A stretch of 64,000 nucleotides of DNA. Source: Laetmonice hystrix (lineage: Eukaryota). The translations under genes and the position numbers were made by a program. Shown piece after piece: positions 1-64,000 of the stretch; the first letter of the stretch is position 1, and the number at the start of each line of letters is the position of its first letter. The notes under the pieces are model-generated. The model had not been told where the DNA came from, made no database searches, and worked only from the letters and a program-made list of their open reading frames with translations. The DNA is taken from positions 50,902,001-50,966,000 of the forward strand of contig OZ249437.1 in assembly GCA_965235115.1 (NCBI GenBank), written 5' to 3'.

Positions 1-252
1 TCTTCAATTTTGGCCTTGAACAGGTACATTACCTAAGCCTAGGCTAAGGCCAAAAGGCCCCTGGTACTTGGTTAATATTACTGTTTTTTAGGTTACACAA
101 GTTTATATTTAAATTCAGTTTTAATCACTTCACGTGCCTCAACATATTGTACAAGGTGTAAGTGGCACCATCTGGCGGAATTTATATTAAACCTCTAGAT
201 CTATCTATTCTATTCATCAAGAGATGGCGCTGCAAAAGAAAGCGCTGCCCAC

Positions 253-644
253 CTTTGGACAGCGGATTTCAAGTTTCCTCTGAGTTCTTTCTCTTCACGT
301 GAATCTGAATACAAAAAAAGGATGCCACATGAGAAGAAACACTAATTGGAATTACTGGGCACAGTTTAACTTTTCCGTGTCCTGACTTAACGTTCAACAC
401 AAGACGGCCAACACTGCTGGCAACACCCAGGACCCAGCAAACAACCGCAAACACTGCCACAGCGACAGCCAACACTCCCAAGGATCAACAAACCTGCGTA
501 GACGGTGTTTTTGTCCATGTAAAGCTCTTCATCACTAATTATTTTGACAGAAAAGCCAGTTTTATCCTCAAAATACGTTTTAAGGCGAGCAGTGACAGTT
601 GTTTTCCCGCTGCACGGACATCCAGCGATGACGACCAGCGGCAT
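253..644 (-). CDS. KTI12: Protein KTI12 homolog (Elongator-associated P-loop protein); first two coding exons, gene continues beyond the left edge
   Basis: Exon 1 644-494 reads MPLVVIAGCPCSGKTTVTARLKTYFEDKTGFSVKIISDEELYMDKNTVYA (P-loop GCPCSGKT), donor GTTTGT at 493. Exon 2 304-253 reads (D)SREEKELRGNLKSAVQ(R), acceptor ttcag, donor GTGGG. Phases join in frame and match the KTI12 N-terminus (MPLV..G.P.SGK...VY.DS..EK.LRG.LKS.V.R). Confidence 0.93.
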
Positions 645-864
645 GGTGTATGTATAGTGGGAAATGTTTCCGTCATACAGGAAGTGTCGCAATGGTAGAC
701 TTAAAATAAGAACTGTTCGTTTCGGATGTTAGGTTTATTAAATTAATCGAGTATAGATACCTATTAAACCCCCCTTTTTGTCTTTCTTTTGTTATTTCGC
801 TTCTTTATTTAAACAATTATTGTTATCTTTGAGAAGAAAACGCCATTTATACGAATTAGTAATC
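645..864. promoter_or_regulatory. Probable bidirectional promoter between divergent KTI12 and DUT
   Basis: KTI12 ATG at 644 (-) and the first in-frame DUT ATGs at 865/895/1015 (+) are only 220-370 bp apart. ETS-type CAGGAAGTG at 678-686. Confidence 0.55.
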
Positions 865-1014
865 ATGCACCACCGTTTCACTTTCAGTGTACCAATGCGG
901 ATTTTATATCAACATTCCCGCCAGATTTTGAAACTGAAAGGCGCTGATCATTTCGCGCTTCGGCTTCACTTCAGCAGGACAGCATCTGATCTGTTTGGAA
1001 ACAAGTCTGCAAAA

Positions 1015-4000
1015 ATGCCAGAGGTCAGGAGTGAAACATCTTCTCCCGTTGCCAAAGAAGCACGGTTAGAATCGAAGCTTCTTAGCCCTTCGCTTCGTTT
1101 TGCAAAGTTGACGGAAAATGCCTTTACGCCGACGAGGGGCTCCAAACAAGCCGCTGGTTTCGATTTGTACAGGTACGGTACGCGACTTGGCCTGGTTTGG
1201 CGGGATATTCGATTCATAATTTCACGGCAGTATTTATATAGCCGGCATTTGGCGGGGCCATCTGACCACTATTAATGTCAGCTAAATAGGCCGACTATCC
1301 AATTAACACCTAACGTTAGAGTCTAATTCCTAAATACGCAAAACGATTAGAATCAGCTATTTACTAATTTAGACAGTCACAGTATAATTATAAATTTACC
1401 GTAAAAAAATCACAATCACAAAAAGTAGGGACTTAACTTCTTAAGTTAATCATGTGTTAACTCCACTGTCTTAAGCCTATTTGACTTTGGGGTCTTTCCC
1501 ACATTTCCTAATTTGATCCCAAATTGCTACGATCCCAGGATCGTAGCCGTAGGACCTCGTATGTGGATTGTGCCTTTTAGTAATTGTAGCGTTCAGAAAT
1601 ATATGCCGAATTCCTATGATCCACCTACATATTAGTACAATTCTTTTTGTTACCAGTAACCAGGTGAACATAATGAAAAACTCAAAAAATGGTTTGCCTT
1701 TTATATGGTCCATGACCAGAAAATCGTAGCAAGTCTTGACAAATTGTAGGTTTCTAACTCCCCCGCCCCACGTCCCTACGAATGTTTAAAAATTAATTAG
1801 GCCTAGGCTAAGGTGATTTCTTCCTCTTTATTCTAGTGCCTATGACTACATTGTGGCAGCTAAAGGAAAGGTACTAGCAAAGACAGATATACAGATTGCC
1901 TTACCAGAGGGATGCTATGGACGTGTTGGTAAGCTGGTGGTGAATCATCACTGTATTTTTTTATATTTGCTTTAAGTTATTTTAAAATTTAACTTACCAA
2001 CAAATGTTAAAAATAATTTTAAGTCTGGTGCAGTGAGATAAACCGCCTTTTGATTTGATGATTTTTATTAAATAATGTTTTCTTTTTGTGCGGTTACAGC
2101 ACCCAGATCAGGACTAGCACATAAACACTTCATCGATGTTGGAGGTAAGATCAGGGTTCTGGTGGATTTTTCAATGTAAACTCTATAGTACTAAATTATT
2201 TTCATTTTGCATCATTTGTTGCCCTAAATGGCTAAAAACTTAAATTTTACATTCTTTTTCTCAAAGATCTCAAAAGGGTATCAATTATAGTACTTTTGGT
2301 GATGAACTGTTATTAAAGGTACCAATTTTTGGGTTGAATTTTCAGCTGGAGTTATAGATCAAGATTATCGTGGTAACGTTGGAGTTATTCTGTTTAACTT
2401 TGGAGAGGAAGAGTTCAAAGGTAAGAGTTCATTCATGACTTGTACAAGCACTTTATCTGGGAATATTTAGCTGTCAGGACCTGGACGAGTATAGTCCAAA
2501 CTTGAACAGGTTCTATAATAAAGTACTCGGTGCAGGTCTCAAAAAATATTGCCAAGCATGGTACCCCACTGGGCAAGCAGACATAGGATTGGTAGCCTGG
2601 CAGGTACCTACGCTATTGCCTCAGCGACGTTTAATAGCCCAATGCAGATTTTTCTTGGCCTGCAGTGGTCTAACCTTTTATTTACAAAGGTTGGTCTCTG
2701 TATTTTTATTATAATTTTCCCAATAGTTTGCACTTTGTCTTATTTATTTTTTAGGATGTATAATAAATTTGACAAATTGTTGCAGTTTCTAAGGGCGATC
2801 GAATTGCACAGCTAATCTTGGAGAGGATCTACATTCCAGACTTGGAAGAACTTTCTGTGAGTTGTTGCATTATCTGTAAATATTATAATACAGTTGGTTC
2901 CACTTAACCCGAACTCGGTTAACCCGAACTTTCGGTTAACCCAAACTTTTTTCAATTTCCCTGCAGATTTCCTATTTAATACTGTCTATTTTGTCCGCTT
3001 AACCCGAATTCGGTTAACCCGAAATTTCGGTTAACCTGAACTGATTTTTATTTCCAAAGAGGCATTTTTTCCAGTTAACCCAAACTTTTTGTTTGCACAA
3101 TCTCAGACTAGGTATACACAGGCAACACTTTAACATCACACCTGTGTAAGTGTTGAGTCACACCTCTTCTCTTTGCTGCTGTCTCTTGTACGTTATTCAA
3201 TAGATCAAACATTCACAGTTTAAAGACGATCTCCAGGGGCTAATCTTTGAATTCGGGTCTGCCCTCTACCTTCTTAAGAAACTTGTGAATCTAATTTAGG
3301 AAGTGTGAGGCACGAGAGTCACACCTCTTCACTTTGTTGCTGACGCTTCTTGCTATGAAACAAGCCAGAACCTTACCACCCCAACTCATTCTTGCTACTG
3401 CCATACAGCTAGCACCATGTCACAGAAACGGAAGCAATCTTCGTACCCCTTGTCAGTAAAAGTTAGCGTTTCGCAACGTCTTGACAATGGAGAGAAGGCT
3501 AGTAAGCTTTCCAAGGAGTTAGGTATCACTGGCGGATCCGGGGGGGGGGGGGGTCAGGGGGTTCGAACCCCCCCTAAAATTTTGCAAAAACACACATTTT
3601 AACTTAACATTATAATTTAGAAGTTTTTTTTCTTTAGTCGCAAGATAAAAAACCACCTAAAATTTTTTTTTGCCTCGCTACACTCGGCAGGATTTCATCC
3701 TATAGCCAAAAATGCTGTTGGACTTGAGGAGGCCCTTTTGCCCTTGGTCGCATTGGTCATTGAATAGCTTATTTTGTGTTTAAAAATGCATCGGATTGCA
3801 ACAAATTACACCCGGGGGGGGGCATGCCCTGGGACCCCCCTAGGAAGGCTTCGCGCCTTCGGCGCTTGCAGCCTTCGCGCCTTCGGCGCTCGTACGGTCA
3901 CGTCTGTGTTACCCCGAAACATGTTGAACCCCCCCTAACGGAAAAAGCTGGATCCGCCCCTGTGTATACCCCCCACCACTATTTCTCAGTGGAAGCAGCC

Positions 4001-4546
4001 CGCTAGTCGTGTTCAGATTTTTGCTGAGGGTGACCAAGGTTGTGGTGATTTGGCCCGTAAGAAAATCCGACAGTCAGCCTACCCCGACATTGAAGAAGCC
4101 CTTTTATATATCGATATTTATGTTAAGCTGAACCAATAAAATGAGGTGAATTTTTTTGTAAAATATACAACATATACATGTACAGCGGTTTCACTTTGAC
4201 ATAGGCCTAATGGTTACGAGCCTAAATGGGGCCATTTCGGTTAACCCGAATTTTCGGTTAACCCAAACTTTTTTCAATTTCCCCAAAAGTTCGGGTTAAG
4301 TGGAACTAACTGTATTGTATTGGCAGGTTAAGGTTGTCCAGCTTGATTTTAGATTGTCTAGACAACCGCTTATTTCGAGCCCTGATGGTAGTGGATGGAG
4401 GGTGGCAGCTTGGTTTGTGATGAACGCTTTAGTTGTGCATTTATTCATGTCATGTTGTCAGCCATTTCATTTTAAATCATTTGTTTCAGAGCCTTGATGA
4501 TACTGAACGAGGGAGTGGTGGCTTTGGATCAACAGGGAAACAATGA
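1015..4546 (+). CDS. DUT: Deoxyuridine 5'-triphosphate nucleotidohydrolase (trimeric dUTPase), 6 exons, 165 aa
   Basis: Exons 1015-1172, 1837-1928, 2100-2144, 2346-2420, 2786-2856, 4490-4546; all GT-AG, 498 nt total, in frame. All five dUTPase motifs present: [52 protein letters not shown]. Confidence 0.97.
2891..4312 (+). mobile_element. Tigger/pogo-like (Tc1/mariner superfamily) DNA transposon, internally deleted, in DUT intron 5
   Basis: TA flanks (2889-2890, 4313-4314). TIRs CAGTTGGTTCCACTTAACCCGAAC / GTTCGGGTTAAGTGGAACTAACTG, with repeated subterminal TTAACCCGAA motifs. Transposase N-terminus [37 protein letters not shown] (3417-3526) continues as [10 protein letters not shown]...[18 protein letters not shown] (3969-~4110), a CENP-B-like HTH region. 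Confidence 0.88.
3527..3962. mobile_element. Non-autonomous MITE (hAT-like termini) nested in the Tigger transposase remnant
   Basis: Imperfect TIRs CACTGGCGGATCCGG / CTGGATCCGCCCCTG. GTAT occurs on both sides. Removing the insert restores the frame ELGI-PPTTIS. Confidence 0.75.
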
Positions 4547-5852
4547 TGTTCGAGCTGTTGCAGTATCATTTTAACCTGTAAGGCCTAGTAGAGCAACCAT
4601 GTAAACTATTGTCTCATTAAAAAAGACTTTCACCTATCATGTGTTTTCATACAAAGTCAGTAAATTTAAGAGGCTTTTTAAAATACCGGGGTAGTTTAAT
4701 GTTTCTGTTGGAAAGATAGGAAGAATAACATTAGACAAATAAGTTTTTGATTTTCTCCCAATTACTAGGATATCGGGTTTTTCTATAAGAATCCTAAAAT
4801 TGTATCAGGACTAGGAGTGTTGATTTGGACATCAGTATAAGTTTGAAACAAATAAGTGTCACTGCATGTTTCTCCACATTGTTTGAGTTACCTTCTCAGT
4901 GCAAGTTATTCTGGAGGAAAATTTAGGAATGAGAACACTAAAGGGACTTAAGGTTATTTTCAAATTATGTTCATATCATCTACATTCTGTCTTTGTTTAC
5001 TATGTTTGTAATACCTTATGGAGATGTAAATGTGGAGGAATGAATTTCATTAATATTATGCAGAAAACATTGCCATTGGTGTAAATACTGCCTGCCAGAA
5101 CATACTGGTACAAGACTTCCATAAATACTGAAGATGGATTACCAGAATGTTAGCATGTGTGCTAAAGTATGGCTGAATCTTAAAGAAGACTGACTGTATT
5201 GATTTGTTCAAAATAAATATCGAGCATAAAAAATAAATGATTATTTCGCTTTGCCCTTATATCAAAATTTTGTTCCAATCGCTAGACCATCCTGATAACG
5301 GAATACATGTACTAGCATTTTGGTTAGACACAACATGTCCAACTGTTAATTTAAATTGTTCGCCAAATGTACTTAAGGTCTTTCCTTTTTATCAAATGAA
5401 AAAGTTGCACAAGTTTTCGTGAAACTTAGCGAAATACTGCAATCCTTTGTTTCTTTATTATACAATTGAAATAATCTATAATTTGAATGTTTTTGAGCAA
5501 CCAGATTATCCCTGGTACTTTTCTAGAACTCCAGAAGTGTGCTTTTCTAGCAAACTTGTGTGTGGCAGAGTTGTTTTTTTCTGCTGATCAGCTATTTTGT
5601 CCATCTAGAGATCTCTACAATAAGAACATGGTTCTCTCAGTCTTTTTAAGACTATTATTTAATTGTTTTCCTAGTAAACAGCTGAAATAACTGCCTGGCT
5701 AATGTGGCTTTCATTTAAAATGACTTCATTCTTTTCACAAAGTCTACCAGTACCTAATAGCAATATTTATTATATGAAAAGCCCCGCTCCTGCCAATTAG
5801 TGGCCGAGAGTTGCCTGGACAGTTTCTGTATTTGCAAATTTTCATTCATAAA

Positions 5853-8822
5853 TTACAAGCTGCTGACAGTGACGAGTCCAGATGTTGGGGCACTGACTTT
5901 GATGACGCTTTGGATTTCTTTAAAATAAACATGTTCCTTGTCCCCAACGAGTTGCAACAGTACTGCCTCACTGGTTGTCACTGTGGCTCCCATGTGGCGA
6001 AAACGCTGCAAAAATGAAAAATAACCAATGTTACCATTGTCTGAATGAAAAATGACCGTGACAACTTGACATTCATTACAGAATTAGGTGTCGGATACAA
6101 TCTGTGTCCTATGTTTTCATTATGGGTCTGATACAATTGCAGTCCTTACTTTTTTCTTCAGAAGAATAGAGATCTTTAAACAAAAGAAATTTCCTAAACA
6201 TAAAAGTTATTCATTATAGGAATGCCTCATGTATTTTACAGTATATTATTGCCTCGGAGATGTTGAATGTCACTATTTTTCACTTGCCTCAAAAGCAAAT
6301 TGCCTGTCCATTTGACTGCGAGATGATGTAGCATCAGCAATGACATGTACCTCATACCCTTTTGTTAACAGATCAATGACAGTCTGCTGGATGCACACGT
6401 GGGCCTTTAATAATAGAAAATATCCATTAGAGTGGCTCCTTTAATAGTGACAGAACCAGTAGCTACATCCTAAAAAGCTAAATTATTAATCAATGCAGGC
6501 TCAGTGTTGTGAAGCAGAGAACTGCATTCTACCAAGCTTATAAATGCTATGATTACACTACAACTTGCTATGGTAAATCTTGAAAAATAACAACTGATGA
6601 TTCAACCATAAAACTCACACATGACATGTATGTGGGCAAATTCTTGGTCAATTGACAGAGTTCCATTGGAAGTGAACCATACTTGCCTCAATCCCAAAAA
6701 GAACAACATGTCTGAGTTGGCCATTGGCCAAAGTGGCCATAAGTTTCTCCACCTCTGGAACAAGCATGCTGAATTTGGTCTTGGGAAAGACTCCCTTTGC
6801 ATTGCTGATGTCAAGCTCTTCTACTGTGTGCAACAATCCTTTAGGGTACTGGAAAAAATTGAAGTAAAAAATAGTACATGTACATGCATAAAGATTTAAA
6901 GATACTCTCTGAGACTGAGACAGTTGATGGCACAGACATCTACAAACATCTAACCAATAACAAGTTATCATATGGGCAATGTTGGTAGGTGCTCACTTTG
7001 ACTCTAAAAAAGTTAAGAGAACACAATAATTTAATGGATACAGATACAGGAACTGTTCAATATAAAAATGTATCCTTTACTATATCAGCTTACCTGTTCA
7101 GTCACAACTAGAGGAATTTCTAGGATTTTCGCACCTGCAATCTAGAAATGGAAAGAAACTTGCAGTGCTATAAGTTACAACTGTGTCGGATTTTGAGGTA
7201 ATTATTGGTTAAATCATTGTGAAAACCAGGAGAAATTAGCCAGGAAAACTTGGGATGAAGTGAAAATAAACATTAAAAAAAAGTAGGTTTTGAACACTGC
7301 GGCTCTGTAATTACAGTATGACTGCCCGTGTGCGGTAGCAATCGATTATCGAGGCAGCAGTCTCGTCTGTTAACCATGCTCGTAACCACCTAGTGACCTA
7401 TTTGATAACTACGTCCATCCTATGCTGTAGCATAGGAACTGACATCTATAAATAGCACATCGACCGTTAGGGTGGACCGCCTATCGCACAATGCTGAAGG
7501 ATGAGACCCAAATCCCCAGCCTGATCCGGCGATCGGTGTCGCGCACTCGGATCCTATTGTTTAGATGCTGCATCGAACTATTAAAGTGAACACGCGAGTC
7601 GCAGTTTGGGCTCACGCCTCCAGTTTTATAGTCGGTACCGTCTAGCCTACTAGGTACATGCAGCTGATGGCCGGTAGAGTTCTTCCAAACAAGAAATTAA
7701 CGACAGCGTGAGCATGGATTGTGTAGTAGGCAAGTTGTGGACCAAATATCGCAGAGCCAGACCGAGGAGACAAGTCAAGTCAAGAGTCGTTAACCCTTTC
7801 AGTGCGGCTGGCGACCATAGGTCGCCAAGCTCAAACTCTCCGTAGAGACGGTTGGCGACCCCTGGTCGCCCACACATAAACTCATCAATAGATGGCAGCA
7901 CAGCAAGGCCCTATGGTTGCTTGCACACATACCTTACACTAGAGGGCAGGACTGTATCACTGACATGATTTTATGTTGTCAGCATGGCCTGTGGGGGTCA
8001 TTACACAGCGGATGAACTGTATGGGACCCTCTCAAATGCCAAAATAATAACAATATTGTACTTTTTTCATTTATCCACCAAATCTTTATTTTTTTAAATA
8101 TTTGCCCCAAACTACCTCAGAGTATTTAGAAATCATCTATATTTTGAAATAAACCCACCTAAAAGCTATTTTTGAGGTTTTTATTTTTCCCCTAACGATT
8201 TTTACCATTTTTTTGTGTGAAAAAAATGTGTTCAACCGTGTTACAATGGGTTCAGGTGGCCCCCCAGAGACCCAACCCCCCTAAAATTAGTCAAAGTCAT
8301 AATTTCCATGACCCTCAGGATGTTTTCCAAATCTGGTAAAAATTTCATCTTGATCCTTCTACTGCAAAGGTATCTACAAGGGAAAATGTAAAACTCGTCA
8401 AAATGCTCTAAAATAAATTAAAATTCGTTCAATGGATTGAATAATAGAAACTCCGCACTGAAAGGGTTAAGGTTTACGTGTGACTCAATCCAGTGAACTC
8501 TGCAAATACACACAACTATGCAGCCAACCTCCCGGAGATGTGAGACCGCGACACGGCCAGCGATTGGCTCACTGGCCGTGCTAGGCCTAGGGCCAGCTTC
8601 ACGCCGCCCGGGCCCGTGTGTGCGGCCTTGGGGAAGTTGGGCTGGGGCTCGCTCGGCAATTAATGTCGCAGAAAACGATATCACTATTCTCACCAGTCTT
8701 TTAGAAACGTCAACTATGTCTGCAAAGTGTTTTATAGCTGGTCGAAACCTTTCCTGCATATCACACAAGAAAAATGCAGTTTTGTCGGCGCCAATGTTTC
8801 CGAGCGGCCTGGTCGCTGCCAT
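5853..8822 (-). CDS. ISOC1: Isochorismatase domain-containing protein (ISOC1/ISOC2 family), 5 exons, 202 aa
   Basis: Exons 8822-8694, 7141-7094, 6848-6687, 6404-6288, 6005-5853. Protein reads [83 protein letters not shown], ending VSSL*. The core is closer to remembered ISOC1; the short N-terminus is ISOC2-like, so paralog assignment is uncertain. Introns 3 and 4 are GC-AG. Confidence 0.92.
7794..8466. mobile_element. piggyBac-like MITE in ISOC intron 1
   Basis: TTAA at 7790-7793 and 8467-8470. Perfect 14-bp TIR CCCTTTCAGTGCGG / CCGCACTGAAAGGG. No coding capacity. Confidence 0.88.
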
Positions 8823-10129
8823 TTTGGACTCTGTACTGATCATGTGACAATCCCAAAGTACCTCCTACCCAGAAGAGTGCATCCGGGCATGGTTGCCAAG
8901 TTTTCCAAACTTTACGTCCGAAGATCCTGATGGTCATGGATAAATGAAGACTTATTGGTTGTCGGAACATGTCATCATGCCGTTTCCTTTAATGACACTT
9001 TATTATGGCCAACTCTCTTTTTTCACAGGTACACAATGAGAACATAACGCTGATTTCATAGCGGAGACACATTTGGAACGATGTAAACAACAGTCAACAA
9101 CCCTCACCTCAGCCAGGCTCAGCAGCAGGTGCTTTCACAGTTTCAGTTTCAGTTTCACTGGCACTGACACTAATCTCAGTAGCATATCAGCCTAAATCTA
9201 ATCCATGTCTGTGTTGTTGCACAATAGCGACACGCCTAATACATCAATGATATACGGTGCCTGAGGTGCTCATTATTGTGTTACACTTTACAGTACTCTC
9301 ACGGTTTATTATGTATTTTATTACAATTAATTAATTTATTTATTTATTTATTAATTTATTAATTAATTTATTTACAATTAATGAATTATTATACGATTAG
9401 AGCACGATATGCGTAACTAGGGATAGATAATCATGATGCCTCATATTGTATTTGTCTCTCCTAATATGAAATGTCGGGGACATAGGGAGCGTGCAGCGTG
9501 TCTGGTAACTAAAATATTGCTAGTGCCATGGTAGGTGGATGTTAAACTCTACGGCGAGATACTGCGGCCTAACGATCACAGGTAGACTAGTAGGCTATGA
9601 TGAATATTTATTCATCGGACAGAAATGATTGAGAGCTAACCCTAACCCTAACCTTAACTAATCCTAACTCTATCTATAACCCAATCGAGCCCGACGATCA
9701 TACTCGGAAACAAAGCGGCGCTGTGTCGTACTGGATGTTGACACCAGAAGTCCCAGTCGGCGGAAGTGGGCTTTCAGCGCTGGCGGCGCATAGCGGGATT
9801 TGAGGGAACTAGTTTTGAGAATCGCACAAGCCAAAGTAGTTTACAGACAGCGATCGGCTGGTGAAAGTATAGATCCCATATTTCTCCTTCAGTCATTGGA
9901 GCCATAATTTAATTAGGCTATAGCTGGAATATTTTTGCATTCTTTACGAGTTTCTCATTAATTGACATTTTTTCGACCAATCACAATCGAGAAAATCCCG
10001 CAACTCGGACATTCAAGATGGCGTCGTGCATGGACTGCGGTCCGGTTACCATCCGGTTTAAGTTGTTGGCTTGGTGGATCGGGCAGAGGTTGAGAAGATC
10101 TACGTACGTTGCCATAACAGCGCTTCGCG

Positions 10130-10162
10130 GCGCCGCCTTCGGCGGCGCGCGCTGCGCGCTAA
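10130..10162 (+). mobile_element. Possible Helitron-type 3' end
   Basis: Perfect hairpin GCGCCGCC-TTC-GGCGGCGC (10130-10148), then 10 nt, then CTAA|T (CTRR followed by T). The 5' end was not identified. Confidence 0.35.
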
Positions 10163-10164
10163 TA

Positions 10165-11020
10165 TCGGGTGGATAAAAAAAAACGCCCCGAACTTTAAAC
10201 TTTAATATTTCAAAAACTATGCATTATAATTCAATAAAATTTCTCTCAACATCACTTCATGATATTATCTCTGGTGTGTTAAAGTTTCAGCTAAATAGCT
10301 TTAATATTAATCCCGTGGCGCTAAAAACAAAAATCAGTGTCTAAAATCGCAATGCCGGAATTAGGTCAAATATCATGCCGCTGCCAGGTGTCCAATTGGA
10401 CACCTGTTTGATGCACCGCATTGTATCTTGGGTTTAAAAAAATCAAAATTTAGTTTTTGCATGTTTTACAATATGTATAATGTTGTGGACCACTATAGAT
10501 TTAATAAAATATGTGCTATTCCTAATACTTTTAGAGAAAAAGAGATGTTTAATGTGCAAAACCCTACACAGAAACTGCACTCTTAAGACGGTATGACTGT
10601 AAGGAGAAGTTCAAGGGAAATCGTATCATTATCACGTTTAGCAACACATTCAGAACGTTTCGTATTTCCCAATGTTGGCAAGATATTTCCCTATCAGAGA
10701 TCAGGAAGTGCATTGGCTCATGGAAAAAGAGACTGAGAGCAGTATGGAGTGAAAACGGGGGACCGATTGACCACCTACTCTAGTGTGAGGCCAGGGACTC
10801 TGGGTGCGACTACCACTCGCTTTAGGCCGGCATTGCGCTTTTGTACAATGATTTTTGTTTTAAGCCCCACGGAAATATTATACAAGCTATTAAGTTGTAA
10901 CATTAACAACTAAGAGACAACATCATGAAGTGATATTAAGAAAAATTTCATTGAATTACAATAATTACTTTTTGAGATATTGAAGTCTAAAGTTTGGGGC
11001 GTTTTTTTTTATCCACCCGA
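10165..11020. mobile_element. TA-flanked ~855-bp MITE (Tc1/mariner-like), copy 1
   Basis: TIR TCGGGTGGATAAAAAAAAACGCCCC at both ends, TA at 10163-10164 and 11021-11022. A reverse-complement copy is at 28584-29437. Confidence 0.85.
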
Positions 11021-11557
11021 TATAATGTACTTCTACAGAATTTTTACTGGAGACCAAAGATTTATTTAAAGGTATAGATTTAGTGGCAGTATGACATGAA
11101 AGAGAGTTGGAAGTAACTGTAAAAAAGGCATTAAATTCCACATGGGCCTAATTGAAATAATATGATGTAGGTGCTACCTAGCGGACGAGCACAGCACCAG
11201 GAGTTAGGCCTAAATTATACACTGTCACTTAGCAACGTGACGAAAGTTTTATGTGCTCAAGACAGTATGTGTGGATTTGCCTTGGCCACCCTTGTCTACA
11301 TATGACATGTGTTGTCATAGAGCTCGCTTCACGAGACGCTTTGTGGCTCGCTGCACATGCTATAAATATTGAAGATGAAACCTCTTTTTAGATCTATAGA
11401 TAATGGAAGTATGGGCCAGGGGTGAGGATTCACTACATGATGTCTTACATTAGTTTGTAATATGTTTTTAATCACAGAATGGTTTGTAAATATTTGTATT
11501 GGTTTCAGTACTTTAACTTGAGGCCTACAGCAGTGTAAGCGTAGGACTTTCAGAAAG

Positions 11558-13686
11558 ATGAACGTTGATGTTGTTGGATATGTTCGGCCCCCAGTCCGGG
11601 GGGAGGAGTCCCCAGTCCTTGAAATGGATGGGCCCCACAGGCTATCAGCCGCACCAGGAGGTGTTACTGTGACGTAAGTTATAAGTTATTATCATTTATT
11701 TATAAACCTTCGTTTAAATCCAACTCACTTGTTAGATCCTCAATGCAGAATAATGGGTCCTGTGAATGGTTATAGCTTCAGTTGTGTCTCCAAGGCTTAC
11801 AAACTGACAGCAAGAAACGTTGACTGTTACTGGATCATGCAGACAGGAGAGGATCCATAACAAATCTACTTCTTGAATTGTCTTTCAGTCTACAACAGAT
11901 GCACCATGCTGGGACATCATCATATGATGTCTTTCAGCAGTCTGTGGTTCCACTTCTCGATGTGTTTGTGGCAGGATTTAATGTTAGTCTGATTGTGACC
12001 GGAGAGAGTGGCTCAGGGAAGTCATTTTCTGTAGCAGGAGAAGGTGTCACCAAGACTGGTATCATCCCCCTATTTATGGACAACCTATTTACAAAGATGA
12101 GGCAAGGTTTGTAAAGCCTTTTTTTAAACAGAAACTATTTTCTCTTTGCCATTGCCAATGCAGAGATGTTGGTCAAGGGGGGAGGGCAGTCCTTGAATAA
12201 GTATATGTTATCACACCGACTCAATCTTAGTATAGATCTACATGTATGATATTCTGAGCCCTTTTTTTCAGAATTGATATTTTTAACTAGAAATTAGGCC
12301 CTTCTCCACCTTGCTTTGTATTTAGGGCATAATGATATGGGAGAAAGAATTATTATCCAGTACCCTGGTATTTATTTTATAAACAAATATCACATAGGGC
12401 CTAAGACATTTCAGGATAATTCTAAAGCATGGATCTATTACAAACCAGATGAGCGTTTATTATATGATGCATCAAGGAGAGCCGAGCAACAAGTGACATT
12501 ACAGGTATATGAAATCTACAATGAGTTGGTACGAGACCTGATGCAGACTCCTAGTCTCACCACCAACTATGTGGAGATTAGCACCTCACCTACAGCAGGC
12601 CCATATCTTAAGGTACAAATCTAGACACCCAAATATTTAATGTTTGGTAGCTTTCATATTGTTAGAGCTACAGCCCGTAGCCCTAATCTATTCTGTTTCT
12701 GATCAATGTTTTAAAGTGAAGTACATGTATATTTGTAATGTTTTCCAGATTCCCTGAGAATTACATAAATAAAGTATAAATTTTGTATTCAAAAATATTT
12801 GCAAATTGTTGACACTTGAACTCGTGTAATTGAGTCATGTTTTATTAACATAGCTTTTTCCTTTGTAGAATGGTTGTGTTGCCCCAGTCAGAAGTGCAAG
12901 TGAGGGGGAAACTTTGTTTCATCAGGCATGGGCACGACGTTCTGACCACTACACAGACTTTGGTCCTGCCCAAAACCACTCCTCAATTCTCATCTATGTA
13001 GATTTGATACTGGTGAGTTTAGAAAAGTAACACTTTCATGTTTCATTGAATGGAATAACTCAAGATCAATCAATCCGTGCCTTGTTCCTCTGTAACTTAT
13101 AGCAGACCAGTGACAGCCCACTGCCAAACAAATCACGCTTCACTCTGGTGCTGACACCTGGTGGTGAAAAACTTGGAGAGGATTCACGTCAGTTGCGTGT
13201 CCGTGAGGGTCCAACGCTCAGTAAAAGTTTGGTGGCCCTCACTCAGCTTGTGGCCGCTTTGGTCAATCAGCCCTATGCTGACAGGGTAATCAATTACAGG
13301 TGAGTTTCACTTTTCTATAGTTAGACTATTAATACAGTCATAGTGCAATGCAATAGATGATGAGATAATTGCATGTTTCAAAACGAACAAAGGTTTATTG
13401 ATCATGGCAAATTGATACCCTGTATATGAAACTATATAAGGGAAACTGATCATGTAACAAAAGGAAAACTTTCAGTAATGCTTCTATTTTTTTCTTTCAT
13501 TTTTTGTGAAGTGACTCGAAACTTACATCTCTTTTGGTTGATGAACTGGGAGGCAACTGTAAGACAAGAGTCCTCCTCTGTCTGAAACCAAGGACTGACA
13601 GTTTGCTTCTAGAACCCATCATTCGTTTCACCAGTCAGTGTACACAAATCAAGAACTTTCCCATTCTCAACGACCCATTTGCTCAG
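11558..13686 (+). other. Divergent kinesin motor domain (exons 1-6 of the fusion gene, about 337 aa)
   Basis: MNVDVVGYVRP start; VAGFNVSLIVTGESGSGKSFSVAG (P-loop); VYEIYNELVRDLM; LSKSLVALTQLVAAL; INYSDSKLTSLLVDELGGNCKTRVLLCLKP; IRFTSQCTQIKNFPILNDP (helix 6 / neck). Confidence 0.93.
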
Positions 13687-16600
13687 GTAAACAAAACGTT
13701 TACAAAAAGTTGGTAAAACTGAGTTTAAAATCATTTGAAGATTATAAAAGAAATAACAGAAACATAGCGGCTATAACTTCAGCGTGGTTTACAAAAAACA
13801 GGGTACAATTATATAATGTGACCGCTTCAACCTTTCAGCAACTTGTGACCCAGTACCGAGCTCGTGTCCAGAACCTTCAACAACAGCTAGGTTGGAACAC
13901 TGGCCTGCCAAACCCAAATCTTGCCTTTGACACTCAGGTCGAACTGAGACGGCTGCAGACTGAAAACGTAATATTGACGTCATATTTCACCCAGAAATAT
14001 ATGTGGGGTGAAACAGTAATATACTGATAATTACTAAATAAGTTATGAGTAGTAGTTAAAAAGGAGGAATGCCTTCCAATTCGGAAAGTTCTTGAGAAGT
14101 TCTTTTTGTGTGATTATTTTCAAAATGTACTTGACGTTATATCTCAGAATGTGCTAACATGATAATTTAGCTTTGGTGCCGCTAGGTGACGCTACGTGAC
14201 CAGAACGACCGCCTGCAGGAACGATTAGACCATCTTCATGATAAGTTTGGTTCATTAGCGTCTACAAAGACGGACATCTCGTCACAGCTTCTCATGACTG
14301 AGGAGGAAAAACTTAAAGTAATAACCATCAGTGAATTATGCTTCAGAAGAGATCAAATTTGTACACTGATGAAGTAACTTAGTAAGAAGGGAAAAAAATG
14401 TCTTAACTTATATGCATGACAGCAATTTTTACAAATAAATTTATGTCTCTCTCGACTCTACTTGGATGAGTAATTAGGGTATACGAGCCATAAAGCTGGC
14501 CAAAAAACAGCACAAACGACACAAGAAATAACTTTTTAATTTCAGATATCAAAAACACTAGTTGAGATGCAAATGGAGAACAACAAGCTTAAAGAAGAAT
14601 GTGAAGCCACAAGATTTGAGCTCACGAATAAAGTACGTCCAGTGTTCGCCAGAGTGCTTGTCTGGAGTTGAGACATGATGTGCAAAAATTTCTTCCATTT
14701 TAACATTAAAAAATTATTGTGGCAAAATGAGATGGTAATGCGATGATATTATGACTACAAGTAGGCGGTTCAATATGCAAGGTCTATCTGTATGAAAAGT
14801 GGTTTCATGCCAATTTGTTCTTTAACCTCTCCATTTGTCTACGTTTAAAATGTTCAATAGTTGTTATCTGTTTATCAATGGGATCTAAGTTGTTCCCCAG
14901 GTATCCTCCTCTGAAACAAACGCTTTTGGTGAAAAGAGCATTTTTGGGGTGCTGTACAATTCTTTATCTAGTTTGTGTGTAGCCATAAGAAGGTATTAGA
15001 GTAAGACGAAATCTTTGAGGATGAAACATAAAACCATTGAATAGGAATGCTAGAATTGAATGGATATGTGGTTGTCGGGCATCTGAGTTTTTAAGGTCTT
15101 TCTGCAAAAGTATAGATCAAACATATTTTTCACAGGTCTTGCAGCTTGAGAGTGATTTATTACAAATGGACAATGATCGGGAAAAACATGCCAGAGAAGC
15201 TGCTAACGTGCAGGATCAGTTTTCAGCTTTACAACGCGATCGTAAAGAACTTGCAGACGAGTATGTGACCCTGAAAGCCAACTATGCTCGCCTCAACGAC
15301 GCTCATGATCGGGAGGTTAGACGTCGGCCGACTTTACGTAATTCTAGAATCATAGACGGCGAAATTGCACTACGTCCCCAATAATGTTATTTGGTGGGGG
15401 CCATATTGCCTCAAGTATATATTTTTCTATTGAATATCATTAATTAGGCCTCTTCCTAGTCAAGATCATGTTCCCCTACCACAGTATATTATATGATTCA
15501 CTGCACATGAGAATACACATGTACATGTATCTCTTTTAACACGTCTTGCCCATTGTGAAAATACTTTGACTGGACTCTGGAAAAAATATTTCACAAGGCA
15601 AAGTATTTGCTCTAACCAAAAACAATCAGACAAAGTCTCATCTTTGCTATTATTGGGAAACGGGAAGTGCTCTGTGCGAGTGTAATTCATTGTACGTTCA
15701 GAGGCAATTTTTGCAATTTCTTTCTTGTCCGTCAGGTTGCAAAGAATTCTGAGCTGAGTGTGGAGTTGTTGAATCTGGTGAATGGGAAGGCTGCACTTAT
15801 GAAGGAAATGGAACAACTGGAACTGTCGGGTAAAAAATACGGGGACTCAAATACTGAAGTGGAGAGAGTGCGGGCCATTGTCAGTCGAATGTCTCAACAC
15901 AGGGTAAAAACACATGAAGGATTTTTGTATTCTTCACCACTTTTTAATATACTTACAGTACATGGGGTGTCTGCAGACTAAGGAGTAATGTATCCGGGGG
16001 CTGTTTTATTTTGTAATCACATTATTGATGGTATTCTTAATGTTTGAATTTGGCCACAATATTTTGTTTTACATTTCGGTTTTTAGATGGATGATCTCAT
16101 GGCATCTGATGAAGACCGACAAAATGTTGCGAAACGTGTAAGTTTTGAAAAAAGTCAGTATATATTTTGTTATCAATGCAAGTAGTAGTTTACCGAATGT
16201 ATATGAGAATAACATTGTAATCTATAAGAAAAGCTACAGTTGTTGCTTCTTTACAGTTGTTTGGGTCAACAGCACAGCTGGAGCAAGAATTGCTGGCATT
16301 GCGTACCCAGCATGGTGACCAGATGCAAAAAATGGAGAGAAGACTGCAAGTACCTCTCAGTACAAATGTATACGTTGGGTATTTTGGTATCCCCAGCAGA
16401 TGCTTTTGGTTCCTCGTGAATTGTTTTATCTTTATTTGCACCAGTATCTTCCTTTTTTCAGAAATTGCAGTCTAAAGGTTATGCCTGCTTTTACCTGATG
16501 AACTCTAACGATAAATGGTATAAGTTTGTGTGCGATTGTCATTAACCTTATCAGGGCAGACTTAAGAAACGAAGTACACGATGCTCGAAACGTGGCACGG

Positions 16601-19600
16601 GAACGGCAACAAAAGGTCTCCGAAATGAATGCCGTGAGTTGAATGAAATTGGTCTGCCTATTTACCAATACTTGATCTGACCTAGCCCAGGTTTCTTAGT
16701 GGAGCTTGAGTCGAAATTTACTGCTCAAACTCACGAAGCCTGCGTAGGCGTCTTATGCCCGATTTCCACCGAACGCGAGCGAGCGATTTGTTTTGGTGCG
16801 CGCGCTTGCGTCAAAAGTAGAAATGTAGTTGAAGAGATTTCCACCAGACGCGCGTTTACAATCCATGAGATGTTTGCTGCAATATATTACAGCGTCTGAT
16901 CACCCAGCACGCAGAGGTTGAACAACTGAAGAGTCAGAACAATCGCATGCAACACAAACTGAAAGACGCCACTGATAACTTCCGCTCCCGTCTTGTCAAA
17001 TACGTGGAAGATATTGCTGTTAGTATTACTAGTAAATCGTCCTTCATACTTCTCTTGAATTACCAGTTTGAACAGAGCCCGTAAAAATGGAGTCAATTCT
17101 TGTTAACCTTATACATGTATATACTTGTTAATATGAAAGAGTTGATATTCATACACAACTGTCGGGAAATGCATTTTCCCTAATGTTATTAATTTTGTTG
17201 CTTATATTCATGAATTGAGGCATGCCTCTACATTGAGCAAAAATTAAATGGGCCTAGCTTAAGTCTATTGTTAAAGGGGCCCCGTCAATTAAAAGGTACG
17301 TTTCATATTTGGGGGGAATTGACGGAGTCCCTTTAACCCCAAGTGGAGGGGCAAGGCCCAATATCCACCCCCGCCCCCCACGCCCACCACAGTGCGACAC
17401 TCGGGCGGCAGTGCCTGTATCTCATACAGCATTGCGTAAGCGTCGGTGGTTTTTGGAAATTTACGTTTTAGAATATGAAAATGAACGTTTGCTTAATGAG
17501 GTCTGACAGTGCGTTATGTTTGTATGCTTGGCCCGCAAGGTAACAGTATATTGTGGAGACACTCTTGGCCTTTCAATGAAATCACCTAATAAAGTGTGTA
17601 ATTATTCCTACGGAAGCAATACATGGATGGGCGGAGTGACGCAGGGCCGTCTGCTGGCCAGGAACAAATGCGCGACTATGTGCGTGGCATGCATGGAGAT
17701 CTACGTAAGGCCCATAATGTACGGGAAATGCAGTTAAGCCAGGCAGCACAACACTACAAAAACCATTTGAAGGATGTGGTGTCCACACATGAGCAGTTAT
17801 TGATTGCTTACAGGTGAGGGCTGACTAAATCTTGCTGTATAAATTGCACGTGGAGAACGCACCCAGACAGGCCTGAAATTAATAGGTTCATCTTGGCCCT
17901 GAATAAGGTAGTGGCATCGAGTCAGCATTTCTTAAAGGGTGACTCCGAGTGCTCGGAATTAGTTAGTGTCAGGGTGCTATTCAAATATTATGCCCACAGG
18001 ATTGAATTGGGGGCGGATCTAGAAGGATCTGAAAGGATCTAGTGGATTCAAGGGGGTCTAGGGGTGGGCATTTAGGGTCAGTGTGTTGAGGGGGCGGGTC
18101 TCGTGCCCCCTAGGCCTCATAGTATCAGTAGAATTTAGAAAGCAAGAAATTGGCTGGCCTTGCTTGGCGGATTATTAAGACATTTATTAATTATCGGGTC
18201 TGATAGTTCCATCTAAGATTTGTAGTCCCTTACTTTCAAGTCAACATCATCATCAGTCCCCTTTTTTACCCAGCTGTAATATCACGCTTGACCTGCTAAG
18301 AGGTCTTTACGGGGATAAGAAATACATTCAGGTTTAAACATGGATTGGTAACACCTGAGAGATCCGTGTAGATAGCTGTCAAGATGATGACTTGACAAGG
18401 GTGTATGTTTTATTTGCTGTATGGCAGAAATCTCCGGCTAAAGGTTCAGAGTGGCACAGGTGGCGGCACTGAACTGGGACCTGCCTGTGATGAGTTCCGA
18501 TTATCGGAGCCAGAATTTACCAGTGCCCATCAGAAGGAGATAGATAGATTGAGGGAGGAACTGGATCACGCTTCAAGCCAGCTGGAACGGCTGCAGTTAG
18601 GAGTAAGTGTCAGGGCTCTTGGACGTTCTTTCTTTTTTCTGAATGGAAAATGTTTTTTTTTTCTCTCTCATAATGTGTATTGTTGGTGTTGATTCAGAGC
18701 TATGAACTGGTTGTTATGGATGGTTACTTTAAAATATAGGAGCGGCAGTCAGAACTGGGTATTGGTGTACATACTTTCATTTTAGGTTTGAATCCATTTC
18801 AAAAGAAGTTTTTTTTACAACGTTCATGATTAGATAAATCTAATTATTGTTAGTGCACTGTATAGAAACGGAGAAGACTTAACTTGTATTTGCTTTTTCT
18901 TTTTTTGTAGATAATTTTAACAGGTCAGGCGACCCTTTAACCATACAACTATTATAAAAATTGAATAAGAAGTGATCCCTTGGAAGCTTAGATCTTTTAC
19001 TGGAAGAAAACAAAAGGAATATGTTGATTGAGTGTTTCTTTTTTCTTTCGGTCCCTGACAGACCAAGGCAGTAATTGGAAAAGGCGCTAGTGTTGAATGA
19101 GCGAATTTTCAATTTGCATTTTTAATCTTTCACTCTGTTACCATTTTCCCCAATTTATTTGTTTCAGATAAGAATTGATGAGAAAGCAGATACTAAAGAC
19201 AAAAGGTCTGTATTACAACGCATTGATGTTGAAGATATTTATTTCAGCTGGACGATTTTCTTTATTTTATTTTTAGTCCCATAGATTGGAAGCTACGTAA
19301 TACACACATGACTCGTATATCACTTGAACCACTAAATCAAAGCAGAATGTCAATAAAAACATCCCTTCCACTGTTGTAGCAGTCCATGTTTGGGCCTCTG
19401 GGCTGAAGTCAATAGAAAGATTGTGAGAAAAAAGTAACAATTCCTATTTGTCTTTAAATCAGTGCTACCAATCTCCTGCCTGCTTAGTTAGCAAACAGCA
19501 TGGCTTGCACAGATCGTACCATGGTGAAGACCTACTTGAATTGTAAGCAATATTTTCCACCGCACTCTTCCCACTGTTATCAGTTTGTGGCAGATGACAT

Positions 19601-22600
19601 AGGATCGATAGCTTATCTGTGTCGTCGAGGACTTGATTAGCACTGGCAGAGTGTCAATACTATTATACATTGACCGTATACAATTTACAAAGTCTTGCTG
19701 CTGGTGCTGCTGGTGTTGGCGCTGCTGGTGTTGCTTCTGCTGCTGCTGCGGCTGCTGCTGCTGCTGGTGCTGCGGCCTCTTCAGCTTCACAACATTGTAT
19801 CCACGAACAATACCACTTTCCTTTTAGGCCAGACACAACGTGCCGGGTGGCTCGATTTCAACTTATGTGAAGAATCTTCTTATAATTTTTAAGGTCAACC
19901 TGGTTGGAAACTAGATCACATGAATAAATGAGAAAACAGCAAAGAAATGAGCAAATTTATGCGGGAAAACGGGAAGCACCATCGGGGACTCTACATACTT
20001 GTATATACGGTATAGCGTTGTCCCAAAATCTGATGTTAAAAGGATGGTTCCTGGATGTTATTATCATGGTACAACCAGCATCAGTCAATGACTATAGATC
20101 TGGATTAAAAACATATACTGACGGCAATAAAAACGCATAGGACGACCGTTTCATTATGAAATCTGAATTACACATGAACATTTTGACAGCAATCTCAGGC
20201 CTAACGTCGCAGATTTCGCTTGGAGTTAGAGACGGTAGAATTATATCTATTAAAGGACGGATCATTTAGATACACAATTTTTTTTATTTTTTACACGTTT
20301 TTACGAAACAAGCTGACTCCATGTTTAAATGCTCCATGTTGCATGGAAGCCACGAATCAAAGCCTGTCTAATAAGACGCCAAATAATTCACAACAACGCG
20401 AGGTACACTACAGGGTATAATATACATGTATATAGTGAGGTGTCATTTCCATATTATATTGTACCGCCTTTGATAGCTTACTTTTTCAATGTCAATTCAA
20501 AGAATCCCTAAGTTAGCTGAAAAGCGTTTAATTTGTTGCCAGTCGACGGATGGACAGAGGCCCTGATCGGGACGGGTCGTGGACAGAACTCCGTCGTCAG
20601 ATGCGCCAGTGGTCGGAAGGCACACAGCAGCAGTTGGAGACCGAGCGAGCCCAGCTACTTACTGCCAACACCATGCTGGAAGAGGAGAACGGCCAACTGA
20701 AGAGTTACATTGACACACACCTCAAAAGGTGAGTGCGAATGATACTGGCAGGCGTTGGAATGAGCCAACCAGGTGCTGTGCAGGCTCATATTATTGTAGA
20801 TGGAATGGGACATTTTAAGGGGAATGAGTAAAAATAATTTTCAAACATGATATTGAAAAAAGAAAAGAAATACACACTGTGCAAAGCCGTCTGTACCATT
20901 CATTCAATAATGTCTAATGAATGCACCGTTAAGCACACTCAAAAGAGAGCGAGAAGACAATTATTTGGAAATAACACATTTATTTCCCTCCCGGAATGAT
21001 GAAATACCTAGGAATCTAAAAAGGGCGTAACAAGATGATTGCTGAGATAATGAGGAAAATTATTGATAGCTGTTTTTGGTCAGGTTGATGAACAGATGAG
21101 ATGAAGATACCGATAATGACATTATCAAAAGAAAATGAATGGTGAGTTTAATTGACTTGGCCGTGTGAGTGTGGGAAAACGGGGTAATTCGTTGAATTAC
21201 CAGGTAGAATGGAAACGTGTGAAAGGCAGGGGGAGTGGAGTCGAGAATGGAAACACCACTAGTGTTTACCCTAGCCATGATAATATTCTAATTATGGGCA
21301 GAATTTCGAATTTTGCCCTTTAGAAACAAGTGAATGAGGTTTGTTAAGCTTTTCATTCTTGTACCGAGAACAGAACTGGAGGCTAATATGTATTACACCT
21401 CAATGGTTCAGTGATCATCATAATTCATGTGACAGTGCAGCTGCTGTTTCCTGATTGGTCCCCACGCCTGCATGGACAATCCCACATGTCGGGTTTTATC
21501 CCTTGGACCTTAATCCCCCACTTACCTGTCCTATTCCCTAGCAGAATGAGACAATGTCATCATGTCTATTGGTTTTAACTCTCTCCCCCCCCCCCCGAGA
21601 TTTCCTGGAAATAGATCCTCTTCTGGTCGTTGCCTTATCATGAATAAACATGGCATGATTTAATTGTGGTACTGAAGCTGATGCTGCGTATCAAAACACT
21701 GAAAACTTTTTTGGCCGAAGCCAGGTGACTGTTGAACCACGCTTGGTAGGTGCTGGATGTGAACGGTGATTGAAGGCGTCTGGTATGTGAATCAACGCGG
21801 CGAATACTATTATATTAGATATACAGAACTTCATATAGACATATATCATATACTGTAACAATACTAGTGGCAAAATACACTCTCGGCTGATAGAACTGAG
21901 ACCTATTATGGTGGTCGTATATACCGGGCTAAGTCAATATTAATACTCGCATTTTGTTGGGCAGTATTTGTTTTGGTTGTTTGAAGGCCTGTTGAAATAA
22001 ATTTCTAGAATTAAGACATTTTTTTAATGACAACGTTTTCACTTTAATGTAGAATCCAGAATGCTAAAAAATTCAAAAAGGTCACGTGAAGATTTATTTC
22101 ACAGTTTAATAATGTTTTGTTTGATAATTTTTATTAACAAAACGTAATTTTTCGTCGAGTAATCAGGCGATAGAAATTTTTGTTCTTGTGTTAAGTCGCA
22201 CAAATATCCTGTGAAAATAGTTGTGATTTCAAGACTGATTCTAATGAAAACAGCAAGAACTCGTAATGTGACCTTGAAGCGGAATGCTAAATGGGATGTT
22301 TTCTTCACCTTTTTATTACTGTGGGTATTTGTGATGGTGGTAATTAGATGGCAGACAGAGATAGCTCCAGAATTATACGGAGGCTGAGCTGGAGATTCCA
22401 TCCATCACAAGGGCAGATAATCTCCTGGCTGTTGGCCGACAAATGATTCGTGAGATAGTGACATGCCCCATTGTCTGCCGTGAAGGCCGGATGACGTCTC
22501 TGTATTGTCCTTGAATACAATAAACCAGTATCCTTGTGTCCCAGGTGGCATTCATATTTATCTTGATATAAGCCATGTTTTCTCACTGCAAACCTTAACT

Positions 22601-25600
22601 TCAGTTTGTTCCGTTTTTTACCTTGCCTCACTGTCAGTTGTGTAATATTGAATTTGGTTCTTTTGATCCAGACTGGTATTTGTCTGTTTTAGAATCAGAT
22701 GTGGCTTTGATCTCTCTGTCTCTGGAGTGTCGTACATTTTACCATGAATAAATCAAAAATGTTTCTCTGTGGGAGTTCATTAAAAGTGAGGATTTTATAA
22801 CATTCGTGGTTCATATTGTATTCTGAGACGTCGACGGTAACGGTCTCTTGGGGAAAGGAAATTTGGTTAAAGAATTTAATGTTCTACATTGATTGTGGAT
22901 GTAAAGTTTATTTTTGCCTTTAATCGTATTTGATATATAGCGGAATCTACAAACATCAAAGTCTTTGACATTCCACTTTTGAAATGCCTGCAAACAAACA
23001 AAAATACATGAAAAGAGTGGTTAAAACAGATATTAAATGAAACACTGAAAACGCTATCGTCGGTAGAGAGCAATGAAGGCAATCATCAAAATATTACCAA
23101 GTTTAATAAGTTCTAAATTTGGTAGAAGAAATCGTGTAAGCGGGCAGCCGCCGTCAGGGAGGCACATCCTCAATGTATTTTTTAGATAAGCCAATAATAA
23201 GTAAGCTATCGAAGACGGGAGTGTGACCAATGACAGCCAACCTCTCAGTAGGTGTTACAGGTGTGACAGGAATGTAGGTCCCCCTGAAATGCAGGTCTGA
23301 CGGACCTGCATTCCCAGGAATGGAAGTCGGTAATGTTGTATTATTTAAATATTTCTTCAAAACCCTATCCCTAATCCTAACCTTAATCCTAATTCATTTG
23401 AATTTTCTTAATTATATTGTCTTATACCACGACGTTGATGACTAGGACCTGCATAACGAATATACTAAGGAATCCAGGTCCGGCGGACCTCCATACCGGC
23501 GGACTTACATTCCGTTCACACCTGCTCCTACTCGCGTCGACCCCAGAGCCACCTAGCGAGTGAGTCGGGTACCAGCTTACATGGTCAGGCGAAAATAACA
23601 TCCATGAAATGTACGATCCTCCAACGATGCTGCTGCTTGTGTGCGGAGACTGGGTAAAACCCATAGATTGATTCGTGACGTGACACGATGGCGCGTGAAT
23701 TAAATAAACAACCTGCGGTGGTAATATCGGAGTCAATTGAAATAAACTTATAAATATTTCCATCTCCCAGGCATCTTGCGATGGTTGACGTGACTTCTTC
23801 TTTCACTGCCATTTTCCAAAGGAAAAAACGGTAACCCTGCATGAAATAACAATGAAGGTCTGCTTTGTGTTGTGGAAAGACTATTCAATTATATTAATTG
23901 TTTGATTATGTATTGAGAGAAAAAAGATACCCTCCCCAAAACAATAAAATTACACAAATAGGCATGAACCCGAGGGACATTAGTTACAAGGCAAAGCTCC
24001 CTGCGCAAGGTAGAAATATCTGCCCGTTTATATTTATGTTATATTTATTTAGGTTATATTTGCGTTCTATTTCCGAAAGCTGTAATTTATATGGACAAGA
24101 AGAAGGGGAGAACATTCTCGCAGTGGCGTTCTGGATAGTGTCATATCGCTTGATCTTTCAAGGCCTGTTTTTTTCTCCCCCCCCCCACACACACCTAGTG
24201 TGATCTGAATATTACTTCTGGAAAAGAAGGTATCAAAATTGCCTAGTTTTTACCGCCACTGCTGAGCCTGTAAAGCCAGGAATCCATGTGTACGTAGTGT
24301 GGGCGTGATGCGTACTGCGTATTCATCAAAAGCAGTGAAAACAGGTCTGGGCGATTCCATGTGTGCGTAATGCGTGTTTTCATTGTTTTGATTACGCAAT
24401 ACGGACACATGGATTCCTGGCTTTAGGCGCTACAGCGGGTGCTTTTACCCAGAAAACGCTGAAAGCTGATCCAATAATGTGGAGGCTCTCGGCTGGTGTC
24501 CGTGATTGGATGGAGTCAAGCACGTGATCAATACGTCACCTCGCCTTGTGTGGTCTGACCTTGTTTGAACGGAAAGGTCAGCTTTAGCAGACCCTCCAGC
24601 AAGGACCTGCCAAAAGCAAAGCTGAAAAGTTCGCGAATAAATCACGAGCTGAGTTTTATGTTGTAACAGCAGCAGCCTTACAATATTCATTAAATCTCTG
24701 ATTGTATGGAACGATATAAAGAATTTGAAATCATCACGTCTTTGTGAAGAAGAGTACCAGTGGTAATTGGGAGACAACAAATACGTTAATAACCACAAAG
24801 TTAACTATTTTTGAATGTGTCTACTGAGGTAATCTCTCTTTGTAATAAAACTTGCGTCATTTAACAAATGGGGAATTGCCGTAGGCCTATTCAGACGAAG
24901 AGTAAGGTGAAGCCATTAGGAATTAGCACATATTACGTGTCTCATGCAATGGCTGAGAGCCAGGACGAGTCTTCTTAGTCGCCAGTCCCCGTCTTGCCTG
25001 TGGGATTTACTGCACAACAGGGCCAGGATAAGTACTGCAGAATCTATTGTGCCCTCCTACTCCTGCTCCACACATCCGGTGTGGATTGAGCAGTGGGATG
25101 TGACTGGCGAGGTTTTATACACCATGATGTCTGCAAGCGTCGAGATGTCTGATTTGCCTGTGACATTGAAATGTTATGGAGGCCTATATCCTCACCGTGA
25201 TCTTGTGTCGTCCTTTATTGATGTCAACAGCATTACCGCATCTGTTCCAGTCATTCTACAGCTTCACATCTACTCCGACAGAAAGCCTGGATGCTGCTGC
25301 CCGGATGGGGGTGAGGAAAGGGATGGATAAATACTCTTTATGTCATGACATCCATATACTCCCCCCTCCTCCCTCCCTCCCTTGCGGTCCTTTCCGGGGT
25401 ATATGATCTTCATGTCGCCCTGGTCACACGATCCTGAGAAATAGACTCTGTGTGCACACGCAGTACTGCTTTCCACTAGCTCTGCTGGGAAACTTGCCGC
25501 AATTCCAATCCTCAGAACAATAATATCACTGCTCAACATCCATCAGCAGACAAGCATCTCGGCCCACGCTGGGGAATCCACAGTCTCTCTGATGCCCGAC

Positions 25601-28600
25601 CAATGGTTACCAGGCTGCGGAGTCTATCTGCCAAAGTCAGTGATTATAATTAGTACGGAGCTAGAGAAAACATTATCAGGGAGGTTCTCACGATAAATGC
25701 AATCTCTCTCCGCGGACCTCTGCTTCTTATTCCCGGGGGTAACTTGCAAGATTTTTCTGTCAATCACTGTCTGTGTTTTCCAACTGTGGCCAAGGGAGCA
25801 ATAGACTGGTACCTGGCTTCACTTGTAGGACTGTAATATTACATGTATCTTTAAATGTGAAGACCCTGGGCGCAATAGACCCGGGTTCTCACTTGTGTAG
25901 ACTTTCTGTAAAGTTTTAATGTTGGACTTTACCAAGAGAGCAAGCTCTGTTGGTGACGTTACTCAGAGAGAGGATATTAGAGGTTAGTTTTTCCAACCAC
26001 TGCTGGGGTCGATTGGCTGAATTTTCCGTGAGCTCTGGGTCTCTGAAGTTCCATTCACAATCGCCTTAAGTCACAACCAATGATGGCTATACATTGATCT
26101 GTATCAAAAGAAATACTCTAACATTATTAGATTTCACTTATGAGAAGGCTTTACAACCTTTGAATGTGTTTGATTTAGAGATTGACGTGATAGTCACATC
26201 TCGACAGCAGACGGCATACGTCACTCCCACGGCTATTTAACGAGGACATGTTAAAGACTGACGTTTTCCTGAATTCAACTGGAGCGCCTATAAAGGTTCA
26301 TGGAATTAATCTCATAAATGTCATTGATGCCAAACTAACGTTGAAATATAGATATATAAATTAGTTGCAAGTATTTAAACTTCAATGGCGGATATCTGTT
26401 CATCCCCGTTTATTCCGCCAGCCTGAGCCATTGCCGGCTGAGATTTTTCTGAGCGGTTTCGGCTCGTTTCCACTAAACGTTGGTACCCGTCACAGGATGG
26501 CAGGTGGCTATATCTTGGAGCTCGTGTGGCCGGGTGTGCGTGTCGGGCTAGACGTAACTATAGTTTCATGGCGGATACATCAACCAACACTGAGCAACGA
26601 CTGGCAGCCAGCCTGGGCGTCCTGATGGAAAGGTTACCAAACAACACGTAGGGGTCAGCCTCAAGCTTTTTAAATGGGTACACATGAGTATGTGTGAGGT
26701 TAGTCTGATGACTTTATTAAGTCTTAAACGGGAGTGGAAGGTCACTATGTACTGATTAGGTGCCGCAATCACTGACGTTTTATACACGCCTGGCGATTGT
26801 GAACTTGACTCATTATGACGTTCATGATACTCAGATACTTGTGAAGATGGTACGGCCCCAGGCTGAGGGTAATAGTTTAATTCTCCTCCATTGGCATTCA
26901 ATATCAATCAGATCTGTTAAGATTTGGCTGGGGTAACGATAAGTCATTAACTTGAACATGACAGTTCTTGGTACCGTTCCGCAGCATATACGTCAATGGA
27001 GATGCCACTTAACAAACGCCAGGCTGAGCCTGACAGGTTTTACCCCATGTGCCATGCTGATCTATGTGTGCATTATCCTGGTACTCGAGGCTAATCGAGG
27101 AGAGCGCTTTGATTGGCCCATCGAAAACATGGACGCAAACGTCAATGGTAGTTCCGTATCCTCCGCATTTCTCCGACAAGATACAGATTTTTTTCAATCC
27201 TTTTACAATACAAGTGTTAAATATCCTTGCTTTTCTGGAGGTAGACATATAGTCTCATCGGTCCCTAAGAGAGGCTACGGTCTGTACCTCACTCAGGGCC
27301 ATGTTGGCCACTCTCCAAGCAGAGATCGGTCACTCCGTTGACGCTGACCAACGCAACGGAAGCGGGAGTGCTTGGAGTTTAATCACTTCCTTCCGCTTGT
27401 CGGTTTTCTGACAGTAAAATTACCCATCACCTGGCCTAACATAGCGGACGCGTCTGTTTGGCAGGGGACCAGGCTATGTGTGAATATGTCATGTGTCTTC
27501 CCGGCTGTGCCAAACAGATATGTGCAGATATCACTTAACAAACGCCAGACTGAGGCTGACAGGTCTTTCCACTGTGTCCGACAGATTTAAACACCAGGGT
27601 GTCTACAGATAAGTGAATATGTAACTGAAAAACCAGACTGAGGGCGGCAGGTCTTCCCCTGTGTCCTACAGAGAAGTGAATATGTAACTGAAACACCAGA
27701 TTGAGGGCAGCAGGTCTTCCCCTGTGTCCTACAGAGAAGTGAATATGTAACTGAAACACCAGACTGACGGCGGCAGGTCTTCCCGCCGTATCCTACAGAT
27801 AAGAGAATATGTAACTGAAACACCAGACTGAGGGCGGCAGGTCTTCCCGCTGTGTCCTACGGATAAGTGAATATGTAACTGAAACACCAGACTGACGGCG
27901 GCAGGTCTTCCCGCCGTATCCTACAGATAAGAGAATATGTAACTGAAACACCAGACTGACGGCGGCAGGTCTTCCCGCTGTGTCCTACAGATAAGTGAAT
28001 ATGTAACTGAAACACTAGACTGAGGGCGGCAGGTCTTCCCGCTGTGTCCTACAGATAAGTAGATAATCACTTCACACCAGACTGAGGGTGACAAGTCTTC
28101 ATCGCTGTAGCATGCAGATATATGAAGATGTTACTTAGCATGACTGTGCCAGACTGCTGAGGGTGACATGTATTCATCGCTGTACCACACTGATATATAT
28201 AAAAGATGTCACTTAACATGCTCCAGACTGCGAGTGAAAGGTCTTTACTCCTGTTACCTACAGTTAGATCATCGTGGCTTTACCAGTCTGTTGATTTTCA
28301 ACTAGCCACATTCTCTGAGGGTAATCACATTGTTAGAGGCAGGCAGACATTAAGAAGACTGTCGTAATGTCCCATACAGTTGTCTATGAGACACAAAAGT
28401 ACTGGGATCACGTGATAATACCCATTACTAGCTTTGCACCCTCCACATTTCCCCAGTAACTTTGACTTACAAGTCGAGTCGGCACTTTTCTCTGCCCGCC
28501 TGCCAGGGGCAGGTATCTAAGGTTCAAGCTTCTCTTCCCTTCAAATTGTTCGGTGTCAGGTTGTTTGGCTTTTATAGCTTATATCGGGTGGATAAAAAAA

Positions 28601-31600
28601 AACGCCCCGAACTTTAAACTTCAATATTTCAAAAAGTAATAATTGTAATTCAATGAAATTTTTCTTAATATCAGTTCATGATGTTGTCTCTTAGTTGTTA
28701 ATGTTACAAGTCAATAGCTTGGATAATATTTCCGTGGCGCTTAAAACAAAAATCATTTTACAAAAGCGCAATGCCGGCCTAAAGCGAGTGGTAGTCGCAC
28801 CCAGAGTCCCTGGCCTCACACTAGAGTAGGTGGTCAATCGGTCCCCTGTTTTCACTCCATACTGCTCTCAGTCTCTATTTCCATGATCCAATGCACTTCC
28901 TGATCTCTGATAGGGAAATATCTTCCCAACATTGGGAAATACGCAACGTTCTGAATGTGTTGCTAAACGTGATAATGATACGATTTCCCTTGAACTTCTC
29001 GTTACAGTCATGTCGTCCTAATGTTGCAGTTTCTCTGTAGGGTTTGGCACATTAAACATCTGTTTTTCTCTAAAAGTACTAGGAATAGCACATATTTTAT
29101 TATATCTAGTGGTCCACAGCATGATACATATTGTAAAACATGCAAAAACTAAATATTGATTTTTTTTTGCCCAAGGTACAATGCAGTGAATCAAACAGGT
29201 GTCAAATTGGACACCTGGCAGCTGCATGATATTTGACCTAATTCCGGCATTGCGTTTTTAGACACTGATTTTTGTTTTTAGCGCCCCGGGATTAATATCA
29301 AAGCTATTAAGCTGAAACTTTAACATACCAGAGATAATATGATGAAGTGATATTAAGGGAAATTTTATTGAATTATAATGCATAGTTTTTGAAATATTAA
29401 AGTTTAAAGTTCGGGGCGTTTTTTTTTATCCACCCGATATATGCCCTAAATCCTAATATCTTGCCATCGTGCTTAATAATAAACAAAATTGATGTAATAA
29501 TTTTAATAATTTACCGTATATGGCAATATGGTTGCCCAGAATCCAGTTACGCCCTTGATTTATAAGATAAGTGAGACAAACCAAACCCTGCGTTCTTCTC
29601 TTCCCACTTGAAAAGATAAGGTGGTAGCCTCAAATGTGGGTTTAACAGCTGGGAGATGATAAATTCCCTGTCAAGGAAGGGTTGCAGAAAAAGGATTCAG
29701 CGTCATAGGGTAGCACAATAGATCACCAGCCTGGTGTCTGTTTGGCGGGCCTTTAGATCGGTAGCTGCCAATTAGGGACCGAATAACAACTTCAGGACGT
29801 GCCCGCCATTTATCAGACTATGGAAGGAATGATACACAGTGCATGCCCCAGTCTCTGAGAGCGTGGGCGTACCGTATGTCCACCACAGTAGGTCCTATAT
29901 AGTCGGCAAGTTTTTTTAACGTACCGTTGAATTTAATATCATATGAAATTCTAGACGTCAATGTATCACGTTTAGCCGCATTTCTAGTCTACATTATGTG
30001 ACCGTGGGACTGTAGTCGAGTGACTTAACATGATATTTAATGGCTAAACTTGATTATTGTCAGACAGGACTTCAGCAGGAAAATAGAGTTATAAAGTGCC
30101 GTCTTTTGCATGAGAGTGCATATAATGCCATAGATTGTAAGCATCAATTATTCAGCGTTATCGCCCCTGGCACCAGCTGCCTTGGCAGCGTAGGACCGGC
30201 TAAGATGTAGTGAGGCAAGTTAAAGAGGACATTGACGAAGGTCCTGACCGCCGGCCCACAGTCACCGGTCGCAATCCCTTCACTAACATCAGTGAAGGCG
30301 CTCCTCAATGAAAAACATAATCACTACAAATACCCGTTTTTTCAGTGAAAGGAGCCCAGTAGAAAAGTTTGAGGGAAATGTCTGTATACGGAGAAGATGG
30401 TACAGAGGAAATTGGTCTGAGAGGATTTGCGTGTGGAGTGTAAGCAGGATGGGAGATGGGAATAAATGAAGAGTAAGGGAGGGGAGGTCTGTCATTAACA
30501 GGCTCAAGTCGGCTCCTTAATCTTGTCTTCCACAAATTGAGTCTGTGATTTAGATTAGTAGCACCATTTAAATTTAAATTGTAGGAGTGGCCACCCGAGG
30601 TATGTTTTGGGATAATTGACATTTACCCCAGTGAGATGGATTATTGGAAGTTTGTGCGTTGTTGTAGTCTTCCATAATACGAATATTCTCCATCACTTGA
30701 AATTACAACGGAGTATCATTATATTTAGAGTTACTGATTTGGTTTGACCTGTTTATTATAGATAAGACATCTCATCAAATGGCAAGTAAGGAAATATATT
30801 TTGGGTGATAACTAAAGATGTTGCTGTCAGTGTAAAGCTATAGACATGGAGAGTTGGAGGAAGTGTTGGATGACGACGCCCTACTGATTAGTGCGAATCT
30901 ATAGATCATGGTTCGTGCGCCTTCCCTACTTCAGAATCCCTCGACAGATCAGGTTGAACTCAGCTGGAATGGCGATGATCCGCACGATCCATTGGTTCCT
31001 ATCTGGCAGTACGCCAGATAGTTGGTCGCTGTTTTTCATACTTTTTTTTCTCTCTTTAAAATGAGATATTAAGTATTTAGATAAACAGTCCTCGGTAAGA
31101 ATCGCTTGACAATTGGATAACGGATTAAGGATCAGTACGTTAAGAAATCAGTTACAGGTTATTGCGCAAATTCCCGATTGTTTGTATAATTTCATAGCAT
31201 CGGCAGAGGCATTGAATTTTAATAATGTACAAACTGTTGACTCTGCTTGTCATAACCTTAATTCAAGGAGTATGCAATGGAAAGAAGAAAACTGAGAAAC
31301 AGGAAGTCGTGGTTTTATATGGGAAACCTGGCCGCTGCGCCAGATGTTTATACTTGTTTTAATTTCAGATGACAGCGGTAGTGAAGTTATGATTTCTTTA
31401 TCTCACTGTTTCCACTATTGATAACTGAGCTCCGGCATATATCATGAATGAGCTTACCTTCGAAATTTACGCCGATGTACATAACATGTTTATATTTAAA
31501 AGAAATGGTATGCTGACCAGGAATGCAATTGCAAAAACATTTATATAATAGACCCGGAATTAAACGTGTAGGTGGACTAGCAAAATGTATCGGATCCGGT

Positions 31601-34600
31601 AGCAATCACTATTGGAACAGACTTTTTCATACACATGGTATTAATATAAGTAAAACTATGAAGGAACAAATATCCATAGACAATATATTAAATATACGGC
31701 ACTGCCAGTAAAAGAAAGTGGTGGTGGGGGTGGGTGGGGGGGGGGGGGTTACCTTCGTTAGTCGGTTATCGAAATCCTGCACACTTTTACATTCCATAAG
31801 CCCCCACTGATTAAACAGAACGGTCCGTATAATATCGGCCCATGTCGCTGTAGTACAAATACCGATATAAAGGCCGCCTTTAAAGGACCTCATGTGACTG
31901 ACACATCAAGGGCAATGATTGATTTCATCGGACTCGGGAGAGCAACGTTCCGACATCACGTCACGATTGCAGAAATAATTTCTCTACCTCTTTTCTCTGT
32001 TATGAATCGCCTCACTTTTTACGATCTTTTTCTCAGAATTTTAGCACAGCCCCCCCCCACTCCCATTTTATGACATTGTTATTTTCACGAATTTGCAATT
32101 TTGAGAAATGTTGCAAATTTTCTTTTGTTATGAATGATCTGCCACGTGTAAACTGTATTTTGCGTCGATAAATTTGGTAGACGTTTTGGTCCTGATCTTG
32201 GGTTAGGGATGGGACGTAGAGAGGCGCTCAAACGTTGTATTGTAAGTATTCAAAGACATTATCGCAGAGGACCACACTCGTGAAAAGAATCGATACAGCA
32301 TCCCAGAAAGGATGTCGAGTTGGGACGGTCCGCCCTAGGCGAGCCTGTTATAGTAGAAGGTCTAGTCAGGAGGATAAATCTTTGCTCTGTCCATGTGGCA
32401 GAATCTATTCCAACTGGACAAATTACATGTCAATACCTCGATGAAAGGACAGGGAGGGCAGGTAAGTATTCCTTGGACAGCAGTGTCTGGCGGTGGGAGA
32501 CGTCCTCGATAAATTATCCTGAATTTGTCGGTATTTATCGTTAAGAGACGTTGTTGAGGGAGGGATGAGAAAAGCTGGCAAATGCTAGAGGTTCGAAGAT
32601 GTGACGCCCCGTTCCACACAGTGAACAACGCATTCTTCAAATTGTTGCCTTCTCTCCTAACTTTTCTCTTTTTCCACTCATTGATTCTTGTCAAGCAACA
32701 AGAGCTTCTCAGGCAACCTGTTAAACAGTCACTTCAAGATCAAGATGCGCACGAATGAATTTAAGTTCAAAAGAAGTAAATAAACAGAAAGAAAACAGTT
32801 CGCGTTCATTAAGAAACTTCACTGCCTCAACTCCAATGGAACCGGAGGCAGTGCTTAAAGAGCGTCCGCCTGCTACCTTCAACTGTTGGAGAGGAAAGTT
32901 ACAGGGTAATCAATTGAGTATTGTGTAGGAGGGGGCTTGTCAACTGCAATAGGAAAGCTAAGTACATTCCATCAAGATGGCTGGCCCGGCTGATAATACT
33001 TAATATTCTAAGTATGTTCATGATGGGACTGCATTACACATGTAAACATAATACATACATGACCCGTTCAGTACGTGAGGTGGACGGTAGCACTTAACAT
33101 CAGCAGCGGAGACAAGGAGTGTACTGATACGTTTGTGTAATGTTGCTACATACTGATGCATTTCGTAATCTGGAGAAATTTTGATATTCAGTACTTGGTT
33201 GTATAAGTTCATTAGTGTTCTTCACAAAGTGCCACTCGGCAATGTTGCGTGGAGTTCTAAAGGCAAATGCCCCAGGAATTTCTTGTGACATACAACGGAA
33301 CTTAATTGTTCATGGGAATTTGTTAATACCACAAATGGTTTCAATCAATAATGATGCCAAACTTTGGAAGGGAATTCATTAATTATTATAGAATACCCAT
33401 TCTAGTAATAAAAGCACATGTTAGATTAACTGCATGTAAATAATAAAACCGCCAACATTAGTTTTAATATGGAGCCTATACTTAATAAAGGAATCATGGC
33501 ACCCTGGTTGAGCGTTCCGGGAAGCCAGTTCGGCCTGGTTTCACGCTTACCTCGTCAAAATCTATGCACCTTCTGTCCCGAGGATACTCCCTAGGTATAC
33601 ATTATGTATTGTAAACAGACAGCAGCGAAATGCACTGTCACCTTCATATTTCACATTTCGTGTCGAGAACACTCAAAACCAACGCTGCCTTCCGCCATCG
33701 GGAAAGGCTGACCTGTTGCAACGGGTGAGATGATCACGTGATTGCGGCTATAGTCTCGCGTTCTGTGAAAAGGGTGTAAAGTCGCCCGGCCAAAACTCTA
33801 TCGCGTAGGTTGGCTGCAGGTCTCGAAAAAGACGCGCGTCCTTCCAAGTTTGCTGGTTTTTAAATATTAAAAAATAATAGTTACGAAATCCAATCAGGCA
33901 AATAGGTAGTGTCATGGAACATAATTACCAGACTATATACAGGCAGTATTTTCGCCAATTTGTAAAATCTATATGAAATAGGTGACATGTTTCGAACCAT
34001 GTCATTATTACTGTGCCTCATGGAATTACGTGGAGTCATACATTTAAATGTAATCCCTGGATGCTATGAACTTTGTTTATAACGCTCTATCATTTGTATT
34101 GTTGCAGTGTTTATGCATGGCTATGCAGTCTGATCTTGAAATGTATGCCCGGTAAAAGAAATAATTTATAATTACAGTCAGACCCCGTTAATCCGGACAC
34201 TTTGGTTCTAATGAAAAACCGTCCGGATACCGATGCATCCGGATTAGTGAATATGGTTCCTGACCCAGCCGCTAGGGGGGAATTATATCCCGATCCGGCC
34301 GCTAGGGGGCAATTATATCTCCTAGACGCAAGATTGGTTGTAGTGCTATCAAGTGTCAGTATAGTGATGTTTTCAACTTTTTCGCTCAAGGCTTCAAATA
34401 AAATGTTATAATGTTAAATATTTGAGAAGGAAATGGAAGGGGAAAGGGAAGATTATTTAACACACTGCAGGAAAGAAGCATGCTGCTACAGTGTGAATTT
34501 TCTTTTCTTTTATCTGCATGACGATGGTTTGTCGGGTGAATGTAGCATTGAAATTTGCCCATATTTATAATCATCATAATAGAAAACTGTTAGTCGTTGA

Positions 34601-37600
34601 TCTATTCATTCAAGATAGCAGTTTGGGTTTTCAAACAGAAGAGCCGCTCAAAACCTGTTTCCTCAAAGACAACTCACCCTATTTGAAATGCAAGCTGTGA
34701 TCTTTGAAATGGAAGGTGTGAAATTTGAAATGGAAGGTGCAGTGTGTAAGATTGGGGGTCAGAGAGGGTGCCAGACCCCGGGCAGGGTCCCCATAGTGGT
34801 CCCCTGCAGCACACACACCAGTACCCTCCCCCCCCCCCCCCACCCGACCCCCACCCCACTACTGGCTGTGTGAGTGCACGGTCAGCCAGGTCCAAGCCGC
34901 GTTTGTTGTGACAGGCTGAGTCGCTGGCTGCCCTGGCCTGGGCAGGCTTGTACACTGATACCAGGTGTGGCCGGTTTACACCTGACTTGCTCCAGACAGT
35001 ATGGGTAATCAGACATTTTGAAGGTTGGCCGTCCGGTTTGATGAGACAAATATGATGAGAAATGTTCATAAATAATGCGTCCGGATCCGGAAACCGGGAC
35101 ATCCAGATTAATGATGACAAAACAAACCAAAAAAATCCGTTCCCAAGGTTTACCGTCCGGATATCGGGGTTTCCGGATTAGTGGCGACCGGTATAACGAG
35201 GTCTGACTGTATATCATAATTCACTCAAGTAGATTTGAAATGCTTTGTACGGACAGCGTCGATTTGTGATTAACTCGGCATCCTGTCACCAATTAGCGGA
35301 GTCGTTGGTGTCGGGGAAATGCAATGTCATTTGGACCGCTTTGAGGGCCTTTAAATTCATTATTCTTGCAGGAATTTGAGATATTAATTTAAATTTCTTG
35401 TTAAGAGGCTTCTGTAGACAATTCAAAAGTTATACAATCCCTTGCTTTTCCTTTACAAGGACGTTAGAATAATTGCGCCAGCTTTCAGTAACAGTATTTT
35501 TTCTCCATATTTTGTTTCGATTTGCATTCAACCCAGACAAATATCAGATCATTCCTATCGTAATTTGTGACCGCTGTCAGACACGTACCGGGAGCATGTG
35601 TTTTGTTTTAGATGTCATTAAGACTTTCCATTTTGTAATTAGAAATCAAAAGCTGTTTTCCAATGCCCCCTTTAAGGACGATGCCCAGCCAGGAAGTCAT
35701 CCACTATGGTATCATGCCTGGTCGGGCTGACCGTCATTTCGGTATGGGATAGGCTCAGAAATAATCAATGTCACTACTCTGCCCAACTCTCGACTTTTCT
35801 TTAAAATGTCTTCGTAATCCAATTAAAACTTCAATGTTTGGACTAAAGTCCACTGAATGTAGTCGATTCTGAAGTAATTTCTTGTGTCAAGACACGCAAA
35901 GGCGTTGCAACTGTTCCTAGCGCTTGAGGTATGCCAATGTGATTTAGATCTACTGAGCCTGTTCCCTTGGGGCGCCCGTCTATGCTGCAGGGCGATTGGA
36001 GCTAGACTCGGAGAGATATACTATAGGCTTCCTTTGCCGAGGTCAAAATCTATTACAGCCGCGGCGCCCAGAGTGAAGACTCGGTCAGCTGTGGCCCACG
36101 TTATTTTGGTCCGATGCGTAGATCCAGAATGAAAACGCCCTTGTGGGTATTGTGTCTGGGATATGGCACGCCTGGTCTGCAGTCAATGCCCTTTCCATGC
36201 CCGGTTCCTGCCACCCACCCACCTAGCCGTTGACTCTCCCCGATGTACACTGTCGTGTTAGGGTCGTTGGCGACCTGATAGAGAATTATTCAAATTCCTT
36301 CAAATAAAGAAACGGCACCGAGTCATATCTCAACGAATACATGATTACTAATTTCCTTAACACCAGTTGGAGTGATGGGCACAGTTTAGGAAGTGATGCG
36401 CTCGTTCTGTAATATATGACGGCTGGTTTTGTAATCGAATCGAGGAGTTATGGTCCTTGCGCGCCTGTCCGCCATGTTGTTTTTCTGTACTGCGCATGTG
36501 CAAATGGAACCGGCTTACTTTCAAAATGGCGACGGAGGGCCTGAAACGGCGGTCTAAATTGTAAAGTTTCACGACGTACTATATAGAAACAATTCTGGGA
36601 TTTTAGTCTACTTTATTAATTGTATCCGGAATTGGTCATGAAATTTTGGGAGTTTTGGTCTGTAAAAGTCATGGAGAAGTCATGAAGTTTCAATATAGCC
36701 AACCTGTGAGAACCCTGAAAAGGCACTCACAGTCAAAATCACCAAAAATGCCTGATGGCCTTGCCCAGTTCGCTGATAAACAAATGTGTCCCTCCCTGAC
36801 AATACAGTTTGTAGCAATCTGACTTGATACGGTTTAACACGCGAAATTCCAAAGTTTAGCTCCCCTGTCATCGCGCTGACATCCAAACATTAGGCCTACA
36901 CTGGCCTGCTCGCGGCCCGGTGTCCCGAGCGATGGCGCTGGCTGTCCCTCTCGGCCTCTGGGCCGGGGACGTTCCTATTGGCTAACCAGAAATGCACGCT
37001 AATTTTTATGAATCGCGCCTCCGGCAGTGCTGTAATCTGATTGGGCTGCAGGATACCGCAGCAAGGTGGAAAACAGATGGCGCTGCGAGCTACGCGTTTC
37101 TGAGAATAGGCGGGCAGGCGGGAGGGGGTGAATCACTGGAAGCGGTTCAACCCCGAGCGCGGGGGAGGGTGCCACATCCTTAACGGGGAGCTGTTAAGGC
37201 GACAGTCTCGTTCTTCAGCATCGTGCGTTAGGCTGGCCATCCTAACGGTCGATGTGCTATTTATAGTCGTCAGTTCCTCTGCTCTAGCATAGCAACTTAC
37301 GTCTATAAATAGTACATGGACCGTTAGGATGGAAGCCTATCGCACAATGCTGAAGGGCGAGACTGTCGCTTTAAGGGTGGCCACGTCTACCACCCACCAT
37401 ACAATGGTTGCTAACGGTCCTTCAGGCACCGAGTCTCTGTTGGTGTCGCACCGAATTATGTTTCCCAGGGAGCCAGGGATGGTTTTTATCATTATCGAAT
37501 TTTATGATACATTTAAATAGCCTTTTTTTATTTGACTGATTTACTTATTTTGTTGTTTAATTCATCAATTTTACTTTTTTTTGCAAACTAATTCCGTATC

Positions 37601-40600
37601 ATTCGGAGTATAATTGTATGCTTGTAATAATGACTCGCAGCTACCTCGGCATATGCGCAGGACTTTAGTATTCTGTGTCTGATCAGTACACAAATAAAGA
37701 TGTACCGCGAAGCATACATCGACTCTTGTCGCATTAGTCCAGGTCAGACTGGTTGCCCCCAAGGTCAGGCCTGCTCAGAATCTATAGTCAGAGGGCTGAG
37801 ATCGTGTATCGAATGCTGTGAAGCAATAACCGCTAAGCTGTGCCCGTGAAACAGTAACAGGACGCAGACATTGTAACGTCAGATTTGAATATGTCGGAGT
37901 GAAGAGTATGGGTATCGGTAAGAGCATTGTCGGCGCACACCGTATGACGTTACCGGGAATAGCATTGGTAAGTCTTCTGATGGTGTAGATGACGCTGGGG
38001 GTTCTCCTGTATTAAGGGTCTGATCCACTAACGGCGATTTTCCTTGCGACGTCCATGCGATTTTGACACCACCCTTTTATTTAATGTGATTTTGAGATTA
38101 AAGGGCGTATCTCATTTCCTGAAACAGGAAAGGTCAGCAAAATCGTGCTTTTGGTTTAGGCCTAATCCTGTTTTCTTTCCCGGCCGTGTCACTTACTCCC
38201 ACCTACTGATCCCTTTCCTTCCCTTTGCTTAACATTTTTCATTGCGAGCCCCAGTTTCTGCCCTGTCCTTTCCCGCATTTCCTGTCCTGCTCTGTCTAAC
38301 ATTCAATCTTCTGCCCCTCACCCATTGTCCCCTGTCCTCTGTCTTTGACATCTCTCCGTCCCTGTCCCACCCGTCCTTCGTGTCCTGTCACCAGGAGAGA
38401 ATTTTTTTTTGGGGGGGGGGGGGGGGAGTTGGTGTACATGGTGAATCCGGAAATGTGCCGGAAGTAAGAGAGCCATCTATTCTTCTCCTAGGCTTACCAA
38501 GAGATCCATAGGCCTGTGACGGCATCTGCCTGAAGAGCTGCAGGATATCCGATCCTTACCCGAAGTTTAAACGTTTCCGATCGCCATTGAAAGAAATGTC
38601 CAAGATAAGTACAGAATAATGTCAATTGGACAGAAAAACCGAAGCAATATCAAGTTAGGGACTTACAGGGACGTAAGGGGTTAACCAATTGACTGGTCCC
38701 CGATATAACGAGTCCTGTCACACATCATTCCCAGCCCGACCGTCAGAGGCCATTTAACAGCTCTGATTCCTCTCATTCCCCGGAACGTCTTCCTGTTTAA
38801 ACATGAGAGCCATTGGAATAGCCAGTTCACTTTTATGGGTAGCCGTAAGAAATGATAAAGCACAATAATGAAGAGATAAGAAAGTAACCTACTGGTATAT
38901 ATCGGCATTTCACGAAGGGTACCGGTAAGCGATATTGCGAACTGCAATTGAGCAGTCGTCTTGTTTCCGTCTTGTTTATTCCCTTTATAAACATAAATGA
39001 GGTCATTGTGCGACGACCCGTTGTTTTTGAAAATCCTAAATTTGTCACTGGCTGTGGTGCTGGGGGCGGGGGAGGGTCATGCACCACAGGGTGTCAAACA
39101 CATCCTGTATTCTTTTATTTTCCTATATTTTAGAGGAATTCCTATTAACTCTTATAGTTTGACAGAATTCCTCAAATTACTTTCAGCTAATATTGGATGA
39201 CACATGGACTGGGGATTAAATGACATATCTTTTCTTGTTGTGACATGTAAAGTGAGTTTGATGTAATCGAAATATTATACTCTACAATGATCATACCTCA
39301 TGCACGAACATCTGCTTTTTATCATCTAAGGTTGTATCCTCGAGCGGATAAGGTTAACTTAGGTTTGCCTCGTCACACATACATGATTTAAATTGTAATG
39401 GCTTTGTAATATCTTATTTGATGTGGATGTGGAGATGGCTTTAGGTAATTGCAAGGGCGCTTTAAGTATAAATGTGGTAATTTAAGCTCCTGTATTTTCT
39501 GAATTTTCCCCATCTTCCTATATTTTGAAAACGCCAGCGTACTTGACACCCTTATATTAGTGCCCTGCCTTCAGTTTGCGTGCTGTGGAAATCACCGACA
39601 TTAATTCGTATTCACCAGAACTGTTAATCGTCGCATCTTACCACGAGGGTTTTTTCTCTCTTTTCAATGAAGGAAATGAACAGGAAATTGTGGCTACCTC
39701 GATAGAGAAAACTGAAATGTGGTCAGACAGGTCTCCCTAGTTTTCATCAGAGACCTCATAGAACGTGATCAAAATATAGTGAGAGTAGATGGGCAACTAG
39801 TGCTGGTACTAGAACTCTCATTTTTTAAAATTTGAAATGGAAAACCTCGCTATGGTAGTGTTTTTCGGTATGAAGTCGGGTCGGGTTGAGGTGGTATGTG
39901 GCTTCAAGCCATAAAACAATAGTTTAAGGGGAGTCGAGTTGAGTCGGAGTAAAAGGCGACAGGTGCGAGCAGACAGAAATGATATAGGTACAGGTTGAAC
40001 TTTAAGCTTCGGGGTATTGAAATAACCAGTTAGTTTCGTGCATTATCGTACAAAAGCATTGGTATCATTAAGTTTGAAATTATTGGCCTCGTTTCCTGAC
40101 AAAAAAAGTTTCCTCTTTGCAAGACTTTGCGTAGGCTCGGTAGTTGGAGTTGCTACAGGGGCTGTATTCACATTTTGCTGGGTCATCCAAATACCTAAAC
40201 AGATTTAGAATGCACTTCGTTGGCAAACTTAGATTGACCATTTACCCCAGCGATGGCCTGGGTCTCAGCTCAGTTATGTATGGGCTTCGCTAACAGGATG
40301 TGCAAATTAAATCTCTAAAACCTTAATCAAACGGTGTCGTTAAGAGATGTGAGAGGGGTCTATAGGTCGTCGCATTTGTGTTTTAAGTAGGCCCAGTTGG
40401 TTGTGTCGTCCAGTGGTCCACCTGCTATAGACGTGAACTGCTCGTGTAGGATGGCACCTATACAACGGCTGTTCACTTGCAGACCAACTCGTAGATCCTG
40501 CTTTAGATGAAGCAGTTAATCCCCCCCTTGGTGTTAAAGTAATATCCTAATCCCGAATTTTCTCACAGTGGTTCGGTCTTATCCTAACTGCACAGAAATA

Positions 40601-43600
40601 TGTAATCTTACCAGATTTACCGCAAAAGCTATCTAGATGTTTTTCGTTGTAATATAAAACACAAGTTAGATTTACTTCTGTTGGGTGATCGCTGTATAGC
40701 ACTCGGAACACCGACGCTGCTTCTGATTTGCTGTTTCTAGGTCATATCCGGAGGCGAAGCAGGCCTCGGATGTATGAAGCGGCCATTTTCCCAGAATTTG
40801 TGCAAACCCCAGTGAAGCGGCATCGCGCATGAACACAGATTAAATAGTCGACCCCTACGCACAGGCACATAGGCCTAGTTCAAATATAATTTCTCAGCAT
40901 AGGTATCCTTCTCGAATTTTCTATCGTGGAGACAAAACAGTCTCTTCTTCACCTGGGACGAAACCCAGATATTCTGACTTTGTAAAGTCCGACACTAGGG
41001 AGTTCTACATTTTCGGCACGGCGGCAGCGCGCGAGTTTGTTGTTTACATCCGGGTCAGTGGTCCCGACCTAGCCACCCACCCACCCCACCCCCCAGCATG
41101 GCGACCTTCGTCGTACAGCCGAGATATGACGCAGTCAATCGTGGGTGAGCCGAGTGCGCTGTTTAGATCGCTGGACGATGAGGACGCCATCTTGTTTGAT
41201 CGTCATCCAGAACTGCATAGAAAGTCACGTGAGGGAATTCCCTTCCAGTTCAAATCCAATGGCGGTGGAATCACGGCATGTTTTACTTTCTAATGATCGT
41301 GATTTTCGGTGGTACTGTAAGTAACACGTAGGTATTGTCCCTATTGGACATTGCAAATGTTTGTATACGTCTTTAGTAACATGCAGGAAGTAATATAAGA
41401 AAATCGCTCAAATTTTCCTTCATTATACGCTATTATATGGCTTTTAGTTGGATTTAGGACTAGAGGTGTTAAAGGATGATATCGTACATAGGCAACTTTC
41501 AGTTAGTGGGGACTTTCTACTCGGAATATGGAATGTCAGGTCCACTCAAGTGCTGTGATATTTAGTGCCCTTTAAGATTGTTGGTCTTTTCCAAAGGCAG
41601 AGTTATTGGTTCTTTGACTTCTTTGACTGGATTTTTCAAAATGATTCATCGTATTGTACGAGAAAACAAACTTTGAGCAACATGAGCATGGGAAGCTCAT
41701 GTTTTTCTCTGTGCTCTAACTATCCAGGCAGACATCTTCGGTTGAACGGAGGTAAAACCCCCAAAAAAATAGAAACCAAAAAAAGAAAGATTAATCTGCA
41801 GATAGCATGCCTTGGGCTTGGCATTCATTTAGCATGTGTCTGTGCATGCAACATTGAAAGGGAAGAGTTTGGTCTCATCATAATTGTCTGTGGCCATGTG
41901 CCAAGGGTTGGCTCTTTATGTCCCTCCTATAGTGCCCGTACAAAGAACAGACTACCACAGGCTTAAAGATGCCTTCCAGACAGGCAGAATAACCCAGACC
42001 CATTGGCTCCCAGGTGCTCCCCATTCTCTAGGATGTCATCTAGTTATTTCAGAACTTTCAGGAGTGAACATCATGCCATCATTAGGGCAACAAAATATAG
42101 CCTCGAGGATTCTGTTTGTAGTCTCAGCTTCTACTCTTAGTTAAATGTGAGCTTCTGTGTATAGAGTTGCCTTTTAAAAGATTCATTTTATAAGTGCTGA
42201 TTTAAAGAGGGAGGGGTTTGGGGCTATGGCTGGGAATCAGTGATGCTGGTAAAATGCCAGTTTGTGGAGATGGAGCCAATGAAGGAGCAGCTTACAGCGA
42301 CGGACGGCTCAGCCTTGGTCAGACACCTTAATAGCATTGAGTCGGCATTGATGGCGTGGAGGCGGGCGGCCACCAAGAGGGACGGGTCACTATAGACTGA
42401 AGGTCCACGGCACGAACTCACTCATTTTAATTTCGTTATTATTGTATGCTGGTCGGTCCAGACTAGCCGTGACCTGGGCGCCGGGGTGAGACAGTTCCCC
42501 TCTCAAGACTCTTGATCACGTGAAGGTGGTGTGACCGCGGCTGGGAGTAGTTGTTTTCCAGGGATGTAAATTTCAAAGTAGATTTAAAAATAGAAGAAAA
42601 AATATCCACATGTCATGCGACATCAGAACGTCTGCCATCATCAGTATCGATGATAAATATATCGTGATAATTTTAGCAATATCGGCGTACGTTTTGCAAA
42701 TTTGTTCTGTCGGTTACGTGAGCAAAGGAATTAAAGGCAGGGTAAACACCCACGGCAAGTAAGGTTTCATAGACCAAATGAAACACCAGCATTTAACTCA
42801 GGGCAATAAATGCCACAATTACGTTGTCAGAATGAAGTAATTAACGTGTAACCGCCCGATGTATGACGCCGCTGGTTCTGACCTTGACAGACTCTGCTCA
42901 CAGACCTTGTCTACACGATGTTTGGAGTCCCAACGTTTGTAAACTTCCGAGGTGTTGAACACACAAGCAGAAACAGTTGCGTCACACATCGGGCAGTTAC
43001 ATGTTAATTACTCCATTCAGACAATGTAATTGTGTCATTTATTGCCCTGAGGTAAATGCTGGTGTTTCATTTGGTCTACGCAACCTTATTTGCCGTGGGT
43101 GTTTACCCTGCCTTTAATGAATTGACTAGTAAAATTTCAACTGAGACGATGTCTTTGCTTTACCGGAAATGCCACTTTAGTTCCGGTTAAGAAACATCAG
43201 TACCGGCAATGTTACTTCATTAATGCGAGTAAAGATCAGCACTGGAGAAGATATGTGTGTTTCAAGGAAAGAGCGTTAACATTTCATCAGCTGTAATGAG
43301 CACAGTCGTTTTTGTATACTAATAGCCTGACGTAGTTAGAGGAGAATTAGATATAAGCTGACGCTGTCTGAACACTGTTAATGTACACTGGTGGAAGAGG
43401 AGGGGGCGTAACGCATAAGGGCTGACTACAGGGGACTACAGACTGTATCAATACCATATTATACATATAAGGCGTGAAAAGCGCAGTTTTTCTCCAGTAA
43501 ATCAGCAGAGTGTCGCTTATAAATAGATATATGCGCCTGGAGACCAGGCTGCGCTATAACTATAAGTAGTTGAAGGTCATTCCTGCTACGAGTCCCGACT

Positions 43601-44015
43601 GCATTCAGTCACCCCAAGAAAATTTATGATGTGTTTTGTCATAAGGTGTCTTTTATGGTTGCAAATAGACTTTTTATTATTCTGGTGTGATTATGTCATG
43701 AAATCTACAGGATCCTTTAAGAAAAGGTCCACTTCAGTATTTATGTTTCCTATGTAAATTGTTGTAAGCTATGTCAAATGGCTTATGCAGGGAAATCTGA
43801 TATAGGCATGAGGCGGTGTGGGGTGTTGGAGAAAGGCTGGGTGTGGTTAGAAACAGGTCGTTTGCCTGAACACGTATCTGAAGATGTTCTCTGTCCGTTT
43901 CAGCTATAAGGATGAGATAACTCGACTCCGTGAGATGTTGGGAGTGCGGGATACAGGCGGGGGGTTCATCAGTCCAGGGCCACGCCTCAACTGGACCAAG
44001 GACAGGGCAAAGTGA
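11558..44015 (+). CDS. CCDC78: Kinesin-motor-domain / CCDC78 coiled-coil fusion protein, 20 coding exons, about 919 aa
   Basis: Exons 11558-11673, 11889-12106, 12449-12612, 12869-13012, 13106-13299, 13512-13686, 13839-13967, 14186-14317, 14546-14632, 15136-15315, 15736-15903, 16087-16137, 16257-16345, 16555-16633, 16893-17018, 17617-17813, 18428-18602, 19168-19205, 20543-20728, 43904-44015. Sum 2760 nt, one open frame, all phases compatible (one GC donor needed at 16346). CCDC78-like motifs: ISKTLVEMQMENNKL, EYVTLKANY, NSELSVELLNLV, FRSRLVKYVEDIA, REMQLSQAA, HEQLLIAYR, SWTELRRQMRQW, YIDTHLKSYKDEITRLREML. Confidence 0.85.
19695..19790 (+). repeat. Imperfect (GCT)n trinucleotide tract in an intron of the fusion gene
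   Basis: gctgctggtgctgctggtgttggcgctgctggtgttgcttctgctgctgctgcggctgctgctgctgctggtgctgcg. Confidence 0.85.
23260..23522. mobile_element. ~260-bp interspersed element with terminal inverted repeats and an internal telomere-like (TAACCC-type) tract, copy 1
   Basis: Ends GGTGTGACAGGAATGTAGGTCC / GGACTTACATTCCGTTCACACC; internal ccctatccctaatcctaaccttaatcctaat. A similar direct copy is at 58955-59214. Confidence 0.75.
24271..24425. mobile_element. Small MITE-like inverted-repeat element
   Basis: TAAAGCCAGGAATCCATGTGTACGTA (24271-24296) matches the reverse complement of 24400-24425 with one mismatch. Confidence 0.65.
27530..28270. repeat. 63/64-bp minisatellite
   Basis: Unit acaccagactgagggcggcaggtcttcccgctgtgtcctacagataagtgaatatgtaactgaa. 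Period markers at 27628, 27691, 27754, 27818, 27882, 27946, 28010. Degenerate units on both flanks and an isolated decayed unit near 27010-27070. Confidence 0.92.
28584..29437. mobile_element. TA-flanked ~855-bp MITE, copy 2 (inverted relative to 10165-11020)
   Basis: Same TIR TCGGGTGGATAAAAAAAAACGCCCC with TA flanks. The interior is the reverse complement of copy 1 (e.g. ctgccaggtgtccaattggacacctgtttg at ~10381 vs caaacaggtgtcaaattggacacctggcag at ~29193). Confidence 0.85.
34175..35209. mobile_element. Tc1/mariner (pogo-like) non-autonomous element
   Basis: TA flanks (34173-34174, 35210-35211). TIR CAGTCAGACCCCGTTA / TAACGAGGTCTGACTG, with repeated (A)TCCGGA subterminal motifs. Confidence 0.82.
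36740..36886 (-). pseudogene. RecQ-like SF2 helicase fragment (motif 0 to motif I), probably transposon-derived (Academ-like)
   Basis: LNFGISRVKPYQVRLLQTVLSGRDTFVYQRTGQG-HQAF resembles RecQ FG...kpyQ...i..vLsGRDtfv..pTG.GKSlcyQ. The KS of Walker A appears deleted and no downstream helicase motifs were found. Confidence 0.6.
37198..37370. mobile_element. TTAA-flanked palindromic (foldback) MITE, Kolobok-like termini
   Basis: TTAA at 37194-37197 and 37371-37374. ~80-bp imperfect arms GCGACAGTCTCG...CAGTTCCT / AGCAACTT...CGAGACTGTCGC. A partial copy of the right arm is at ~7425-7508. Confidence 0.8.
42735..43113. mobile_element. TTAA-flanked foldback MITE (Kolobok-like), inside duplication copy 1
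   Basis: TTAA at 42731-42734 and 43114-43117. Long arms AGGCAGGGTAAACACCCACGGC... / ...GCCGTGGGTGTTTACCCTGCCT. The counterpart at 50071-50398 has a shorter loop. Confidence 0.85.
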
Positions 44016-46529
44016 CACTGGTGCTTGTATCTCTTAAAAATCAACTGGGACGAAAAGAACAGTCGTAGTAGAAGAGTAAAAATTAAATGTGTGTAGTGAC
44101 ACAGCTACATAAAGTTACATGTTGAGATAGGAGTCAAAAACACATTGAAGAGTAGAATACATATTGATTAATTGATTGATTGATTGATTGTTTGATGATA
44201 TGACCATTTTATTCCAGGCGTGCCACAGCTGAGTATTATTAAAGAGGTAATAATGCTGTATTTATTTCGGGATACTTGTTCTTGCTAATCTTGTTTAATG
44301 AAGTTGTTTTTGTTTGTGAACAGTTATCGGATAGTTTGCATGAGTTGGAATCTGTGAACATTTATGGTTTTGATATAATATGCTGCTAGAAAATACTATA
44401 TATCTGATAAATCAATATAAAAATCTAGTATTAAATTACTTTATTAAGGGCCCAAAGTCATTTCTGTCTATTACTTGGATAATTTATCATACCATTTTAG
44501 GTATTGTCTTCCTGTGCTGAGACTTTTTCTCTGTTCACAATAATGAAAAGAAAACGACAGGATTATGTGCATGAGCTTCCCGACCAATTACCAGTTAATA
44601 TGAAATCAATGTCATATTGTGTCTGAGAATCTGTGATGATCTAGTTGTTTGGGCCAGCGGATGTAATTCATTAAGCCAGTATCCACCTATTGTGGTTGCA
44701 AGCAATGCCAGCGATTGCAAGGCTGGCAAGGTACGTATTATTCTTTAGTCTGTGATACTATAGGTACGCCAGGCGTAATGTATTAGTGCCTGCTCCTTTT
44801 ATCTCTGTGTACGCATAATGAACTCGACAAAAAGAATATTGACTAGAAGTCCAGTTAAATTATTGTAGCAAAATTCGGTGTATAGGTCTATAGATATTGC
44901 TGTGAAGTATAATTGGTCTCAAGTCTTTTATTACTCTGGCTGCATTTCACACGGTGGCTGCTATCGATTGACATTAGTGTTATAGATTGAAGTGGTTTAC
45001 ATTTGTCAGGACGGTTACTGACACTACAAAATGGTTAAACTTAAAAAAAATATTTACTTCAGATGAGTGATACTGCTCAAAACTGGTTCTTTTCTTAAGT
45101 TATACACTTACATTTGAAAATCGATATCTGTAAAGCTACTCGCAGCGACATTTGAATGGTGTGTTAAATATAGTAGGTAATGTGTTTTGACAGTCTAGAT
45201 CAAATTAACCGTTTTCTGTCCAAATGATGAAGGTGTTCCCGACCTAGGTCAGTTTACCCCGCGAGACGGATCTAAATAGCATATTCCTATCACTGTTCTG
45301 TCCTTGTGTGCACGACTGCTTTGAGAATTTGAGAAGATGACGCGTAGAGCCATCCTTCATAGGATCGTTGGTGAGGTTAACTCGCCCACTTTTGCCGGTT
45401 CATAATGTGCATACTGGCCGAAGGAATGAAAGGAAACATTTTATTGAATAATATTGTAGAAAAGGAAAATATTCTGTCTGCTGCGCCACTTTGTATTAGA
45501 TAGAAATCGTGACGTCACCATGGGGGGAAAAAGACGGTGCGCCTTTCAAATAAAGACAGTCCCAGCTAGAAGTACTGCCTCTTTGTCGTTTCTGATGTTT
45601 GAAAGGTAAAATGTAGGGCTGGTTGAATTGCAGAATCATAGCGTAACTTGTGCCCCATCCCCCCCCCCGTGCCATTTCTATGATTGCCCTCGCCAGTGCT
45701 CCGAGACTGGGACGTTAAAACCTTTGGTATGTTCAGCTGTGTCTGTGCGGCTGCACATAAAAAGCCCCCTTTACTTTTTTCTTTGGCAGGTGGCTGATTT
45801 CGTTCTCACTTCATCCTTACCCGCTACTTGGGGGGGGGGGGGGCAGCGAGGAGCAATAAGTCCGACCTAGATGAACAAGTTATAAAATGTATTGTAGCCC
45901 GGACTTAATATGGCTGAAATATTGCGGCAAGGTTGGAAACCCCCACCAGTTCTTCCCTTCGCCAAGTTTAATACGGGATTCACTGTGCGTCCTTGCTACA
46001 GTTACAGGGAATTCTGCGTTCTCTGGTTCACAGGACACCATAGCAATCAGACTAAACTTCTGCTGGCGGTTAGGTAGATTTAAGAGTATGTTAAATCGTG
46101 ATTGGAGAAGGATTAGGCTTTTGGTCCGGTGACGGACTGTCAACGAACTGAGTTGTCGGAACCGTCGGCTTGATCCCCTGACCGGGGTAATATTGGGTGT
46201 TGATGATATTTCTTTAGATAAAGTCTAAGGCTGGGTTTAGTGTGCTTAACCTTCAACTTCTGATTACTGGATTATTTCATCTTTATTACACTGATCATCA
46301 TCGGGCATTGCGGACTTATAATCCTCCTTTAGTTATGACAATGTTGTGGTACTCTCTGTTTCTTTAATACAAATGATGCGTGTTCCAAGAAGGACCCCCC
46401 CCCCCCGAACAAAAAAACAAAAATAAAATACATTCGCACCTCAAATACACACGCACACGTCCACGTTCTTGACTGCTAGTCGATTGCATACATTAACACT
46501 TTTGCAGTTGTTATAGATTGCTCAGTTAA

Positions 46530-46870
46530 AGGTGCTATTCGTCTCGCACAGAATGGCATTTCTCCTATCATACCTTGTGCACATAGTACTAGAAAAATTT
46601 CCTACCGATACCATTGGCCTGATAAACCTTCTATTAGTTTGTGTGCAGCATTTGAAACCTATCTCGGTGCGCACCGAGATAGAGCCATTTCCTATGGTGG
46701 GGCGTGTCAGGGTCTCCACAGGCCTTCTGAGAGAGCCCCATTTGTGCCGTTATCCATGAGAAATTTTGATTTCCTTTGTTGTGAATCTATTTCCATGATA
46801 GGTGGGATCACATAAACGTCAACAAAATTAAAAATAAAAAAATTGAATTTTTGTTCACGAATAGCACCCT
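46530..46870. mobile_element. TTAA-flanked MITE (Kolobok-like) forming the right end of duplication copy 1
   Basis: TTAA 46526-46529, AGGTGCTATTCGT ... ACGAATAGCACCCT, TTAA 46871-46874. Confidence 0.85.
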
Positions 46871-49800
46871 TTAAGTATAAATGTGGTAATTTAAGCTCCT
46901 ATATTTTCTGAATTTTCCCCATATTCCTATATTTTGAAAACGCCAGCGTACTTGACACCCTTATATTAGTGCCCTGCCTTCAGTTTGCGTGCTGTGGAAA
47001 TCACCGACATTAATTCGTATTCACCAGAACTGTTAATCGTCGCATCTTACCACGAGGTTTTTTTCTCTCTTTTCAATGAAGGAAATGAACAGGAAATTGT
47101 GGCTACCTCGATAGAGAAAACTGAAATGTGGTCAGACAGGTCTCCGTAGTTTTCATCAGAGACCTCATAGAACGTGATCAAAATATAGTGAGAGTAGATG
47201 GGCAACTAGTGCTGGTACTAGAACTCTCATTTTTTAAAATTTGAAATGGAAAACCTCGCTATGGTAGTGTTTTTCGGTATGAAGTCTGGTTGGGTTAAGG
47301 TGGTATGTGGCTTCAAGCCATAAAACAATAGTTTGAGGGAGTCGAGTTGAGTCGGAGTAAAAGGCGACAGGTGCGAGCAGACAGAAATGATATAGGTACA
47401 GGTTGAACTTTAAGCTTCGGGGTATTGAAATAACCAGTTAGTTTCGTGCATTATCGTACAAAAGCATTGGTATCATTAAGTTTGAAATTATTGGCCTCGT
47501 TTCCTGACAAAAAAAGTTTCCTCTTTGCAAGACTTTGCGTAGGCTCGGTAGTTGGAGTTGCTACAGGGGCTGTATTCACATTTTGCTGGGTCATCCAAAT
47601 ACCTAAACAGATTTAGAATGCACTTCGTTGGCAAACTTAGATTGACCATTTACCCCAGCGATGGCCTGGGTCTCAGCTCAGTTATCTATGGGCTTCGCTA
47701 ACAGGATGTGCAAATTAAATCTCTAAAACCTTAATCAAACGGTGTCGTTAAGAGATGTGAGAGGGGTCTATAGGTCGTCGCATTTGTGTTTTAAGTAGGC
47801 CCAATTGGTTGTGTCGTCCAGTGGTCCACCTGCTCTAGACGTGAACTGCTCGTGTAGGATGGCACCTATACAACGGCTGTTCACTTGCAGACCAACTCGT
47901 AGAGCCTGCTTTAGATGAAGCAGTTAATCCCCCCCCCCTTGGTGTTAAAGTAATATCCTAATCCCGAATTTTCTCACACTGGTTCGGTCTTATCCTAACT
48001 GCACAGAAATATGTAATCTTACCAGATTTACCGCAAAAGCTATCTAGATGTTTTTCGTTGTAATATAAAACACAAGTTAGATTTACTTCTGTTGGGTGAT
48101 CGCTGTATAGCACTCGGAACACCGACGCTGCTTCTGATTTGCTGTTTCTAGGTCATATCCGGAGGCGAAGCAGGCCTCGGATGTATGAAGCGGCCATTTT
48201 CCCAGAATTTGTGCAAACCCCAGTGAAGCGGCATCGCGCATGAACACAGAGTAAATAGTCGACCCCTACGCACAGGCACATAGGCCTAGTTCAAATATAA
48301 TTTCTCAGCATAGGTATCCTTCTCGAATTTTCTATCGTGGAGACAAAACAGTCTCTTCTTCACCTGGGAGGAAACCCAGATATTCTGACTTTGTAAAGTC
48401 CGACACTAGGGAGTTCTACATTTTCGGCACGGCGGCAGCGCGCGAGTTTGTTGTTTACATCCGGGTCAGTGGTCCCGACCTAGCCACCCACCCACCCCAC
48501 CCCCCAGCATGGCGACCTTCGTCGTACAGCCGAGATATGACGCAGTCAATCGTGGGTGAGCCGAGTGCGCTGTTTAGATCGCTGGACGATGAGGACGCCA
48601 TCTTGTTTGATCGTCATCCAGAACTGCATAGAAAGTCACGTGAGGGAATTCCCTTCCAGTTCAAATCCAATGGCGGTGGAATCACGGCATGTTTTACTTT
48701 CTAATGATCGTGATTTTCGGTGGTACTGTAAGTAACACGTAGGTATTGTCCCTATTGGACATTGCAAATGTTTGTATACGTCTTTAGTAACATGCAGGAA
48801 GTAATATAAGAAAATCGCTCAAATTTTCCTTCATTATACGCTATTATATGGCTTTTAGTTTGATTTAGGACTAGAGGTGTTAAAGGATGATATCGTACAT
48901 AGGCAACTTTCTGTTAATGGGGACTTTCTACTCGGAATATGGAATGTCAGGTCCACTCAAGTGCTGTGATATTTAGTGCCCTTTAAGATTGTTGGTCTTT
49001 TCCAAAGGCAGAGTTATTGGTTCTTTGACTTCTGATTTTTCAAAATGATTCATCGTATTGTACGAGAAAACAAACTTTGAGCAACATGAGCATGGGAAGC
49101 TCATGTTTTTCTCTGTGCTCTAACTATCCAGGCAGACATCTTCGGTTGAACGGAGGTAAAACCCCCAAAAAAATAGAAACCAAAAAAAGAAAGATTAATT
49201 TGCAGATAGCATGCCTTGGGCTTGGCATTCATTCCGCATGTGTCTGTGCATGCAACATTGAAAGGGAAGAGTTTGGTCTCATCATAATTGTCTGTGGCCA
49301 TGTGCCAAGGGTTGGCTCTTTATGTCCCTCCTATAGTGCCGGTACAAAGAACAGACTACCACAGGCTTAAAGATGCCTTCCAGACAGGCAGAATAACCCA
49401 GACCCATTGGCTCCCAGGTGCTCCCCATTCTCTAGGATGTCATCTAGTTATTTCAGAACTTTCAGGAGTGAACGTCATGCCATCATTAGGGCAACAAAAT
49501 ATAGCCTCGGGGATTCTGTTTGTAGTCTCAGCTTCTACTCTTAGTTAAATGTGAGCTTCTGTGTATAGAGTTGCCTTTTAAAAGATTCATTTTATAAGTG
49601 CTGATTTAAAGAGGGAGGGGTTTGGGGCTATGGCTGGGAATCAGTGATGCTGGTAAAATGCCAGTTTGTGGAGATGGAGCCAATGAAGGAGCAGCTTACA
49701 GCGATTTGGTCAGAGGGACGGGTCACTATAGACTGAAGGTCCACGGCACGAACTCACTCATTTTAATTTCGTTATTATTGTATGCTGGTCGGTCCAGACT

Positions 49801-50070
49801 AGCCGTGACCTGGGCGCCGGGGTGAGACAGTTCCCCTCTCAAGACTCTTGATCACGTGAAGGTGGTGTGACCGCGGCTGGAAGTGGTTGTTTTCCAGGGA
49901 TGTAAATTTCAAAGTAGATTTAAAAATAGAAGAAAAAATATCCACATGCCATGCAACATCAGAACGTCTGCCATCATCAGTATCGATGATAAATATATGG
50001 TGATAATTTTAGCAATATCGGCCTACGTTTTGCAAATTTGTTTTGTCGGTTACGTGAGCAAAGGAATTAA

Positions 50071-50398
50071 AAGCAGGGTAAACACCCACGGCAAATAAGG
50101 TTTCATAGACCAAATGAAACACCAGCATTTAACTCAGGGCAATAAATGCCACAATTACGTTGTCAGAATGAAGTAATTAACGTGTAACCGCCCGATGTAT
50201 GACGCCGCTGGTTCTGACCTTGACCTTCTTGGTCAAGTGTTGAACACACAAGCAGAACCAGTTGCGTCACACATCGGGCAGTTACATGTTAATTACTTAA
50301 TTCAGACAATGTAATTGTGTCATTTATTGCCCTGAGGTAAATGCTGGTGTTTCATTTGGTCTACGCAACCTTATTTGCCGTGGGTGTTTACCCTGCCT
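50071..50398. mobile_element. TTAA-flanked foldback MITE, inside duplication copy 2
   Basis: TTAA at 50067-50070 and 50399-50402; counterpart of 42735-43113. Confidence 0.83.
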
Positions 50399-51188
50399 TT
50401 AATGAATTGACTAGTAAAATTTCAACTGAGACGATGTCTTTGCTTTACCGGAAATGCCACTTTAGTTCCGGTTAAGAAACATCAGTACCGGTAATGTTAC
50501 TTCATGAATGCGAGTAAAGATCAGCACTGGAGAAGATATGTGTGTTTCAAGGAAAGAGCGTTAACATTTCATCAGCTGTAATGAGCACAGTCGTTTTTGT
50601 ATACTAATAGCCTGACGTAGTTAGAGGAGAATTAGATATAAGCTGACGCTGTCTGAACACTGTTAATGTACACTGGTGGAAGAGGAGGGGGCGTAACGCA
50701 TAAGGGCTGACTACAGGGGACTACAGACTGTATCAATACCATATTATACATATAAGGCGTGAAAAGCGCAGTTTTTCTCCAGTAAATCAGCAGAGTGTCG
50801 CTTATAAATAGATATATGCGCCTGGAGACCAGGCTGCGCTCTAACTATAAGTAGTTGAAGGTCATTCCTGCCACGAGTCCCGACTGCATTCAATGACCCC
50901 AAGAAAATTTATGATGTGTTTTGTCATAAGGTGTCTTTTATGGTTGCAAATAGACTTTTTATTATTCTGGTGTGATTATGTCATGAAATCTACAGGATCC
51001 TTTAAGAAAAGGTCCACTTCAGTATTTATGTTTCCTATGTAAATTGTTGTAAGCTATGTCAAATGGCTTATGCAGGGAAATCTGATATAGGCACGAGGCG
51101 GTGGGGAGTGTTGGAGAAAGGCTGGGTGTGGTTAGAAACAGGTCGTTTGCCTGAACACGTATCTGAAGATGTTCTCTGTCCGTTTCAG

Positions 51189-51300
51189 CTATAAGGATGA
51201 GATAACTCGACTCCGTGAGATGTTGGGAGTGCGGGATACAGGCGGGGGGTTCATCAGTCCAGGGCCACGCCTCAACTGGACCAAGGACAGGGCAAAGTGA
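51189..51300 (+). CDS. Second, identical copy of the terminal coding exon of the kinesin-CCDC78 gene
   Basis: ccgtttcag|C TAT AAG GAT GAG ... GCA AAG TGA = (S)YKDEITRLREMLGVRDTGGGFISPGPRLNWTKDRAK*. Nucleotide-identical to 43904-44015 with the same acceptor. Confidence 0.75.
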
Positions 51301-51446
51301 CACTGGTGCTTGTATCTCTTAAAAATCAACTGGGACGAAAAGAACAGTCGTAGTAGAAGAGTAAAAATTAAATGTGTGTAGTGACACAGCTACATAAAGT
51401 TACATGTTGAGATAGGAGTCAAAAACACATTGAAGAGTAGAATACA

Positions 51447-51489
<43 letters not shown>

Positions 51490-53829
51490 GATATGACCAT
51501 TTTATTCCAGGCGTGCCACAGCTGAGTATTATTAAAGAGGTAATAATGCTGTATTTATTTCGGGATACTTGTTCTTGCTAATCTTGTTTAATGAAGTTGT
51601 TTTTGTTTGTGAACAGTTATCGGATAGTTTGCATGAGTTGGAATCCGTGAACATTTATGGTTTTGATATAATATGCTGCTAGAAAATACTATATATCTGA
51701 TAAATCAAAATACAAATCTAGTATTAAATTACTTTATTAAGGGCCCAAGTCGTTTCTGTCTATTACTTGGATAATTTATCATACCATTTTAGGTATTGTC
51801 TTCCTGTGCTGAGACTTTTTCTCTGTTCACAATAATGAAAAGAAAACGACAGGATTATGTGTATGAGCTTCCCGACCGATTACCAGTTAATATGAAATCA
51901 ATGTCATATTGTGTCGGAGAATCTGTGATGATCAAGTTGTTTGGGCCAGCGGATGTAATTCATTAAGCCAGTATCCACCTATTGTGGTTGCAATCAATGC
52001 CAGCGATTGCAAGGCTGGCAAGGTACGTATTATTCTTTAGTCTGTGATACTATATATACATTACGCCAGGCGTAATGTATTAGTGCCTGCTCCTTTTATC
52101 TCTGTGTACGCATAATGAACTCGACAAAAAGAATATTGACTAGAAGTCCAGTTAAATTATTGTAGCAAAATTCGGTGAATAGGTCTATAGATATTGCTGT
52201 GAAGTATAATTGGTCTCAAGTCTTTTATTACTCTGGCTGCATTTCACACGGTGGCTGCTATCGATTGACATTAGTGTTACAGATTGAAGTGGTTTACATT
52301 TGTCAGGACGGTTACTGACACTACAAAATGGTTAAACTTAAAAAAATATTTACTTCAGATGAGTGATACTGTTCAAAACTGGTTCTTTTCTTAAGTTATA
52401 CACTTACATTTGAAAATCGATATCTGTAAAGCTACTCGCAGCGACATTTGAATGGTGTGTTAAATATAGTAGGTAATGTGTTTTGACAGTCTAGATCAAA
52501 TTAACCGTTTTCTGTCCAAATGATGAAGGTGTTCCCGACCTAGGTCAGTTTACCCCGCGAGACGGATCTAAATAGCATATTCCTATCACTGTTCTGTCCT
52601 TGTGTGCACGACTGCTTTGAGAATTTGAGAAGATGACGCGTAGAGCCATCCTTCATAGGATCGTTGGTGAGGTTAACTCGCCCACTTTCGCCGGTTCATA
52701 ATGTGCATACTGGCCGAAGGAATGAAAGGAAACATTTTATTGAATAATATTGTAGAAAAGGAAAATATTCTGTCTGCTGCGCCACTTTGTATTAGATAAA
52801 AAATCGTGACGTCACCATGGGGGGAAAAAGGCGGTGCGCCTTTCAAATAAAGACAGTCCCAGCTAGAAGTACCGCCTCTTTGTCGCTTTTGGATGTTTGA
52901 AAAGTAAAATGTAGGGCTGGTTGAATTGCAGAATCATAGCGTAACTTGTGCCCTCCCGGTGCCATTTCTATGATTGCCCTCGCCAGTGCTCCGAGACTGG
53001 GACGTTAAAAGCTTTGGTATGTTCAGCTGTGTCTGTGCGGCTGCACATAAAAAGCCCCCTTTACTTTTTTCTTTGGCAGGTGGCTGATTTCGTTCTCACT
53101 TCATCCTTACCCGCTACTTGGGGGGGGGGGGGGGGGGGGGGGGGGCAGCGGGGAGCAATAGCTCCGACCTAGATGAACAAGTTATAAAATGTATTGTAGC
53201 CCGGACTAAATATGGCTGAAATGTTGCGGCAAGGTTGGAAACCTCCACCAGTTCCCCCCTTTCGCCAAGTTTAATACGGGATTCACTGTGCGTCCTTGCT
53301 ACAGTTACAGGGAATTCTGCGTTCTCTGGTTCACAGGACACCATAGCAATCAGACTAAACTTCTGCTGGCGGTTAGGTAGATTTAAGAGTATGTTAAATC
53401 GTGATTGGAGAAGGATTAGGCTTTTGGTCCGGTGACGGACTGTCAACGAACTGAGTTGTCGGAACCGTCGGCTTGATCCCCTGACCGGGGTAATATTGGG
53501 TGTTGATGATATTTCTTTAGATAAAGTCTAAGGCTGGGTTTAGTGTGCTTAACCTTCAACTTCTGATTACTGGATTATTTCATCTTTATTACACTGATCA
53601 TCATCGGGCATTGCGGACTTATAATCCTCCTTTAGTTATGACAATGTTGTGGTACTCTCTGTTTCTTTAATACAAATGATGCGTGTTCCAAGAAGGACCC
53701 CCCCCCCCCCCCCCCAACAAAAATAAAATAAATTCGCACCTCAAATACACACGCACACGTCCACGTTCTTGACTGCTAGTCGATTGCATACATTAACACT
53801 TTTGCAGTTGTTATAGATTGCTCAGTTAA

Positions 53830-54169
53830 AGGTGCTATTCGTCTCGCACAGAATGGCATTTCTCCTATCATACATTGTGCACATAGTACTAGAAAAAATT
53901 CCTACCGATACCATTGGCCTGATGAACCTTCTATTAGTCTGTGTGCAGCATTTGAAACCTATCTCGGTGCGCACCGAGATAGAGCCATTTCCAATGGTGG
54001 GGCGTGTCAGGGTCTCCACGGGCCTTCTGAGAGAGCCCCATTTGTGCCGTTATGCATGAAAACTTTTGATTTCCTTTGTTGTGAATCTATTTCCATGATA
54101 GGTGGGATCACATAAACGTCAACAAAATTAAAAATAAAAAAATTGAATTTTTTTTCACGAATAGCACCT
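53830..54169. mobile_element. TTAA-flanked MITE forming the right end of duplication copy 2
   Basis: TTAA 53826-53829, perfect 13-bp TIR AGGTGCTATTCGT / ACGAATAGCACCT, TTAA 54170-54173. Confidence 0.87.
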
Positions 54170-55483
54170 TTAAAGGGAAAGTAATGCATCGCATTTTCCA
54201 GAGATAACCTGTCCTGTCTGCACAGAAATATATCGTATTATACAACGATCAATCTCATTGTGTGTCGATTTACTCGTAACAATAGCGAAACTGGACGAGC
54301 AAACGTGCCATTCTGTACTGGTCCGACTGCACTGGTCCGACTAAACACCAAACCCGACCGAAACTGCAGAACCGACCGAAGCTGACAACCTCGTTGGTTT
54401 CGATATGCCACGGTCGGTTTCAGTCGTTTTCGGTAAATTCGCTCGGTTTCAGTGTTTAGTCGCACCCACGAGCACACCCACCCACACAGAAATGAACCAT
54501 AACCCTGATGTACCGAAACCGAGTTTCATGTAGGCCTATACGACAGGTCACATGGCGATATTCTAGCAAACATGATTAGCGTCTGGTCTGAGATGAATTT
54601 GCAAACAATGCGTCATGTAGGTTAACTATATTGGAAATAGTTGCATTTTTTCTAACAAGATGCAATTGGATCCCATTAAGGCGGGACTCTGACCGACAAA
54701 ACTGAGGCCATTGCCGGTTGTGGGCAGAGTACCGGAATATATCTGTCTCCAGCGCATACACCACTCCAGGAGGCAATCCTTCACCGGTACTGGCGGTAGA
54801 TATTTCAGGATTAATGGTCTCATTTGTTGTATATATCCGACCATGGACATACGTGTGTATTTACACGATCATCGTGGTATTACATTAGTTTGTAATCCAA
54901 GAGTCTTACAGTAGACTCAAGCAAATGAAGCAATCTAATATGGTATTTTACCATAGTCAATTGGTATGGGGAATATCACCGTCATTACAGGTGAAATGGG
55001 TGAGCAGGAAAAATTGAGGCTGAAGATGCTTACCTTTTTAACGCCAAAGGAGAATATCAAGACAAAGGAGTATAAATTTGCGCATGAGTATAAAAATCAC
55101 TGCATCAATAGCGACGACACCAGTCTTTGACAACCATCGCTAAAAAAAACCTCGGACACCATTGAAATGCTCACGTACATCACTGTAAGCATTTTAATTG
55201 TCGTCGTAAAAACTGCGGAGTCGTGATTGGACACCGATAAAAACTTGATTATTGGGGAAGTGGCTGTCGTTCACAAATCACTGGCGGGAAGGAATGCGAT
55301 TTTCTTGAGGACTACAAGGTCTTGAATCTGTTTTACTCGTCACCACAAATCACCAACGTGAAAGAATGCAGCATTCTTCAGGACAAAATGGTCATGAATA
55401 AGGGACTTCGGACGCAGTATGGCAGAATGGAAGGCATAGGAGTAGGAGACATTACATAGCAGAATGGCAGGCATAAAAGTACT

Positions 55484-55843
55484 ATGGGACATAATAGGGC
55501 AGACTGGCAGGGAGAAAGGTATGGGACATAATAGGGCAGACTGGCAGGGAGAAAGGTATGGGACATAATAGGGCAGACTGGCAGGGAGAAAGGTATGGGA
55601 CATAATAGGGCAGACTGGCAGGGAGAAAGGTATGGGACATAATAGGGCAGACTGGCAGGGAGAAAGGTATGGGACATAATAGGGCAGACTGGCAGGGAGA
55701 AAGGTATGGGACATAATAGGGCAGACTGGCAGGGAGAAAGGTATGGGACATAATAGGGCAGACTGGCAGGGAGAAAGGTATGGGACATAATAGGGCAGAC
55801 TGGCAGGGAGAAAGGTATGGGACATAATAGGGCTGACTGGCAG
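55484..55843. repeat. 37-bp minisatellite, ~10 nearly identical copies
   Basis: Unit atgggacataatagggcagactggcagggagaaaggt; unit starts at 55484, 55521 ... 55817. Confidence 0.96.
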
Positions 55844-56231
55844 AATCCAGTCCCCCTGAAATGTATGTCAGGAGGACCCGTATCCCAGGAGATGGGGGGG
55901 GGGTTCTTTTCTATGATACGCATATAAAGTATTTGGTCCAATTGTGTCGGGGGGTTTGACTCGATACTCGGTAGGTTGATTAGGTTACAGGTAATCGATC
56001 ACCCTATACGGCCGCAGATTTTGGGGAAGTGCTGTCCCTATCTCCGACGAATCGGCGTATTTCAAGCTTACCTGATCTTGAATCTATCCCACTGGACTGA
56101 TAAAACATTCTTTCGTATCCATAACATTGTTGTGCTAGGTCTATTGTTGATTATGAGCCATAATGAGGTGATACGTCCCATATTTTTCATCTCAATGGAC
56201 TGAGAACCGCCATGGCCGCGTTAGCATTGTT

Positions 56232-56482
56232 AGGGGGGCTCGGGTGGCCGAGTGGTCAAACGTGCTGGCTCATGACACCTAGGACCATCGCCTCACACCG
56301 CTGCCGTCCGGGTTCGATCCCCGGCCAGGGCTGCATGTGTGAAAGGTTTGTCAGTCAGTTCCTTCCCGAAGGTCGGTGGTTTCCTCCGGGCACTCCGGTT
56401 TCCTCCACCAAGAAAAACTGACTTTCATCATCATCTTCACCGCCGTGATATGACCCTGGTGCAAGGCGTAAAACCCCAAATA
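56232..56482 (+). mobile_element. tRNA-derived SINE with V-domain-like core
   Basis: Pol III A box GGTGGCCGAGTGGTC (56242-56256), B box GGGTTCGATCCCC (56310-56322), core GGTTTCCTCCGGGCACTCCGGTTTCCTCC (56378-56406), tail CGCCGTGATATGACC...GGCGTAAAACCCCAAA. Confidence 0.85.
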
Positions 56483-58954
56483 TCCACCCACCCAGCATTG
56501 TGAGGGCGGTCGTTACAATAGCAACGAGATTGGGCGCATGCGTTGCCTCGCACTGCTCCGCCCGCGCTCCCCCCATAATCCAAATAAGGGCATGATTTGA
56601 TTCGCGTGCTCTCGTCTCTAGCTAAATAGGTAAACGCTTAATTAATTAAATAAAAATTTTGCCGATATGTACGCGCCATGGTACCACTCCATGACTCAGG
56701 TTCAATCCTTTATATAGGAACCCAATCCAAGCTGAGTATCGATAACTCATTATTATAACGAACATAATCCAAGCTGAGTAGATAATCTCTTGTTCACGAA
56801 CATAATCCAATTAAGTTGAGTAGATAATTCCTTAAATTAAATTTTATGGTAGCCGATGCAGCGATCACACACTCGTCATTAAACCGGTTAAAACATACTC
56901 CACGTGCACTCCATGAATGCTGTCTATTTCCACAATAACTTCTGAACTCGTATAATACTCCAAACGTCCCAATACTCCGTGTACTCCGTGAATTCCCGTA
57001 CAGGTTCCCAATGGGAACGCCACTGTTAACTCCCCTCACTCATCTCTCTCCCCCCTTTCTCTCTCCGGGTGCTGTCACACCCCCGACTATTTATACTCGT
57101 CTGAGAAAAAACTCTCTCCTCTTACGTGCCTCTTTCTTATTGATTTACCGGTATACCCATTTCTGGAAGTCCCGTGCTCCTATCGTTTCTTCCCTAGAAA
57201 TAGATACATGTTTTGTACTACGAGAAATCGGTCACCTGACTTACTTCCAGTTAAAAGGGTTTCCGTTGGTTCATCTATACTCCGAGAAATGTATATCTAA
57301 ATCCTACAAAGTATTTGAACTTACTGCCCTCGTGAGTAATACCCATATATGTCTATCCCTGTTTCTGATTAAATTGGTAGTACATGCATGGAAGTGTGAG
57401 CCAACACACAATTATGGCCCCAAACCTGAGAAAATGTGCAATCTTATATCTGCTTATTCGGTCCGAATAGAAAGAAATGTTTACAAAGTCAGGTAGTGCG
57501 GTGGATATATGCTCCCTATGTTAGCTTTGTTTCCATTCTGAACTCTTAACTCCCATTTAAACGAACTGTGCAATCTATACACCTCAACAAAAGTACGTTC
57601 CCCCTAAATAATTGGTCATATTTTCCAAAGTATCCGCCACAATGCGATGTTAATTGCAGGATATGATATGACCTCTATGGTCATAGGTACAATGGGATCC
57701 AACATCACTTCCCACGCATGGCTGGGAGACATAGATACTGTTGTCCCAACCATTTCTCCGCATGCTATAGGCCTACTTGGGGATAGATTTATCTATGGCG
57801 ACTCCTCAGAATCGAAGGGCCCACTTGTAAGCAGATTGACGGTATTTTGGTATTATACCTACATCTGACATTGCATTGTTAGTTGGGATCTGGTGCACCT
57901 GTTGACTCATTGTCAGCTTGGGGATGGCCACAAGCGCCTTTATTATTGTGGAAAGACTTCGATGATCCTCTCTGAAAGGATCAGGACGGGAAAAGGCGTG
58001 CTGGTGTTACATTAACTAATGATAATCGGCACCGTAATTCGTGATTTGAATCCATCTGGACAGTCATATAATCTACTTGCCGATATCTACTTGTGCCTGA
58101 TATCAGATGAGCCTCAGACGTTAGACGTTGTAGTTCTAAATGCCACATAAGTCGAGGAATTCTGTGATTTTTATTCATGTTGATAACATTATGTTATCTG
58201 CGTAGCAACAGCCAGGCAGTGCAATATAGGCTTCATTCCCGCTTCCCCATGTATACAAATACCTTAACGATAAAACCATAATGGAGGTTCTGTAGAATAT
58301 AACAGTTCCATCTGTTATCGTCAACCCGCCTCAGGTCTTATACTTCCGGTTATCCAGATGTCGTGCATGAACACGACATCGTCACTTTAATTCTGCTTCC
58401 ATGCAGACACGGACACATCGCCCACACACTTTCGTTCACTATGACTGAACGACGAAATGTGCACCCAAAAGATAAAGTTATCATTAATCTCTCGTTTAAA
58501 AGTTCTCTCTCAGAAGTTTGCCTGAGCAATTAATAGTTGGCAGTATACTGAGTCCTGTCAAACAAAGCTTCAGTGAGCAATAGGCACAAGCTAGGCAATG
58601 TTGCATGAATAACTGTAGTACTTTTAAATTATTGAATTATTGCTTCTTTTAGAGATATAAAAATGGCGAATACATTTGGACATAGGACTAACTTTCTAAA
58701 AAGGTTATATAATGTCGCTGTCTATGAATTGTAACAACCCACTTTGAAAAATGTTTTCAAAATGTTGGACCATGTCAACGCACTTTGAATATTTTTTTGA
58801 AAGTGTGTTAAGATTTGGGTCCACCTCAACGCACTTTTGTGGAAAATTTGTGTTTTTATTGAGTTTATCGCATTACAACGTGACATTAAGTGTTCAGATA
58901 TTTCCTCTCTCTGTGTTTTCGCCCCCCCCCCATTGTGCCCCGCATCAACTTGAC

Positions 58955-59214
58955 CGGTGTGACAGTAATGTAGGTCCCTCTGAAATGCAGGTCTGACGGA
59001 CCTGCATTCCTAGGAATTGAAGTCCGTAAGGTTGTATTATTTAAATATTTCTTTATAATCCTATCCCTAATCCTAACCTTAACCCTAATTCATTTGAATT
59101 TTCTTAATTATATTGTCTTATACCAAGAAGTTTATGACCTAGGACCTGCATAACCAAGGAATCCAGGTCCGGCGGACCGCCATACCGGCGGACTTATACA
59201 TTCCGTTTACACTG
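58955..59214. mobile_element. ~260-bp TIR element with telomere-like tract, copy 2
   Basis: Direct homolog of 23260-23522: gtgtgacagtaatgtaggtccc...cctatccctaatcctaaccttaaccctaat...cattccgtttacac. Confidence 0.75.
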
Positions 59215-61194
59215 CTTCAGCACAACTTAATCGAATGTTCAAATGGTACCACGAACAACAAACGGTACAAAATGACAATTTCCATGCACTAGATAACGGA
59301 GAATGATACAATTTTATCAGGGAGCCATTTTTCGTCCGGCATTTGCAGCTAAAAAATATCACGACATCCTCAGACTTCGAATATACAAATATATGCTTAT
59401 TATGGGTCCTCTTTGTTGTCGTTGGGGTCGTCGTTTTCGTCGGCGGCAGCGTCGTGAGGGTGTGTGCCGCCGGTGAAACTTTGACGTGGGTTAATATAAA
59501 AATTAATGTTGTAGTGATACGAAATGGTTAACGTTGCTCTCCAATCGACCATCTATACGGCTCCGCCTGGGAGCATGGCACGGCAGACACTGCTTTTGAA
59601 TAGGAATGGCAGCACCCGGCCAGGCGTGTAATTACCGCGACATATCGCGCTAGCAGAGTGGGACTCGACGGAACCGATAGGCCTATCTATAAAAGTTGTG
59701 GCCACTCCAATTAGTTCCTGACAGGTTTCCGTTTTCATGCAGGGAGTACATCCCAGCTTTCCCCCTGTGTACTTAGGATTTAAGGTATTTATGTATTATG
59801 ATACAGACAGTATATTATAAACGTCGTAAACATTTACTATGTTTCAAGTCGTTTTGTTGAAAATCTTAATCTAATGTTAATTAAGTGTCAATCGCACAAG
59901 ATCGACTTTGAACCTGATATCCTTTCTGTGTATATCACAGTGAGAAATACTTTAAAACATAGTAGAAACTATGCCAATTGGGAAGTATCTTTTATTGGCC
60001 ACAGTGGTAAGAGGATTATAGGCTGTAATCTCTGGCAGAATCAGGTATAGATTAATTAGGACCTCATTTTTAGTGACTTCCGGCTTCAAATTCAATCAGA
60101 CCCCTCCAGACTCAGCCCCCCCCCCCCCCCGGGCCAGGTTGGCGTCCCAGCGAGCGTGACGATATAGGCCTACTCTCGCTCGACTCATTAAACATATTCT
60201 AAACGTCATATCTAGTTAATGGATATTGAGAAGATTTTTAAAAATTATTCTATTATTCTACTATTCGATCGAGAATTTGAACTTGAATACTCGTTCGGAA
60301 GGTCTGCAGGCCGGTATTCTTGCATTTTCATAATTGTTAGGATAAAACAATCGCGACATGGAATTTTCTATGTTTAGATTTTATGACTTTTATATAGTCA
60401 TTCAGCCCACAGAGGCTTCCTATCAAAATAATGGATGAACTTTTGAAGGAAAGGAAATACGACTTGTTATACATACAATATTATGTGTAAGGAGACAAAA
60501 GGAGGTCGGACTTTATAGAGAGATGATAATTTATGCGAATTCATTTTCGTAGCGGTTGGGTTTCACCACTTAATAAATGTGTGCTACCTGGCAGTTCACT
60601 ACAAACCCGAGCTAGTCCGGCCACATACAAACTTAATACAGGTTGTAATAATCATAGTATTAATTTTTTATTTCAACTATTATAACTCATATGCAACTGT
60701 GACATCATTAATGTAATATAAATACACCTATCACAGAACGTTCAAGTTCATTTCAAGTTTAAGACTATGCCTTATACAAAGTGTATTAACACAGGTATTT
60801 GGTCAACCCCCGAGTTCTTTAATCAATTGTAATCTTACCTTGTAATCTCTAACACCATGACATTACCTAAGGCTAAGTTTATCAGTCTACTACATCATGA
60901 TCACAATTACTTGATGACAAGCTGGTGTCGCATCCATATGCTCCAGTTAGATCAATAAAACAAACCACTTTAATTAATTGGCAGATTTTTCAGACAGCGT
61001 CAAGATGTTGAGCTTTACCATATTTAGATCTCGAGTAAGCTTACCCCCTATAACCCCGATGATTACTACACGTTAGATAAGATCCGAGATACAATGCTCA
61101 GGATACGGGGGGTAATCTACCTATAGAATACTGAGTAATATATTGGCTGATCACTAAGTCTTTCTGATCACAATTCTGGAGGCTTATCCCCCCA

Positions 61195-61616
61195 TCTACA
61201 AACTGGATTAGTCAACGGTACATGCCAATTCAAAAACACAACAAAAGAGGTATCTACAGCCAACTGGTTTATTCAACGGTGCATGCCAATTCAAAAACAC
61301 AATAAAAGAGGTATCTACAGCCAACTGGTTTATTCAATGGTGCATGCCAATTCAAAAACACAATAAAAGAGGTGTCTACAGCCAACTGGTTTATTTAATG
61401 GTGCATGCCAATTCAAAAACACAATAAAAGAGGTTTCTACAGCCAACTGGTTTATTCAACGGTGCATGCCAATTCAAAAACACAATAAAAGAGGTTTCTA
61501 CAGCCAACTGGTTTATTCAACGGTGCATGCCAATTCAAAAAAACACAATAAAAGAGGTGTCTACAGCCAACTGGTCTATTCAACGGTGCATGCCACAACA
61601 CAATAAAAGAGGTATT
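61195..61616. repeat. 61-bp minisatellite, ~7 copies
   Basis: Unit ctacagccaactggtttattcaacggtgcatgccaattcaaaaacacaataaaagaggtat at 61254, 61315, 61376, 61437, 61498, 61561; degenerate first unit from ~61195. Confidence 0.95.
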
Positions 61617-62532
61617 GCGACGCAATCAAGGGGGCAGATTGACTGCAGCCAGGGGGAAATCGATCACTGAGAAATACAACAAATAAAATCCTATAAATAT
61701 AAATCTGTGATAGCTATATAGTGTGTTACTCCATAGAAGGGACATATTGGACTTGAAATTTACCAATACATTACGACCGGTAATCCGATACTGAAAAATA
61801 ACTGGATTTTGAATAAGCTCTGAAATTAATAGAGGGCTGCCTTTTATACGACACCAAGTTTCGTACCCTCGAACTTTCTGCCTACCGTTTCATCTCTCCT
61901 TTCAATTCTAAATAGGAAAATATTACAGCTTCTTTTAAAAATCCCGGATCGACGTTACCGAATAGCAGATATATATTATCCGAACATCGAAGCAGTCATC
62001 TCCATGATCAAAAATATCTACTTATAGTATTACCAAGATACATACGTATAAAAGTTTAATGTTTTGCGTGTCTCAGTGTCTCGGTATTGCAATCGCAAGT
62101 TTTTAACTTTTAAAATATCACTGAGATGGCATCATGCTGTTTTCAATACAACAATCATGCTGAAAACCAACGTGACAGTAACTCATACTTTCAAGCTGTT
62201 TTTGAGCTGGTTTTCATTTTCGTATGTATACCTCGACAATTCTCAACCTCGACACTCTGCAGTCCGTTTTACATGTCAATTTACTAAAGCTCTATACCAG
62301 ACAGTTACATGATACTGAGTCGGGATAGAATTACTTATTGTGTTGTAGCAATGAACTGATGCCTACAGAAGACAATGTGGCTTTATAATGGCTTATGCAC
62401 CGGCGTCAGTATGCTTGAAAAATAGGTTTTGACCGTAAAACATTAGAAAGCATTGCCAGGAGTGCATCAAACTAACCTAACTGAACTTGTCCTTTAAAAG
62501 ATGTAAAATAATAGAGGATACAGTTTTTAATA

Positions 62533-62830
62533 TAATAATAATAATAATAATTTATTCCATTTATATAGCGCAATTATACATAGAGTTTCTATGCGCTTAA
62601 CAACATAATAAAACACAATCATATTTAAAAAATACTGACCTTTAAAACTTTAAAAAGACTACGATTATAGACACCAAAAAGTTAAAAAATAACAGGCATA
62701 TCACAGCCATGAAGATAATATAGAAGAATTAAAAGATTGACTAATCAAACGCTTCTTTGAATAAAAATGTCTTAAGATGTTTTTTAAAAACTGTTTGGCT
62801 TTGTGAGGCACGCATGTAATTCTCTGAAAG
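62533..62830 (-). mobile_element. 5'-truncated L2-clade LINE 3' end
   Basis: Minus strand reads LSENYMRASQSQTVFKKHLKTFLFKEAFD* (typical L2 ORF2 C-terminus), then the tail TGTTAAGCGCATAG...GCGCTATATAAAT and an (ATT)n end. Confidence 0.75.
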
Positions 62831-64000
62831 TCTTATATATCTATGACGGAACGATCAGAGATTTTATTCTATGCCTTTCTATGGATAGGGATGGAGTGCA
62901 TGCACGTATGTAAAAGATACATGTATGTCGGTAGATAGGTATATAAGTATGTGTGCACGAGAATGTAAGTTACTATGTATGTATGTAATACGTATATAAA
63001 TGACGTATACATATCTACACTATACATGCATGTTAAGGCCCTAGTCCACTGGTCTGTCCTGCCGGCTGATTTTGTTATGGTTGGCCGTAGCGAAATATAA
63101 TGAAGTATGTATCTTCAAATGTATCTCTCCACATATACCTTCTGATTGGTTGATTTAATACAAACATAAATAAGCAATCAAATGTCACTATTTTAATCGA
63201 ATACCTTGAACCCTTTATTTCGCATGTTTTATTAATACGGCCAACCATAACTGTACAACTTAAAAATCGGTCGGTCGATCGGCCGGACCAGGGCCTTATT
63301 AGTAAAGTAGGGCATCCGTGTAATTATACGTAAATGAATAAATGATAAACTAAAAGGCAGAGAAACAAAAGGAGAAATTGAATTACTCAAAGTTACTGAA
63401 AATTCGGAAATCAATAAGGCAAACCAGAAATTGATCATAGATCTGATTCTCTACTGTCGCAGGTTATGGTTCTACTATAGAGATTGTATCTCCCTTCCAC
63501 TGCCGATGAAAGGTTTATGGGTTGAAAGATGGTAGGAGAAGTCTACTGTCACAACAAATCTATATGGCACGAGGTCAAATTCATGAAGCAGTGGTCACCA
63601 CTCTGTAGGCACCAAACCAAACAACGCCCAATAAACTGAGTGTCCCATAAAAAAATATACCAAATTTCCAATAACACGTTCATTTTTCACGGCATAATCT
63701 AATAGTCAAAATCTATGAAGCCATTTAAGTTCTGACAGTTTCATTGCAGCAAGGTTATGCATTGCTCACTGAAATAGCCAAATATTGATGTTATCATTTG
63801 TACTTTATATGACTATATCACTTGCACGTCCATATCAATAATAAATATTTTCGTATCAGGTCAACGATGGTTGATTTACAACCAAAGTGGATATTCTATT
63901 CGCCGTGCTTCTGGATCACGAACGACTAGCCCATTCACATCAGAAGCCAGGCCATAACCTTGCATGCTGAACTGAAATTCACATAACTTTTTAAAAGACT

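What the first reader, a model, noticed from the sequence alone, without database searches (positions are those of the whole stretch)
11558..44015. Kinesin motor fused in frame to a full CCDC78 coiled coil: a candidate motor-linked form of a centriole-amplification protein
Seen: six exons encoding a recognisable kinesin motor and neck splice in frame (phases checked) into 14 exons of CCDC78-type coiled coil, about 919 aa in total. There is no stop and no large gap between the halves; those introns are only ~150-230 bp. Established: vertebrate CCDC78 is a motorless coiled-coil protein linked to deuterosome-mediated centriole amplification in multiciliated cells and to centronuclear myopathy. 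Inference: an ancestral or lineage-specific kinesin-CCDC78 could tether the centriole/deuterosome scaffold directly to microtubules, with the motor lost in vertebrates. I cannot confirm that this architecture is undescribed.
Basis: partly seen in the sequence, partly recalled or inferred. Interest (0 to 1): 0.85.

Follow-up and report, generated by a model that had tools for sequence, protein, structure and literature searches.

The report
Full-length CCDC78 gene with kinesin-like head
This is one real, expressed gene for the ancestral long form of the cilia protein CCDC78, in which an altered kinesin-like head sits on the coiled coil; the same form is already annotated in many animals, so it is a normal orthologue and not a new fusion.

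Summary
A 20-exon, 920-aa gene on the + strand (11558-44015) joins a kinesin-like head (exons 1-6) in frame to a DUF4472/CCDC78 coiled coil (exons 7-20). One spliced 1941-nt transcript contig runs from exon 2 into exon 16. It confirms 13 GT/GC-AG junctions, including the head-to-coil junction 13686/13839. A second contig confirms exon 1-2.

The architecture is neither undescribed nor lineage-specific. The model aligns end to end (44-48% identity) with more than 50 annotated "coiled-coil domain-containing protein 78(-like)" proteins of 900-930 aa that carry PF00225 and PF14739. These come from molluscs, annelids, a hemichordate and a cnidarian. They also come from vertebrates: sharks, coelacanth, lungfish, caecilians, salamanders and alligator. 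Two papers describe a Tetrahymena kinesin-CCDC78 protein at the ciliary tip.

The head is as conserved as the stalk, but its catalytic motifs are changed. The P-loop is intact. The switch I arginine is lost across the aligned animal members, and the switch II aspartate is lost here. I read it as a microtubule-anchoring pseudo-motor, most likely at motile-cilia tips.

Verdict: new member of a known kind, low interest.

The parts
11558..11673 (+). Exon 1 (aa 1-39). The start ATG at 11558 is preceded by an in-frame TGA at 11519-11521 inside the transcribed 5' UTR. It encodes beta-1 'VDVVGYVRPP' of the kinesin-like head.
   Evidence: RNA contig joint 11673/11889. The N-terminus aligns with the orthologues' 'MNIDVVGRIRP'.
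11889..12106 (+). Exon 2 (aa 39-112), with the P-loop GESGSGKS.
   Evidence: Pfam Kinesin 44.1 bits, E 1.8e-11. RNA joints.
12449..12612 (+). Exon 3 (aa 112-166) of the head.
   Evidence: Pfam Kinesin E 4e-4. RNA joints 12106/12449 and 12612/12869.
12869..13012 (+). Exon 4 (aa 167-214). The switch I region reads 'GPAQNHSSIL' in place of the canonical NxxSSRSH.
   Evidence: RNA joints. Family alignment.
13103..13299 (+). Exon 5 (aa 215-280). Switch II reads 'LTPGGE' in place of DLAGSE. The alpha-4 element 'LSKSLVAL' is kept.
   Evidence: Pfam Kinesin E 3e-3. RNA joints. Alignment.
13512..13686 (+). Exon 6 (aa 280-338). It encodes L12/alpha-5 'SDSKLTSLLVDELGGN', the end of the head, and the family motif 'IKNFPILND'.
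   Evidence: Pfam Kinesin E 1.6e-5. RNA joint 13686/13839 links the head to the coil.
13839..14317 (+). Exons 7 (13839-13967) and 8 (14186-14317): the neck coil and the conserved segment before DUF4472 (aa 339-425).
   Evidence: RNA joints 13967/14186 and 14317/14546. tblastn of orthologues.
14546..15315 (+). Exons 9 (14546-14632) and 10 (15136-15315): the DUF4472 / CCDC78 signature domain (aa 426-514).
   Evidence: Pfam PF14739 at 35.3 and 41.6 bits, cut-off 26.6. RNA joint 14632/15136. It is the only DUF4472 locus in the genome.
15736..17018 (+). Exons 11-15 (15736-15903, 16087-16137, 16257-16345 with a GC donor, 16555-16633, 16893-17018): coiled-coil stalk (aa 515-685).
   Evidence: All joints lie in the same RNA contig. 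The ORF is continuous.
17617..17813 (+). Exon 16 (aa 686-751).
   Evidence: The start is fixed by the RNA contig's 129-nt overhang, which matches 17617 onward. The donor is set by signal and homology.
18428..18602 (+). Exon 17 (aa 751-809).
   Evidence: AG acceptor in phase 2, GTAAGT donor, and tblastn to orthologues. There is no RNA support.
19168..19205 (+). Exon 18, a 38-nt micro-exon in the variable linker (aa 810-822). It is inferred.
   Evidence: It is the only candidate found that restores the phase between 18602 and 20543. It has a polypyrimidine tract plus CAG acceptor and an AAG|GT donor. The alternative is a weak donor at 18595 joined to 20543, giving 905 aa.
20543..20728 (+). Exon 19 (aa 822-884): the conserved C-terminal coil '...LRRQMRQW...QLETERAQLL...YIDTHLK'.
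   Evidence: tblastn at 40-54% identity to all orthologues. Alignment.
43904..44015 (+). Exon 20 (aa 884-920 plus TGA): the conserved tail 'YKDEITRLREMLG'. It is reached through a 23,175-nt intron.
   Evidence: It matches the orthologue tails 'RYKQEI.RLR..LG'. The acceptor is in the correct phase.
51189..51300 (+). Identical second copy of the last exon, inside a ~7.3-7.4 kb tandem duplication (39460-46715 / 46869-54015). Which copy is spliced is unknown.

Best explanation
The locus is the single-copy orthologue of CCDC78 in its ancestral full-length form. It is one gene of 20 exons encoding 920 aa.

Shown: an N-terminal kinesin-fold head (aa 1-338) is spliced in frame to a neck coil, a DUF4472 domain (aa 426-530), a long coiled-coil stalk and a conserved C-terminal motif.

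Shown: the head keeps the P-loop (GESGSGKS) and the alpha4-L12-alpha5 microtubule-binding elements. It lacks the switch I arginine, as do all aligned animal family members. In this species it also lacks the switch II aspartate and the first arginine of RxRP. Even so, it is as conserved across phyla as the stalk.

Inferred: the protein dimerises through the coiled coil. It uses the head as a nucleotide-binding but slow or non-hydrolysing microtubule anchor, not a stepping motor. This would fix the CCDC78 scaffold to microtubule ends.

Inferred from published Tetrahymena and Xenopus/human localisation: the site is most likely the extreme distal tip (central-pair cap) of motile cilia, and possibly also deuterosomes.
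For: One transcript: a 1941-nt intron-less contig in run X4 spans exon 2 to exon 16, with 13 GT/GC-AG joints that are absent from three DNA runs. The ORF is continuous.

Domains: Pfam Kinesin and DUF4472 on the exons.

Orthology: the model gives a single-HSP, end-to-end alignment at 44-48% identity to 900-930-aa CCDC78-like proteins carrying PF00225+PF14739 from molluscs, annelids, Saccoglossus, Actinia and several vertebrate groups. It is the only DUF4472 locus in the genome.

Motifs: the alignment with canonical KIF3B, KIF19 and Kip3 shows the changes.

Constraint: head identity to orthologues is 37-48%, against 23-43% for the stalk.

Localisation and function of relatives: a Tetrahymena kinesin with a CCDC78 domain is depleted from FAP256-KO ciliary tips and was proposed to bind central-pair microtubules (PMC10522465). 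Vertebrate Ccdc78 marks the extreme ciliary tip together with Ccdc33, and also marks deuterosomes (PMC12796433).
Against: There is no biochemical data on any head-bearing animal CCDC78. An intact P-loop, conserved G and E in switch II, and a family-conserved 'NH' in place of 'SR' could mean a modified but working ATPase.

Localisation is extrapolated from a ciliate and from motorless vertebrate proteins.

The tissue source of run X4 is unknown, and its record does not state that it is RNA.

Exons 17-20 lack RNA support. A motorless isoform from an internal promoter, as annotated in alligator, cannot be excluded.
Confidence: 0.8

Rival explanations
1. The head is a working, if divergent, plus-end-directed motor. 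It walks the CCDC78 scaffold to the ciliary tip, or along cytoplasmic microtubules, and is not a static anchor.
For: The P-loop is intact, and the switch II Gly and Glu are kept. The neck-linker-like 'IKNFPILND' and the neck coil are conserved. The head is under purifying selection. The nearest generic kinesins by sequence include tip-acting kinesin-8 and kinesin-4 families.
Against: The switch I arginine is absent in every aligned animal family member. The switch II aspartate is replaced here (LTPGGE) and in Paralvinella (ITPGIE). From general knowledge, mutations at these positions in canonical kinesins give rigor-like, ATPase-dead heads. Pfam scores of the orthologue heads are only 145-184 bits, against 333 bits for a canonical kinesin in the same search.
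Confidence: 0.2
2. One reading: the head ties the deuterosome or centriole-amplification scaffold to cytoplasmic microtubules in multiciliated cells.
For: Vertebrate Ccdc78 marks deuterosomes as well as ciliary tips (PMC12796433; PMC10522465, citing Klos Dehring 2013).
Against: The only head-bearing relative that has been localised is at the ciliary tip. The deuterosome role was defined in species whose CCDC78 has no head. The family is present in a cnidarian. Whether all these animals use deuterosomes was not tested here.
Confidence: 0.12
3. These are two adjacent genes (a kinesin and CCDC78) joined by read-through or chimeric assembly, or the fusion is specific to this lineage.
For: None beyond the general caveat that a k-mer contig is not a single molecule.
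Against: The head-to-coil junction is a canonical 152-nt intron removed in phase 0 within one contig that keeps a single ORF. The same collinear architecture is annotated independently in more than 50 species from Cnidaria to vertebrates.
Confidence: 0.02

Closest known systems
Annotated 'coiled-coil domain-containing protein 78(-like)' proteins of invertebrates (for example Ruditapes, Crassostrea, Pecten, Aplysia, Owenia, Paralvinella, Saccoglossus, Actinia)
   Same: Length is 900-930 aa, with PF00225 head + DUF4472 + stalk + 'YKQEI.RLR..LG' tail. They are collinear with this model end to end at 33-51% identity and share the rewritten switch I.
   Different: This species additionally lacks the switch II Asp and the first Arg of RxRP (Paralvinella shares the former). 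The linker before the C-terminal coil is shorter. The last intron is 23 kb and the terminal exon is duplicated.
Vertebrate CCDC78. The short form is found in human and in Xenopus (~560 aa); the long form in shark, lungfish, salamander, caecilian and alligator.
   Same: The C-terminal 580 aa (neck, DUF4472, stalk, tail) are orthologous. The long vertebrate forms have the same head at 37% identity.
   Different: Short-form models start at the position equivalent to residues ~371-383 of the 947-aa axolotl protein, so they lack the head. The published functions (deuterosome, extreme ciliary tip with CCDC33) were defined on the short form.
Tetrahymena thermophila I7LVY1, a predicted kinesin with a CCDC78 domain
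   Same: A kinesin head plus a CCDC78-type coiled coil. It is a ciliary-tip cap-associated protein (PMC10522465; PMC12796433).
Degenerate or immotile kinesins such as KIF26A/B and KIF7/Costal2 (general knowledge)
   Same: A kinesin fold is retained for microtubule binding, with impaired or very slow ATP turnover. KIF7 acts at ciliary tips.
   Different: There is no specific sequence relationship. The head is about equally distant (E 1e-27 to 1e-20) from solved kinesin-1, -2, -3, -4, -7, -8 and -12 motors.

Membership tests
CCDC78 family (Pfam DUF4472, PF14739) | DUF4472 profile match above the gathering score | tested here: met
   Exon 9 scores 35.3 bits (profile positions 8-36) and exon 10 scores 41.6 bits (positions 35-104), against a cut-off of 26.6. 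A genome-wide six-frame search hits only this locus.
CCDC78 family (Pfam DUF4472, PF14739) | Collinear full-length similarity to proteins named CCDC78, including the conserved C-terminal coil and tail | tested here: met
   Single HSPs cover aa 1-905 of the model against 900-930-aa orthologues, all with E=0. The tail motif is aligned.
CCDC78 family (Pfam DUF4472, PF14739) | Localisation to ciliary distal tip and/or deuterosomes | not testable with these tools
   Known only from the literature on Xenopus, human and Tetrahymena.
Kinesin superfamily (PF00225) | Motor-domain profile match above the gathering score | tested here: met
   Exon 2 alone scores 44.1 bits against a cut-off of 29.3. Exons 3, 5 and 6 match successive parts of the profile. 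Orthologue heads score 145-184 bits.
Kinesin superfamily (PF00225) | P-loop GxxxxGK[ST] | tested here: met
   GESGSGKS in exon 2.
Kinesin superfamily (PF00225) | Switch I NxxSSRSH | tested here: not met
   The region reads 'AQNHSSIL'. The arginine is absent here and in all aligned family members.
Kinesin superfamily (PF00225) | Switch II DxxGxE | tested here: not met
   The region reads 'LTPGGE'. Gly and Glu are kept and Asp is replaced by Leu. Vertebrate members keep DLPGAE and molluscs have ELPGLE.
Kinesin superfamily (PF00225) | Microtubule-stimulated ATPase and motility | not testable with these tools
   This needs purified protein.
A named kinesin family (kinesin-1 to -20, for example the cilia-linked Kinesin-17) | Specific affinity of the head to one family | tested here: inconclusive
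   Solved motors of many families all score E 1e-27 to 1e-20. The best database kinesins are KIF19/Kip3, KIF21/KIN-4 and KIF3B at E 1e-24 or weaker. Wickstead's Kinesin-17 members have canonical high-scoring motors. No full phylogeny was run.

The most novel reading that the evidence does not exclude
The CCDC78 head is an ancient pseudo-kinesin kept by selection. Its switch I arginine has been lost at least since the cnidarian-bilaterian ancestor. It anchors the ciliary-tip cap scaffold onto central-pair microtubule ends. Contrary to the published statement that the motor is absent from vertebrate Ccdc78, it persists in sharks, coelacanth, lungfish, caecilians, salamanders and crocodilians, and was lost several times independently (frogs, most amniotes, ray-finned fishes). 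This would give a natural with-head versus without-head experiment for how the ciliary tip is built.
Probability: 0.35. Interest if true: 0.5.

Novelty: new member of a known kind. Interest (0 to 1): 0.25.

Why it matters
For this window the result is a well-supported annotation. It is a single-copy, expressed, full-length CCDC78 orthologue, apparently not yet in the protein databases for this species.

More broadly, the finding shows that the long, head-bearing form is the usual animal state. The well-studied human and Xenopus proteins are truncated derivatives.

Two points may interest cilia biologists. First, the head's catalytic motifs are rewritten but conserved, which suggests a microtubule anchor and not a transport motor. 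Second, several vertebrate lineages still carry the head, which the recent literature does not mention. Both points come from public annotations, not from anything unique to this locus.

Tried and rejected
1. My first guess for the exon 3 acceptor (12398) was wrong. RNA puts it at 12449.

2. A 19-exon, 905-aa model joining a weak donor at 18595 to 20543 was replaced. The 20-exon model uses the GTAAGT donor at 18602 plus a phase-fitting 38-nt exon. Neither version has RNA support.

3. The idea that the head belongs to the cilia-restricted Kinesin-17 family (Wickstead 2010, PMC2867816) is not supported. Their Kinesin-17 entries are canonical motors scoring 450-500 bits. Motif strings of the CCDC78 head were not found in their supplementary alignments, though those files are gapped and truncated, so this is weak.

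4. An X-box/RFX scan gave one near-palindromic site at 10108-10121, but the number of matches was below chance expectation. It is no evidence for ciliary regulation.

5. A search for 'DUF4472' in the paper library gave no papers. PMC12258958 (Legal 2025) is not held.

6. No run is recorded as RNA. That X4 is cDNA is inferred from its intron-less contigs.

7. The spliced protein has no reference form, so it was not submitted to the remote tools. Searches used single-exon references and orthologue ids, and the full model was analysed only in local scripts.

8. Non-animal members could not be reached with the capped searches, because animal hits fill the lists. The ciliate link therefore rests on the literature.

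9. Pfam on the larger ORFs elsewhere in the window and in the 23-kb intron found nothing.
Full report
**What is there**

The + strand between 11558 and 44015 carries one gene. I rebuilt it exon by exon from the sequence and translated it.
- The final model has 20 exons, a 2763-nt CDS and 920 aa, with no internal stop.
- Of the 19 introns, 18 are GT-AG and one is GC-AG (after exon 13).
- The ATG at 11558 follows an in-frame TGA at 11519-21.
- The N-terminus 'MNVDVVGYVRPP' aligns with the orthologues' 'MNIDVVGRIRP'.

**Domains**

Pfam on single-exon translations gives two families.
- The Kinesin motor profile matches exons 2, 3, 5 and 6, at successive profile positions 50-115, 120-160, 223-277 and 281-310. 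Exon 2 alone, at 44.1 bits, passes the gathering score.
- DUF4472 is split across exon 9 (profile positions 8-36, 35.3 bits) and exon 10 (positions 35-104, 41.6 bits). Both pass the cut-off of 26.6.

**Is it one transcript?**

No public run is recorded as RNA. However, run X4, from the same sample and study as the three genomic runs, behaves as cDNA.
- It holds 24% of the sampled words and covers exons but not introns.
- One 1941-nt contig is laid as intron-less pieces from the end of exon 2 to 129 nt into exon 16.
- Every junction has GT..AG or GC..AG ends, and the record coordinates are contiguous.
- The critical head-to-coil junction 13686/13839 lies inside this contig, and the ORF stays open through it.
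- A second contig joins exon 1 to exon 2 and runs unspliced into the 5' UTR.
- The three ~60x DNA runs show none of the joints, so a genomic retrocopy is unlikely.

It came out in favour of a single gene. Two caveats remain: a k-mer contig is not a single molecule, and minor isoforms are invisible.

**The 3' part**

Exons 17-20 have no RNA support.
- Exon 16 starts where the contig's overhang matches (17617).
- Exon 17 (18428-18602) and exon 19 (20543-20728) align to all orthologues.
- Their phases only fit in two ways: through a 38-nt exon at 19168-19205 with good signals, or through a weak donor at 18595.
- The conserved tail 'YKDEITRLREMLG...' lies 23 kb downstream at 43904-44015, with an acceptor in the right phase.
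- The tail exon occurs twice, with identical sequence. The cause is a ~7.3-7.4 kb tandem duplication (39460-46715 / 46869-54015, 97-100% identity).

**Relatives**

A search of 1.84 billion representatives with exon 10 alone returned several 837-925-aa proteins that match at the same relative position. Pfam shows that they carry both Kinesin and DUF4472.

Using the Ruditapes protein as query, about 60 clusters carry DUF4472, most of them together with PF00225. Their sources name them 'coiled-coil domain-containing protein 78(-like)' or 'Kinesin motor domain-containing protein'. They come from:
- bivalves, gastropods and a chiton;
- the annelids Owenia and Paralvinella;
- Saccoglossus and Actinia;
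- sharks and rays, lungfish, caecilians and axolotl.

My model aligns to these as one HSP over its whole length at 44-48% identity. The ESM Atlas has a 230-member cluster with Kinesin in 100% and DUF4472 in 94% of members. The genome has no second DUF4472 locus. No listed hit was flagged as the window's own protein, so this species' copy seems not to be in the database.

**Vertebrates**

A second search used the C-terminal half of the axolotl protein.
- The head is also annotated in Pleurodeles, Latimeria, further sharks and alligator isoforms.
- Frogs (including both Xenopus species), turtles, birds, lizards, bichir, sturgeon, paddlefish and gar have 550-575-aa models without it.
- The short models begin at the position equivalent to residues 371-383 of the 947-aa axolotl protein, just behind the head and the start of the neck.

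So 'vertebrate CCDC78 is motorless' is true for the studied species but not for vertebrates as a whole.

**Literature**

- Legal et al. 2023 (PMC10522465) list a Tetrahymena predicted kinesin, I7LVY1. It 'also contains a CCDC78 domain', is depleted from ciliary tips of FAP256 knock-outs, and is proposed to bind central-pair microtubules in the cap.
- A 2025 Nat Commun paper (PMC12796433) places vertebrate Ccdc78 with Ccdc33 at the extreme distal tip of multiciliated-cell cilia, as well as at deuterosomes. It remarks that the Tetrahymena relative has a kinesin motor 'absent from vertebrate Ccdc78'.
- I found no paper on the head-bearing animal proteins.

**State of the head**

I aligned the head with orthologues and with canonical KIF3B, KIF19 and Kip3.

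| Motif | Canonical | This gene | Orthologues |
|---|---|---|---|
| P-loop | GQTxxGK[ST] | GESGSGKS | GE[ST]xSGK[ST] in most aligned members |
| Switch I | NxxSSRSH | AQNHSSIL | NH[AS][ST]-type; arginine missing in all aligned members |
| Switch II | DLAGSE | LTPGGE | ELPGLE (molluscs), DLPGAE (vertebrates), ITPGIE (Paralvinella) |
| RxRP | RxRP | YVRP | kept in most |

- The alpha-4 element 'LSKSLVAL' and the L12/alpha-5 element 'VINYSDSKLTSLL..LGGN' are well kept.
- A family-specific 'KNFPILND' precedes the neck coil.
- Head identity to orthologues is 37-48%, equal to or higher than that of the stalk at 23-43%. The head is therefore under constraint and is not decaying.
- Against solved structures it is about equally distant from many kinesin families, at E 1e-27 to 1e-20.

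From general knowledge of kinesin mechanochemistry, loss of the switch I Arg and the switch II Asp predicts a head that binds nucleotide and microtubules but turns over ATP poorly. That is an inference, not a result.

**Mechanism proposed**

I propose a coiled-coil dimer whose two kinesin-fold heads act as microtubule anchors. They would hold the DUF4472/stalk scaffold, and presumably a CCDC33-type partner, at microtubule ends. The site is most likely the central-pair cap of motile cilia.
- Shown: gene structure, transcript continuity, domain content, orthology, motif state and conservation.
- Inferred: dimerisation, weak catalysis, site of action and partner.

**Verdict**

It is a new member of a known kind. 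The residual interest lies in the conserved pseudo-motor character of the head and in its patchy retention among vertebrates.

Noticed in passing
window 39460-46715 and 46869-54015: There is a tandem duplication of about 7.3-7.4 kb at 97-100% identity. It includes the gene's last exon, which therefore exists twice with identical sequence (43904-44015 and 51189-51300). Whether this is a real duplication or a haplotype/assembly artefact is not resolved.
   Followed up: partly
window 16622-16818 and 17213-17400: These stretches in introns 14 and 15 have k-mer depth of about 1450-8500 in the DNA runs, against about 30-80 elsewhere. They are high-copy interspersed repeats.
   Followed up: no
window 27599-28108; 55483-55843; 61201-61595: There are three tandem arrays: 64 nt x 8 (inside the 23-kb last intron), 37 nt x 9.8, and 61 nt x 6.4.
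   Followed up: no
window 16346 (intron after exon 13): This is a GC-AG intron. Its use is confirmed by the spliced contig.
   Followed up: yes
related proteins P0081-P0095, P0157, P0163, P0170 versus P0158-P0274: Public CCDC78 models keep the kinesin head in sharks and rays, coelacanth, lungfish, caecilians, salamanders and alligator. Frog, turtle, bird, lizard and basal ray-finned fish models lack it. This is at odds with the statement in PMC12796433 that the motor is absent from vertebrate Ccdc78.
   Followed up: partly
window 12028 and 12030 (exon 2, the codon two residues after the P-loop): The variants T>A and T>C occur together in run X3 and in the cDNA run X4. They change Ser to Thr (GKSFS to GKSFT), the residue most orthologues have. 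This is likely an allelic difference.
   Followed up: no
window 10108-10121: A near-palindromic RFX/X-box-like site (GTTGCCATAACAGC) lies 1.45 kb upstream of the ATG. The number of such matches in the window is not above chance.
   Followed up: partly

What the first reader, a model, noticed from the sequence alone, without database searches (positions are those of the whole stretch)
12869..13299. The motor looks like a pseudo-kinesin: P-loop intact, switch I and switch II rewritten
Seen: the P-loop GESGSGKS is intact. Switch I (consensus T.mN..SSRSH) reads TDFGPAQNHSS, lacking the Asn, both Ser and the Arg. Switch II (consensus LVDLAGSE) reads LVLTPGGE, lacking the Mg-coordinating Asp. The microtubule-binding L12/helix 5 segment (INYSDSKLTSLL) and helix 4 (LSKSLVAL) remain kinesin-like. 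Established: the switch I Arg / switch II Glu salt bridge is needed for ATP hydrolysis, and degenerate motors such as Costal2, Smy1 and Vik1 act as non-motile scaffolds or heterodimer partners. Inference: a nucleotide-binding but hydrolysis-dead microtubule anchor, or an inactive partner of another kinesin.
Basis: partly seen in the sequence, partly recalled or inferred. Interest (0 to 1): 0.75.

Follow-up and report, generated by a model that had tools for sequence, protein, structure and literature searches.

The report
CCDC78 ortholog with degenerate kinesin head
The stretch is part of an expressed, correctly spliced gene for the invertebrate form of the cilium protein CCDC78, whose kinesin-like head keeps its nucleotide pocket and microtubule-binding face but has lost the residues a kinesin needs to burn ATP; relatives from protists to sharks share this loss in varying degree, so it is not a local defect.

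Summary
Exons 4 and 5 (12869-13012, 13103-13299) of a + strand gene encode the switch I and switch II regions of a kinesin motor domain. Switch I reads TDFGPAQNHSS in place of NxxSSRSH. Switch II reads LVLTPGGE in place of DLAGSE. The P-loop GESGSGKS (exon 2, 12001-12024) and the helix 4 / L12 / helix 5 microtubule face are intact. Spliced transcript contigs confirm 14 junctions, and no alternative exon supplies canonical motifs.

The gene is the single-copy ortholog of CCDC78: an N-terminal kinesin head, then DUF4472, then coiled coil, about 900 aa. It sits with annelids in a tree that mirrors the species tree. About 100 database orthologs carry the head, and none has SSRSH or DLAGSE. The TD[FY]GP-type switch I already exists in the protist Thecamonas. 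The switch II Asp varies by lineage (D, E, R/K), and a hydrophobic residue there is seen only in this protein and two of three annelids.

The P-loop is the best conserved segment of the head. In bivalves the head has dN/dS of about 0.04-0.06.

My best reading is a nucleotide-binding, non-hydrolysing, static microtubule anchor. By analogy with published CCDC78 work it would act at motile-cilium tips. The gene is a new member of a known family. I found no paper describing the family-wide dead-motor state. Biochemistry is untested.

The parts
11558..11673 (+). Exon 1 with the start codon (ATG 11558): beta-1 strand and the N4-type adenine motif, here YVRP (family consensus RIRP).
   Evidence: Sequence; junction 11673/11889 in a spliced contig; family alignment.
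11889..12106 (+). Exon 2: helix 1, beta-3, P-loop GESGSGKS (12001-12024), helix 2.
   Evidence: Pfam PF00225 E 1.8e-11; junctions confirmed; the P-loop is the most conserved segment of the family head.
12449..12612 (+). Exon 3: beta-4 with the YEIYNE motif and loop 8.
   Evidence: PF00225 E 2.9e-4; junctions 12106/12449 and 12612/12869.
12869..13012 (+). Exon 4: helix 3 and the switch I equivalent TDFGPAQNHSS (12953-12985). It lacks the Asn, both Ser and the Arg of NxxSSRSH.
   Evidence: Translation; alignment to canonical kinesins and orthologs; junctions.
13103..13299 (+). Exon 5: beta-7, the switch II equivalent LVLTPGGE (13145-13168; Asp replaced by Leu, Gly and Glu kept), loop 11, helix 4 (13217-13240) and the start of L12.
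   Evidence: PF00225; PDB alignments; acceptor at 13103 from a spliced contig.
13512..13686 (+). Exon 6: L12/helix 5 (DSKLTSLL..GGNCKT), beta-8, helix 6 and the start of the neck.
   Evidence: PF00225 E 1.6e-5; junctions; conservation 0.69.
13839..14317 (+). Exons 7 (13839-13967) and 8 (14186-14317): conserved neck (TQYRAR) and the first coiled coil.
   Evidence: Ortholog tblastn; junctions.
14546..15315 (+). Exons 9 (14546-14632) and 10 (15136-15315): the DUF4472 domain that marks CCDC78.
   Evidence: PF14739 at 35.3 and 35.4 bits, each above the 26.6 cut-off; junctions.
15736..17813 (+). Exons 11-16 (15736-15903, 16087-16137, 16257-16345, 16555-16633, 16893-17018, 17617-17813): coiled-coil tail. 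The intron 16346-16554 has GC..AG ends.
   Evidence: Spliced contig joints and the loose end after 17018 that matches 17617 onward.
18428..20728 (+). Two further predicted tail exons (about 18428-18600 and about 20545-20728). Their inner boundaries are not resolved.
   Evidence: Ortholog tblastn and frame-consistent splice search only; no transcript data read here.
43904..44015 (+). Predicted last exon (YKDEITRLREML.. then stop TGA 44013-44015). An identical second copy lies at 51189-51300.
   Evidence: tblastn to orthologs' C-termini; the two copies are identical. Which copy is used is not tested.

Best explanation
The gene is the ortholog of CCDC78 in its ancestral long form of about 900 aa: an N-terminal kinesin-fold head, a conserved neck, DUF4472, and a coiled-coil tail. 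The head is a conserved pseudo-motor. It keeps the phosphate-binding P-loop, the adenine motif, the switch II Gly and Glu, and the helix 4 / L12 / helix 5 microtubule face. It lacks the switch I Ser-Ser-Arg and the switch II Asp that kinesins need to coordinate Mg and close the catalytic site.

Most likely mechanism (inferred): the head binds nucleotide but does not turn it over, so it stays in a strong-binding, rigor-like state on the microtubule. The coiled coil would pair two heads, and DUF4472 and the tail would recruit partners. [quoted passage not shown]

Shown here: identity, architecture, expression, splicing, motif states, conservation and the fold of a close ortholog. Inferred: nucleotide binding, absence of hydrolysis, static binding and cellular location.
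For: Identity: PF00225 on exons 2, 3, 5 and 6. PF14739 (DUF4472) on exons 9 and 10, above cut-off. The best full-length relatives are named CCDC78 or CCDC78-like and share the kinesin + DUF4472 architecture. Exon 5 has one match in the 627-Mb genome. The maximum-likelihood tree places the window protein inside spiralians (100/100) next to annelids (94/91) and mirrors the species tree.

A real, expressed gene: 14 GT/GC..AG junctions appear in spliced contigs of run X4. The ORF is intact.

Degenerate catalysis: see the alignments. Of about 100 head-bearing orthologs none has SSRSH or DLAGSE. The Arg position reads H/N/Y/F/Q in most. The Asp position reads D 36, E 36, R 19, K 12, and V or I once each.

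Maintained function: the P-loop pattern GxxxxGK[ST] is present in 85 of 96 orthologs and is the most conserved segment (0.86 against a mean of 0.55). L12/helix 5 scores 0.69, the neck 0.67, and the switch II Glu is E in 104 of 106. dN/dS of the head is 0.037 and 0.061 in two bivalve transcript pairs.

Fold: an AlphaFold2 model of the annelid ortholog (53% identical) has pLDDT 88.7 and pTM 0.90, and matches kinesin motor structures at TM about 0.8, E 3e-30.

[quoted passage not shown] A Tetrahymena tip-cap protein is a predicted kinesin with a CCDC78 domain (PMC10522465).
Against: No biochemistry was done. Nucleotide binding, lack of hydrolysis and static binding are inferred from motifs. The family-conserved TD[FY]GP Asp and the invariant switch II Glu could support unconventional chemistry. 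About 15% of orthologs keep the switch I Arg and about two thirds keep an acidic residue at the Asp position, so some family members may be active and the family need not be uniform. The fold was predicted for an ortholog, not for this protein, because the spliced sequence cannot be handed to the tool by reference. The ciliary-tip role is transferred from head-less vertebrate proteins and a distant ciliate homolog, and no localisation data exist for this organism. No RFX X-box was found within 2.5 kb upstream. The 3' third of the gene model has no transcript support here.
Confidence: 0.6

Rival explanations
1. The head is still an ATPase or motor with unconventional catalytic residues. For example, the conserved Asp of TD[FY]GP could replace the switch II Asp in Mg coordination, giving slow or regulated hydrolysis.
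For: The P-loop, the N4 motif, and the switch II Gly and Glu are conserved as in a working pocket. TD.G is nearly invariant from Thecamonas to vertebrates. dN/dS is very low.
Against: In this protein the two switch I serines, the Arg salt-bridge partner and the switch II Asp are all missing at once. The Asp position tolerates D, E, R, K, V, I and L across the family, which does not fit a catalytic residue. Kinesins that lack these motifs, such as KIF26B, lack ATPase activity (PMC3387196).
Confidence: 0.15
2. The head is a nucleotide-free structural microtubule-binding module, and the P-loop is conserved only for folding.
For: Several tetrapod orthologs that keep the head have a broken P-loop (for example GEWDSRKS, GESDSRKW), and Thecamonas has GASGSGRS. 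So the head can persist without a canonical P-loop.
Against: The P-loop is the single most conserved segment of the head in 34 orthologs (0.86), more so than the microtubule face, and the adenine motif is also conserved. The broken P-loops occur in tetrapods, the group in which frog, turtle, bird, snake and mammal proteins have no head.
Confidence: 0.17
3. The head is the inactive partner of a heterodimer with a catalytic kinesin, as with Vik1 or Cik1 and Kar3.
For: Affinity purification of Xenopus Ccdc78 recovered the kinesin-2 accessory subunit Kifap3 (PMC12796433).
Against: That Xenopus protein has no head, and Kifap3 is not a motor chain. The top interactor was Ccdc33. Nothing in this window or in the orthologs points to a partner kinesin. 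I did not test this.
Confidence: 0.05
4. It is a decaying pseudogene or a mis-spliced reading, and the true transcript carries canonical motifs.
For: None found.
Against: Spliced transcript contigs match the model exactly. No SSRSH- or DLAGSE-encoding exon lies in the gene. The ORF is intact and orthologs share the state. Within-sample coding variants are 7 synonymous to 3 non-synonymous.
Confidence: 0.01

Closest known systems
CCDC78 (vertebrate Ccdc78 of frog, mouse and human; deuterosome and extreme distal tip of multiciliated-cell cilia; PMC12796433)
   Same: Orthologous by DUF4472 (PF14739), coiled-coil tail, database naming of the nearest relatives and tree position.
   Different: The studied vertebrate proteins are described as all coiled coil, without a kinesin domain. 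This protein has the N-terminal kinesin-like head, as do the cnidarian, mollusc, annelid, echinoderm, hemichordate, amphioxus, tunicate, shark, lungfish, caecilian, salamander and alligator proteins.
Tetrahymena ciliary-tip cap protein I7LVY1, a predicted kinesin with a CCDC78 domain (PMC10522465)
   Same: The same two-part architecture. The protein is reduced in cilia lacking the CEP104/FAP256 cap complex, and the authors propose that it binds central-pair microtubules.
   Different: Very distant. I could not retrieve its sequence, so its switch motifs were not examined. The non-animal orthologs I did see (Thecamonas and three unnamed) already have the TD.GP-type switch I.
KIF7 / Costal2 (kinesin-4)
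   Same: An immotile kinesin that binds microtubules statically and accumulates at the cilium tip (PMC8886809, PMC12919046). This is the closest functional analogy.
   Different: A different family and tail, a role in primary cilia and Hedgehog signalling. From memory, KIF7 keeps canonical switch motifs and is slowed by altered mechanochemistry, not by loss of catalytic residues.
KIF26A/KIF26B, Smy1 (kinesin-11)
   Same: Kinesin heads that bind microtubules but lack ATPase activity and lack DLAGSE (PMC3387196).
   Different: KIF26B also lacks the IFAYGQT P-loop-flanking motif, whereas here the P-loop is intact. There is no DUF4472, and the tails and biology differ. Relationship to kinesin-11 was not tested by phylogeny.
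Vik1/Cik1 (partners of Kar3)
   Same: A kinesin-fold domain without catalysis that binds microtubules (from memory).
   Different: Those lack a nucleotide pocket altogether, lie at the C-terminus, and act only as heterodimers with a catalytic kinesin. No such partner is indicated here.

Membership tests
Kinesin superfamily motor domain (PF00225) | Sequence match to the motor-domain profile, and kinesin fold | tested here: met
   Exon-wise PF00225 hits in profile order. Orthologs score 128-204 bits. The AlphaFold2 model of the 53%-identical annelid ortholog matches kinesin structures at TM about 0.8, E 3e-30.
Kinesin superfamily motor domain (PF00225) | N1 P-loop GxxxxGK[ST] | tested here: met
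   GESGSGKS at 12001-12024. Family form is GE[ST]xSGK[ST], with Glu where kinesins have Gln.
Kinesin superfamily motor domain (PF00225) | N2 switch I NxxSSRSH | tested here: not met
   TDFGPAQNHSS: Asn to Gly, Ser-Ser to Gln-Asn, Arg to His. No ortholog has SSRSH.
Kinesin superfamily motor domain (PF00225) | N3 switch II DxxGxE | tested here: not met
   LTPGGE: Asp to Leu, with Gly and Glu kept. No ortholog has DLAGSE. The Asp position reads D/E/R/K/V/I across the family.
Kinesin superfamily motor domain (PF00225) | N4 RxRP adenine motif | tested here: inconclusive
   YVRP here: the first Arg is replaced by Tyr, and Arg-Pro is kept. The family consensus RIRP is conserved.
Kinesin superfamily motor domain (PF00225) | Microtubule-binding helix 4 / L12 / helix 5 | tested here: met
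   REGPTLSKSLVAL and VINYSDSKLTSLL..GGNCKT align to canonical KEGxxINKSL and VPYRDSKLTRLL..GGNxKT.
Kinesin superfamily motor domain (PF00225) | Microtubule-stimulated ATPase and motility | not testable with these tools
   Needs purified protein.
CCDC78 | DUF4472 (PF14739) domain | tested here: met
   Exons 9 and 10 score 35.3 and 35.4 bits against a 26.6 cut-off and cover profile positions 8-96 of 107.
CCDC78 | Orthology: nearest relatives are CCDC78, single copy, gene tree follows species tree | tested here: met
CCDC78 | Localisation at the ciliary distal tip or deuterosome; interaction with CCDC33 | not testable with these tools
   Known only from PMC12796433 for frog, mouse and human.
Kinesin-11 (KIF26, Smy1) or the cilium-linked orphan families Kinesin-16/17 | Placement in that clade in a kinesin-wide phylogeny | not tested
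   No named reference set of kinesin families was available. The sequence-nearest solved heads are kinesin-3 (KIF14, KIF13B, KIF1A), kinesin-8 and KIF4, all at 22-28% identity and similar E-values. PMC2867816 lists Kinesin-16 and -17 as confined to ciliated organisms, with no published functional data for Kinesin-17. This is only a lead.

The most novel reading that the evidence does not exclude
The CCDC78 head may define an ancient kinesin lineage, older than animals. In it the ATPase was converted early into a nucleotide-holding, non-hydrolysing 'rigor' clamp, with its own conserved motifs: P-loop GE[ST]xSGK[ST], switch I TD[FY]GP, switch II LPGxEKL. The clamp would cap or anchor microtubule ends at the tip of motile cilia. 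It was then degraded stepwise and discarded several times within vertebrates, where the coiled-coil tail plus CCDC33 took over microtubule binding.
Probability: 0.35. Interest if true: 0.65.

Novelty: new member of a known kind. Interest (0 to 1): 0.45.

Why it matters
[quoted passage not shown] How it engages microtubules is not settled, and the studied vertebrate proteins have no recognisable microtubule-binding domain. This gene and its relatives show that the ancestral protein carried a kinesin head whose catalytic switches are degenerate but whose nucleotide pocket and microtubule face are under strong selection.

That gives a concrete, testable mechanism for tip anchoring: a rigor-like pseudo-motor. 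It also offers a natural series in which to ask when catalysis was lost. Cnidarian and sea-star proteins keep the switch I Arg together with an acidic residue at the switch II Asp position (Asp only in the sea stars). Annelid proteins lose both. Some tetrapod proteins have a broken P-loop. Ray-finned fish, turtle, bird and snake proteins have no head, and frog and mammal proteins are described as head-less in PMC12796433.

It also qualifies the published statement that vertebrate Ccdc78 lacks the kinesin domain. For this particular window the result is ordinary: a well-behaved ortholog of a known family.

Tried and rejected
1. Exon-sized queries to the ESM Atlas returned only generic 'kinesin motor domain' clusters scoring below 0.9. 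They were not informative.

2. I looked for the window's own protein in the 5.8-billion-protein collection so that I could fold it. It was not among the 120 listed of 183 hits. I therefore folded the closest ortholog (Paralvinella, 53% identical in the head) as a proxy.

3. I scanned both strands for an alternative exon encoding SSRSH or DLAGSE. There is none in the gene; the only loose matches lie far away or on the minus strand.

4. RFX X-box search in 9000-11900: no full site, only a half-site GTTGCCAT at 10108. This says nothing either way about ciliary regulation.

5. dN/dS for this lineage was not possible, because no relative closer than about 53% identity exists in the collections. I used two bivalve transcript pairs instead. 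dS there is saturated (about 1.4), so the ratios 0.037 and 0.061 are rough but clearly far below 1.

6. Literature: 'DUF4472' gave no paper. 'pseudokinesin' gave one unrelated paper. 'CCDC78' plus 'kinesin' gave 26 papers, and in the two I read the kinesin domain is mentioned only for Tetrahymena.

7. I could not test whether the family equals Kinesin-16 or Kinesin-17 of Wickstead et al. (PMC2867816).

8. I could not retrieve the Tetrahymena I7LVY1 sequence. Thecamonas and three unnamed non-animal orthologs served instead.

9. The pseudogene reading is rejected.

Full report
**What is at the coordinates.** The interval 12869-13299 is two coding exons of a + strand, multi-exon animal gene, separated by a 90-nt intron. 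I built the gene model from reading frames, splice signals and ortholog alignments. I then checked it against public runs. One run of the same sample as the genome reads (X4) holds spliced contigs whose joints coincide exactly with my exon boundaries: 11673/11889, 12106/12449, 12612/12869, 13012/13103, 13299/13512, 13686/13839, 13967/14186, 14317/14546, 14632/15136, 15315/15736, 15903/16087, 16137/16257, 16345/16555 (GC..AG) and 16633/16893. A loose end after 17018 continues at 17617.

**The observation.** The encoded head starts at ATG 11558. The motif positions are as follows.
- P-loop GESGSGKS: aa 77-84, nt 12001-12024 (exon 2, outside the coordinates given).
- Switch I region TDFGPAQNHSS: aa 195-205, nt 12953-12985.
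- Switch II region LVLTPGGE: aa 229-236, nt 13145-13168.
- Helix 4 LSKSLVAL: nt 13217-13240.
- INYSDSKLTSLL: spans the exon 5/6 junction.

Pfam's kinesin model matches exons 2, 3, 5 and 6 in the correct profile order, with E 1.8e-11 for exon 2 alone. Exon 5 aligns to solved kinesin-3 heads with LVLTPGGE opposite LVDLAGSE. A scan of the window found no alternative exon encoding SSRSH or DLAGSE in the gene.

**What the gene is.** A search of 1.84 billion representative proteins with exon 2 returned a set of roughly 900-aa proteins matched near their N-terminus. Their sources name them coiled-coil domain-containing protein 78 (CCDC78) or CCDC78-like. All carry PF00225 followed by DUF4472 (PF14739). 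The window's exons 9 and 10 each hit DUF4472 above the curated cut-off. Exon 5 occurs once in the 627-Mb genome. A profile search found 183 relatives.

Proteins with the kinesin head come from cnidarians, an acoel, a flatworm, molluscs, a brachiopod, annelids, echinoderms, hemichordates, amphioxus, tunicates, sharks and rays, coelacanth, lungfish, caecilians, salamanders and alligator. Head-less proteins of about 570 aa come from ray-finned fishes, turtles, birds and snakes.

In a maximum-likelihood tree the window protein lies inside a fully supported spiralian clade, next to Capitella and Paralvinella (94/91) and then Owenia. The whole tree follows the species tree. This is a vertically inherited single-copy ortholog, probably from an annelid or a close ally. 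The reconstructed protein is about 900 aa, like its relatives.

**Is the degenerate active site local or a family trait?** It is a family trait, with lineage-specific variation. Counts below are database sequences, not independent lineages, and cover about 100 head-bearing orthologs.
- No ortholog has SSRSH or an S[ST]R[ST]H pattern, and none has DLAGSE.
- Switch I begins TD[FY]GP (or close variants) from the apusozoan protist Thecamonas to vertebrates.
- The position of the catalytic Arg reads H 28, N 16, R 15, Y 14, F 13, Q 10, K 3, S 2. The Arg survives in cnidarians, sea stars, Thecamonas and one unnamed non-animal protein.
- The switch II Asp position reads D 36, E 36, R 19, K 12, V 1, I 1. 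Asp occurs mainly in vertebrates, sea stars, hemichordates and Lingula. Glu occurs in molluscs and most cnidarians. Arg or Lys occurs in tunicates, amphioxus, some corals, Owenia and Mobula. A hydrophobic residue followed by Thr-Pro-Gly occurs only in Capitella (V), Paralvinella (I) and this protein (L).
- The switch II Gly reads G in 97 of 106, and the Glu reads E in 104 of 106.
- The P-loop pattern GxxxxGK[ST] holds in 85 of 96. The exceptions cluster in tetrapods that still have the head (for example GEWDSRKS, GESDSRKW), with a few more in rays, Capitella and Thecamonas.

**Is the head maintained by selection?** Yes.
- Across 34 orthologs the P-loop is the most conserved segment (mean top-residue frequency 0.86 against 0.55 for the whole head). 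Next come beta-1 with the adenine motif (0.71), switch II (0.71), L12/helix 5 (0.69) and the neck (0.67).
- Two pairs of bivalve transcripts (88-89% protein identity) give dN/dS of 0.037 and 0.061 for the head, similar to the rest of the protein (0.02-0.07). dS is saturated, so the ratios are rough.
- Within the sequenced sample the coding variants I could read are 7 synonymous and 3 non-synonymous.
- The head of the annelid ortholog (53% identical to this one) folds with high confidence (pLDDT 88.7, pTM 0.90). It matches kinesin motor structures at TM about 0.8. The top matches are kinesin-3 heads (KIF13B, KIF1A, KIF14), followed closely by many other families at 22-28% identity, so no assignment to a named active family follows.

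**How it most likely works.** Established kinesin enzymology gives the following roles. The P-loop holds the phosphates. The switch I serines and the switch II Asp coordinate Mg and the gamma-phosphate. The switch I Arg and switch II Glu form the salt bridge that closes the site for hydrolysis. The ATP-bound and empty states bind microtubules tightly, and the ADP state binds weakly.

A head with a selected P-loop and adenine motif, but without the serines, the Arg and the Asp, is best read as one that holds nucleotide without turning it over. It would therefore stay tightly bound. The conserved microtubule face and neck fit this reading. This is inference, and I put it at about 0.6.

The cellular context comes from the literature. 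Vertebrate Ccdc78 marks deuterosomes and the extreme distal tip of multiciliated-cell cilia. It works with Ccdc33, bundles microtubules, and controls tip organisation, length and beating (PMC12796433). In Tetrahymena a predicted kinesin with a CCDC78 domain is depleted from cilia lacking the CEP104/FAP256 cap complex, and its authors propose that it binds central-pair microtubules in the cap (PMC10522465). A rigor-like head would be a natural tip anchor.

The rivals are a slow unconventional ATPase (0.15), a nucleotide-free structural module (0.17), an inactive heterodimer partner (0.05) and a pseudogene or mis-splicing (0.01, refuted).

**Comparison with what is known.** The closest family is CCDC78 itself, and membership is met on every feature I could test. 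As a kinesin it meets fold, P-loop and microtubule-face criteria and fails the switch I and switch II criteria. It is a kinesin-fold pseudo-enzyme, not a canonical motor.

Functionally it resembles KIF7, an immotile kinesin that binds statically and accumulates at the cilium tip (PMC8886809, PMC12919046). It also resembles KIF26A/B, which bind microtubules, lack ATPase and lack DLAGSE (PMC3387196). It differs from both in family, tail and the retained P-loop. Whether the head belongs to one of the cilium-restricted orphan kinesin families of Wickstead et al. (PMC2867816) is untested.

**Novelty and verdict.** For this window the finding is a correct reading of an ordinary ortholog: a new member of a known family. 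Databases already annotate the kinesin domain of non-mammalian CCDC78. In the two papers I read it is mentioned only for Tetrahymena, and PMC12796433 states that vertebrate Ccdc78 lacks it, which the shark, lungfish, amphibian and alligator proteins qualify. I found no paper describing the conserved loss of the catalytic switches. That family-level point, and the graded series of degeneration ending in repeated loss of the head, is moderately interesting and directly testable. Interest is 0.45.

I confirmed that the two copies, 43904-44015 and 51189-51300, are identical.

Noticed in passing
window 13160: The contigs of three DNA runs of the same sample read T where the assembly and the transcript contig read G. 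This changes codon 234 from Gly to Cys, at the switch II glycine, which is G in 97 of 106 orthologs (C in two). It is probably a heterozygous allele, and it is not independently confirmed.
   Followed up: partly
window 12028-12030 and 12607: There are two further non-synonymous variants in the sample. Ser86Thr lies just after the P-loop and gives the family-typical GKSFTV. The other is Leu165Val. Seven other coding variants are synonymous.
   Followed up: partly
window 43904-44015 and 51189-51300: The predicted last coding exon lies about 23 kb downstream of the previous exon (which ends at 20728) and exists as two identical copies. Which copy is spliced in was not tested.
   Followed up: partly
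related proteins, not in the window: The kinesin head of CCDC78 is present in sharks, rays, coelacanth, lungfish, caecilians, salamanders and alligator. It is absent from the listed ray-finned fish, turtle, bird and snake proteins. This implies several independent losses and qualifies the published statement that vertebrate Ccdc78 lacks a kinesin domain. Tetrapods that keep the head have a broken P-loop (Gly to Arg or Lys before the Lys). Gene-model truncation was not ruled out for each species.
   Followed up: partly
window 12001-12024 and the family alignment: The family P-loop GE[ST]G[SA]GK[ST] has Glu where kinesins have Gln. From memory, it reads like the myosin P-loop GESGAGKT. This is a curiosity and was not analysed.
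   Followed up: no
window 16346-16554: This intron has GC..AG ends, supported by a spliced contig.
   Followed up: yes
window 16624-16822 and 17221-17400: These intronic stretches have summed contig depth in the thousands in the DNA runs, against about 60 nearby. They are high-copy repeats, presumably transposable elements.
   Followed up: no
window about 10160-10215, 10985-11020 and 28590-28640: A short element ending in a run of A next to CGCCCCGAACTTTAAAC recurs in both orientations upstream of the gene and again downstream. It looks like the ends of a small mobile element. A short telomere-like CCCTAA run lies near 9640-9665.
   Followed up: no
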